From the NCBI RefSeq assembly GCF_031769215.1, contig NW_026782024.1, forward strand, positions 1,054,001 through 1,118,000: a stretch of 64,000 nt of DNA, written 5' to 3'. Below, in pieces: positions 1-64,000 of this stretch. Below the pieces are notes generated by a model. The model was given only the letters and a program-made list of their open reading frames with translations, was not told the DNA's origin and did no database searches. This DNA is from Ylistrum balloti (lineage: Eukaryota). Each line of letters starts with the position of its first letter. Position 1 is the stretch's first letter. The position numbers were made by a program, and so were the translations under genes.

Positions 1-521
1 TGATCATAAGAGTAGCAATGGCTGAAAAATTTGGAATGAAACGACGATAATAACTACATGGTGAGATAAAAGATCTACATTGCTTGACGTCTGTAGGGCG
101 TTGCATGGAGTGTATGACATCTACCTTGTTATTGTCAAGCTTCACTCATTGGCGATTGATTGTAAATCCTAAATACTTTGTTTCTTGTTGGAAGGAAGAA
201 CATTTTTCAGTTTCAACTTTAGGCTATGTTTCTAAAGCCGAGAGAAAACTTCTTTGATATGTGAGAGCTAATCTTCCTCTGATTTGGAGAAAATTAAGAT
301 ATCATCCTGGTAAGCTGCAGCGAAACCCTGGAAGCCATTTTACAGTTTAGAAATAGCAGAGGAGCATTCATCAAACCGGAAGGACAAACATTGAATTCAA
401 AAAGACCTCTATGGCAAGTAAATGCAGTTTTCTCTTTATCATCTTTGTTAAGTGGTAATTGGCAATAATCACTTGTTAGGTCAAGAGACGTAGAATACAT
501 TGATTTTCCTAGCCAAGCCAA
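1..521 (-). pseudogene. Gypsy reverse transcriptase remnant
   Basis: LDLTSDYCQLP..DKEKTAFTCHRGLFEFNVCPSGLMNAP (ORF 294-521). In another frame: AAYQDDILIFS (YxDD at 301-312), HIKEVFSRL*KHSLKLKLKKCSF and RSFISPCSYYRRFIPNFSAIA. In-frame stops and a frameshift are present. Confidence 0.9.
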
Positions 522-1579
522 AAGGTCATTAACAACAGGAAGTGGAAATAAGTTAGGGTTTTGTAATTGCTTTCTTTTGATGTCTCTTTGTTTGATATAG
601 CGGCAGTTACGGTGTCAATATGTGTTTCTGTGAGTCTAGCGATTGAACAACCTTTATATTATATAACGGTTAGCTGAGATGAATTGGCAATTGTCATAGG
701 TAATTTAGTCTGGTAATTAGAAATTGTACATATAGACTCTAGCACTTCGATGTCTGGCTCACATGTTAAAGAGCTACAGTGATTAAGTTCAAAATGAAAA
801 ACTTTATCACCTGTGATCGATCTGTAATGTGGAATTTTACCTGTACAGACAGTACTAGATTGTGGTGGTAAAACAACTTTCTGAGACAAACGTACAATAG
901 AAGACACATAAAAATTACATAAAATATTTCTGTTTACCTACTTTAAGTTGACATGAATTAGGAGAACTACCGAGAGTATTAATTGTATAAGATAGTCTGT
1001 CTGACTGAGATCCGACATCAGCCTCACGAAACAGGACCTTGTTTAGTTTCCCTGATTTTGTGCTTTGTGTTGGGGACGTGAATGTTTGTTCAGCTGTTGA
1101 ATAAATTGTTGAGAATTAAGTTGATATGGCTGTGACTTTGTGTGTTTGTGATGGTTGATTGTAACCCTTGGGCGATAGTGTTGCGGGGGCACGTGTGAAT
1201 TTGTTACGTAAGACGTCTGGTGTCGGTCTAGCGAAGAAGGTCGGTCGACGACTTATGTAATAATACAGGTGAAATTTGATATTGTGTTTTTTGACTTGTA
1301 TTTCTGTGACCGAATTCCTGTGGAGTGTGAAGTACTTTAGATTTTGGCTGTTGTCTGTTGTATCTTCTGTTTGGGAACTAGATGTGGTAGATGTGATTGT
1401 AGATGTTTGACAAGATATATGTACAACACTTTTCATTGGATATTGTGTATCGACTGCATTGGTTGTTTCAGCTTTTTGTTTCTTGTGTCTATGACTTCGT
1501 AATTCCATGTGTGGAAATGTGTTAATTGTCTGATGAATGATCACGTGTATGCTGTCTGCGGTTGACAATATTAGGTTGT

Positions 1580-3730
1580 TAAAAATTGTTCGCTTTGAAA
1601 GTGGAGTATTTAATTAATTATCTGATCATTCTCCAGTGTGTATTACGTTGAATGCTAGTGTAAATAAATATGATAAAGAAATAAAGGATTCTAAAAGAAA
1701 TGTTACTAGCGTTAAATGGAACAATGATAACACAGAAACTTTCAGGAATGTATTAGAAAGTAACAGGCACGAGTTGATGAGCTGTTGTGATAGTACTGAT
1801 TCTAGTTAAATTGGTGTTGATGAGTGTGTTGAAAAGTTTACTAATATTCTGAAGGAATTGTTATTACCTTTAAGTGTTGTTTCGTATCCTCGACGTTATT
1901 GTAAGAAAAAAGGTACAGAAACTGACAATTATCCATGGTTTAATGAACTTTGTAAACTAAGATACTCTGAATGTAAAAGGGCTTTATTTCATTTTAATTC
2001 TTGTAAGAATGAGGAAACTCATAAAGTACTTGTCTGTAAAAAACGTAGCTATAAGAAACTGGAAATGAAACTGAAGCGGGAGTACAAAACGCATCAAGGT
2101 AATATGCTGAGCTTTATGAGGAAAAATAATCCTAAACATTTTTACAGAAACTTCAGGGAAAAAAAGAATAATGTAAATAAGTGTATCCTTGGTGAACATG
2201 ATTTTTTAAAAGATATTTTTGTAATTTGTCGTCTACTGAATATAGGGAAAATGAAACAGTGAGTGAGTTTTTGAAGAATTATGATTCTAATGTATCAGAC
2301 GATATCATGCACGAGTTAGATGTTGGTATTTCTGAAGACGAAAAAAAAATATCTGATGCCCAATTCGGTTTTAGAATATGATATTATTAGCTGAATCGGC
2401 AGGAGAATTGCAAAAAATGTTGGATTCATTATTATAATATACTAATAAATGGAATTTAACTGTAAATGTTGACAAAACTAAAGTTATGGTTTTCAGAAAT
2501 GGTGGTAAGTTGAAGGAGACAGATAAATGGTTTTATAATGGTAGTTTGTTAGAAACTGTTGATAGTTTTAATTATCTTGGAATAATGATGAAATTTAATG
2601 GTAAATTCAATTTGACGCAACAGAAAATAGCTGAGCAAGGAAGGAAGGCATTATTTGGTATAACAAACATTTGTAAGTAAAATTATTTCAATATTGAAAC
2701 TCAACGTTTTTGACACTTTCGTATATAGCAAACTGAACTATGGATCTGAAGTTTGGGGTTTCCATAAGGCGTCAGATATAGAAAAGTTACATGTAAATTT
2801 TTGTAAGAGAATCTTAGGGTTAAGAAAAGTACACCAAACGTAATGATATATCAAGAATTGGGCAGGTTACCTTTAAGTATAATTCGAAAATTTAGAATTT
2901 TTAAATATTTGATTAAACTAAGAAATTCAGAAAATTGTATTCTTAAGTCGTGTTATAAAGAAATGCTTGATAGGGGAAGTGAATGAACAAATAGTGTAAA
3001 GGACGAGTTATTTAACATGGGTTTAGGATATTTGTGGGACAGTAATTATTTTAGTAATGAAGCTTTTATTCTGAATGTAATTAAATGTAGGATGTGTAAC
3101 GTTTTTCAGCAAGAATGTATGGGTTTGATTGAGTTGTCTTCAAAATGTTCATTGTATAAATTTATTAGTGATAAATTTTGTCTTAAACAGTATTTAACAA
3201 AATCTATTGGTTCATAAAATATCAAAGAAATTGCAAAAATTAGATTATCATCGCACAAATTGTATATTGAAACCGGTAGATACAAAAACGTTGAAATAAT
3301 TGATAGAGTTTGCAACTTTTGTGCGAGTGGCGATATTGAAGATGAGTATCACTTTATTTAAAAATGCGAACATTATAAAGATATAAGGAAACGTTTTATT
3401 AAAAAGTATTACTATATGAAACCAAGTATGGCAAAATTTATACAACTTTTGGAAACAGAAAATACTAAAGATCTGTCGAATTTAGGAAAATTTATAAGTA
3501 TTTGTAACAAAAGGAGAATAAATACTGTTTAAGACAATAATTTAATTTATATGTGTAGAGTTAGATATATGGACTTGTTCTCTACACTTTGATCCTGTGT
3601 ACGTGGTCTGTGAGTGCTGTGTGCTATGTATTTCCTATGTTTGTTGTTGTGTTTGTACTTGCACTGTAAATATATGCACTGTACTGATAAACCGTAAGGT
3701 TTAAAGTAAATAAACTGATGAACTGAACTG
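1580..3730 (+). mobile_element. 5'-truncated, internally deleted APE-type LINE (RTE-X/CR1-like ORF2 remnant)
   Basis: APE C-terminal SDHSPV at 1621, then PWFNELCK. QFGFR at 2361-2375 is joined almost directly to LLAES..ELQKML, so the RT core is deleted. Further on: VDKTKVM, YLG, YGSEVWG, RLSSHKLYIETGRY, and a C-terminal knuckle CNFC..EDEYH..C; stop at ~3532. AATAAA at 3709-3714 is followed by a short CTGAA-type tail. Confidence 0.88.
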
Positions 3731-4286
3731 TTTTGCATGTCTGAGTTTTGATAGGAGGTCGGGGACAAGGTTGTGGCGGTGTGTCATTGTCAGTATCCTT
3801 GTCGCTACCGTCATCGCTGGTGGGTAGACAAACATAGTGTGCTCTCCTTGTAAGTCCGTCTGTGTTGTCGGGGAAGGGGATATCCCATTACAATTGTGCA
3901 TGTTGCAAGTGTCGTGCGTTGGTGTTATGTTTTAACCATCTAGTTGATTTTTGATAATGAAAATGGACGGAGAAGTTTGTTCAATGATGCGATAGTGAGG
4001 TGTCTACTTTGGTTCTAGTTTGGTGTTGCGTTGGTAATTACACAAATATACAGCGTCATTAACTTTGAGCGTGTTGATCTGTTTACTTGTTCTGTGCGCT
4101 TTGTTTTAGCAGCTTTAAGATTTTTGACAACTCTAGTCATTGTGATGTGTTAGTCTTGTATAACATGTGATAGGTAAAATTGGATCTCTGTGATACAATA
4201 GGTAGAATGGAATAAATTTAGAAGAGTCATTTACATGAAATCTCATACTTGCTAATGCATGGGGAATGTTTTCATTCCAGTTATAG

Positions 4287-4304
4287 ATCCTGGTCACGAC
4301 ACCA
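4287..4304 (-). other. Primer-binding site, tRNA-His type
   Basis: Minus strand reads TGGTGTCGTGACCAGGAT. This is complementary to the invertebrate tRNA-His(GTG) 3' end (..ATCCTGGTCACGGCA-CCA, recalled from memory) at 17 of 18 nt, and it sits at the 5' end of the gypsy internal region. Confidence 0.75.
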
Positions 4305-4700
4305 GGAAAATGAATGTTTTGTCCTATGAAGAGTGGAGATGAAGAACTCCAGACGCTGTTCGGGTTGTTGTAGGTTCATTGAGATGTAGGATATTGAGAG
4401 ATGGCTAGGAATGTGGTCGTATTTATACGAAAGTTGTTATGAAACTGATAAAGTAATATTACACATTAGATAACAGGTTAACAAGGATTGAATCATACAT
4501 GAGTTATTGACATGGTCTTACACACATAAATGGCAATAGATCCGGCTGTTTACAACAAGATAAGGTTACACTGACCTTCATACAGACTGCTTAGATAGAC
4601 CTCAGGTACTTACTTATACAGCCAGGGAACGGATTAGTAACGACGGAATGCCTATGGCTACTGGTCAATACATAATACAGTAGATGTCAGTTATAAATTA
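4305..4700 (-). promoter_or_regulatory. Probable 5' LTR of the gypsy element
   Basis: Immediately upstream of the PBS, with TATAAATA on the minus strand at 4420-4427. No partner LTR lies in the window, so the boundaries are unverified. Confidence 0.45.
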
Positions 4701-7700
4701 AGCTTGTCTCATACTGCCATTTAAATTTTGATCACAAATCTGACTTATGTCTAGCTGAATAAAATTTTGAATGATTTAATTAACTCACATCTTAACTTTT
4801 AATAGTTCAAATGACAGTATATATACATACATATATGTATATATATGACAATTGTTACTCAAGACCCGGTGTCTTCAATTATTTAAATCAAATAGATTTA
4901 CATTCTCGCCATCATTTTTCTGAATATCCCTGTGCATTTCATTTAGGCGTTCATATTCTTGTCGCCTTTATCCTTCTCTTTCTTCTGGTTCTTTCGTCTT
5001 TTTTGGCTGTATTTGGAAGTGTTTTCCAGTAATATTTAGCAGAAAATTCGACAAATGTCTGTTCATGTTCTCTTTCCAAAGTTAAACTACATACCCTATA
5101 TATTTTCATTTTACATGTCTCGCAATTATAAGAACTGGATAGTTATGATACACATAACTTTGTCCATCTCTTTTTAAATAATATTTTTCGACGCTTTGAA
5201 CTATAAACATGTTTACATAATTTATTTCAGTTAAAACCTTCCTAGAAATTTGAAATATTACGGTCACGTGATTATTCAGGTAACTGTCATATGCCCGCGG
5301 CGTGTCTATCGTACCGTGAAAGTATGCATACATTGGTAACGTTAGATCAATCAAAACCGATACTTATGCTATCTTAAAACCAGATTATTTCTTAGGTTGC
5401 CTCATTGGTTCATTCTCACTTAGCCAACATTCTGAAATTTACCTCTACTACCTGGCCAACATGTCAAATTTTACACCTGAGTGATTTTCAGCTATTGTCT
5501 GTTCCTACTTTCCTTGACAGAAAATATAAAAAATGACAAGTTGAACATGATTTATAAAATAAAGATTTGAATCAATTCATGTAGGAAATCACATTTAAGT
5601 CTTAAATGTTTGCTGCAATTACTTAATATATATGTACTAGAATCTACATGCATTATGTAATACATTATATTCTAATATCGTAATCTCAAGAGTTTAAATT
5701 GTGATATCGATAAGAAATGTATTTACAAGTGTTTTGATCAATATTTTTCAAAATGACAGATTTAGAACTGAAAAAAAAGCATAAAAATACATTACCAGTA
5801 ATTCTAAAATATATAATACCCTATTAGATTACTTACATAATTGATAGAATTGTTAAATATAATTATATATTTAATCTATGTGTCAAACGATGTATAAATA
5901 GACTACTTTTGATCTACCAGAAGAAGAAAGGGCACATCGGAGAGATGGAGGAGACAGGCTGGTCCCCACTGGTAACAACGTTACTTGGAAATACATGGAT
6001 AGACTTTATAGATATTTGTATATATACATTCTTAAGAAAATATGAAGTCCGGAGTTTGGATTTTTGTGTCATCACTACACTTACTCAACAGCATCAACAC
6101 TACTGGACTCGACAAAGTCACACACATATAATTTATCATAGCTCGTTCGCACTGCATATGTAGGCAGTTACATAACTTTGAAGTTATAATCTATGGTGGA
6201 ACTTCGCTCAGTTTTTAGGAAGAGTATCACACACATTTTTGTCTGATACCTGTTTATATTTACTATACGACATGCTTAACCTTTTTAAAGGTCACCGGCT
6301 ATGATTTTTTTAATATATTTTTTTCGCGCGAAATCGGATGTAAATATCTTTAAAAAGAAACACGTACATTGCAATTTGTACCGCCATCACTATTGTTACT
6401 TGTAAACACCCGAAGAAAGTGAAATATTCAGAGTTATTTCCCGATCATCTGTTATAATTGATATTCATGTATTCTATTGGATTAAGGTGTTTGGCCAAAA
6501 CAGTGACGAGAGGATGTGGCACAAGTTTTAAAAAATGTGAACAAGAGATTGACGTTTTCATTGTATAAATAATACATTCTAAATTTATACAAAATTAAAC
6601 TTCACGTTATTTTAAAGATCGTTTATTTGTTGTCAGTTAGGTGTATACAAGGCTATTATTGTTAAATTATTTCTGAACGAGAAATTCTAATTAAGTTCCT
6701 GTAAGCAAATTGGCAGTTTACTACTTCTATGTGTCGCCGGGTTTTGATCCCGTGACTTTAAAACCACAATATTCACATAATTCTTTATCAGTTATTTGTG
6801 ATCTATACAGAATGTTGAAGATTTTAGGGAAAGTGTTAGCGACCAGGCGTTGAATTTCTTACTAAAACCTTTAAACGTATAGTTCTATACAAAAAGTTTA
6901 TTTCAAATGAATTGGAATTTTATTACTATTTCAGTCTTTTGGCTTGGTCCGAATAAAAATCTGCAGAATAAATATTACACCCATAGACCACAAATTTGAC
7001 TATTTCGCGAGAGCTATTTTTCTATGAAAGTTTCACTCATTTTACTGATATCAATATAATTAGTTTAATTGTATTTATCGCCATCATCCTCTCATCGCAA
7101 TGGTCTAAGAAAGTGCCATTGAATTTTTAAAAAAATACCTGATCTTTGTGATAAAATGAATATCCAGTTACATGTACATAAATCAATCTTGTCCTTGTAA
7201 TTTTTACAGTTGTTTTCAATAATGTTTGAACTCTTCAGTTTGTATAACATTTACAACATATACAGTTTTCACATCAAACAGTTAAAATCTGTGTCCTCAG
7301 TACGTACAGTACTTTGATTCATGTTGCGATCGAAGAACAATTCGTCCTGGTCATGTGTGATGTATTCTTACTGAGATCGTCTAACGGAAAAACAGACAAG
7401 TAAATGGCGATACCTTACCTGACCTGTTGTAACGGCGTTGCATTCCTTTTCTGACGTCTGATTCTTGCTAATTTAGTAGTATAATAGCTATATATCACAT
7501 ACAGAACATCCGATTCCTGTGCTCGAACGTGTTCCATTTACAGAAAATCAACCTGGCTGTATTTCAGGGGAGGTCACTCTTACAAACACAGCAAAAACAA
7601 ACATCTAAAAACACATCGAGACATAAACTCTTGAGAAAATGAAAACAGTGAGAATGACAATTGAAATGCCTTTACAGAGGAAAATCAAAGATGATCGCGC

Positions 7701-9553
7701 GGGAGAGGGGGGTGTCTAAATCTAAAGGAGGAAGCTCATAATTCAATAAATTTCCTAATTTTCCATATTTGATAAATTTCCGAAGACCATCAAGTACATG
7801 TGTATTTTCTGAACTCTTCCATTATTTGAATGAATTAAAATATGGCATTCAGGGTCCACTAGCAGTGTCTACCGTCTATAATCTGGAAGATTGTTTAAAA
7901 GACACATAATTTTATAGCACCTTTTGAAACAAATTTAGAAATTTAGAATTCCCCGTCAATCAGAAGGTGTTAATTAAGAACCAATGGTCCCATTGCATGA
8001 TTTTTCCGTTTTTTAGCAATGCCTTATTGGGCAATATATCTCACTGGTTTAGAATTTTTCGTATACTCCCAGGTGCAAGCCTTCTCTGTTAATACACCAA
8101 TATCTACCATCGGCCTTGCAAAGCGACCCAGCTCCAGTAAAACCGCCAACTGCGTAAAAACTCTTCATATTACTTTTGGGATATTCCATAAGCCTATGTT
8201 ATTCTTTCAAACATAGTAGGTAATATTAAAAACTCCCAGTACACAATTTTAAAGAATTAGTCATTCTGGCTGGTGAAAATGATAATTAACCTTTTTAATT
8301 CGACAAACAATCAACACAAAGTTTTGTAAAGTTCGGACATTCATCGTTTTGACATTTGTGCACCTTGAGTTGTAAAGCTATGTTACAACTTTTGGCAGAA
8401 TAACATTAGGATATGAAATAAGAAAAAGATATAGTGGTCACCGGAATATATAAACTAATGTCAAGCCATATCTCCAATAACGGACTGCTACGTTAGGAAT
8501 GAAACTTTTCGTAGTGTGGTTCCACTCAGAACACACAACATAGGGAACTTTAATGTGACAGAATACATCTTCTTGTCGCCTCATACGCATAACTCTAATT
8601 ATGGGAAAGTGAAACCAGAACAACGAGATAGACAAACAGCATTGTAAAACAATTATATCAACACTGTAAGAGGGTAGAAAATTGTATAGATAACACATAC
8701 CACACATGTATATGCATGATATGAACAGAGTTCGAAAGTGACTTTTTCACCAGATTTGAATTTTATCCTATCAGAAATATTCATTTTTTTACCAGAGACG
8801 TAATTTTTACGAGACGAAAATACAATGATATTTAACGTGTCATAGTTACTAGAGAGGACATTTTGACCTAGCAAAACATCAATTGCAGATCAATCTTGCA
8901 TTGGTACTTTTCAGCCTCATATTGAAGGTCACTATGTCGTGGAGATAAAAGGGATGAAGTCACGCCTGTTAACGTCCCTCCCCTCTTGTTTAGCACCATT
9001 ACAATGTCGTTAGTTTACTATATTGAATATACGAAGAGAAGCATGCTTCATGGCCAAAAATATTCTTTATTTCTTCAATAGTCAATACATATCAAAACAA
9101 ATAATAAATTCAAGCCCAATATACACCCAGTCATCATATACATGTATACTTAACAATTTTTTCTTCCTGAGATCAAACTAATAAATACAATATCGAAACT
9201 AATATATATTTTAAGAATCTTCGAGATGTGCGTTTCTTTTTCATTTTCGTGACAACCGTTGGTCGGAATCTATTGATTTTTCATTAGAATGAAGATATGA
9301 CCTTCTCTGCTTACTATTTTTCTTGGACTGCTGAATAACTAAGTTTGCAAAGGAATACGTGCAAATGAAAATGTCAGCACACCTGGAGGAATCGACCATG
9401 GTTCGAAAAATGTATGAGCACTTGAAAATGTCTCGAAGGAAACAGTGATGTTTTGAAAACAATATCATACAGAGGAAGACTTCTGATTAATAGTAATATT
9501 TTTTTGTTTGTTTGTCTTTTTTTTCATCAATATTGAATCTCAACTACATGCTA

Positions 9554-10927
9554 TTATTCGATATCAAAGAATCTGCCGTGAAAGTTGAAAGGAACAGTTG
9601 TTGGCATGTACGATCGGTTGATGACTGTCATGGTTTTAGGGTCAAGCATAAGCAGGTAACTGGCTTTCTTATCCCCGTCAAATGCTGATGACATCAACAC
9701 GCCGTCGTCCTCCTCCTTACTTCCGGGTGTGGCGACGAACCAGGGCTCTGTAAAGTATTGGTGGGGCACAGCATACATCAAGTCTCCTTCATTGTTGCAT
9801 ACATCCTTCTTGACAAGAGCAATGTGACTGAAACCCATCCCGTCGTAGTTGACCACTGTGCCGTAGATGTAACAATACTTTATATGACGATAGTTTTCGT
9901 TGATAACTGGCATTTCCAGTGCGCCGGCGCATGGAGCTTTTGGTCCATTTTCAAAGACTGTTTTTGACACAGTCTTTGTACGAAGGTCAATTGTGTATCG
10001 CTTGAGGACTGGTGTCGACAGAATATCCATCCGAGCTGTTTTATTGAAAAGATATGAAAAGTCAAAATAGTCAAAAGCAAATGGATTTACTTGAGTTGGA
10101 AGATCCATTACAATTTTACCATCTGGCGTTTCGAAAGCGTTGATATGATGAATAACGAAGACTGTCTCCGTCTGTAATGTATGTACCCTTCCTGTCTTTA
10201 TCTCTACAACATATATAGAAGTGTTGGCGTTCCCGTCCCAAACCATTCCACCCTCTACTGAGCAAGTCTCCAGCATTTTCATGATACTGATAGTGTACGG
10301 AGCCGCGATCAGGATAACGTAGTTAGGAGAGACCGAGAACGAATGCATGTAGTGACTTTTTTCCATCTCCCACTCAGCCACCATTTCCGTGTTATCAAGG
10401 GATTTGATCCGGACCACGCTCAAGCGATCTTTCATCCCAGGAATTAGACTCAATGTTTTGATTATTTCAAATCTTGATTGCGTGCCGTATTCTGGAACAG
10501 GATGAGCAGACGACATTTCGCTCTTTTTGCCAAAATTGGAAAATTTTGACGGCGGTGTAGGTGGAAGTACGGAGCCGATACTGTTCAAAGTTGTGAGGTC
10601 GAATTCAAACATTTGCCATATATCACTGACAGCCACCGTCCTGTTGGCATAGTTGATGACGTTCACGTTCATATCATCCATATTCAATGTCATCCATTCA
10701 AATCGTTTGGCTCCATCGTAGGCAGGAATAACCCCTCTGAACGTGAGATAAGGTTCAACATCATTCTCCTGGATGGATGACAAGTAAGATTTTGATTTGA
10801 TTATTTTTGCAGAAAAAAATGCAGATCCGTTTCCAGGAAAAGTCCAGCTGTGAAGCTTTGCGTATCCGTCGAAATAGTTCCGGTATTTCCGACTACCCAT
10901 TTCCAGCTGCCCTGGACCATTCCTGAC
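9554..10927 (-). CDS. Carotenoid cleavage oxygenase (BCO/RPE65/NinaB superfamily), copy 1, large 3' exon
   Basis: Acceptor ttattaag|GTC AGG AAT GGT CCA (VRNGPG). Motifs YFDGYAKLH, SSAHP, YMHSF, HHINAFE, LEMP, FTEPWFV and FHGRF give four Fe-ligand His; 457 codons plus stop. Confidence 0.93.
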   Translation of the reverse strand, partial: VRNGPGQLEMGSRKYRNYFDGYAKLHSWTFPGNGSAFFSAKIIKSKSYLSSIQENDVEPYLTFRGVIPAYDGAKRFEWMTLNMDDMNVNVINYANRTVAVSDIWQMFEFDLTTLNSIGSVLPPTPPSKFSNFGKKSEMSSAHPVPEYGTQSRFEIIKTLSLIPGMKDRLSVVRIKSLDNTEMVAEWEMEKSHYMHSFSVSPNYVILIAAPYTISIMKMLETCSVEGGMVWDGNANTSIYVVEIKTGRVHTLQTETVFVIHHINAFETPDGKIVMDLPTQVNPFAFDYFDFSYLFNKTARMDILSTPVLKRYTIDLRTKTVSKTVFENGPKAPCAGALEMPVINENYRHIKYCYIYGTVVNYDGMGFSHIALVKKDVCNNEGDLMYAVPHQYFTEPWFVATPGSKEEDDGVLMSSAFDGDKKASYLLMLDPKTMTVINRSYMPTTVPFNFHGRFFDIE

Positions 10928-12450
10928 CTTAATAAAGAATATCGATGGATATGTATGTTCTGTGATATGTTGATCCTATCAATCTTTTACGTAATACACA
11001 ATGTTTAAGTTGATTGTATGTATATTTCACAATCCCCTTTGATTATGACAGTATTCTCGAAACGTTATACTTGTATCTTTATTCCCTCGACGTTTAATCC
11101 CCAACACAAGAGAAACGCTTATGCCTGGCATAAAGTCTTTTACTTAGATACCAATACTGTCTTTATAACTGCCCTCGTGAAAACTGATCAACAAGTAGCA
11201 TTTGGATTCTGTGACCAGTAGTCTTTATTGTATACCAATAAATGTGTACTCGATGTTCCCATGAAATCATTCTAAATTTAAAAATTACGAGATTTATGTA
11301 ATGTTGAACTCTCTCTAGATTGTAAAAGCTATTTTGACCAATTTAGATTCCACAAGTCGATTTCCAGGTTTCAATAACTTAGGACCTCAGCATTACTGAC
11401 GAATCCACGGATTTGTGAAAAATGTGTATAATCTTTTTAATTCAGTAGTTTCCCTATCTCTGGAGCGCCACAATAATATAACCGTTTATTCCTTGTTCAG
11501 TAGTTACCCTACCTCTAGAGCGCCACAATAATACGGTAAGTTGCAGAATTATTTTTGTTCAATTCTTTTTCTACGAATTTATATGAAATTATCAATAGAT
11601 ACAAGTTGACATGGAATTAAGTACATGTACAAGTGAATATTGTAATCAAGAACTAACCGTGAAATCAAGTGCCATTAACAATACATATTTTTTTGAAAAC
11701 CATGAAATTTGAGGCTTAAGAAAATATGTTATTTTACAGTGTAAATAACGAATATAAATGAAATACCTGTGTTTGATTTTTATTTAAATGTGCTGTTTAT
11801 ATATCTTTATGTTTACTGAAGACTTTCTGCAGCTTTTTCATGATCGTTCCGGAGTAAATGTCTAGGCGTACACATGTATTAATTATTTCAATCTAAAAAT
11901 GACGGGAATTTCTGTTATTTAGAATTGAATATATTATGTGTGATAAAATTTATATTCAAACCGTAGATCTCATACCGGTCAAATTGTTAGTGGCAAGAAA
12001 TGTTCCAAGGTTTACCTCACCGTCCACATCATATTTAAATCTTTACGAATATTATAGTGTTCTCAATAATAATATAAAAAAAATCATAATATATTTTGGC
12101 TTTAATAAATTTTAACAGTAAACTTAGTCTAATGGAAATATATGAATTTCCACGGGTTATATATACATATATATATATATAATCATCTTTTTAAAAAAAA
12201 AATAGATAAAGTTATACAGGAATGACAGAGAAACCTCCTTAATTTTGTTTGAATCTAATGAAAAGATACACAAACAGCAGGTATGATGTTATATATATCT
12301 AAAATTTGTTTTGTTACCGTTAGAGAACTACACAAGGAAACGGAACATTTTCTGGTTCTACGTCGACAAATAGAGTCGAATGTCCAATTCTCAAATAAAT
12401 CAGAATTTGTGTTGACAGTATTATATAACTTTGTTACAAACTTAACTTAC

Positions 12451-12656
12451 CAATATTCCACGAAGCCATGTTGGTAAAGGTTGTTCGAATTGTATTGGGA
12501 AATTCTCAAAACTTTTGTTATTCGTCACGAATATGTCTTCAAAGCCAGGTGCATCATTGTCTGACTGTGCTACTTTGACCGATGCACAGACATGATACAG
12601 AATCAGGAATGGAACAGCTAGAATAATTAGCAGACAGAGTGATACGAAGCACTGTG
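12451..12656 (-). CDS. CCO copy 1, 5' exon with hydrophobic leader (not in the ORF track)
   Basis: Reads QCFVSLCLLIILAVPFLILYHVCASVKVAQSDNDAPGFEDIFVTNNKSFENFPIQFEQPLPTWLRGIL|gtaagt. It is homologous to exon 1 of copies 2 and 3, and its phase-0 donor matches the acceptor at 10927. There is no in-frame ATG, so an upstream exon is needed; the acceptor cctacag at 12657 is inferred. Confidence 0.85.
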
Positions 12657-13099
12657 CTGTAGGTGAAATAATCTAATCTTTCCTATGACTTTGTAGATAT
12701 TGTTTAAATACAGGTAAATCAGGTCCCATATCTCGTTGTATTTACTAATGGCGAAGTTAACAACAACATAATTTGATACGTTTATGAAAAATATGCTTAA
12801 CATGTAACACAAATCTGCAGAACAATTGATATAATTTTACATAACTTTACATGAAAAAGCTATTTTATACTGCTTTTGAAATCATTATGGGTATCACGCG
12901 ACTTCGTATACAGCCATTCATAAAATGTCCGTTGTTTGATAAAATAAAACTATCATTGTTGTAAACTTTATAAGGAGTCATTTTCATTTTCAAGTTGATA
13001 TGATGACGAACTAGTAATTTGCTTATGAAGACATTTAGATTGTATTGCCTTTATGTCTATACATTTATAATCTTTTATAATTCTATCCATTCTACACAA

Positions 13100-13165
13100 T
13101 TGCGTGGCCGGACACCGTCTTGGTAACGCATTCGTCTACGCCGGTGTTCGATTTCCCGTGCGGTC
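13100..13165 (+). mobile_element. Possible degenerate tRNA-derived SINE head
   Basis: GCGTGGCC, a B-box-like GTTCGATTTCC and a GCGGTCG end resemble tRNA-Arg termini; no clean cloverleaf. Confidence 0.2.
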
Positions 13166-13186
13166 GTTAAAGGGAAGGAGGATGTC

Positions 13187-16100
13187 TATGGACCGATCAG
13201 TGAGTGTGGAGAGTGGATAGGGACCAATCAGACAGTTGGAGGTTTATATTTAGGAACCAATCATTGAGTGTAAAATGTAGGTAATTTTGAGGAGTAGGTA
13301 TTGACCAATCAGAGAGTATGAGGTGTAGATATGTACCAATCAATAAGTGTTAGGAGTAGGCATAGACAAGTTAGACAGTGTGAGTCGTAGATATGGACCA
13401 ATGAGAGAGAGTGAGGTGCAGATATAGACCAATCACTTAGTGTGAGGACTGGGTATGGACAAGTCAGACTGTGTGAGGTGTAGAAATGGACGACCAATGA
13501 GAGAGTGTGACGTGTAGATATGGACCAATGAGATAGTGTGAGGTGAAGATATGGCCCAATCAGAGAGTGTAAGTTGTAGATATGGACCAATCACAAAGTG
13601 TGAGATGTATTAATGGACCAATTAGAGAGATTGAAGTGTAGGTATGGACCAATCAGAGTGTTAGGTGTTTTTATGGACCAATCAGAGAGTGTGAAGTGTT
13701 AGTATAGATCAATCAGTAAGTGTGAGGAACACGCGTAGCTATCGACAATTCACTGAATGATAATCTGTTCATGACAATCTCTGATACAGATATTAAGAAG
13801 CATCTATGTTTTACAAAATGCTACCATTTTCCTTTAAATACAGTTATTTAGTTCACAAACACCAGTGAACATAGCTTTCCTACTGTTACGTTTTAAGTGC
13901 AACAACGTCATGTTTATCCAGGTTTTTATCTTTTCTTTGACAAGCTTTGACGGGGACCTATGTATAATATATAAAAACAGAACGTAAAACACAGAGCATA
14001 GATCATTTGAGTACATAATGGTCAAAGTTTACCTGCTATACAAATGATTTTAATCTAATCTAGTTTATAATCACATCGGGGGTTAGAGGTAATTGCAATT
14101 GTGATTCAGCAATTTTAAAAGATGGGTGTATAAGTGTTGATGTGGACCTGCAGATAGATTATGGTGACATCGGGTAAAGATTAATTGAAAGATAAAAAAA
14201 TAATAAGTATTATCTGATTGATATGATAAAATTATTGACGTCAGGTTACAAATCAGGTTACCGGTGTTCCTCAACGCCTGAAGTGTGAGGAGTAGGTATG
14301 GCCCAATCACTAAGTGTTAGGAAAAGGTATAAACCAATCGCTGGATGTGAAGTGAAGGTATGAAGCGACAAGTAAGTGTGAGGCGTCGGTATGGAATAAT
14401 CATTGAGCGTGAAGTATTGATATGGACCAATCAGAGAGTGTGATGTGTATATATGGACCAATCAGAGAGTGTGATGTGTAGATATGGACCAATCAATAAA
14501 TGTGATGAGTAGGTATGGACCAATCAGAGAGTGTGAGGTGCATATATGGACCAATCACTTAGTGTGAGGAGTAGGTATGGGCAAGGTAGACAGTGTGAGG
14601 TGTAAATATGGGCCAATGAGAGAGTGTTAGGAGTAGGTATGGCCCAATCACTAAGTGTTAGGAAAAGATATAAACCAATCACTGGATGTGAAGTGAAGGT
14701 ATGAAGCGACAAGTAAGTGTGAGGCGTATGTATGGAATAATCATTGAGTGTGAAGTATTGATGCGGACCAATCAGAGAGTGCGATGTGTATATATGGACC
14801 AATCAGAGAGTGTGATGTGTAGATATGGACCAATCAATAAGTGTGAGGAGTAGGTATGGACCAATGAGAGAGTGTGAGGTGCAGATATGGACCAAGCACT
14901 TAGTGTGAGGACTAGGTATGAACCAATCAGATTGTGCAAAGTTTAGGAAAGAACCAATAACTAAATGTGAGGAGTAGTTATGGATCAATCAGTAAGTGTG
15001 AGGAACACGCGTAGCTATCGACAATTCACTGAATGATAATCTGTTCATGGCAATCTCTGATACAGTTATTAAGAAGCATCTATATTTTACAAAATGCTAC
15101 CATTTTCCTTTAAATACAGTGATTTTGTTCACAAACTCTAATGAAAATAGTTTCCTTCTGTTACTTTTTAAGTGCAACAACGTCATGTTTATCCAGGTTT
15201 TTATCTTTTCTTTGACAAGCTTTGATGGGGACCTATGTATAATATATAAATACAGACACAAAACACAGATCATTGTGTACATAAATAAGGTCATAATGGT
15301 CAAGGCTTAGTTGCTATACAGATAATTGTAATCTTATCTAGTTTATAATCACATCGGGGGTTAGAGGTAATTGGAATTGTGATACAGCAAATTTTAAAAG
15401 ATGGGTGTATAAGTGTTGATATGGACCTGCAGATAGATTATGGTGACACCGGGTGAAGATTGATTGAAACGAAAAGAAAATGATAAGTATATATATTACA
15501 ATTACAATAAAGGCAATTAAAACTGATTGATATGATAAAATTATTGACGTCAGGTTACAAAACAGGTTACCGGTGTTACTCGAAGCCTGAAGTGTGGGGA
15601 GTAGGTATGGACCAATCATTAAGTGTAAGAAGTAGGGATGAAGAAACTAGTGAGTGTGAATAGTATATATTGACCAATCTTTGAGTGTGAAGTGTAGGTA
15701 TGGACCAATCAATAAGTGTGAGGAATAAGTATGGAATAATCATTGAGTGTGAAAAGTAACGACCAATCACTAAGAGTTAGGACTAGGTAAGGACCAATCA
15801 ATTTATGTGATTTGTAGATATAGACTAATCACTAAGTGTGAAGGGTAAGTATGGACAAGTCAGACAGTGTGAGGTGTAGATATTGACCAATTAGAGAGTT
15901 TCACATATAGGTATGGACCAATCAGAGAGTGTCAAGTGTAGATATAGACGTATCATATTGAAGTATAGGTATTGACCAATCATTAAGTATTTGGAGTAGA
16001 TATAGACCTATCAGATATTTTGAGTTGTACACGTTGACCAATCAGAGAGTGTGAAGTGTATATATAGACAATCACTAAATAAGAAGAGTAGGCATGGACC

Positions 16101-16760
16101 AATCAGGGAGTGTGAGGTGTAGATATGGACCAATCACAAAGTGTTAGGAATAGGAACGGACCAATCATTAAGCGTAAGAAGTAGGGATGAAGAAACAACC
16201 AGTGACTTTGAAGAATAGATATGAACCAATCGGTAAGTGTGAGGAGTATGTATGGACCTATCAGATTGTGTGAGTTGTAGACATTAACCAATCCGAGAGT
16301 ATAAAGTGTAAGTATACACCATCACTAAGTGAGAGGAGTAGGTATGGACAAGTCAGACGGTGTGAGGTGTAGACATGGACCAGTCAGTGTGTGTGAAGTG
16401 TAGATATGGACCAATCAGAGATTGTGGAGTGTATGTATAGACCAATCAGTAAGTGTGAGGAAAACGACAATTCACTGAATGATAATCTGTTCATAATGCT
16501 ACAATTTTCCTTTAAATACAGTGATTTAGTTCACAAACACCAGTGAAAATAGCTTTCCTACTGTTATGTTTTAAGTGCAACAACGTCATGTTTATCCGGG
16601 TCTTTATCTTTTCTTTGACAAGCTTTGACGGGGACCTATGTATAATATATAAATACAGACACAAAACACAGAGTATGGATCATTTGAGTACATAATGGTC
16701 AAGGTTAACCTGGTGTACAGATTGTTTTAATCTAATCCAGTTATATAATTACAAATCAGG
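13187..16760. repeat. Composite tandem triplication: 31-bp CCAAT-containing minisatellite blocks alternating with a ~550-bp spacer
   Basis: Unit ~GGACCAATCAGAGAGTGTGAGGTGTAGATAT (starts at 14424, 14455, 14486). The spacer beginning aggaacacgcgtagctatcgacaattcac recurs at ~13724, ~15001 and, shortened, ~16458. Confidence 0.9.
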
Positions 16761-17139
16761 TCCCTCAATGCCCTACACATGGAAAACATTTTCTTTTACA
16801 GTGGTATATCCCACGATGTTCCTGAAAGTCTTGGACGGTGAGAATCTTTTTCAATTTCGGTAAGTATATCTCATAATGTTAATGAAGGTATGGACGGTGA
16901 ACTTAATTGCTTTCAACTCTTGAAGCTTGCGCGCATTTGTTTTTATTTTCGCGGATAAAATTATTCCACGAGCACCTTGAAAGTTGATATATTGATAAGC
17001 TATACATCTACATTTTGATATATAAACCTCACTTTAGACAATGATTTCAAACTTTTCCGCGTCAGTTTATTGTATAATGGTGAAATGCCATTTTTGCTGC
17101 AAGTAGTAACTGATATAATGGAAGTAAACTCATTTTATG

Positions 17140-17645
17140 ATATAATAGAAAATAATGCACTAGAACTACGATATAATATGATATAATATAAAATAATACA
17201 CTAGTACTACGATATAATATGATATAATATAAAATAATACACTAGTACTACGATATAATATGATATAATAAAAAATAATACACTAGTACTACGATATAAT
17301 ATGATATAATATAAAATAATACACAAGTACTATGATATAATATAAAATAATACACAAGTACTACGATATAATATGATATAATATAAAATAATACACTAGT
17401 ACTACGATATAATATGATATAATATAAAATGATACACAAGTACTACGATATAATATGATATAATATAAAATAATACACTAGTACAACGATATAATATGAT
17501 GTAATATAAAATAATACATTAGTACTACGATATAATATGATATGATATAAAATAATACACAAGTACTTTGATATAATATAAAATAATACACTAGTACTAT
17601 GATATAATATGATATAATATAAAATAATACACTAATACTACGATT
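17140..17645. repeat. 41-bp AT-rich minisatellite, ~12 copies
   Basis: Unit TAGTACTACGATATAATATGATATAATATAAAATAATACAC (starts at 17161, 17202). Confidence 0.92.
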
Positions 17646-18169
17646 TGATACACTGTAGTGCAATTCCATCTCCAGAGAAACACAGAGGACATATGAACCA
17701 TAATATATCATTTCTACAAAATAACAAAATAATTATAGTATTAAACAAATTTATTTAGCAAAATGTAAATTTAAGTTATATCCAAAGCCTTGTCGTCATT
17801 ATGCCCAAAGACTTTAGACAGATTATGTGTTTATGTGGCAGAAATACGTGTTGTCAAGTAATTAAGTCAAGTTACCTGGAATAAATGATATCAATATTAT
17901 ATCATTAGATCCTATATGTTTGACAAGTTAGACATGTTTGGTCTGGCTACCTTGATCATTCATCATTATATGGATAACTCATCCTTGTTGGAAATGGTAT
18001 CTAAACCCTTTCTGCATCCTGATACGGAGTCGGTATCAATATACGCACCATAGAACACCCTTTGTACGTATCATACTTCCACCAATGAACAAGAACACTA
18101 CACTTGTGTACTTTACCTCCTTCCATCATAAAAACATCATCATACTTCAACACATATTCTACATTTTCT

Positions 18170-18635
18170 TCCGACACCCAGAGAAAAACAGGGGGAAAGT
18201 TCTTGAGATTCTACCATCCCTTCCAATACCAGAGAAACATAGAGGGCAGGGTCTATCTTCCATTTTAATATGAGAGAAATACATAGGCAGAGTCTATATT
18301 CCCTTCCAATACCAGAGAAACATAGAGGGCAGAGTCTATCTTCTATTTTAATACGAGAGAAATGCATAGAGCATATTCTATACTCCCTCCCAATACCAGA
18401 TAAACATAGATGGCAGGGTCTATCTTCTATTTTAATACGAAAAAAATACATAGGCAGAGTTGGTCTTCCATTTTAATACGAGAAAAATACACAGGACATG
18501 TTCTATACTCCCCTCCAATAACAGAGAATCACAGAGGGCAGAGTCTATCTTCCATTTTAATACGAAAGAAATACAGAGAAAAATGCTATACTCCCTTCCA
18601 ATAACAGAGAATCACAGAGGGCAGAGTCTATCTTG
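18170..18635. repeat. Degenerate ~41-42-bp minisatellite with ~83-bp dimer periodicity
   Basis: ttccaataccagagaaacatagagggcag at 18221 and 18304, with further diverged copies. Confidence 0.85.
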
Positions 18636-21242
18636 TTAAGGTTATCTTCGTGTTGATCCAACCTATAAATGAATGTCATCGTATCAAGCATCAGACTTAT
18701 ATCAAGAATCAACAAAACGAGGTCATGACTGAAGTCCCAGATCAAGTATACTCAGACGTTTTATATCGCAACAAAAAACATGGTTGATGTCGGAGTCGCA
18801 AGTTATCGATATCATGAGCTTTTATTTAATTACAGCTGTGTCGTCTTGACCTATATAGATGATATAATATTGTTTATGATCTGATAACACACTGATCAAT
18901 AGCATACATTGGTAACAATGGAACTATGATACTATAATGCGCAGGTCATGGCTTTACAGATGTAAACAAAGGGTAATTGTGGGGAGGGCAAGGGGTGTGT
19001 GTTGGGTTGTCTCGCGTTTTTAACCATGACTGTTCCTATTGTCTTGTATATCTAACGAATCACGTGCCCCTGGTCGATTTTGATGATTTTTAATTATTCT
19101 AGTATATATGTATAGTACCTTAGATAAATCATATCTTGCATCCATTAAAAAACAAAATCTGCTGCTAAACAAATGACTTCATTACGGAGTAAAAACTACG
19201 TCATTATGCTGTCATCTTAGAGGGAATATAGCGTTTTAAAAAGAGATTTCAACAAAAATGCAGGCGAATTTATAAATGAACATAAATCTAGATGGGTAGA
19301 TAATAATTTGTGCCCTTGTCTGCTTCCTTATATCCGGATAGTCCTTCTGATGCATATTACTTTTAATGAAAAAAAATTCAGGTGAAATATTGAAATGTAT
19401 CGTAATAGTGTTGACAAAAATTCGGCGATTTTCCCGTTTGGACGTGAATGAAGCAAAAACTTGACTCAGTCTTTTTTATGAAAACTGTTCTGTTTACGAT
19501 TCGAATGTCCTCTGGTTTGATATCTAAAAACAGATTTGTAAGCTGGTTTACCAGAAAACATTTTAAAAAAATGTTGAAATACTACTTTAAGTGTCCAATT
19601 CAAAATGGCATCGTCTTGTTGTCAAGGGTAGCAAAAATATGAAATGGCACAGAAATTGTTGATGTTTTCCGAAATTGTTAACACTTCGTTATTAAACATC
19701 TTTGGATCAGTCTTTTTTGTTGTTTATTTTAAAGATGAAACACAAAATCAATGGTTTCTTTTCAAACGTCTTTTATATTTCACTCTCTTGACAAATTTTG
19801 TCTATTGTTTCAGTTGTGCTTCACACTCATCACAAATCTTAAACTAATATCATACTCGTGAATCGTTATCATTAAAATCCTCTATATATTCAACGCTTGT
19901 GTAGGCTCGTTTAGGTTGTCGAATCCAGGTCGAGATAATTATCATTTATCGTAGCGGAATTTCTTTTTTAAGTTGAAAGGTATAAAGAAAATGACCGAAT
20001 GATGTACACGAAGTTTAAGTCATGATTCCGCCGGGACGTGATAAAAAAAAAATAGAAATTAAAAAAAAAACCAAGAACAAGTTTTGCAATATGTTTTGTT
20101 CAAAATTTCGACAGATCGTCAAACGTTTTACTTTGAAAATTATGAACATCGGTTTTTATCGACTTTAATTTGAGCTAAATGATTTTTAACCAAATTGTAA
20201 ATCCGTTTGGGAGACACAGATATCTGTTGATTAACCAACTAATTTTATAACGATAATATCATTCTGCAAGTATTAAAAAATATCACAGATCACGATAAGG
20301 TATTTGCGAAGTCTTCTTCTCCAAAGGTCACCACAACATCGCGATTATATCGTCATTTGTGATATTACTTGAAAAAAATTATTCTTTTATATTTACTATT
20401 TTCATATTCAACTTATATCACAGAGCACAATACACACACTCGTATATATGTGTATATATATAATGTTTTGAGCTCCAAGTTCTATGACAAATGTAAATAT
20501 AATTACATGTAAAGCCTTCAGTTCACCGTTATATCACAGGTACGATACAAGTATAGAGTATCTCGGCTACAAGTTAAAACATTTCTGAGTTACATCAGAA
20601 ATTAATGATATGACTAGTAATATGCTTGTTATAAACATTGGGAATATAACACAACTTGAGTATAATATTGATGTGAATACATACTTCAGATGGCTCATTC
20701 CACGAACACCAACTCTGCCAATTTGAAAGGAAGGTGTTTGTATAGGGAATCCTTTGAAGCTAAATTATATTCTGTTTCAACTTAAAATGTCAACTTATTT
20801 TGTAAATAAGATACTTACATATCAATAATGAAATTAGATAAAGTTTCTATTTGTCTTAATTATTTGTAAAACATTTTTTAGATTAAAAAAGTATTATAAA
20901 ATAGTTATTAAATATTAATATTTGCTATTATTATTCATGATGATTATCATGTAAGATTATGTTTAATTAATAAATAAAATTAATTAAGTCACATTGATAT
21001 ACTGATGTCAGCAATTAAATTGAATTTGTATTTATACATGTAATAGTAAATCAATATGCGCATTTTAACACTAAAATAAACTATCATTTAAAATAAACAG
21101 TAAACCCCTAAATGAAGCTGAATTAGCACTGACTTGTTAATCTATGACAATACATTATCGACTTTATCTAGATATTATGTCCTTTTGCAACCTTTGATAG
21201 TCAAGTACTATATAAGTCTCTACTAGAAAACACAAAAACATT

Positions 21243-21596
21243 CTATCCAAGATGGAGAAGCTCAGTTGGTGAATCAGCATAGGTCATCGGGTCGATCGTC
21301 CCAGTCTGATAACGGTCCTTCCATGTGGCCAGGCGTCTTTCAATATTGGCGTAGTTCTTCTTCCGGGGTTGAATAGTGCCTCCCGCATCTCTCTGAATAT
21401 TGCTGATGTCATTCATGTTCTGTATGTCCTTAAGCGTCTGGATGATGGTGTAGTTGTTGGGGTTGGCATGCAGTGCCTTCTTCTTCAGTCTCCAGAATGT
21501 CCTGTTGCCGTTCCTTCGAATCTGTCTGTAGATGAATCCATTATGTCCGCCTCTTCTGTTGGTGTTGAACTTAACGTTGATCTGAGCGTTAGCCAT
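21243..21596 (-). mobile_element. Internally deleted FLYWCH/Mutator-like (MULE) transposase remnant
   Basis: N-terminal NRRGGHNGFIY..RRNGNRTFWR resembles the start of a FLYWCH domain. It is joined to a MULE-type C-terminus, HANP..IIQTLKDIQ...Q..AGG..QPRKKNY..IERRL..WKDRYQTG..Y.D. The DDE core is absent and no TIRs were identified. Confidence 0.65.
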
Positions 21597-22229
21597 ACTT
21601 TACTTGTATCAAACCACAAAGATGATAATATCACTCAAATTACACACACTTTACACTAAGCTGAAAAAAGTACAAGATTAACTAATATATATGACAAAAG
21701 TTATGATAATTTCCACTAAACTAAACTGATGCTTCTAAGTGCAGATTGAAACATAATAATTGTCCAAAATCTACTGGGCTTTTAGACATTTCCCATTGAA
21801 CATTTAATATTCTTTTATTTTACATGTATTAACAGTTATCAGAACTTGATTATCTGATTTACCTGTACAAGTTACCTGTACAATAATTATGCATCAGACT
21901 TTAGCGGACAACTGACCTCCCATGTAAACATGTTGTCATAGGCAGAGTTGGTGTTCAGGGAAGACCCCGTTCAGATATATAATGGGAATTGATAGATGTG
22001 TTTGACTAAATATCTCTATGACACGTCACAAAATCATTGAAACAACAAACACGTTGATTCAACTTTTCTTTACGATGACATAAATGGTGAAACATTGGAC
22101 TCTTCTGTTTCGTTAAACTTATTTTTTAAATACAATATATCTGATGTTGAACAGTTTTTATTTAATATATATTGTACATTGACTCAAAGAAAGCTTAATT
22201 GAGACTGCAAATATTATTTATTTTAATGT

Positions 22230-24100
22230 GACCAGGTGAATTATTTCACCTAATTAAATAATGTATTTTATGGCAGCGAGGTATTTGATGTTCAGCGACT
22301 GAAGCTGGTTTTGTTGCAATTTAACTCCAAATAATAACAATAAGAATATTGATTGTTGTTAAAGGTGATTTTATTAATGACAAATGAAAAATGGGAAACT
22401 ACAAGTTCACAATTTTAAATGATTGATCGTAATTATGACGTAATATGAAGTAAAATGACTTCAGATAATACGTACCAACAAAGATGGGATACAAAAAATA
22501 GGGCAGTAAAAAAATAGCAACAGAATGATAAGAGATACAGGCACAAAATTACTTAAAATTATGGGTGGTTGATGATGGGTGGGTTGTTTTGGAAACAAAA
22601 TAAAAACAAAAACTTCAGAAATATCGCAATGAATGGAGAGGCCAAACAATTTTTTTTCACTGTGGTCAAGAGGACGCGTGCAGGCTCTGACCCCAACAGG
22701 TCAAGAGGACGCGTGCAGGCTCTGACCCCAACAGTGCGCAGTGCGCTGATTGGTTCGTATCAGGAATGCGGTAATGATGATTGGTCCATTGAAATAGATG
22801 ACGCATCAGTTCTGCGTCCTCAGTTCACGCGATAGCTAGATATATCATTTATTAAATTGTGGCCAGGTGAACTATTTCATCTAATTGAATAATATATTTT
22901 ATTTTCAGGTAGCTGATTGTATTGATATAACATGTAATAATTGTGTTCTTTTAATTATTTGGCTTCTTTTATATGATTAGTGTATATGTATGTAAAATTG
23001 TGTATTGTTAAGATATTATGCAAATTAGGGTCTATATTGCATATATTGATGAATTTCTTAGTGTATAATTACAGTGCAGTACCTGTATTATGTGTAATGC
23101 AGACTAAGGACTTGTTATATCTATATAAAGGTACTGGTGATGTATATGGAAAGTGGTACCAGCTTACCTGAGTATCAGTGTTGTTTATATTCTATGTATA
23201 GGTATGGAAATGTGACCTACCTGCCTATGTATTGTACAGTATTACCTATACTGTCCATGTCTTGTCTGCATGATATTTGTATGTAATGTCCATAGCTAAC
23301 TTGACCCGTGTCATGACCTTTTAATTGACCTTTTATTTTACTGACTGTGCTTTGGGAGGGAAAGTTCTTTGTGTAAATTGTTTTGTGCAGAAGGAAAAGA
23401 GCTTTGGTTAGTGATAGGTGTGGTTTGCACCTCTCTGGAATTCATTCTTTATTTCCCTTGTAGGAGCCAGCTTAATTTATGGTACTGTAATAATGTGATA
23501 CAGAAACTGTCCTTTGTTTAAACTTATCTTAACTGATCGGTTTGAGGCGTGTGATCGTCAACCCATAGTCGAGGTAAGCATAATAGGTTATTTTATTGTT
23601 ATTTACATTTTGGTAATTGTACTTTAATTCATATGTGTAGTGAGATTATATACTATTAATAGCAGGATAGTGAATTCTATTGTTTCGTAGTATTCATATT
23701 GTAAATTGTATATTTGGTAAATGTAATGTAGATATGGATCATATCCAATATCTTGGTAATTGCTATATATCTATATCTGTATTGTTTATAGTTTAGACAT
23801 GTGGATTGCCTCCCCTGGTGGTATCAGATTTAGGAGTGATACTTGTCTTTGTGTTTATAGTATCAATATATGTTATTTATCATTGACAAGTAAATATATG
23901 TATATAATAATGCTATTGATAGTGATGTAGCTTGATATTGTTAACATTATATTAAGAAATGTATTTTAATTGTGTATTGCAGGTTCTTGGTACGCCTTCC
24001 TTTAGATACCTACCATAGGGCTTGTCTATTGTTACCTTCAACTGTGACTCACTGCAATAAATGAAAGAACCCGACCCGGTTGTTCTAGTCATCCTTTACA
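22230..24100 (+). mobile_element. Solo-LTR-like segment
   Basis: GC-richer promoter-like part with a 35-bp tandem duplication (22664-22733) and two ATTGG boxes; donor GAG|gtaagc at ~23575; acceptor ttgcag at ~23982; AATAAA at ~24056; ends in ..TTTACA at 24100. Left edge and TSD not found. Confidence 0.3.
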
Positions 24101-24470
24101 AGGCCCAAGTACAACCCAGTTACAAAATTGCGATACACAAATAAAATCATGATAAGGTCTCATGGATATGCAGAAAATGTGTTGAAAGATTTCACCACCA
24201 AACTCTATTTTGTAATTCAGAAATTTTATCATTCTCAGGATTTTTACGTGTCTCTGTTTGGCTTTAGACGTATTTGGACAATGCGTCATAAACTGGTTCA
24301 CAGTCATAAGTATGTACTGCTGTTCTTTAAAAAGAAGTTCCTTTAGCTCGGAAGTGGTTATAGTAGTAAACTGATTAGGAAAATAAAATTCTTTACTCGG
24401 GTAAGATCGTTCAATATTGATCAAAGAAAAACTATTTAATCGTCTATTCAACTGTTTAGATGAAGTCAAG
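24100..24470 (-). mobile_element. Penelope-like RT remnant
   Basis: IKFLNYKIEFGGEIFQHIFCISM resembles the Penelope-type segment L(I)DNIFVEFGG..FQQ..GIPMG. Confidence 0.55.
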
Positions 24471-25639
24471 ATTTTGAAATCGTCACCAATATGACCTCAT
24501 GGATCTTTAGTTACCAGTACGACTTTGACAATTTTAAGTGATATCTGTCAGGTTATTGTTATAACAAGTATATCCTACGTAAGAAACAAATCTAAAACAG
24601 GTCCTATAACGTCATCAACAGATCAATAACTATTGGAGGGGAGATAACTCCTGCAAGTTAGAGCCGTGTCGGTTTATCAACAAAATAAATAAAATAGAAA
24701 TAAGAGAGGTGGTTATTAATTGCTAGCAAACCAATACGAGTATTTTGATATTTCATTTATCAATGAAATAAAACCGGTATTTGATTCGAACAGACTAGTA
24801 AATTGTCATTAGTCAGTGCGTACAAAGTCGAATCCTGTCTTCGTTATTATTCTCCAAGATCTAAAGCTGATTGTTTATTGTTTACATTGACTAGGTAGAT
24901 TTTTTTTTTTTTTATTTTTTTTTTTTTTTTTTTTTTTTAGAAACGAGTCGTCATACCTTTACTTCTTGAGAATTGACTACATATTGAAAAAATCTCACAG
25001 TGACATTTTAAAATCCACATACATGCTATCAGATTCTATTATTTTTTGGGTTTAACAATTGAAAGTTTTTTTTCTTCTTCTTGTGTATGTTTTTGTTTAT
25101 TTTTTTAGACGTTTTTGTATTGTCTTGCGTGTCTTTTGTAAATGTTTTTCAATTTGTTAGATAATTCATTTTGCTTTCAGTACACATTTTTATTTGTATA
25201 CAAGACCACGTGACATTTATATGACCTTCTACACCATTATTGATTACTAATGTCCAAAGAAGATATTTTCGTTACTATCATGGAAAGACGTTTGTTGGTA
25301 TAAATTATTTTTGGTTAAGTTCTTGCGATGGAAATTAAGACCATCATTAACATTGAGTCTCTGCTTCACCTCGTCTCCCATCTACTTGACTGACTTTCTA
25401 CCTTCCCAAGTTCAAATAACTAATAAATATAAAATAATTATTTTCAAAATATTTATTTATTCAAAGCATCAATTCAGCAATGTTTACATTGCATTTCATT
25501 TTTTCTTTAATTACAAGTACACAACTTCTTAAAACGACGAAAAAGGCACGAAACAGTCGCCTTCTTCACTTACTCGACGTCAATTATGTTCGTTCCCGAA
25601 CAGACTTGCACGATCTTCCAAAACTATACTATTTAAAAC

Positions 25640-26345
25640 TTTTTATTAATAATAGAACACAAATACCTCACAAATACCGGGCAAAGTCCTCCAATTTCAG
25701 TCTCTTCTATATCTGAGGCATCTCGATCTTTTCCTACAATGAAGCCAGCATGGGCAGCTTGCAAATAAACTTTATAATTTCAATTTCCTATTGATAACCT
25801 CCAACATTCCCAACCTGTGATATCTACATGTCGCAGTTGATCCTGTTTCAAGGGCCTGTTCCAAATTCGAGCAAGATGTCAGCTTACAAACTCATGACAT
25901 AATGTTGATTGTAGGTAGATTAAAATTATGGGGACGTTTAAGGGACATCATAGTGATCTCATTGTGATATGTTCTATATCTGAACGTGATTGATGCTCGT
26001 CAGTTTGCCTGTTGGTTTCATTGCCGTATACCTTCTTCTCATTTGAGAAAACTAAATTGCATACCTTGATTGATCACGATTTACACAACGGATGCCGTCA
26101 ATGAAGCAGAAGACGCTTACATTTCCAGAACACTTGGTCTTTTTTCAGGAGTCTCCGTGTAAATCTACTTTTTGGCTTAGTTTTATTGAATTTGAATCTG
26201 GATTTTGATTACTCACACTTTTTATGACAATAGTCTGTATGAAGATCCTACTACCAAACTCGACGAAGATTTTGTCAATCAGAAAGCGATTATTTTTATG
26301 ACTTCGTCCTTGGTATATGTCTTTTTGATTGGAGGGCATTTTTCA
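25640..26345. mobile_element. Penelope-like remnants in opposed orientation
   Basis: The + strand ~25700-25960 gives a frameshifted SNIP..IYMSQLILF..ACSKFEQ, followed by a 3' motif (GAAGCAGAAGACGCTTAC..CCAGAACAC.TGGTC). The - strand 26145-26339 gives FLIDKIFVEFGSRIFIQTIVI. Confidence 0.65.
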
Positions 26346-26925
26346 TGAAATATGAATCAGTATGATTATCTCTGCGCCAGTGTTTTTTTTTTTTAATTAA
26401 CACTTTGTAGTTAATTACCAGTATATTTCCGCCCTACAACGTCTCATACAGAAATCTAAAGGTAATTTGTACTTGTGGCTGATGCCAGTTGAAAAGGATA
26501 GTACCAAAAGTTCATATTGTCGTCGGTGAATGTTACGACTTGAGAAAAGAAAGATTTGTGTTGTTCTTTACACTTAGATGTACCTTTGATGTCTTAACAG
26601 TAGTCTAATAATTTTGTTGTGTGTAAATGTGACCTTTTTAACATGACATATATATGGTTGTTGTAATAACAAAATATGTGGAATCTTGATATCGTATTTT
26701 TTCTGTTGTTAAAGAGATTACTAACAGTTGTATAAAAGACTTATTATATGTTAAAGCAAATCTGTGGTTATTTTTATTGTTTGTATTCAAGGTGTTCTAT
26801 GATTGATCTCTTTTGTCTTTTTGTACACAATTTCTACTATGTAGTAGGGGTTATAAGATTCATTTGGTCTCTGTAGATGCTTTAACATACTATCTATATT
26901 GATAAAATATAAAGATTGAAGCCGT

Positions 26926-27211
26926 GAGAGTAGGGTATTGAAATTGCATTGAATCTGTGGTATCATTTAAATTGTAGTGTTGAGAGTGTAGTATTGAAAT
27001 TGCATTGAATCTGTGGTATCATTTAAATTGTAGTGTTGAGAGTGTGGTATTGAAATTGCATCGAAGCTGTGGTATCATTTAAATTGTAGTGTTGAGAGTG
27101 TGGTATTGAAATTGCATTGAATCTGTGGTATCATTTAAATTGTAGTGTTGAGAGTGTGGTATTGAAATTGCATTGAAGCTGTGGTATCATTTAAATTGTA
27201 GTGTTGAGAGT
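26926..27211. repeat. 56-bp minisatellite, 5 copies
   Basis: Unit GAGAGTGTGGTATTGAAATTGCATTGAATCTGTGGTATCATTTAAATTGTAGTGTT starting at 26926, 26982, 27038, 27094 and 27150; ~240 bp past the copy-2 stop codon. Confidence 0.95.
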
Positions 27212-27451
27212 TCAAATTAAATCTTTAGGTCTACTGAGAAAAAGTATTTTGCATAAAAAATTATCCGCGTTTCTTATGTTCTTTCATGATAATAAGAAAA
27301 AGGGAGATAATTTAATTGGTTGTTTGACTTTTTATTATGTGCATATATATTTATATTCTCATAACTATAGGAAACGCAACCTGTGCCAGGAATATTAAAA
27401 ACGAAGATAGAGCCATTTAAAAAGAATCATACACTCAATTGTCTCTTGTCT

Positions 27452-28828
27452 CTAATACACGGCGTCGAAAAACCTGCCGTGGAAATTAAAGGGTACTCGT
27501 GTGGGCATGTATGATCGGTTCATGACTGTCATGGTTTTAGGGTCAAGCATAAGTAGGTAACTGGCTTTCTTATCTCCGTCGAAAGCTGAGGACATCAGCA
27601 CGCCGTCATCCTCCTCCTTACCTCCAGGAGCGGGGACGAACCAGGGCTCTGTAAAGTACTGGTGGGGCGCGGCATACATCAGATCTCCGGCGCTGTTACA
27701 CACATCCTTTTTGACAAGGGCAATGTGACTGAACCCTTTACCATTATAGTTAACTACCTGGCCGTAGACGTAACAGTAATTCATATGACGATAATTTTCG
27801 TTGAATACGGGCATTTCTAGTGAGGTGGCACAGGGAGCCTTTGGTCCACTGTTAAAAGACACACGTTGAACATCTTGGGTCTTAATGTCTAAGGTATAAC
27901 GCGTCAAAACTGGTTGCGCCGTCAGGTTGACTCTAGCTGTTTTGTTATGTATATATGCTACGTCGTACAATGCAAAAGCGTATGGATTTGGTTGTGCTGG
28001 AACGTCTAAAACAATTTTGCCGTCGGGAAGTTCAAATGAATTGATGTGATGAACTACGAAGACGTTTTCGGTTTTGAGGGTGTGTACCTTTCCAGTTTTG
28101 ATTTCCACGACATAGAACGTAGCATTGTCCTGAGCGTTCCAGGCCATCCCGCCTTGAACGGAAGCATACTTCAGCATATCATTCATGTTGACGTAATATG
28201 GTGCAGCGAGTAATATGACGTAATTTGGTGTGACTGAAAACGAGTGCATGTATGAAGTTTTGTCGATTTCCCATTCAGCGACGAGCTCACGCCCTGAAAG
28301 AGAAGTGACTCTGACCACGGTCAGCCGTTCCTTTGTACCAGGAATGAGACTAAAGGTGTTGAGGATGTCAAACGTGGATGTTGCGCCGTATTCTGCCACT
28401 GGATGAGCGGTGGACATCACATTTAATCGGCCCAAATTAGAGTACTGTGACGGTGGTCTTGGTGGATCCACAACTCCGATGGTGTCTAGTGTAGAGGGGT
28501 TAATTTCATACACTTTCCAGATGTCGTTCATGGCTACAATATTATTTGAGTAATTGAAAACATTCACGACAGTGTTATCCATGTTCAGCATAAAGGACTC
28601 GTATCGCTCGATCTCTCCAAACGGCGGGTCGACACCTTCGAAAGTGAGGAAGGGTGCTATATCATTCTTCGCAATGGATTCAGTATAAACTCTACTTTGG
28701 ATAAATTTGGCGGAAAAGAATGCAGATCCGTTGCCTGAAAACTTCCAGCTATGAAGTTTCGCAAATCCATCGAAGTAGTGAACGAACTTTCTGTTACCCA
28801 TTTCCACCTTTCCCGCTCCATTCCGTAT
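27452..28828 (-). CDS. Carotenoid cleavage oxygenase copy 2, exon 2
   Basis: Acceptor ttacag|ATA CGG AAT GGA (IRNGAG). Motifs HYFDG, STAHP, YMHSF, HHINSFE, LEMP, FTEPWFV and FHGRF; 458 codons plus stop. Confidence 0.94.
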   Translation of the reverse strand: MRNGAGKVEMGNRKFVHYFDGFAKLHSWKFSGNGSAFFSAKFIQSRVYTESIAKNDIAPFLTFEGVDPPFGEIERYESFMLNMDNTVVNVFNYSNNIVAMNDIWKVYEINPSTLDTIGVVDPPRPPSQYSNLGRLNVMSTAHPVAEYGATSTFDILNTFSLIPGTKERLTVVRVTSLSGRELVAEWEIDKTSYMHSFSVTPNYVILLAAPYYVNMNDMLKYASVQGGMAWNAQDNATFYVVEIKTGKVHTLKTENVFVVHHINSFELPDGKIVLDVPAQPNPYAFALYDVAYIHNKTARVNLTAQPVLTRYTLDIKTQDVQRVSFNSGPKAPCATSLEMPVFNENYRHMNYCYVYGQVVNYNGKGFSHIALVKKDVCNSAGDLMYAAPHQYFTEPWFVPAPGGKEEDDGVLMSSAFDGDKKASYLLMLDPKTMTVMNRSYMPTRVPFNFHGRFFDAVY

Positions 28829-29059
28829 CTGTAATATAGTCACCAGGCATTTTATTTATTGTTAATGTATATATGACAATACCATAATTATCCCCTCTTT
28901 TACTAAGCTTTTTAAAAGTTTTATAAATTATGTGTCAGTTTGCCCTCCATACGAAGTTGTCTACTCTAATACGTAACACAATCCATTGATTATGGTATAT
29001 AGTGAAAGTGGGGCTGGTCAATTACGTTTAGATTTAGGATCTTAAACCGATTTCCATGT

Positions 29060-29560
29060 CATACAGAATTAATGAAAATCTTTAACTGATGTTCATGTCT
29101 CACTGAATTAATGAGAATTTTTAACTGTTGTTCAGGTCAAAATGAATTAATGAGAATCTTAAACTGATGTCAATGTCATACTGAATTAATGAGGATCTTA
29201 AACTGATGTCCATGTTATACTGTATTAATGAGAGTCAAACTGATGTCATTGTCATACTGAATTAAGGAGAATCTTTAACTGATGTCCATGTTATACTGAA
29301 TTAATGAGAGTCAAACTGATGTCATTGTCATACTGAATTAATGATAATCTTTAATTGGTGTTCATGTCATACTGAATTAATAAGAATCTTAAACTGATAT
29401 CAATGTCATACCGAATTAATGAGAATCTTTAACTGATGTCCAGGTCATACTAAGTTAATTACAATCAAACTAATGTCCATGTTATACTAAATTAATAAGA
29501 ATCTTAAACTGATGTTCATGACATATTGAATTAATGAGAATACCAAACTGATGTTCAGGT
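29060..29560. repeat. ~39-bp intronic minisatellite in copy 2, with a shorter degenerate homologue in the copy-3 intron (~34955-35140)
   Basis: Unit ~TTAAACTGATGTCCATGTCATACTGAATTAATGAGAATC. Both arrays follow the shared flank ctactctaatacgtaacaca. Confidence 0.88.
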
Positions 29561-30712
29561 TACATGACGTTAGTGAAAATCGTCCAATCATTTGATATGA
29601 TTCAGAATGCTCAATCATACCAAATGATCGAAATCGTTTAACGAAGTCAACTGCCTCCTATATATGATCATATATTTCGTTTGATTTCTAAATAAAACCC
29701 CTAAATTCCCCTTCTCTTCGTAGGTGATGTGGTGCCGTAGTCAAACTTTTACTTATTTTTTCAGTTGTGAAAATAATTCTTAGCTGTCGTAGGTCTTTTG
29801 CATTTTCCGCATACATCAACTTCTTTGTTGGGGAATAAATTTGCTATTTGATGAAACCCAATATTTGTCGTATGCTTCATATCATGGGTAAGGTATGTTG
29901 CTTATCACTTTGAACTCCTATATAGCATATCCCTAAAGTAGGATACTGTATCGGGAAAGTACCTGTGGAAAAGTAGTAATGGTCATAGTATAACACCTGT
30001 TGGTCTTTTGTTAGCCGCGAAAAAATTCGCCAAATTCAATAATATATTCGAAAAACGACAATGACAATCGTTATCTTAAACCCTGAAGCACATGTTAATA
30101 TATAAATTACAAATATTATACTAAGTATGACAAAGCACCAATATTCTAAAGAAGCAATCTATCAAAATATTTCTTACAATATTCAGTGACCTTAAATATT
30201 CTATCCATAATTTTCTTAAGAGTATTTCTACCCACCTACCCATTTGGGTATTTGAGCACACACACACACACACAAACACACACACATACTTCCCCATTCC
30301 TCCTCTTCCCACGAGCACACACGTCCCTTAAAATTGCTGATGACTGCCCTTGTGATTTACACGTTCCAATATCACATTGCGTGGTAGTGTCTCAGTTGTT
30401 TTGAGGTGTAAACGTACAGCTCGTTTAAAATGTTCTACCTATTTGCTCGTCCGCCCAACTCGGCTCTATCTTGAGATTCCTGTATTCTAATCATTAATCG
30501 TACAAAACTTTTTTCTTGTTCTGGAATATCTAAACGCAGGTTACAGCGTCCTGAACCGAACTAATGACTGCCAATTGACTAAATGGAGAATTCAATCAAG
30601 TCGCTAGTGTTCACAAATTTACATTGTTGTTTACACTTTAAGAAAATGAACCCATATTCTCCTTAGCTACTAGTGGTACAACAGCAATTTTCATTGTTGT
30701 CTATATACTTAC

Positions 30713-30898
30713 CAGCGTTCCACGAAGCCATTTTGGTAGAGGATTCTCGAACTCGATCGGGTGATTTTCGAAGGTTTGATTGTTGGTGAAAAACCACTCG
30801 TCAAATCCTGGACAATCGTCATCTTGCGGTGGATTGGCAGCGGAGCACAGACCCAGACCAACCAGGATCAAGACAAGGATGGCACGAAATCTCTCCAT
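30713..30898 (-). CDS. CCO copy 2, exon 1 with signal peptide (spliced protein 520 aa)
   Basis: MERFRAILVLILVGLGLCSA-ANPPQD...PLPKWLRGTL|gtaagt. The phase-0 splice to 28828 restores the family motif WLRGTL-IRNG. Confidence 0.92.
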
Positions 30899-32114
30899 GT
30901 CTGACTCTTGTTCAATTGTGGTTGATTATATCACAAAAATCTACAGACCTTGGACTGGTCTTACAAACCTGTATACCGGTTTATCCATTGTATCCTGTCA
31001 TCAGCTATATTTAGAGATCTGATTGATAACCGTATTATAAAGATATAAAATCGTCACGTACGAGATGTTAAATACATAATATATACGTGTGCATAGGCAT
31101 TGCAATCTTGTCATATCATACATATCTATCCATAATAACGCAGTAATCAGTGAGGCCTTCAATACATATATAATATTTTCCCATTTTATCATATGTAGGT
31201 GTTTTCAGACTAACGATGTTGCGAATATCAGCGAGAGTAATCCAACATACGTACGTATTTTTACGGAGTAAGACAAAATAAGTTGATAATTCATTGTTTA
31301 CATAAAGCAATACTTTAATGCATTGAAACAGTTTCAAAGATTGAAGACAACATGGGTATACTTTTGATCTTCTAAGAGGCAAAATATCATTAAACAGTTA
31401 ACTCATATCACATATCAGATACAGATGGACAGCTGGATATTCTAAGTTGATTTCCTTACAATGTTAAGAGAGCCAGAGAATAGTAACTAGAAATAGTATA
31501 CCAATTCTTAAAAGATTCTCTTTTCACAGGTTATGAAAGTAAGAAGTAAAGTAAGTATTTTGTAACAGAATTGCAAAGACCATTCTTAAAAAAGTACCTT
31601 TTCAAAAATTTTAATATGGTTACACAATTCCGTCATAAGTTCTCATTCATAGAACTTGCTAAACGTTTTTTTAAATCTAAAACTGGACATGTGATTTTTA
31701 ACTAATTGTTTAACTATTTTCTCATTTACAATTTTCTGTAAGCTCCCTAAGCGTTTTTTAAAAACCATTTTTGAATAACAAAGCATATTTGTTTTTTCAC
31801 ACTTTTAGATTTTAAATTTTAATTGTATCTTAATTTAATGTTACTGACGTTTTGGCATAAGTTATCCCGTGACATGAATATACATGTATTATGTAACTAA
31901 GAACATTGAAAAAGGATTACAGTAATACACATTAAATGGCAAACTTCAATTAAGATGCCGTTTCAATGACTTTCTTTACTAATTATGTTATTTAACCAGC
32001 AGATAGATATTAAGCTCTTGCTAACAATACCAACAACAATCAACCAGAAATCAAAACCTTTACTCTTCAAAAATCTTCAGAACATCCTTCATAAGCAAGC
32101 ACTTCAAATGTTTC

Positions 32115-33491
32115 TTATAACACATTGTCGAAAAACCTGCCGTGGAAATTAAAGGGTACCCGTGTGGGCATGTATGATCGGTTGATGACTGTCATGGTTT
32201 TAGGGTCAAGCATAAGCAGGTAACTGGCTTTCTTATCTCCGTCGAATGCCGAGGACATCAACACGCCGTCGTCTTCCGCCTTACCTCCAGGAGCGGGGAC
32301 GAACCAGGGCTCCGTAAAGTACTGGTGGGGCACGGCATACATCAAATCTCCGGCGCTGTTACACACATCCTTTTTGACAAGGGCAACATGACTGAACCCT
32401 TTACCATTATAGTTAACTACCTGGCCGTAGACGTAACAGTAATTCATATGACGATAATTTTCGTTGAATACGGGCATTTCTAGTGAGGTGGCACAGGGAG
32501 CCTTTGGTCCACTGTTAAAAGACACACGTTGAACATCTTGGGTCTTAATGTCTAAGGTATAACGCGTCAAAACTGGTTGCGCCGTTAGGTTGACTCTAGC
32601 TGTTTTGTTATGTATATATGCTACGTCGTACGATGCAAAAGCGTATGGATTTGGTTGTGCTGGAACGTCTAAAACAATTTTGCCGTCGGGAAGTTCAAAT
32701 GAATTAATGTGATGAACTACGAAAACGTTTTCGGTTTTGAGGGTGTGTACCTTTCCAGTTTCGATTTCCACGACATAGAACGTAGCATTGTCCTGAGCGT
32801 TCCAAACCATCCCGCCTTGAACGGAAGTATATTTCAGCATATTATCCATGTTAACGTAATATGGTGCAGCGAGCAATATGACGTAATTTGGTGTGACTGA
32901 AAACGAGTGCATGTATGAAGTTTTGTCGATTTCCCATTCAGCGACGAGCTCGCGACCTTCAAGAGAAGTGATTCGAACTACTGAAAGACGCCCCTTCTTG
33001 CCGGGAATTAGACTGACAGTATTAAGGATAACAAACGCGGATGTTGTGCCGTATTCTGCCACTGGATGTGCGGTTGACATCTCATTTAATCGACCCAAAT
33101 TGGAGTACTTAGACTGTGGAATTGGTGGACCCACAATTCCGATGGTGTCTAGTGTAGAGGGGTTAATTTCATACACTTCCCAAATGTCGTTCGTGGCTAC
33201 AATGTTATTTGTGTAACTGAAAACATTCACGACAGTGTTATCAATCCTATGCATGAAGGCCTCGTATCGTTCTATCTCTCCAAACGGAGGGGTTACACCA
33301 TCGAAAGTAAGGTAGGGTGCTATATCTTTCTTCGCAATGGATTCAGTATAAAATTTACTTTGGATAAATTTGGCGGAAAAGAATGCAGATCCGTTGCCTG
33401 AAAACTTCCAGCTATGAAGTTTCGCAAATCCATCGAAGTAGTGAACGAACTTTCTGTTACCCATTTCCACCTTTCCCGCTCCATTCCGTAT
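32115..33491 (-). CDS. Carotenoid cleavage oxygenase copy 3, exon 2
   Basis: Same acceptor and motifs as copy 2, offset by 4663 bp; 458 codons plus stop. Confidence 0.94.
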   Translation of the reverse strand: MRNGAGKVEMGNRKFVHYFDGFAKLHSWKFSGNGSAFFSAKFIQSKFYTESIAKKDIAPYLTFDGVTPPFGEIERYEAFMHRIDNTVVNVFSYTNNIVATNDIWEVYEINPSTLDTIGIVGPPIPQSKYSNLGRLNEMSTAHPVAEYGTTSAFVILNTVSLIPGKKGRLSVVRITSLEGRELVAEWEIDKTSYMHSFSVTPNYVILLAAPYYVNMDNMLKYTSVQGGMVWNAQDNATFYVVEIETGKVHTLKTENVFVVHHINSFELPDGKIVLDVPAQPNPYAFASYDVAYIHNKTARVNLTAQPVLTRYTLDIKTQDVQRVSFNSGPKAPCATSLEMPVFNENYRHMNYCYVYGQVVNYNGKGFSHVALVKKDVCNSAGDLMYAVPHQYFTEPWFVPAPGGKAEDDGVLMSSAFDGDKKASYLLMLDPKTMTVINRSYMPTRVPFNFHGRFFDNVL

Positions 33492-35391
33492 CTGTAATAT
33501 AGTCACCAAGCATTTTTAACATTGTAAATGTATAAATGACATTACCGTTACTTTTTCCCCTTTTGCTAGGCTTCTGAAGGATCTGTTGTACAGGCAATCA
33601 TTCTGATGACTAATGTTTTGAAAGCCATACCTCATTTCCAAGGAGAAAATATATAAATATCAAAAATGGAAAGAAAGCGATAAATCTGTGTGCTCGTTTT
33701 CAAATTGCTGAACTTCGGTAGTACTCTTGGTGTATTTTAGATATTTTTCACTCTAAAACCTTCTCTTATTTCATATTCTTAGTACTTTGTGATATTTTAT
33801 CGTGTTCATCATCATCTGTTCCTTTTTGTTTGAACACTTGATATTGTTTTCTTCAAACAAGTAAGCAAAATCCTACTAGTTTAAATTGTTGTATGTTTTC
33901 ACAATTATTGTCATAGATGACAAATGAAATTATAACAAAACATCGTAATTTAACCTTACCTTTGAATGTTAATCGACCATGTTTTTGCTGACTTTCTTCT
34001 GTACTCAATACCAATAGACATTATTTTACTGATATATAGACTGATTATTACTATGAAATCAAAACGATGGGTCAGTAAACTGTTGTTTTTTTTCATTTTA
34101 TTTTTGAGTTACTTCCCTTGAGCAAACAATAAAAATCAATGTTAATAATTTTCGTTTTTTTCTATAATATTACAACCAAGAGTAAACAAATTATTTGAAC
34201 GTATAAAATAAAATAACACTGGAAAATAAACAATAAATAATTATCATTTGTGATATTCTGAACTTTAAGTGCCTTAAAATCATAATAGTCACAGTTAAAT
34301 CAAAGAAATTAAAATTGAATAATTCTGCCTGGTGGCATAAAAAAAACACTTAAATTACAGATGCAAGAAGAAAATTACTTTTGTTAACAATTTTTTGCTA
34401 TTTTCATGGTTACTGAATTATTTCCCTTTTCAATGTAAATGAAATTCTGAAATTTACTTAGAGCAATAACTCTTAACAAATTAAACAGTTACAAGAACAT
34501 AACCTCTATGCTATAGTAAATACTGGAACTTACATAAACAGAGTTGTATATGTAATCTTTTTATAAAAAATGATTTATCAAAATTATCAAACTCTTGTGG
34601 ACATGTCGTGATCTGGTTTTGCCGATAACGGGCCGGCTTAAGTCGTAAATAGTATCATTTTCCATGATTAAATCAAAACAAACTATTTTCTATGACACAG
34701 TGATGATTTTGAACTTAAAATAATCTAAAAGTCAGAATAATATGTACTGAATTTTCTCCTTTATCAATTTCCTATCTCCCTTAGACCAGAATTCTTTACA
34801 ACTTGAAAACGTCACCAGAGCAGATCCTGAAAGGTCTTATACTCTATATGTCAGTTTGGCTTGTATACGAATTAGGCTACTCTAATACGTAACACATTCT
34901 ATGGATTATAGCATAACATGAAAGTGAGACGTGTTGATTTCGTTTTGAAGTTTATAAAGAATCTTAAACTGATGTCCATGCCCTACTAAATTAATGAGAA
35001 TCAAACTTCTGATCCAGTTTAAGAATTAATTAGACTTAAACTAATGTCCATATCATACTAAATTAATGTGAATTTTTAACTAATATCTATGTTATAAATA
35101 TTTAATGAGACTCAAAGTGATATCAATACCATACTGAATTTACTGGTAGTGCCTCTGTTGTTTTCAGGTGTAATCTCGATACCTATTTTCTCGTCCGCAC
35201 ACCTCGGCTCTATTTTGAAATCACTGTATAGTAATCCCTACACATGCAAAACTTTTTTTCTTTTTCCGGAATATCTAAAGCCAGCATTCAACGTCCTGTA
35301 TCGAACCAATGACTCTGTCAATTGACTGAATGGAGAATTCACCGATATAAACCCATATTCTCCTCAACTACTAGACGGAAAATATACTTAC

Positions 35392-35577
35392 TAGCGTTCC
35401 ACGAAGCCATTTTGGTAGAGGATTCTCGAACTCGATCGGATGATTTTCGAAGGTTTGATTGTTGGTGGAAAACCACTCGTCAAATCCAGGACAATCGCCA
35501 TCTTGTGGTGGATTGGCTGCGGAGCACAGACCCAGACCGACCAGAAGCAACACAAGAATGGCACGAAGTATCTCCAT
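35392..35577 (-). CDS. CCO copy 3, exon 1 with signal peptide (spliced protein 520 aa)
   Basis: MEILRAILVLLLVGLGLCSA-ANPPQD...PLPKWLRGTL|gtaagt, phase 0. Confidence 0.92.
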
Positions 35578-35739
35578 GTCTGTGTCCTGTCAAGTCGTGG
35601 GTGACGATTACATATACTTTGTAGATTTCATACAAAAACGATGATTGGAGATCTGAATGATAACCTATTACAAAGATTCAAGGTCTCAACGTACGTCAAT
35701 GTAGAATGTAGAATGATATCGTTTAATGATAAACTGATA

Positions 35740-36195
35740 ATATTTGTGAGACTTCAAATTACATCTAAATCAGATTATATTTAGGAAAGTTAGAGAACAA
35801 AAACTGACCAACCAAAGAAATTAAAGGATACCTAATTAGTATGCATAGATATTAACAGATGACGCTGATTGCTGAACTCAGTCTTATGTGCCCTAATATG
35901 CATCTGCTGACCAAGTTTCATCTAAATCGGATTATATATAGGGAAGTTAGAGCATGGAAATGAACCGACCAGTGAAATCAAAGGATACCTCATTAGTACG
36001 CATAATTATAAACAGATGGCACTGATATTCACTCTCAGTCTTAATGACCCAAAGATGCATCTGCTGACCACGTTTCACCCAAATTGAATGATATTTGGGG
36101 ATGTTAGAACACGGAAACGAAAGTGTGACGGACGGACGGACGGACAAACCCAAATTTATATCCGCCGTTCAGGTGAAAGCTGGGGATAATAATCA
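35740..36195 (+). mobile_element. pearl/HINE (Helentron-associated)-like non-autonomous element, 5' end unclear
   Basis: 157-bp core repeats (starts at 35762, 35919, 36076), then (GACG)n at ~36127-36145, then an imperfect terminal hairpin TATCC..GGATA. This is the layout described for bivalve CvA/pearl-type elements. Confidence 0.7.
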
Positions 36196-37162
36196 ACAGA
36201 GAATATCCAAGAGATCTAACTCAACCTTTAGGAAAATACATCAGCTAGGGTTTGACACGTTTTCTTTCATTGTTTAAATAATTCAATACTTTAATGCATT
36301 GAAACAGTGTCAAATGTTTAAGACAACCTAGGTATAATTCTGTATCTCTAAAAGAGAAATAACCATTAAACAGTTAACTCATATCATATATCATATACAG
36401 ATTGACAGCTGAATATTGTTAGTTGATTCTCCTTCATTGCTTTTATTGTTTGCTACAATATCTTAATTCTTCGTTAAAGTGTATGGAGGATCAGACGACT
36501 ACTTCTGTTTTTGATATTTAAAAGAAACTGTAAAAGTGTCAAGTGAGATTAATATTTTGCAATAAACTTTTGAACCTATTCTTTAAAAAAAATCACAAAG
36601 TAAGAAGTAAAGTAAGTATTTTGTAACAAAAACCATTCATAAAACGTACTTTTTCAATTTTTTAGAATTGTTACATTCTGCTGTAATCTCTCATTCACAG
36701 AACTTGTAAAACGTATCTTTTAATAAAAAAAAACTGGGCATGTGATGTCTATAGCGAAATTGTGTAACCATTTTCTCATTTGCAATTTTCTGCAAACGCC
36801 CAAAGGGTTTCTTAAAAACGTTTTGAATAACAAATTATATTTGCAGATTTGTTTTTTCACAAATTTAAATGTATCTTAATTTAATGTTACTGACGTTTTG
36901 GCATAAGTTATCCCGTGACATGAATATACATGTATTATGTAACTAAGAACATTGAAAAAGGATTACAGTAATACACATTAAATGGCAAACTTCAATTAAG
37001 ATGCCGTTTCAATGACTTTCTTTGCTAATTGTGTTATTTCACCAGCAGATAGATATTAAGCTCTTGATAACAATACCAACTAAAATTACCCAGAAATCAA
37101 AACCTATACTGTTCATAAATCTTTAGAAAATTGTTCATAAACAAGCACTTCAAATGTTTGTT

Positions 37163-37330
37163 TTATATATATTGTCGAAAAACCTGACGTGGAAATAAAG
37201 GGTAACAGTGTGGCATGTACGATCGGTAGATGACTCATGGTTTTAGGGTCAAGCATAAGCAGATAGCTGATGACATGAGCTCGCCGACGTCCTCCTGTAG
37301 ATGTGGGGACGAACCAGGCCCCAGTGAAGA
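37163..37330 (-). pseudogene. Decayed 3' fragment of a fourth CCO copy
   Basis: Matches the copy-3 C-terminus (WFVP..., SYLLMLDPKTM, ..GRFFD) with deletions and frameshifts. The downstream flank 36285-37160 is paralogous to 31288-32115. Confidence 0.88.
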
Positions 37331-37876
37331 TTTATTGGTAAGTTTTTTTATAGTATTTTTCGGGTGATATGTCTATTCCGTATTCGGTAGTCCGGGATTA
37401 AGACACGCCCATTTATGTATCGGACACATAGTCAGAGATCATTGAAGCGGACAGACTTATCAAATTTGTCGGACCAGAAACCAAACAGTTATTGTCCTAA
37501 AACTACCTAAGAAATAGGATGTGTATTTTCTCTTTCTTATTTTTTCTTTATTCTAACTCTTTAACGTTATATTTCATTTTCCTTCGGGTATTTATTGTAT
37601 ATAGATATTATATATATTGTATATTTATTGTATTGTCGTGAACCAATAACCAAAAGATGAGAAAAAAGCAACTTTTTTACTGTCTTAAGCAATACTCAAT
37701 TATGGAGTTGACACTTATCCCTATTTATGTTCAAACATTTAATTCAACTGATAAGAATTTGGCGTCTTGATCTATACTCATCAGGCCTCTAGCATCCCTG
37801 GCGAGTGCTGGTACAACGAAGCAGGATCAAGATCAATAGATTATTATACATGTACTGTATTCATATCTTATATGTG

Positions 37877-38283
37877 CACGAACCTTAACTTATATTTACT
37901 AAACACATGCATCCTACTTGGCGCATGAACCTTAACTTATATTTACTAAACACGTGCATTCTACTTGGCGCATGACCTTTAACATATATTAACAAAACAC
38001 ATGCATTCTACTTGGCGCATGACCCTTAACTTATATTTATGAAACACATGCATCCTACTTGACGCATGACCCTTAACTTATATTTGCTAAACACATGTAT
38101 CCTACTTGGCGCATGAACCTTAACTTATATTTACTTAACACATACATCCTATTTGGCGCACGAAACACATGCATCCTGCTTGGCGCCTGAACCTTAACTG
38201 ATGTTTACTAAACACATACATCCTACTTGACGCATGTACCTTTACTTATATTTACTAAACACATGAACCCTACATGAACCTTA
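37877..38283. repeat. 47-bp minisatellite, ~8-9 copies
   Basis: Unit CATGAACCTTAACTTATATTTACTAAACACATGCATCCTACTTGGCG (starts at 37877, 37924). Confidence 0.92.
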
Positions 38284-38474
38284 TAGTTTTTGTATTTATT
38301 CATACTATCCTTTGTCGTCAAATACAATTAGAATCTCAGAGGCATGTTTTAGTTGTGTATTATCATTTTTTATTTTACAACATATTTGATAGCATAATAA
38401 TGATAACATATGTCTATCACAATACTTCATATGGCGATTTTCATAAATAATTGGAAGGTTTTAGATGAAATCCC

Positions 38475-38965
38475 TATTCTACCAAATGTCTTGATAATGA
38501 CTTCCAAAAGACTCGATAATGACTTCCACAGGACTTGATAATGCCTTCCAAAGGTCATGATAATGACTTCCAAAGGTCTTGATAATGACTTCCAAAGGTC
38601 TTGATAATGACTTCCTAAGGTCTTGATAATGACTCTTAAGGTCTTGATGATGACTTCCAAAGGTCTTGATAATGACTTCCAAAGGTCTTGATAATGACCA
38701 CCAATGGTCTTGATGATGACTTCCAAAGGTCTTGATAATGACTGCCAAGATCTTGATAAAGACTACCAAAGGTCTTGATGATGACTTCCAAAGGTCATGA
38801 TAATGACTTCCAAAGGTCTTGATAAAGACTACCAAAGGTCTTGATATAGACTACCAAAGGTCTTGATAAAGACTACCAAAGGACTTGATAATGACTTCCA
38901 AAGGTCTTGGTAATGACTTCCAAAGGTCTTGATAAAGACTACCAAAGGTCTTGATGATGACTTCA
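38475..38965. repeat. 22-bp minisatellite, ~22 copies, with a degenerate tail to ~39250
   Basis: Unit AAAGGTCTTGATAATGACTTCC (starts at 38550, 38572); explains the ORFs at 38427-39081. Confidence 0.92.
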
Positions 38966-41739
38966 TAAGATATCGGTAATGAATTCCAAAATATTTTGAT
39001 ACTTACTTCAAATATTTTGATAGTTACTTCAAATATTTTGATAATTATTTCTAACTTCAAATATATTGATAATAGCTTCAAAACTTTTAATGATTTCGAT
39101 GAACGATAATGGTGATGACGTCAAAAGATTTTGAATGTGACTATTAAAGATTTTGATACAGATTTGAAAATATCTTAACAGTGATATCGAACGACTGTGA
39201 TAATGGCTTTAAAAGATTTTGATAACGATTCTTTAAAAAATGAATATTAACCAAAAATGAATTGATAATGGGTTAAAGGTTTTGACATCAATTATTAATA
39301 AGGAAGCTTATGATGATTTCATTTTAAAATGTTTTATAAGGAACCTTGTAAGATGTGTCTCTTCATTGCCAAGTTGGCGGAACTCGTGCTGGTGCTCGAC
39401 TTTATTATCAAAGTGCGCTTCCTTTTGAAGTCATTTACTATGTAAGTTCACATTCCCATTTACTTTTTGACGCTTCCTTCGGATCAGTTCGTAACTTACT
39501 TGTTGGTCTTCTTCTAGCTTAAATATTTAATATTTAATTTTTTTGTTTATATTTCGCCCTAGCTTGATTGAATTTGAGTTTGGATTATGATTATGTTGAC
39601 ATGTTGGTATTTTCTATTTTCAACAATTCAGATCCACGACATCACCAACGAGCCTTAGATGGACAAATCAACTGTATGATACAGTTTAATTCACTGACAC
39701 TATTTCATCTGATTTCAAATTTGTATTTGTAAATGTTATTGATTTGCTTACGTACCCTTATCATTCGAAAAAATTGGGAAAATAGAGATTTTTCAGTGTA
39801 GCATAGTAATGACTTGGCCAGTATAAATGATTCTATGTATTCTAATGAGTCCGGCAAAGGAAAACATCTTTACATTTGCACGAAAATGTTACTACAGTAC
39901 ACATATTTATACTGATAGGTATAACCTGCTGGTTCCCTCTAAGAAGTAAATTAACTTCTGTTCTTCAAAAAGATTAGTAAACCAAAGGGAGAAATCCAAC
40001 TCCACTAGCCTACACATTGTATAGACTTGTGCACTCACACAAAAGCATTTACATTTACGTGAAGGATTATATGGTATAATAAAAGTAACAAAGAAATACG
40101 GGAATTTATAGATCAAATTATATAGTACATAAGAATTTACAGCATTAAAATGACGACAGTAAATACTTACAGCATTCGGCATTCTCTTCTCGTTAAATTT
40201 ATCCAGTTTGGTACAAGTCCGTAGGTAAAACAACATTTGGAAATTTTCATATTTACTCATTGACTACGGAATTTAACCGTACAGTGCAAGAGTGACGTAG
40301 ATAATTATACAATGTAAAATGCCTGATTGTGTCTATTCATTCCAAGTAGCGGTATCGTACAGAATTCCATCCTTTGCTAAAATCACCAGAATGACACATC
40401 AGTCCGTAAATAATCTCACTAGAGCAAAGTATTATTAAAGCAATTACCTCCAACGTTTGACCATTATGACGTCATTATCATGAGCGTAGAAACGGCGATG
40501 TTTCGCCATTATAAACGCCTTTCCTATTTGACGGATTGCACAGCCGATCGTATGAATTAAATTTTAATCGGCATTGGACTATATAAACATATAAAGCGCA
40601 AGATTTTATGAATGGCTGCAACTGACATTCATAACGACCATAAATGCCATGAAAAATGCAGTACTTAAATGCATGTCGTGTTCTTGAAAACAGTCATCCT
40701 TGATCTGTATCTTCGCATGAATAAATTCAGACTCCGTATGTCGTCATGGTATCAGGCCAGGTGCTGCTGTTATTGGTAAACCTAAAATAATCATAGACTT
40801 TCTCGTAAAGGAAAACAAGCCATATCACTTGGATATTCATTACAGGTCTTATAATTACGATGTAGCGAATCGCATTTAATGGATATTCATGATTTTGTAG
40901 CGATGATAATAAACTAATGCCTATTTTATTCAGAATTTGAAGTAAAGCACACGTTCCAATTATATATGTATGAGTTAATATACCTCTACATGAAATCCAT
41001 GATTCTAAGTGATCGGATTCCTTTGGAAAGTTATAACATCATGTATACGAATTGAAAATTCATGTTTTATGCATGTTCCTACAATTCGCGTAACAGCCGT
41101 TTTCTCATTACCTTAGAGGAAATTCATGTGCGCTTTGATACATATGGAATACTACTTCCCGTTATAAGGGGAAACTAATTACTTTCCTCTAGCCAACATC
41201 ACAACATTTACGTGCACTCGAATGATAGGCTTCAGTACGGTAATAAGGTTTGATAATAATAAGCTTCTTTGGCACAAATCAATATATTAAAACAACGTCT
41301 GTGACGATATAAAATCTAGGCCAGCTACATAAATACATCATGAAGGATTTGACAGAATCCAAGCGTCTGGATGTAGTTATGTAAACGTTATGACCAAGGC
41401 CTGGCAATAATGCTATAACAGTGGCAGCTTGATAATAAGTTACTAACAATGAAATGAAACAATTTGAATTATTGATGTTAGATATGTGAAAGGTGAGGTC
41501 GTCACACTGACAGCTAAAACTAACATACAACCATTCAGCTCGTACGATACTCCTTTGAATACTGCCTATAGATTCTATTCGAGTTTCCGTTCGATTCGCA
41601 CAGAGGCGATCGCGTGGTACGGCTGACGTCGTGATCGATATACCAACAGACATGTGTGGTTCGCCCGCCATTGTGGATGTGGATGTCGAATTGTGTAGAC
41701 ACAACAGATATCTGCACAAAGAAGGGACTTTCAAAGCTG

Positions 41740-42109
41740 TTATACCGCGGCATCCTCATCGGCTACCTTGTGCGCTGTGAACTTATTTGGATACATTGTG
41801 TCTGAAAGTGGAGCTCTTTTTTGGCTCTTCCGGTGTGGTATAACTAACCTTCTGATCGTGAAGAAGAAGCAGACGACACATGGTCCTAACCACCAAGCGG
41901 CTGACCTACAGACAAATGAAGGTGAATTCAGAATTTATTTTTTGTGATAGTGACTTTCTTTTCTTGCATACAATCATACTATATTGACGATTTATATGAA
42001 TGACTTCCACTACCATCCCTATCTTCCTATGTCACACACTCGGTATGAGCTGACGTGGATATCGGTATTGTCGTGTGATGATACTCATGGCAACCACCGC
42101 ATAGCGATC
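41740..42109 (-). CDS. Candidate last two exons (42040-42109 and 41740-41905) of an unknown membrane protein
   Basis: Both splice junctions are phase 2. The joined peptide is SLCGGCHEYHHTTIPISTSAHTE-SAAWWLGPCVVCFFFTIRRLVIPHRKSQKRAPLSDTMYPNKFTAHKVADEDAAV*. No homology recognised and no upstream exons found. Confidence 0.3.
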
Positions 42110-42309
42110 CTATTGTAACACTGGTATGTACCCACAAATCGAAATAGTTCATGGATAAGGAGAAAACGTTGTATCATGCTAAATTTTAAGTGGTAGCTTA
42201 AAAACTCTTCTTGAACAAAATGTTCAATGGTCCGTTATGAAATTTGAATTATATGATTTCTATTATGTAGATGTGCAATTATCGTGCGTTGTTTAAAATG
42301 TGGTCATGA

Positions 42310-43460
42310 AATTCTGATGTACGCACGAGACAGTCATGTGCAGTACTGATGTAAGCACGAGGCAGTCATGTGCAGTACTGATGTACGCATGCGACAGTCA
42401 GTGCAATACTAATGTAAGCACGGGACAGTCATGTGCAGTACTGGTGTACGCACGAGACATTCGACTGCATTGCTGATGTACGAAAGAGACAGCCATGGGT
42501 GAACTTGTGTACGCACGAGACAGTCATGGGTGTACTGGTGTACGCAGGCGACAGTCATGCCCAGCACTGATGCACGAGACAGTCATGGGTAAAGTACTAA
42601 TGTACGCACGAGAGAGTCATGGACAGTACTGTTGTACGTATGTGGCAGTCTGTAGTGATGTACGACCTCGACATTCATAGGCTGTAGTGGTGTACGACGT
42701 CGATATTCATAGGCTGTAGAGGTGTACGACGTCGACATTTATAGGCTGTAGTGATGTACGACGTCGACATTCATAGGTAGTAGTGGTGTACGACGTCGAC
42801 ATTCATAGGTAGTAGTGGTGTACAACGTCGACATTCATAGGCTGTAGTGGTGTACGACGTCGGCATTCATAGACTGTAGTGGTGTACGACGTCGGCATTC
42901 ATAGGCTGTAGTGGTGTACGACGTCGACATTCATAGGCTGTAGTGGTGTACGACGTCGACATTCATAGGTAGTAGTGGTGTACGACGTCGACATTCATAG
43001 GTAGTAGTGGTGTACGACGTCGACATTCATAGGTTGTAGTGGTGTACGACGTCGACATTCATAGGCTGTAGTGGTGTACGACGTCGGCATTCATAGACTG
43101 TAGTGGTGTACGACGTCGACATTCATAGGTAGTAGTGATGTACGACGTCGACATTCATAGGCTGTAGTGGTGTACGACGTCGACATTCATAGGTAGTAGT
43201 GGTGTACGACGTCGACATTCATAGGCTGTAGTGATCCGACAGACATGAGCAATACTGATGTAAACACGGGATAGTCATTGGCAATACCTGTGTACTCACG
43301 CAAAAGTCATGGGTATTACTGTTGCACGAACGAGCCAGTCAAAGGTAGCACTTTTGAAAGAGCGCGACAGTCACTACCAGTGCTGTAATGTGCTCATCCA
43401 ATAGTCATGAATAGTACTGATGTATGCGCGGGACAGTCATAAGCACAACTCATGTATGGT
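42310..43460. repeat. 32-bp satellite: homogeneous core of 18 copies (42650-43235) flanked by degenerate related units
   Basis: Core unit CTGTAGTGGTGTACGACGTCGACATTCATAGG; flank unit ~CTGATGTACGCACGAGACAGTCATGTGCAGTA. Confidence 0.93.
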
Positions 43461-44180
43461 CACGACTGTCGTTGGCAGTTTTATCTATGCAATTTTCGTT
43501 CGTAGTTCATACATCTAAATACATGTATAACACATCAACTTGTTAATTGATTTTAGACGAGATTGAAGTCACTGATCTAGATGACACAGTTGATAAATAT
43601 TAGGAAAGAATATAATATGTCTTTTATGTAAGTAAAATGTTAGGGTGGTATGATCAGACCATCATTGTACAAAACCCTCAAGTCATTGTCAAGGTCAAGG
43701 TAAACTCATAAATTGCTAGCCCCTCGTTCCGATGAGTAAATAGTGCAGTGGCTTACAATGGGAAGCTTTTCTATGCCTTACGTGATTACGACTGAACGTG
43801 TGTAGCGCCAACTAGACGGTTTACCTGGGGTCTGTAAAGTATACGGTAGTCAGCAGATGTTCGTGATTACTTGGTGTATAAATAGTTTATTCCGATTTAC
43901 AGTGTGTATAAAAATAACATCAAACCCATTTACTTCATCTCATATCTATACAACGGGCGATGTATTAAGGCGTAATTAAAAGATCAACATTAATTTCAGG
44001 TACATGTACCATACACGATTCAAAAGTAGTCTGAAGTTTATTCTGTATATATATAGATAAATAGGACTATTTTGAAGAAAAAAAAACAATTGACACACCA
44101 TCTTTATATCATTGACGATTATATATGAATCTCAATGAAAAAATCTTTCAATTTCACTTTCTTTAATTCTATCATTATCT

Positions 44181-44613
44181 ACCTATCTGGTTGTATACTG
44201 TTCAGACAAAAGGTGATATTCACAAACTAATACCTACCTATCTGGTTGTACACTGTTCAGACAAAAGGTGATATTCATAAACTAATACCTACCTATCTGG
44301 TTGTACACTGTTCAGACAAAAGGTGATATTCACAAACTAATACCTACCTATCTGGTTGTATACTGTTCAGCCAAAAGGTGATATTCACAAACTAATACCT
44401 ACCTATCTGGTTGTACACTGTTCAGACAAAAGGTGATATTCACAAACTAATACCTACCTATCAGGTTGTATACTGTTCAGCCAAAAGGTGATATTCACAA
44501 ACTAATACCTACCTATCCGGTTGTACACTGTTCAGACAAAAGGTGATATTCACAAACTAATACCTACTTATCTGGTTGTACACTGTTCAGACAAAAGGTG
44601 ATATTCACAAACT
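44181..44613. repeat. 55-bp minisatellite, ~8 copies
   Basis: Unit ACCTATCTGGTTGTACACTGTTCAGACAAAAGGTGATATTCACAAACTAATACCT (starts at 44181, 44236). Confidence 0.95.
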
Positions 44614-46939
44614 GGTAATTAGTTTTTGTGGAATACTCAGATAGCACCTGATAGAAAAGATAATTTTATTTTCATTTCTTACTTGATTTTTTAAATGTTT
44701 TTTTTTTTTTTTTTTTTACATCAAATGAGTAAAAAGCTTTTGACCAAAATGTTTGAAACACCATTCTGCCTCATTAATGAGCTGTCAGTAGGATTATGCC
44801 TGTGAATAAGGTATTCTTCCGTCTATATATACTCTCATCAACTAGAAACCGGAGACTTCTTTACTACCTCGATTACTGATAACAGTCATAAAACATTAAA
44901 GATACACGATAATTGTAACAAGTTCAATTTTCAGTTCGGGATTTTTTTTATATTTACCGGCTTATAACTAATGAAAATATTTTGTCAATCATGCCATAAT
45001 ATTTATATAATTACTCCTGAGAATTGCTATACACCATTACTAAGCTGTTTTTCTCTGTATAAATAGACACTGCTAAGTATGATCTGGACAAAAACAGAAA
45101 AACAACATCAATTTGTGTCTATCCGTCTATAACCCTAACATTACCAACAAAATAAGCATGAACATCTCTGTGCTGTTTTGTTTAAAACTGAGCAAACATC
45201 ACCATGACCTTTTTATCACAATAACCGCGGAATGTATGTTGATGACGACTGTAATATTTCAGCATATACTATATCTTTGTTTTCACAGTTGTGAAGCTGC
45301 TATTTTATAAACAGATGGGTTCATGTCATGGTGACTGGCTGCAGTTTAGCTGTTCATTAAATGTCAAACATGAAACTGCGCAGAAGGAATTTCACTAGGT
45401 TCGTCCTCTCAATGGAAACAGTACAAATATGGTGTGCGGTTAAAGTAAATCTGGTTTAGGTTCGGAATTGTTAGTTTTTTTTAATTAACGTCCTCTTATG
45501 TCATAATACGAAGGTTTTATGTGATTTCACGATGCCGTGAACATTTTTAACATCAATAGAGGATGTGATTATTTTATGGTTGTTGATATGGTTCTTACTC
45601 AGTCGGTAAAGGCTTTGGAAGTACTAATAATAGATCTAATTCTTTTTTTTCCAACAAGAGATAATATTTTTGAAAGAAATATGCTAAAAAAAACCACGTG
45701 TGTATATAACATGTGACGGCATGACTTCTGTATCGTTAGCATTGCTGACGTGTCCTTGAAGCCGTGTCTAGTTTATAGATAGCTGTCCTACGGTGACAAA
45801 TAACGGACGGAAGGAATCTGACTCATCACCGCAACAAGGTAGAGGGATAATTTGAACTGGGATATTTACCACACACAGACATTAGATATATACGCCTCCA
45901 TTAAATTATCAGATAGAATAAAGAACATAAAACATAACGACTGCGACAGCAAGGCACCGCATAGTTTATTCAATTTGATACAAATGTTCAAACTTCAAAC
46001 CTTAACAATGTATACAGCAATATTTCAGAATTTCTTAATATAATTGTTAAGTTATCACCCGTTAAATGTTTTAAAAATCACACTGTAGATTAAGGCCATG
46101 AGTCATAATATTTTCCCGGAAAAAAAATTGCACGTGTACAATCCGCTTGCTGTCGCCTGAATTTACACCGATATTTGCACCATCCGCACGTGCAAATACA
46201 CAACAACGTGACCTATTGACGTTAACAGACCACGTGCAAAATAATTTCAACCTGATTTCCTGGTTTATCTGTTGAAATTATATATATATATGTATATATA
46301 TATTGCATTTTTTATTTCATTGTCTGCTGGGTTGTTTATAATGCGTCAGTCACGTGTGCCTCAAACACGACAAAAGGGTGCATAGCAATGACAGACAAGA
46401 AAATATTACGTTCTTATATTCAATAAAGTGTCTCTCTAGGACTAATGAAAAATAAAAGATTTCTAAAGTGTTAAAACATTAAGTTGGAGAAAAACTGAGG
46501 AAACTTGGCCGAATATGTAGATATATAGGTACACCGACTACAGTTGTTTCCACGCTTAACACTAGATTACGATTTACTTACGATTATAAGAAATATTAAT
46601 TTGTATAACATTGTATATAGATATGTATTGGGAAAGTTAATTATTCTTCATAATTATTAAGGTGTTATGATACCGGAAGTAATCAAATCAATCTGTAGTG
46701 ACGTATAAGTTGTATCTCAAAAGTGATAATGTATTGGTAGTTTAAATATTCTAAAACTGTTTGTTTTACATGTATCTACTTCCAATCCATTCTATTCTAT
46801 CAGCATTCTTCATCATTTCACTTTATGGATAGCTAATAGAGATCACTGACCTGATATTGCCCCAAACATAACGACCGCCAATGATGTTATTTTCATTGAA
46901 ATTAATGGTAAACGGTCTGTTGTTTTGGTGATCGTCCAA

Positions 46940-47880
46940 GCTAGGCTGCTACTACAGGGTGTTCTTACGGTCAGACTTCTGGATACTAGGCTGCTACTAC
47001 AGGGTGTTTTTACTGTCAGACTTCAGGATACTAGGCAGCTACCACAGGGTGTTCTTACGGTCAGACTTCTGGATACTAGGCTTCAACTACAGGGTGTTCT
47101 TACGGTCAGACTTCTAGATACTAGGCAGCTACTACAGGGTGTTTTTACTGTCAGATGTAACCAGACTTTGAAGTATATTATTAAGCAGCTACTACAGGGT
47201 GTTCTTACTGTCAGACTTCTAGATACTAAGCAGCTACTACAGGGTGTTCTTACTGTCAGATTTCAGGATACTAGGCAGCTACTACAGGGTGTTCTTACGG
47301 TCAGACTTCTAGATACTAAGCAGCTACTACAGGGTGTTCTTACTGTCAGACTTCTAGATACTAAGCAGCTACTACAGGGTGTTCTTACTGTCAGACTTCT
47401 AGATACTAAGCAGCTACTACAGGGTGTTCTTGAACATGGGTATTCACAACAATATTTTAACGGTCAGACTTCTAGATACTAAGCAGCTACTACAGGGTGT
47501 TCTTACTGTCAGATTTCAGGATACTAGGCAGCTACCACAGGGTGTTCTTACGGTCAGACTTCTAGATACTAAGCAGCTACTACAGGGTGTTCTTACGGTC
47601 AGACTTCTAGATACTAAGCAGCTACTACAGGGTGTTCTTACTGTCAGATTTCAGGATACTAGGCAGCTACCACAGGGTGTTCTTACGGTCAGACTTCAGG
47701 ATACTAAGCAGCTACTACAGGGTGTTCTTACGGTCAGACTTCTAGATACTAAGCAGCTACTACAAGGTGTTCTTACGGTCAGACTTCAGGATACTAGGTA
47801 GCTACTACAAGGTGTTCTTACGGTCAGACTTCAGAGTACTTGGTCGCTACAACAGGATGTTCTTACAGTCAGATGTAACC
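46940..47880. repeat. 45-bp minisatellite, ~20 copies, with two interruptions
   Basis: Unit CTACTACAGGGTGTTCTTACGGTCAGACTTCTAGATACTAAGCAG; interruptions at ~47155-47185 and 47432-47459. Confidence 0.95.
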
Positions 47881-48519
47881 TTAATTAGTATTTGAAGTAT
47901 ATTAATTAAGTAGATTGATTAGTAATGGAGTGAATATCAAAAATTGTAAAAGCTGAATACCGAACTTCTTACTGGTACATGTACATTTATTTAGAATTAA
48001 AGACGATATTTTCTGAAAAGATTAAATACTTTTTTTCTGTAGATATGCTGCATAGGGAAAGGCTTTATCGCCTTAAAAGTAAATTTTCCAATATAAGGAT
48101 TGGGGCGTTTTCTAGTCTGGATATGTAGACAAATATACAAAGTTTGTTGAAGGTGCTAATAAGGGTATTTGTGCATGGAGCCAGCTCTGAATGGTCTTTA
48201 TAACGTCCTGATGTGGTGTCTAGACAGCTAATAACGTGTTCAAGACTTGAATGAATCTGTCTAAAACAACAGTCGTGTCGCCTTGAAAAAGGTCATTTCA
48301 TTTTCATTTTAGACTCCAGTTTTTTTATTATTCGTTTTATAGTGATAAAGTCTTTAACGGAAAAGCTCAATTTCGAATTCATTATATATTTGTATTACGC
48401 AGAAACATGTGAACATGGGTATTCACAACAATATTTTAACGAATATCATGACAGAAATCATCTTTTTTATTACATAAATAGTTAAAGGTATAATTCATAG
48501 AAATTATTAAAAACGATAT

Positions 48520-49190
48520 CCTCAGACACACCCGAACACATGTATTCACAGAAATGTTTTCACACAGATATTCAAAGAAATATCTTAAAACAGGTATTTA
48601 CATAAATATTTTAACACGCGTTTTCATGGAAATATTTTACACATGTATTCACAGAAATATTCTTACAAGAATATTCACAAAAAAATTGGGTTTTTTTACG
48701 TATATATGCATAAAAATGTTTATGGTTTTAACACATGTATTCAAAAAAAATTTCTAACACATGTATTCACAGAAATGTTTTAAGACGTTATTCATAGAAA
48801 TATTTTTTTTTAATATTCAATAGAAATATTTCAACACAAGTATTCACAAAAATATTTCTACAGAATTATGTATTAATAGGAATTTCTAACACATGTATTA
48901 ATAGGAATTTCTAACACATGTATTAATAGAAATTTCTAACACAAAGGTATTAATAGGAATTTCTAACACATGTATTAATAGAAATTTCTAACACATGTAT
49001 TAATAGAAATTTCTAATACATGAGTTCATAGAAATCTGTAAAACATGTATTAATATAAATTTCTAATACATGTATTAATAGAAATTTCTAACACATCTAT
49101 TAATATAAATTTCTAGGACATGTATTAATAGAAATTTCTAACACATCTATTAATAGAAATTTCTAGCACATGCATTCATAGAAATTTCTA
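48520..49190. repeat. ~25-bp AT-rich minisatellite, more degenerate on the left
   Basis: Unit AGAAATTTCTAACACATGTATTAAT (starts at 48878, 48903). Confidence 0.88.
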
Positions 49191-51442
49191 ATAGGAGGAA
49201 ACAGCTGTATGGTGCTGTCTTATTCACTGTGTACCTCTACTGTATCTAATTCTGAAATTGTATTAAAAGGTGCTATCTACTTGTGTGTATTTTATACAAC
49301 CTTTATATCCCCATAATTGTGCTAGTTTTGTTTATTTCATTCAGTTGCTTTATTTATATTTAAAAGACTCTTTAGTTATAAATGAGCAATAGACAATTAA
49401 TTTATTTTTAGATTGTTTATATTCTATATTAAGAACAAGCTTTCTTGTCACCAGGTCTGTTTTCTGTTGAGGGTTCTTACAAACCTAATGTTTGAGTGAT
49501 TTTTTACTACTAAATGAGTATATTGTATCAGGATGGACTGATCATTACTTGGCCTCTGAATGGCTCTCTTGCTACCCTTCTTTTATTCAAAGTATCTTAA
49601 TTGTAATATTTGTTTGATCTGGTTGTTTTAGAAGCAATTGATAACTGATGTTTTATCATCAGAACGATACGTTATAAACAAGATTAGTGTATTTTATTCA
49701 ATCTATCACGCACTAAAATCATGTGTCTATTTGAACTAAAGTAATCCCCAAAAAGGCCTTTGCTTTTTAACACACTCACACCAGGAAACAGGCGACTTCC
49801 TGTTACATTTAAAGAGATAGTCAACTGATATATGTTCCAGTTTGACCTGACATCGTCCAAGGATAACTGCCCCATTTACACTGATGAAACATTTTATCTG
49901 TTGTAGATAACAGACACTCGTATAACTGGACTTTCACACTCGAATGTCAAGGAGATTGATATAATATGCAAACTTGACATAGATCCCTGGAAGGTGACGG
50001 GTGGCATAGAGAAGACTAGGAGTTATATTTAGTGATGCCCTAGTGCGATAGTGTGATAGTGAGGTGTTAGAATTTATATAAATATACTACATACATACTC
50101 AGCGTTAGAAAGACATACAAACTGGTCCTTAAACTATCACCTTGTCAGAAAATGTATGTTTATGTGGCAGTATTTGAAACTTTTCATGGGATTTCATCAA
50201 TACACTGTTATGTTTATAGTTACTGGTCAGGCAGCGGCAGATTAAATTATAACATTCCGGATATTATAAATCTGTGTACCATTTTGTATTAGTATGTACA
50301 TGTTCCGTCTTTTACGGTGGCCGGTTTGAATTTTAGTTATCGAATGAGATTTTCCGGATAGAAAAAATAAAAACACGTGTTGGAGAAATCTTAGTAATTA
50401 GTAATCCATACCACAACCAAGCGAGTCGGTAACATGGTGGAGAATCCTAAGTACAGAAGCAGAGTTTCTGGTTCATAGCCGGTAACAACACAATACTGAA
50501 TCATAAAGTTCTCACAAGGCACACAACTATGTATAAGGGGAAAACGTTTCTGAAGTGATGGAAAATTGAATCATCTAACCGTATTGATCGGTGTTATTGT
50601 GTAGTTTCTCGTCATTAGCGGTCTGAAGACCGTGTCACATTCTATCTACATATAGAATAGTTGAAGCAGTTTTCTTTGACCTTCGTTCGCCTTCTAACAG
50701 TAATAATCCACACATTACGATAACAAGAGATGTAAAACGATAATATTTCCCGTATTAAATCATCTCTGGCGTCGGGATATAATCAAAATAATAGAAGACA
50801 GACAGATATGCAGGCGGACGGATTAACAATCGGACAGACGGAGACAGTTAGTGACGGAGAGGATACTTAGAGTTCAACTACGTCTTTAAAACTGAACATT
50901 CTGTCCTATAACTGACTGCTCGTGATCAACTTGTAACTTGTCATTTTGGATCATTGTCTATGTTTGTTTCGAGCTAAAACCCATCACATTCCATGTAATT
51001 ATTTCAAACAAAACGTCGTCAATGGCTTGGGGTAGCCATTCATTATCATATTGTGCTTTGTAGTGGAGTTATTTTATTGGTGTGAATTATCGATTTTTCG
51101 AAAACATTACCAAACAATTCGCACATGCTCCAACTCAGACTTTTCGCGGAATTAAATTAGATGATGTTCGCCACTTGTTTAGATTAAATTTCATTACCAG
51201 GCTAGTTAAACTAACGTATTTGACGTCGGGATGTGAACATTTTTATCAATTACATGAACGAGGAAAGCAAGAGGCACGTTCTGATCGACAAACCCGGAAC
51301 GGTCTGATTGATTAGACAATGTTAAAGATTTAGGTACCTCGGCAGAAAGAATTGAAATTCTGTCTTCTTCATCAGTTTATGAAACGCATGTGCAAGTTTG
51401 ACTTTAAAAACAATAGAAATTTTTTTTCGCTGAAGAAATTCA

Positions 51443-51620
51443 ACACGTCACTGCGCGTGTTTCTCTTAAACCCGGACAACTATTACGTGTTCCTTCACAA
51501 ATGTTCTGTCGTTTTCTTAAATTACACGTCACTGCGCGTGTTTCTCTTTGATATCCGGACAACTATTACGTGTTCCTTCACAAATGTTCTGTCGTTTTTT
51601 TAAACTAACTACACGTCACT
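51443..51620. repeat. ~81-87-bp tandem duplication
   Basis: acacgtcactgcgcgtgtttctc...cggacaactattacgtgttccttcacaaatgttctgtcg at 51443 and 51524, partial at 51611. Confidence 0.85.
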
Positions 51621-53800
51621 TGTAAAAATCTAAGCACATCGATCATGACGAATAAAGCGACGTGTGAACAATATCACGTGACAACAAAGGAATGTGCGTT
51701 GATACCTAATGAAACAAAGGCGTCGTCATAGAGACCATATGACAAGGAAGGAAATTTATAGATATCTGATGACATAAAGGAATCTTCATAGGTACCATTT
51801 ACAACAAAAACCGTTTTTAGATACCAGATTGCCCAAAGGAATCTCCATATATACTAGACGACAACAAAAGATGTCTCATAAATATCAGATGGCAACAAAT
51901 GAATTTTCATAGATAACACACGACAACAAAGGGGTTGTAAAAATATTGACGACAACAAAGGGATTGTCGTAGATATCAGTTGAAAATATTATTAGACTTG
52001 TCCGAATGAATGTCATCGTTAACGCTTTGGAAATATTATTATTAAATTTTTTGAGCAGCTTCACTTCCGGTTCTTTATCGATTATCTCATTAAGTTGATA
52101 AATATGACTGACATCAAATTACGTTTTTTATCTACTTTCAAACACGAAATATAAACATGCATACCCAACACTAGATGGAAATATGTTTTTCGTCTTTAAT
52201 TTGAGTTTTTTTTTTTCAAATTCCTTGCAATTTTCAACGAAATTAAGGTTGTAATGAAGAAACAACGTCATTCGGTTAACACCTTCCAGGAGCAGGAACC
52301 GTTCCTAGCTAGCAACATCCTTCAGATAGCGCCTGTATCGGTAAGGTTAGCAGTCGATTGATTACAGCGAGAAGCACATTTGTAACAGAAATGTCTACAG
52401 CCGAGCTCTAGTTTAACGCAAATCTTGTCTAGCTCGACAAAATTCTTCTCATCCAAATAATTACCTATCAAATTTCAGTCTAAAGACCGTGTATTATCAA
52501 ATTTTACCATTGCCTGAAAATTACTTCTAAACCACACTGTCCCCGAGGTAATACATGATTGTGTACAAGTCGATACGGACCAGGTACCTGTTGGGAATTA
52601 AAGGGGATATTGGCTTTCATTAGTTATTTTCATGTCGCAGCGTATTTCACTCACAACATTTATATCCGATTTCGAAAACAAAGTGCCGGCTTAACATATT
52701 TGAACATTTTTTCATATAACTCCGGCAGGCGGACTCGTGTAGAAATGTTCTAATGTGATATGCAGCACTATTCTTATTTGAATTATAGTGAATGGGTTGG
52801 CGGACATGCATATTTAAGAAGAAAGACGAAATGATGTGGAGCACTTTCGTTAAGAGTACAACTGGATTTTGACTTAAAAAAGAACCATTTTTCCCCCAAA
52901 AAATATATGGCGAGCACTTTTATGTGGAGTACAACTCCATTAGGGTTAAATGAGGATGTACTATTTACTTAAAGTCATAATTTATCAGTGTGGTGGTCAA
53001 TATTGTCACGAAGTGCGGTAGAATGACGACAGAATTTTGGCGTAAGATGATCATCACATCCAAAAACCAAAATATCTTATTAAGACCTCGACTATATATG
53101 TACTTACGTCTGGCAGATGAGGAAGGTTCATGGTAATTTCGATGAAGAAGAAAAGTAGGTATTTAGAACTAGACATGATAGTAATTAAATGTAAATACGC
53201 TCTGTTTCGAATATGTCCAAATGTTTGCTTTAAATCGGTCCGTGCCACGAGAGTGTGACATCACTACCCTGCCAACAGTAAGTTATTATTAGGGCTACGG
53301 TGTCTAGTACTTATTATAACAGATCTGCATGTGCTGATTTTTCTCTGATTGGTGGTCAGATAAGCTCTGTAGCTAATGGGATCACATCAAAATATTTTTT
53401 TTACTCAAGTTTTCTGTTGATTATACCTGCTGGTACTAATGGTTCAACACCACTACCTGTTACCTTTTTGTCACCATAGTAACACATAACGCCTGTTAGC
53501 ATTGATGATTCTACGGTACTACCTGTTACCTCTGTTTCTATAGCTACGTCAAATACAAGTCACAGCTGCTTAACTCAAGTTACCATGCTTACATCTGATG
53601 CCAGTAATGTACACATAAAACAAGTCATAATAATGACCGTTTACCAAAGTAATATCTAACACATCGACCATAATCATACTTATGTTTACTGAACTTAAAA
53701 AGTTTTAGTAGAGTGCATACAGGTATAACTACATCTGTTATCATTCTTACTTAACATAAGTTTGGGTGTTGGTGTTTGGGTGCTGGTGGCATAGGCGGTA

Positions 53801-54128
53801 GTGTGGTGGCACTTCCTATATGTAGGATGGTGTTGGGATGTTGGTGGAATTGGCGGTAGTGTGGTGGCACTTCCTCTATGTAGGATGGTGTGGGGATGTT
53901 TATGGAATTGGCGGTAGTGTGGTGGCACTTCCTCTATGTAGGATGGTGTGGGGATGTTGGTGGCATTGGTGGCAGTGTGGTGGCACTTCCTCTATGTAGT
54001 ATGGTGTTGGGATGTTGGTGGCATTGGTGGCAGTGTGGTGGCACTTCCTCTATGTAGGATGGTGTTGGGATGTTGGTGGCATTGGTGGCAGTGTGGTGGC
54101 ACTTCCTCTATGTAGGATGGTGTCGGAT
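53801..54128. repeat. 58-bp G-rich minisatellite, ~5.7 copies
   Basis: Unit GTGTGGTGGCACTTCCTCTATGTAGGATGGTGTTGGGATGTTGGTGGCATTGGTGGCA (starts at 53801, 53859, 53917, 53975). Confidence 0.93.
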
Positions 54129-54854
54129 GTTAGTGGTGTCATGGGAAGGATAAACCGGATAGTAATGTATTGTTTGTAAGCATCACGTGTATCTGTTCCG
54201 CGTTAATCAAGCAATTACTTCACACTATAAAAGATATGACAGTACAGCATGACATCGGTGAGGTAGACAAATTCATCTTGATAAATGAGGGCAGTAATGA
54301 TATAAAGAAAAACGCTGGTAAACTGTAACCAAGAGGTACTATTTAGCCTCTCTGTGATTACTGATTATCTATTTATATCTTTTGTTTATCTCTCGGAGTG
54401 TAGTTATCATTTCTGCTCCCGCTTGTCAATATCTATGTTTGTATGTATATATAAAGTTACTGAATCATCAAACGGTGGCGTTTCCGAGACAAAATCGATA
54501 AAAACATCTACCGTCCCTCTACATATCCATACTTTACATACATCATGCATTGTGTATCGTCAATAAAAATCTTAATAGTATACATGCTCCCATAGTAGTC
54601 CTAGGTCGCTATGGTAATACTGAATCTTATCTTTGTGCAACACGCTATTTCTATATTGAAAGATTCCTTACGTGAATTCTTTAAACATAATCGATATTAT
54701 GACATTTATAATGTAAGTAAATACCATGCGAGTTCGAATTTCGATTATCATTATGTTGACATGCTGGTATTTTCGTTAATGTTATCCTAGTTGCTCATGA
54801 CTATATATATATATATATTTGTGTGTTAGAAGAAAGTTTAAAATCTCAGTGTCA

Positions 54855-54860
54855 ACAGAC

Positions 54861-54929
<69 letters not shown>

Positions 54930-55029
54930 GGCGGACGGACGGACGGACGGACGCACACACACACTACACACCCACATAACACTCACACACACATACAGAG
55001 AGAAAATGAAAGAGAGACAGACAGACAGA

Positions 55030-55061
<32 letters not shown>

Positions 55062-55065
55062 AACA
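54855..55065. repeat. Compound microsatellite (GACA)n(GACG)n(CA)n
   Basis: Directly visible in the sequence. Confidence 0.95.
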
Positions 55066-55399
55066 GACTCCCAGAGAGTTGGAAATACTTCCATACATAT
55101 ATGTAATATATATGATCATTGAAACAATAACGACAGTACGGACTAGTGAATTTTCAAACTTTGAACAATCTGTCCCTTTATCAAGGCATGTTACAAAAGT
55201 TACATCACACACATAGAACATGAAACATGGATAAAGGTACAAAGTATAATCGAGAACGGCGGTGTCCCGTCATCCCTTCGGCCAAGGTTTCGAACAAGAT
55301 ATAAAAAAAAACTGACAAACAAACCCACAGCCTAAAGTTTTCAAGAGATGCAAGTTGATGAGACTGACGAGGAAGTTTTACTGTCGTCAAAATCATATC

Positions 55400-55690
55400 A
55401 TTTAGAAATATTCTATATTTTTTGTGCTATAGGAAGTTGGATGTGTTTGATACTCGCTAGTATACCTATTTCTTCCGTTGTTGTTAACAGAATTCTCCTT
55501 TGGGAACCTGACATTACTTACGTGGACTGACCAATATTTACATGATAGATGTCGTCGATGAAGCAGAAGACGCTTACTCTCCCAGAACACATGGTCTTAT
55601 TATCATTGTATTTTTTCAGGAGTCTCCGTATAAATCTTTCTTTTGTTCATATTTTTCCTAGTTTTATTGAATTTGAATTTAAATTATGAT
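55400..55690 (+). mobile_element. Penelope-associated 3' segment
   Basis: gaagcagaagacgcttac..ccagaacac.tggtct..caggagtctccgt.taaatct..tagttttattgaatttgaat, shared with 26100-26205. Confidence 0.55.
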
Positions 55691-58600
55691 TCTGTTGGCA
55701 AGTTGATATTTTCTTTGCTGTCGTTATAAAATACCATCATTAATATAAAAAAAATCGACCTGTCATTTAAAATCATAAACAATAAAAATAATACGAGATT
55801 ACAAAGTTCAATATACAGATATGAAACAATCTATTACGTCGGTATAGTGGTACATTACTTCGGTTACAAACAGAATAATATCTAAACATGGTTTCAATAG
55901 AAGTACCTAATACAAATTGATACAATGCACGATTAAACAAGTTATACCGCTCTGTTATAAATCAGTTAACGGCTATCATTATTGTATATAACAATGTTTG
56001 GAAAATAGGCCATGATGATCAATACATTGAATAAATGCAGATACGTTACACTGAATATAAACCATGAAATCCATTGAAAAATAAATAAATAAATAGATAG
56101 ATAAATAAATAGATAAATAAATAAAGAGCTCTACGATACATGAAGTAATACAGTAATATCTTATATGTACTGTTTATATTTAGATAATTCAATAAAGCTC
56201 CAGATGTGACAATTAAAAATAGAACTGTTCATATCAAGTCTATAATCATTTGATTACATGAGAGTTTTAATCCGCCGCTAAAATATTAGTAAAATTACTA
56301 CCATGCCTACAGTATTTTAATTACAAAAAAAAATAGTTCAATGCTCTGTCACAAAATTATTCCAGAACAAATTTGTAGAAATGGTTCTGTATAATGTCAC
56401 TGTCTATTCTATAATTGATTATTAAACGTTAGCAGTCCTGTAATTATAGGAGTGTCATGATAACTTTTTAATGAATTTTCCCGGTTGCTGCAAAATGGTT
56501 TCCATTATATATATCCATCGAAAGCGGATTTCTTTACTCTTTAATTTAGTTTCGGTAAAATTGGTCCTTCGTGCTGTTGGCAAATCGTTCTTCCTTAAAT
56601 TATTTGACGTCCTAAGTTGAAATCGATAGAAAATTTGTCTGTTCAGCGAATCGGGTATTTTGTTCTATTGGAAGTGCCTTCGTCGCCGATAATTCCCATT
56701 AGCCGTGATGGACTTAACGCGGAGGAGGCTCCAGATATAACAATCCTATTTCAACGGCCTACTTTTATCTTAGCAGCAGTTATGAGGAGTACAAGATCCT
56801 TCACCTTATAGCTGCATACAACAATAGATATAGGGAGAAGCCCTCTCCTAACAGGACCACGGAGGATTATACCGACATTTAATAACCATGATTGTTTACG
56901 TAACCACAACGGACAAACATGTGAACTGTACGTGACTTCCAGATAAAACCTTATTGATTTTTACCAATGACTTTTTTCCTTGTTAGTACCGAAATAATTA
57001 TTAATCATTCGTATGATTGTGTACGTCCTAGATTTTCTTAAATATAGAGAAGAGGAAAGTATGGAATTCTCTTATTTATCATCATACATTGGAACATTTC
57101 TTATCAAAACTATTTCGAAATTGTTTTCTATCGATACACAAAGCTTACATTTTCTCTTTAAAAAAAGAAAGACTTGTTACATATTCTAACCAGAAGTATA
57201 AACATGTTGGCATGGACCTTTGAGGATCACAACAAACACCTGCAATTGGCGTTCATTTGAAAATAATTTCATAACGAAAATTATGACAGAATACATTTTC
57301 TTTATATTGATTTCGGCCGATTTTGAAGTTCCACAATCTCCTCGAAGATTTTAACAGTTCAGCACCCTAACTTCAATGATGAGTGCAAGTAGGAAGTAAA
57401 AGCTGCGTGATCTTTAATTTACTATTTTACTTCACTATACCTCTTCAGCTATAATGCTAAAACTGTCTTGGAATTTTCGATTCACTTGTTCGTTTTATAA
57501 ACAATTATTCTAGTGGTTCGACGAAGTTCCCGAGAGCATGACAAATTCCCATAAATATGTAGACTAGGTAGCTTAACATCTTATCACTCGATATCCAGCC
57601 GTATAGTAGCCATGTTATCTGGTATATTGTGAGGCGTATGTCGACACTGAGGCATCCTATGGAAAATTATCTGGTTTCTGGGGATATTACGCCATCCTAG
57701 AGAATGTATGTTTATCTGGTTCCCTGTGTATATTAAAAAGTTATCAGATTTAAACTATAGTGCAATATGTCATTTGACGTGCGCTATAACTACTTCTGAA
57801 TCCTTGAGCTGCCTCATCGCTTCTGATTTAATGGGACCTTATTGAGGAAATATTGGTGTGTCCATTTACTTATTCTGTAATATATACGTGTAACAGATGA
57901 TTCAAACTCCGCTGAAGGTGCACAGAAGAAGTATAAACTGCGTCACAAGCAGTCTACTAAAAAGACGTATTTCGCCGCGCCACGCACAGTCTGCTCGACA
58001 AACATATTTCCGTTGATCGTTGTATGCTCGACATAACTAAACGCACGCTGGCATCAGTGATATCAGGTGAATATTATAAAATGATATGCTTGCCTACATA
58101 GATGTGTCCGTCATCTAGTTACATCACCGCTAATGTAGTTCAACTGTTTTTCAATTCGACTTAAGCTCAAAAGAGTTGACCAAATGGAACAGCCACCTTG
58201 ACATGCTTGATGTTGCCTTCCGAATAAATAATAAATAATCACGTGGGATTTACCCGAATGTCAGTCTAGACGATATACGTTGGGGCAATGTCATGCTAAT
58301 GTAAATATCAATAAATGTTGTTTAAATGATGCCATGAAATGAAAAGCTGACAAAGATAAGTGTCAAATTACTTTCAGCCTGGCAGGATGAAAAAAATTGA
58401 TACCGATCACGTTATATTTGATGTTTAATTAGATTCATTGTGATTAGTGAACAGAATAATAGTTATTACATATCAATGTGTGGTGCATTATTTGTGATAA
58501 CATTTCCTCCCGATTCAAGATCACAATTAGTTATATTAGATCCGTATAATTTCTACTAAGTTTATCAAATCCTTTCCACAGCGACCAGAAGTTCAGGTCA

Positions 58601-58769
58601 ATAAATCATAAATGGCCATTGAACGCCTGTAAAATTCCGCTACTACTTGTGTGCTCTAAATCAATATGGGAATGCCAAAGTGTGAACAAAAATATAATCT
58701 AAATTCAAATAAAACTAGGGCAAAAATATGAACAAAAGATAGATTTACATGAGGAATCCTTAAAAAGGA

Positions 58770-59700
58770 ACAAGGAGAATTAGATCAGGTATTTCGGAAG
58801 AGTAAGCGTCTGTTGCTTCATCCACGACACCTGACTTGCAAATTTTTGTCAAAGTAAGTAATGTCGCGTCCTCAGATGAGAACATGGTATATAACATCAA
58901 ACATGTCCAGCCTCGTATCTGCTTAAGAATAGATTGTTTCTCAGTGAAATTACAAATGTCGATTGTTAAACATCCTTATATTCCTCGAGCCCCTGTGTTT
59001 TGAGCTTTCGCAAATAAAATTCTAAAAGATACAACAATGGAACCAACAGACAAACTAAAGAAAATAAACAGGTGCATCTCCATATCGCACAAAGAAATAA
59101 AATATTTGTCAGTGAAATCACTTTGACGACTGTAAACCTTTCATAAAATTTTCACCAACCTGCATCTTTTGAAACCTTGTGGTATGAGTTCGTCAGTCAG
59201 TTGACGATATTGGGAAAAGGCCCTTGAATATAGAATTAACTGCAACTTGTAAGCACCATAGGTTCGGGATGCAGGAATGCTGATATCAACAAATGGAAAA
59301 TTCACAATAGGAAAATGGAAATCATTATGCATATCAAAACAACTTGAAAGTTGAAAGCTGTTCATGTTGGTTTCGTTGCAGGGAAAGATTGAGATAAGTG
59401 GCTGAGAGAGAAGAATCTGTCTAGTCCTTGATATCCAGTTCTGTTCGGTATATACGATGGACGTGGTCAATATATTTTTCTTATTTGAAGACTAGACGTC
59501 ATGAGTATATCTGAAAGTGAAAGTAAGCGACATTGCAAGGTCTTTGTGACCTGTTTAGATAAGCTCTACGAAAAAATCTACCTCATATGAAAACAAAAGT
59601 GCACAGGAAATTTCCGTATTTATCCTCTTTCTTCTTTGACATATTTTTCACTAAATACGCTTCAGCATAGTTCACCACCTTATCTGTTGAATAAAATACA
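58770..59700 (-). mobile_element. Penelope-like RT remnant
   Basis: A degenerate FRYTHDV (FRYIDD-like), then NDFHFPIVNFPFVDISIPASRTYGAYKLQLILYSRA..QG, followed by the family 3' motif at 58780-58835. Confidence 0.8.
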
Positions 59701-59859
59701 AAGTAATCAGATTTTGTTAAACTTAATATGAATTTATAACATTATCTCATCATGTACAATTGTACCTGCTAATTTTATATGGATAAAGATGATCAAACCC
59801 CAATATTACATATAACTAGCCATCATCAACAACACAGAAAATATAATACATCAATTGTC

Positions 59860-60200
59860 ATTATCAGTAGTATCAAAAATATTATTTATAACTTATCAGG
59901 GATACCGAACATGTATATAATTCATAATCATCAGTAATATCGAAAATATTATTTATAACTTACCATTATCAGTAATATCGAACATATATATAATTAATCA
60001 TTATCAGTAATATCAAAAATATTATTTATAACTTACCAATATCAGGAATACCAAACATGTATATAATTCATTATTATCAGGAATACCGAACATGTATATA
60101 ATTCATCATCATCAGTAATACCGAAAATATTATTTATAACTTGCCAATATCAGGGTTACATGTATATACTTAATAATAATAATCAGTAATATCGAAAATA
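59860..60200. repeat. Degenerate AT-rich minisatellite
   Basis: Recurring atcagtaatatcgaaaatattatttataacttacc and accgaacatgtatataattcat units. Confidence 0.75.
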
Positions 60201-60954
60201 TTAAATTCAACTAACCATTATTTGTGATACAGAAGATATATCTAACTTACCTTTGTCAGTACTGACAAAAAAAAACATATAACTTACCGATATCAGCGAT
60301 AACAAGAGATTGTTTTTTTTAAAAATTGTGGTGGCTTGCCACACTTATTATGTATTACCGTTATATATACAAGTTATGATTAACATGAATGGTTATTTTA
60401 AGGTAATTTGAAATAAGGCCATTTCTAAACATAAACACCCATACTGTTCGGGAGAGACATAAGAGAAGTCTGCGTTAGGAGCATGTTTCCACCAGAACAT
60501 CTATGTTTCCATATGGTTACGAATTCTTATACAATGTCGTAAATGCCGGGATGTATTCTGCCTGATAGAATCATAATAACGGTTGGCTGAGCATTGTATT
60601 TTATTTAATAGTTTTCTCTGTAAGCATTGATATGTAAATTGATAATAGGGAATGTATACTCTTATGTTGACTGGACATGATGTCTCGTCTTTGTGGATTT
60701 GGGTGATTCTGATCATGTCCCAACACTAACCATACTTAGGTGAAGTCAGCACTACTGGAACCTCGCATTTCATATAAAACCAGATGGAAGCTTTTAAATT
60801 GGACACGATGCTGACATTCTAATCATTATTATATTGACTTAAAGAGGTTTTTATCGACTTATTTGTATATTCATCGTATCGATTTTGTGTATTCCAGATT
60901 CCTCATCAGTATGTGTGTTGACGTCACGTCCGGTTGATTTTCTAAACCCTCACT

Positions 60955-62124
60955 ATGATGGTTGATTGTGACTCCTCCCCAGATCACACGCCCTCTAGGG
61001 AGTCGGACTCCTCGGAAGTTAGGGCGATATTATGGGGCAGGCTTGGAAGACGGCTCGAGGAAGGCACAAACGAAACTCCGTCTATTTCAGAGCAGACGGC
61101 GCCGACATCCGGAACTGCACGTCCGCCATCTATAAAGCGACCAACACGATTAAGTGATGAATGGAATGAGCTTCGGAGACTGCGAGGCAGTCCTGATGGT
61201 CAGGATAACGTTTCGATTCCGTCGCACAGAATGGAAAGCAGACGTTCCATTTGGAAGAATTTCATATCCCTGTGCACAAGTTTGATGTGTGCTTTTATTT
61301 CATTCCTGCCGTTACGTAACATTCAGAGTAGTCTGTATACCAACTACCATCTAGGCACTTTATCGCTGGCTGTTATTTACGGTAGTTTTATTATCGGATG
61401 TGTAATGTCCTCCTGGATTGCTCAGAATGCCAGGCCAAAAGGTCTCATCCTCGTTTCCGTCTTCAGTCACGTGTTATTTGTGGCGGCAAATATGTTCCCA
61501 TCATTCATTACGTTGATTCCTACTTCCTGTCTCTTTGGATTTCTTCAAGCACCGTTGTGGTCAGTTCAAGAACTTCTGATTGGTAGCTACGGAACGAGTT
61601 ATTCGGCCGTCACTGGAATGAGAATGGAGCGATCTATTCAACAATTCCAGGGGGTATTTGTAATATTTTGTCACTCAGCGCAAATATTCGGAAACCTCTT
61701 GGAGTCGCTCGTGTTAGGTATGGACGATATTACCACAAACACAATGTTTCACGGGAACTACTCAAGCTATTTACGGGAAGAATCCTTGGCCAATAACTGC
61801 ACATCACCTTGCCAAACAGCAATGACATATTCCTACCACGTGTTCGGGTACGAAATATTCCCCAATACAATGTTACTAGATGGCAGATTACACCAGGTGG
61901 AAATACTAAAAATAATCTTCCTGGCAATTGGCTGTGTGTCTGTTACTTTGGTAGGGCTTTGTTTACGGAAACCTGACATTATTTTGAACAAAAGAAAAAT
62001 GTGTTTAAAGGAAAAGGTTCAAGAAAGTTTAAGCTTCTTTAAGACGAAGACATTCCTCATGCTTGGATTATTGATGATATTTACCGGCATGCAACAGGGC
62101 ATCGTAATTAACGACGTCACTAAG
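60955..62124 (+). CDS. UNC93: UNC-93-like MFS membrane protein, first coding exon (390 aa); the gene probably continues beyond the window
   Basis: KNFISLCTSLMCAFISFLPLRNIQSSL..LGTLSLAVIYGS..AANMFP..LIPTSCLFGFLQAPLWS..AQIFGNL..IFTGMQQG match UNC-93 family motifs. Acceptor at 60897 with an in-frame TGA before the ATG; donor AAG|gtcagt at 62124. Confidence 0.85.
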
Positions 62125-62699
62125 GTCAGTATGACAATGAAATCAATCGAGACAATGAAAAATGCATAGGCTCAAATACTCAAAATACCCTTCACCATGT
62201 AATCGCCACTTTTTTTCGAATATTGAAGATATTGTTTTTTGTGATAGCATCTGTTTCACGTGTAGCGAAGCTAACGAAACGACTTGAGAAATGTGCGAGT
62301 TGTTCAGTCTATGTAATCTGTTCGATAATGTTAGAATTGTGATACTGTACTCAAGAAATACCCATTCTGAACACACTCTCTTCTATAGGAGTATTTTATT
62401 TGTTCCACTCTTTACACTTTCATCACTCATTACAAGCTAGAGAAGCGCCTTCGTTCTCTTGTTATGATAGCTATTCTGTGAAAAATACATTCTAAGAAGA
62501 AATATGTGTAGTATTACATCAATTATGTTCGAATTTCCCATTGATGATATCTTTCACAGGTTTGGTTGACATTTTTTTCAAACACAGTTCTTATATACCT
62601 GCTGGAACATAACTGTGCCCTCTCTTGGCTAACTCGGCTTTGATTTCATAAGAGGCTTAACTTATCAGAGAGATTTTCAAAACACGTCATAAAGACCTT

Positions 62700-63130
62700 A
62701 CAAAATTCTTAAATTCACATAAAGATGTATAGACCATTTTTGGATAGCAATATGCTTGTATCTCCAATGTGTGGTGTTTACATGTGGCAGTCGATATACA
62801 AAAAGCTTGGTCACATTATCACATTTTTCCGTGCAGATATCGGTAAATGACAGAGAATAGAAGATTACGCGGACGTCTTATGGCGGTCATTATGATTTCA
62901 TTGACAAAAAAAATTATATTTCCTTGAGCAACACGACTTTGGACATATTTGATGCCCCTTAGAAGTTTGATGGTTGCGTTGACGGTAACATTTTTCCTTA
63001 TTTGGGAACATGGCATTCCTTCACTGGATTTACCAAGGTTTACACGGTGAAACGAAAGACACCTACCCTTCCAGAACACTTGGTCTCATACCCCTTAATT
63101 TTTCAGTAGCCTCAATGTAAGATTTTCTTT
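62700..63130 (+). mobile_element. Penelope-like RT C-terminal remnant plus 3' motif
   Basis: PFLDSNMLVSPMCGVYMWQ..KAWSHY, then cctacccttccagaacacttggtct at ~63065. Confidence 0.6.
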
Positions 63131-63734
63131 CGTTCATATTTCGACCTACTTTCATCGATTCTGGGTTTGAGAAATTCCAGTTTGCCACAGCGTTATTTCT
63201 TAGCGTGTTGATACCCTCTAAGTAACCTAGGTAATCAGCATCAGTTATCTTGTTGACCACACATACGGTTGATACCCGATAAAGCACGTTTCGTATTTCA
63301 TTTCATGCAAACGTCCCTATTCATGTTTAGAAACGAACGTGACGTTTACATGGTATTGATTTTAGGACTGTCTTAACGGCCTCACCATGCTAATTACAGG
63401 TACAATCAGGTGGATGGAGCTAGCGCGATCTCTAAAAAAGGCTTCAATAAACCTCGCGATGAGACAGCACATTTCTCTACATCCTGGTGAAATATTATCA
63501 TGGTAATGAGACAAGAAAGCCTCTAATTAACATTGAGAATTTACTCCTTCGCCGTTGTTAAAATGATGAAAAAGTATACACATCTTCTATAATTTATCTA
63601 AAGCAAAGGCTTCGGTCCGCTATTGAAGAGCTGAATTTAGAGGGCTTCAAACGAAACCTACTGTGTAATACATAGTCATGTATTTGGAAGTGTGAAATGG
63701 TGGTATTCAACGTAGTTTAAATTACAAATTCAGA

Positions 63735-64000
63735 TACGCTCATCAGTTCAGTAAACGTGGACATCTCGATACTACTGAAGTACGCTGATCAGTTCAGTAA
63801 ACATGGAGATCTCGATACTTCTGAAGTACGCTGATCAGTTCAGTAAACGTGGACATCTTTATACTACTGAAGTACGCTGATCAGTTCAGTAAACGTGGAC
63901 ATCTTGATACTACTGAAGTACGTTGATCAGTTCAGTAAACGTGGTGATCCCGATACTACTGAAGTACACTGATCAGTTCAGTAAACGTGGGCATCTCGAT
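63735..64000. repeat. 46-bp minisatellite running to the window end
   Basis: Unit TCAGTTCAGTAAACGTGGACATCTCGATACTACTGAAGTACGCTGA (starts at 63743, 63789, 63835). Confidence 0.94.

What the first reader, a model, noticed from the sequence alone, without database searches (positions are those of the whole stretch)
9554..37330. Tandem cluster of apparently secreted or lumenal carotenoid cleavage oxygenases
Seen: after splicing, copies 2 and 3 begin with a classic signal peptide (MERFRAILVLILVGLGLCSA-ANP) fused to a full CCO domain with four Fe-ligand His. Each of the three proteins has 6-7 N-X-S/T sequons. Five sequon positions are shared by all three copies (NQT/NKS, NGS, NAT/NTS, NKT, NRS), even though copy 1 is well diverged. 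Established: BCO1 is cytosolic, BCO2 mitochondrial, and RPE65 binds the cytosolic face of the ER; these enzymes use Fe(II). Inference: this is an expanded family acting extracellularly or in the secretory lumen on dietary carotenoids or other alkenes, for example in the gut, haemolymph or mantle/shell pigmentation. Invertebrate BCO-like clades have been described, so novelty must be checked.
Basis: partly seen in the sequence, partly recalled or inferred. Interest (0 to 1): 0.85.

Follow-up and report, generated by a model that had tools for sequence, protein, structure and literature searches.

The report
Scallop secreted-type BCOL carotenoid oxygenase cluster

Summary
The window comes from the scallop Ylistrum balloti. 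On its minus strand lie three two-exon RPE65-family genes and a decayed C-terminal fragment.

- **Gene models:** my spliced models for copies 2 and 3 equal RefSeq XP_060066218.1 and XP_060066196.1. Each is 520 aa with an N-terminal signal-peptide-like segment and four Fe-ligand His.
- **Sequons:** the counts are 6/7/6, and five positions are shared by all three copies.
- **Copy 1:** exon 1 has no in-frame ATG, and the database model starts in exon 2. Only two copies clearly encode a signal peptide.
- **Family:** these are BCOL-clade carotenoid cleavage dioxygenases. The best solved-structure match is lancelet BCOLg (PDB 9plv, 339 bits), against 117-129 bits for C. elegans BCMO-1, RPE65 and NinaB.
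- **Shared BCOL hallmarks:** VDPPF in place of PDPCK, the Asp at the first second-shell position, and the Cys pair that forms the BCOLg disulfide. That pair is kept in 109 of 110 family proteins.
- **Prior work:** signal peptides in mollusc and lancelet BCOLs were published in 2017. Secretion of BCOLg was shown in 2020. Its N-glycans, disulfide, beta-carotene cleavage and gut expression were reported in an October 2026 preprint.

Sequon counts alone barely exceed chance. No mollusc BCOL has been tested experimentally in the papers I could search.

The parts
9554..10927 (-). Copy 1, exon 2: 457 codons plus stop, holding nearly the whole CCO domain.
   Evidence: The ORF is intact and matches Pfam RPE65 at E 3e-72. 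The AG acceptor is at 10929-10928. dN/dS is 0.09 against the P. maximus orthologue.
12451..12672 (-). Copy 1, exon 1 reading frame. It encodes a hydrophobic signal-like stretch and the PLPTWLRGIL strand but has no in-frame ATG.
   Evidence: Translation shows a TAG followed by an open frame with no Met. The GT donor is at 12450. In the DNA alignment the P. maximus start codon falls on a non-ATG codon (GTA) here. The database model P0005 starts at a Met in exon 2.
27452..28828 (-). Copy 2, exon 2: 458 codons plus stop.
   Evidence: The spliced product equals P0001 / XP_060066218.1.
30713..30898 (-). Copy 2, exon 1: 62 codons. Codons 1-20 (30839-30898) form the predicted signal peptide MERFRAILVLILVGLGLCSA.
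   Evidence: Sequence and GT donor were read. The hydrophobic core scores 3.58. The AF2 model has a helix at residues 2-19 and pLDDT below 50 at residues 21-24.
32115..33491 (-). Copy 3, exon 2: 458 codons plus stop.
   Evidence: It is 92% identical in DNA to copy 2 exon 2.
35392..35577 (-). Copy 3, exon 1: 62 codons. Codons 1-20 (35518-35577) form the predicted signal peptide MEILRAILVLLLVGLGLCSA.
   Evidence: The spliced product equals P0121 / XP_060066196.1. Exon 1 dN/dS against copy 2 is 0.145.
37165..37328 (-). Decayed remnant of the last ~55 codons of a fourth copy, carrying frameshifts and stops.
   Evidence: tblastn hits. It is 86% identical in DNA to the copy 2 3' end. Translation shows stops.

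Best explanation
The region is a tandem array of BCO-like (BCOL clade) carotenoid cleavage dioxygenase genes of the scallop Ylistrum balloti.

Copies 2 and 3 are recent duplicates, 91% identical in protein. I infer the following route for them. The precursor enters the ER through a cleavable signal peptide of about 20 residues. It forms the BCOL-specific disulfide (Cys414-Cys439 in copy 2) and is N-glycosylated. It then leaves the cell as a soluble seven-bladed-propeller Fe(II) enzyme. By analogy with lancelet BCOLg, it most likely cleaves dietary algal carotenoids outside cells, in the digestive lumen or haemolymph.

Copy 1 is an older paralogue with an intact catalytic exon. It has lost the start codon in its signal-peptide exon, so it is either freshly disabled or starts translation somewhere not visible in the sequence.

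Shown here: gene structure, family membership, and conservation of the signal-like N-terminus, the Cys pair and the catalytic residues. Inferred: secretion, glycan occupancy, substrate and site of action.
For: - **Domain and catalytic residues:** RPE65 domain at E about 1e-77, with four His in columns that are His in 108-110 of 110 family proteins.
- **Closest solved structure:** 9plv, BCOLg, at 339 bits. The next are archaeal NdCCD at 183, C. elegans BCMO-1 at 129, and RPE65 and NinaB at 117.
- **Fold:** AF2 model with pLDDT 93.4 and pTM 0.90, matching CCD propellers at TM 0.8-0.9.
- **Tree:** the mollusc clade holding all three copies is sister to the lancelet BCOL clade that includes BCOLg.
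- **BCOL hallmarks:** copy 2 has VDPPF and no family member examined has PDPCK. The Cys pair falls in the same columns as BCOLg C422/C449 and is kept in 109 of 110 proteins. The Asp167 equivalent is kept in 110 of 110.
- **Signal-like N-termini:** found in 54 of 71 family proteins that have an N-terminus, by a strict heuristic.
- **Other targeting signals:** there is no other hydrophobic segment and no KDEL-type C-terminus.
- **Selection:** purifying, with dN/dS 0.09-0.25, including exon 1.
- **Transcript support in a relative:** RNA-derived contigs from a related scallop join the signal-peptide exon to the main exon at the predicted junction.
- **Published experiments on BCOLg:** secretion, four N-glycans, disulfide, beta-carotene cleavage and gut transcripts.
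Against: - No signal-peptide predictor was available. The call rests on a hydrophobicity and -3/-1 heuristic.
- There is no RNA-seq or proteomic evidence for these genes in this species.
- Sequon number is near chance. None of the four BCOLg glycosylation sites is a sequon in the same column in the scallop copies.
- The second Glu-to-Asp second-shell change of BCOLg is absent; the scallop copies keep Glu.
- The substrate is unknown for any mollusc BCOL.
- Copy 1 lacks a start codon for its signal peptide.
Confidence: 0.78

Rival explanations
1. The proteins enter the secretory pathway but stay inside the cell. They would reside in the ER, Golgi or a lysosome-like digestive vacuole lumen, or be held by an uncleaved signal anchor, and act on endocytosed algal material. 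Bivalve digestive cells digest food intracellularly.
For: The sequence shows only ER entry. Bivalve digestion is largely intracellular in digestive-gland cells (my general knowledge, not tested). The 2017 paper itself first read the peptides as possible ER targeting.
Against: The hydrophobic core is only about 13 residues and is followed by a small-residue C-S-A motif. There is no KDEL/HDEL ending and no second hydrophobic segment. BCOLg is released into the medium by HEK293 cells.
Confidence: 0.12
2. The enzymes are secreted, but their physiological substrates are not intact C40 carotenoids. Candidates are apocarotenoids, stilbenoid or other alkene-containing algal metabolites.
For: The superfamily includes stilbene- and apocarotenoid-cleaving members. 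Tunnel residues differ from BCOLg at three of the mapped positions: T327 to V/I, L409 to M, and T429 to V. The BCOLg tunnel is described as wide and possibly promiscuous.
Against: BCOLg cleaves beta-carotene. A scallop CCO homologue, PyBCO-like 1, is reported to cleave beta-carotene and to control muscle carotenoid colour, though I could not check which clade it belongs to.
Confidence: 0.12
3. Copy 1 is still a working gene. Its start would lie in an unannotated upstream exon spliced to the CAG acceptor just 5' of the hydrophobic stretch, or it would use a non-AUG start, or the assembly has an error there.
For: Exon 2 is fully intact with all catalytic residues, and dN/dS is 0.09 against its orthologue. 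The in-frame hydrophobic stretch is preserved. A pyrimidine-rich CAG acceptor-like site sits at 12657-12670.
Against: There is no in-frame ATG between the upstream TAG and the donor. The orthologous start position is not ATG. The database model begins at a Met in exon 2, which would drop the signal peptide and the first strand.
Confidence: 0.4
4. The hydrophobic N-terminus is not used, and the proteins are cytosolic like BCO1.
For: There is no direct expression or localisation evidence for this species.
Against: The signal-like N-terminus recurs across mollusc, lancelet and more distant homologues. Exon 1 is under purifying selection. The near-invariant Cys pair is a crystallographic disulfide in BCOLg. 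The PDPCK palmitoylation motif of intracellular metazoan CCOs is missing.
Confidence: 0.03

Closest known systems
Lancelet BCOLg (Branchiostoma floridae XP_002601288.1 / PDB 9plv), BCOL clade of carotenoid cleavage dioxygenases (Poliakov 2017; Uppal 2020; Uppal et al. preprint 2026)
   Same: - It is the best solved-structure match, at 339 bits and about 36% identity.
- It shares the N-terminal signal peptide, the identical VDPPF motif in place of PDPCK, and the lack of the long metazoan blade IV loop (no insertion relative to BCOLg).
- The Cys pair lies in the same columns as the C422-C449 disulfide.
- Asp replaces the first second-shell Glu, and the four His ligands are present.
   Different: - The scallop copies keep Glu where BCOLg has Asp408.
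- None of the four BCOLg glycosylation sites is a sequon in the same column. The scallop NGS lies three residues before BCOLg N98.
- Pectinids have an extra conserved Cys (C395 in copy 2), and copies 2 and 3 have an N-terminal Cys29.
- Activity, secretion and tissue are untested for the scallop proteins.
Molluscan BCOL proteins listed in Poliakov et al. 2017 (Crassostrea, Aplysia, Octopus, Lottia)
   Same: They belong to the same molluscan clade. Lottia P0030 (522 aa) groups with the scallop copies in a clade with 99% support. The 2017 table lists a 522-aa Lottia BCOL with TargetP signal-peptide score 0.97.
   Different: Those are single predicted sequences. Here there is a pectinid-specific tandem expansion with a recent duplicate pair and a start-less copy. 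I could not confirm that P0030 is the very accession in the table.
Canonical metazoan CCOs: BCO1, BCO2 (including scallop PyBCO2), RPE65, NinaB, C. elegans BCMO-1
   Same: They share the seven-bladed propeller fold (TM about 0.8) and the four-His Fe(II) centre.
   Different: - They score only 117-129 bits.
- They carry PDPCK and three second-shell Glu, and they are intracellular.
- PyBCO2 has 12 exons and 550 aa, against 2 exons and 520 aa here.
Nitrosotalea devanaterra CCD (PDB 6vcf) and Synechocystis ACO
   Same: NdCCD is the second-best sequence match (183 bits) and the best structural match available to Foldseek (TM 0.92 by target length). It also has short loops.
   Different: In the NdCCD alignment, the only one of the two printed, there is no signal peptide and the two disulfide Cys are Arg and Leu. 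Both are prokaryotic cytosolic enzymes.

Membership tests
BCOL clade of carotenoid cleavage dioxygenases | RPE65/CCO domain with four Fe-ligand His | tested here: met
   Pfam PF03055 at E 1e-72 to 1e-77. The His columns are His in 108-110 of 110 family proteins, and all three copies have them.
BCOL clade of carotenoid cleavage dioxygenases | Closer in sequence to lancelet BCOLs than to canonical metazoan CCOs | tested here: met
   BCOLg scores 339 bits, against 129 for BCMO-1 and 117 for RPE65 and NinaB. In the tree the mollusc clade is sister to the lancelet BCOLs. No canonical CCO sequences were available to include as an outgroup.
BCOL clade of carotenoid cleavage dioxygenases | N-terminal secretory signal peptide | tested here: met
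   Copies 2 and 3 have a charged n-region, a 13-residue hydrophobic core and a C-S-A cleavage motif. This is a heuristic only; SignalP was not available. Copy 1 has the hydrophobic stretch in frame but no ATG.
BCOL clade of carotenoid cleavage dioxygenases | No PDPCK palmitoylation motif; a VDPPF-type helix in its place | tested here: met
   Copy 2 has VDPPF, copy 3 VTPPF and copy 1 VIPAY. No Cys occurs in this segment in any member examined.
BCOL clade of carotenoid cleavage dioxygenases | Lacks the long 'metazoan loop' of blade IV (RPE65 371-400) | tested here: met
   The alignment to BCOLg across this region shows only gaps of one or two residues. The proteins are about 500 aa when mature. 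There was no direct alignment to RPE65.
BCOL clade of carotenoid cleavage dioxygenases | Intramolecular disulfide (BCOLg C422-C449) | tested here: met
   The Cys residues fall in the same alignment columns (C414/C439 in copy 2; C426/C451 in copy 1). The pair is kept in 109 of 110 family proteins. Bond formation itself was not tested.
BCOL clade of carotenoid cleavage dioxygenases | Second-shell Glu replaced by Asp at two positions (BCOLg D167, D408) | tested here: inconclusive
   The first position is Asp in 110 of 110 proteins. At the second position the three scallop copies have Glu, as do 16 of 20 pectinid and 4 of 8 lancelet proteins. The preprint says 'several other BCOL proteins' carry the change, so it is not strictly defining.
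BCOL clade of carotenoid cleavage dioxygenases | N-glycosylation and secretion of the mature enzyme | not testable with these tools
   Sequons are present. NGS and NAT are each kept in 16 of 20 pectinids and NKT in 20 of 20. Occupancy and export need experiments.
BCOL clade of carotenoid cleavage dioxygenases | Oxidative cleavage of carotenoids | not testable with these tools
   This is known for BCOLg. It has not been assayed for any scallop member of this cluster.
Canonical metazoan BCO1/BCO2/RPE65/NinaB | PDPCK motif and three second-shell Glu | tested here: not met
   There is no PDPCK, and the first second-shell position is Asp. [quoted passage not shown]

The most novel reading that the evidence does not exclude
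The pectinid expansion of BCOL genes has at least six paralogue lineages, of which this array holds two. It may be an extracellular carotenoid-clearing system whose members are tuned to different algal xanthophylls and which sets tissue colour. On this reading the scallop colour gene PyBCO-like 1 would be a secreted BCOL, and carotenoid colour in scallops would be decided outside cells, in the digestive lumen or haemolymph, rather than in the muscle. The pectinid-specific Cys395, paired with Cys29 in copies 2 and 3, could add a second disulfide.
Probability: 0.2. Interest if true: 0.5.

Novelty: new member of a known kind. Interest (0 to 1): 0.2.

Why it matters
It matters little for basic novelty. 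The idea of a secreted, glycosylated animal carotenoid oxygenase is already in print, with a crystal structure.

The cluster is still useful in four ways:
- It shows that the BCOL hallmarks (signal peptide, disulfide pair, first Asp, VDPPF) hold in a bivalve expansion.
- It shows that the second Glu-to-Asp change is not universal in the clade.
- It supplies natural paralogue pairs, 91% and 65% identical, for mapping substrate specificity.
- Scallop flesh and gonad colour is a commercial trait tied to carotenoid oxygenases, so knowing that these enzymes are probably extracellular would guide breeding and gene-editing targets.

Tried and rejected
- **Sequon enrichment as evidence for secretion:** rejected as weak. 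Counts do not exceed composition shuffles for the three proteins. The family-wide excess is only 1.19-fold, and sequon Asn are not kept better than other Asn.
- **An ATG for the copy 1 signal peptide:** none is in frame. Alignment to the paralogue and to the P. maximus orthologue puts their start codons on non-ATG codons. The 5' UTR of a related scallop's transcript was too diverged to reveal an upstream exon.
- **A tree rooted with canonical BCO/RPE65/NinaB:** not possible, because no tool returned those sequences by reference. I relied on PDB bit scores and motifs instead.
- **Foldseek against PDB:** it did not return BCOLg, because that library stops at April 2026. The sequence search of PDB did return it.
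- **Geometry checks on the AF2 model:** no coordinates are returned, so Cys-Cys distances and sequon exposure could not be measured.
- **Li et al. 2019 on PyBCO-like 1:** the paper is not held, so its clade could not be checked.
- **Mollusc BCOL in secretome or shell-matrix proteomics:** the literature search found nothing.
- **Other scans:** Rfam and tRNA scans of the window were empty, and earlier scan notes held nothing nearby.

Full report
**What is there**

The window has no N and is AT-rich (31-43% GC). Three long minus-strand ORFs of 448, 463 and 464 aa all match Pfam RPE65 (PF03055) over nearly the whole profile, at E 1e-72 to 1e-77.

Two short upstream ORFs encode Met plus a hydrophobic stretch and end at GTAAGT donors. 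The large ORFs are preceded by TTACAG acceptors. Splicing 30713-30898 to 27452-28828, and 35392-35577 to 32115-33491, gives two 520-aa proteins.

These proteins are identical to RefSeq XP_060066218.1 and XP_060066196.1 of the scallop Ylistrum balloti, on scaffold JAUZWB010000032.1.

Copy 1 has exon 2 at 9554-10927 and an exon 1 homologue ending at a GT donor after 12451. A frameshifted remnant of about 160 nt from a fourth copy's 3' end lies at 37165-37328.

- Copy 2 starts MERFRAILVLILVGLGLCSA|ANP. Copy 3 starts MEILRAILVLLLVGLGLCSA|ANP.
- Both have a charged n-region, a hydrophobic core of about 13 residues, and small residues at -3 and -1.
- There is no other hydrophobic segment and no KDEL-type ending.
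- The AlphaFold2 model (pLDDT 93.4, pTM 0.90) has a detached helix at residues 2-19 and its only very-low-confidence stretch at residues 21-24, on the predicted cleavage site.
- Sequons number 6, 7 and 6, and five positions are shared, as stated.
- The counts do not exceed composition shuffles (P 0.11-0.26).
- Sequon Asn are not kept significantly better than other Asn.
- Across 110 family proteins the sequon excess is only 1.19-fold.
- Some sites are nevertheless well conserved. NGS and NAT are each kept in 16 of 20 pectinids, and NKT in 20 of 20 pectinids and 5 of 8 lancelet proteins.

**Copy 1**

In the frame that encodes the hydrophobic stretch and PLPTWLRGIL, a TAG is followed by 74 codons with no Met.

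In the DNA alignment the P. maximus orthologue's start codon falls on GTA. The start of the Ylistrum paralogue P0008 falls on an out-of-frame GTG.

The database protein for this gene (P0005, 448 aa) begins at a Met inside exon 2. That product would lack the signal peptide and the first strand.

Exon 2 is intact, with dN/dS 0.09 against the P. maximus orthologue. The loss is therefore either recent, compensated by an unseen upstream exon, or an assembly error. Only copies 2 and 3 clearly encode secretory precursors.

**What family it is**

The best match among solved structures is 9plv, "Beta-carotene oxygenase like g (BCOLg)" of the lancelet, at 339 bits. The next are archaeal NdCCD at 183, C. 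elegans BCMO-1 at 129, ACO at about 125, and RPE65 and NinaB at 117.

Protein P0096 (531 aa) carries every residue the BCOLg papers name: the ALS|VT cleavage site, N98, N110, N383, N438, C422, C449, D167 and D408. I used it as BCOLg.

Results against an alignment of 110 family proteins, unless noted:
- The scallop Cys414/Cys439 fall in the BCOLg C422/C449 columns. That pair is kept in 109 of 110 proteins.
- The Asp167 equivalent is kept in 110 of 110 proteins.
- The Asp408 equivalent is Glu in the three copies and in 16 of 20 pectinids.
- Copy 2 has the identical VDPPF motif where canonical metazoan enzymes have PDPCK.
- There is no insertion relative to BCOLg at the "metazoan loop".

In a 48-protein tree, a well-supported mollusc clade holding all three copies is sister to the lancelet BCOLs. 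Copies 2 and 3 are each other's closest relatives and sister to an Argopecten gene. Copy 1 groups with Pecten and Mizuhopecten genes.

Foldseek confirms the CCD propeller fold.

**Wider context**

A signal-like N-terminus occurs in 54 of 71 family proteins that have an N-terminus, by strict criteria. Most of the rest are near misses or truncated models.

RNA-derived contigs from a related scallop carry an uninterrupted 517-aa ORF with the signal peptide. They map across the predicted exon 1/exon 2 junction.

The duplicated unit of copies 2 and 3 is about 4.3-4.7 kb. A further paralogue, P0008, lies about 62 kb beyond the window start on the same strand. P. maximus has a matching pair 52 kb apart.

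**What is already known**

- Poliakov et al. 2017 defined the BCOL clade. They noted the missing PDPCK motif and tabulated TargetP signal peptides for Crassostrea, Aplysia, Octopus, Lottia and lancelet proteins (PMC5643517).
- Uppal et al. 2020 speak of "the secreted BCOL subfamily" and saw BCOLg leave HEK293F cells (PMC7221588).
- A preprint of 30 October 2026 gives the 2.4 A structure. It reports four occupied N-glycan sites, the C422-C449 disulfide, the Asp second shell, symmetric beta-carotene cleavage, and transcripts of six BCOLs in lancelet gut. It proposes secretion into the gut to digest algal carotenoids (PMC13734108).
- The canonical scallop BCO2 has 12 exons, 550 aa, PDPCK and three Glu (PMC11012205).
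- A scallop CCO homologue, PyBCO-like 1, controls muscle carotenoid colour and cleaves beta-carotene. I could not read that paper, so its clade is unknown.

**Verdict**

The best evidence is not the sequons. It is the recurrent signal peptide, the near-invariant disulfide pair, and the experiments on BCOLg.

The finding is a new, unstudied member cluster of a known kind. Secretion, glycan occupancy, substrate and tissue remain untested for any mollusc BCOL in the literature I could search.

Noticed in passing
window 13288-13727, 14282-15005, 15590-16461: Arrays of a 31-bp satellite whose unit contains a CCAAT-box-like GGACCAATCAG lie between copy 1 and copy 2, with about 65 units in all. They give the strong positive GC skew of that stretch.
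   Followed up: no
window 60955-62169 (+): A 404-aa ORF with weak UNC-93 (E 3.5e-9) and MFS_1 matches. It is probably a large exon of an UNC-93-like transporter gene.
   Followed up: partly
proteins P0102-P0119; P0114 on a 19.6-kb JGI contig: These are distant RPE65-family proteins (28-33% identity) from environmental eukaryote assemblies. Most have signal-like N-termini, and all keep the BCOLg disulfide Cys pair and the Asp167 equivalent. P0114 sits on a gene-dense contig next to a Rubisco-LSMT substrate-binding gene, so it is probably from an alga or protist. In algae with secondary plastids such a peptide could instead be part of a plastid-targeting signal.
   Followed up: partly
L001 (scaffold JAUZWB010000032.1, 991716-994710) and L002/L008 (P. 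maximus LR736848.1): A fourth intact Ylistrum BCOL paralogue (P0008) lies about 62 kb outside the window on the same strand. P. maximus has the matching pair P0003/P0007 52 kb apart, so the array is part of an older, larger pectinid cluster. Copy 1 is closer to P0008 at synonymous sites (dS 0.56) than to its protein-tree neighbour in P. maximus (dS 1.23). That could reflect gene conversion.
   Followed up: partly
copy 2/3 protein residues 29 and 395 (window about 30812-30814 and 27830-27832 for copy 2): Cys395 is conserved in 18 of 18 pectinid BCOLs, where other members have Phe, Tyr or Leu. Cys29 occurs only in copies 2 and 3 and their Argopecten orthologue, giving these mature proteins four Cys. 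A second disulfide is possible but could not be checked, because model coordinates are not returned.
   Followed up: partly
window 21243-21596 (-), 1858-2262 (+), and minisatellites at 17136-17644, 26925-27211, 29039-29554, 42650-43233, 44179-44613, 46941-47873: Orphan ORFs with no Pfam match, probably transposon debris, and many minisatellite arrays fill the intergenic space. One array lies in the copy 2 intron.
   Followed up: no
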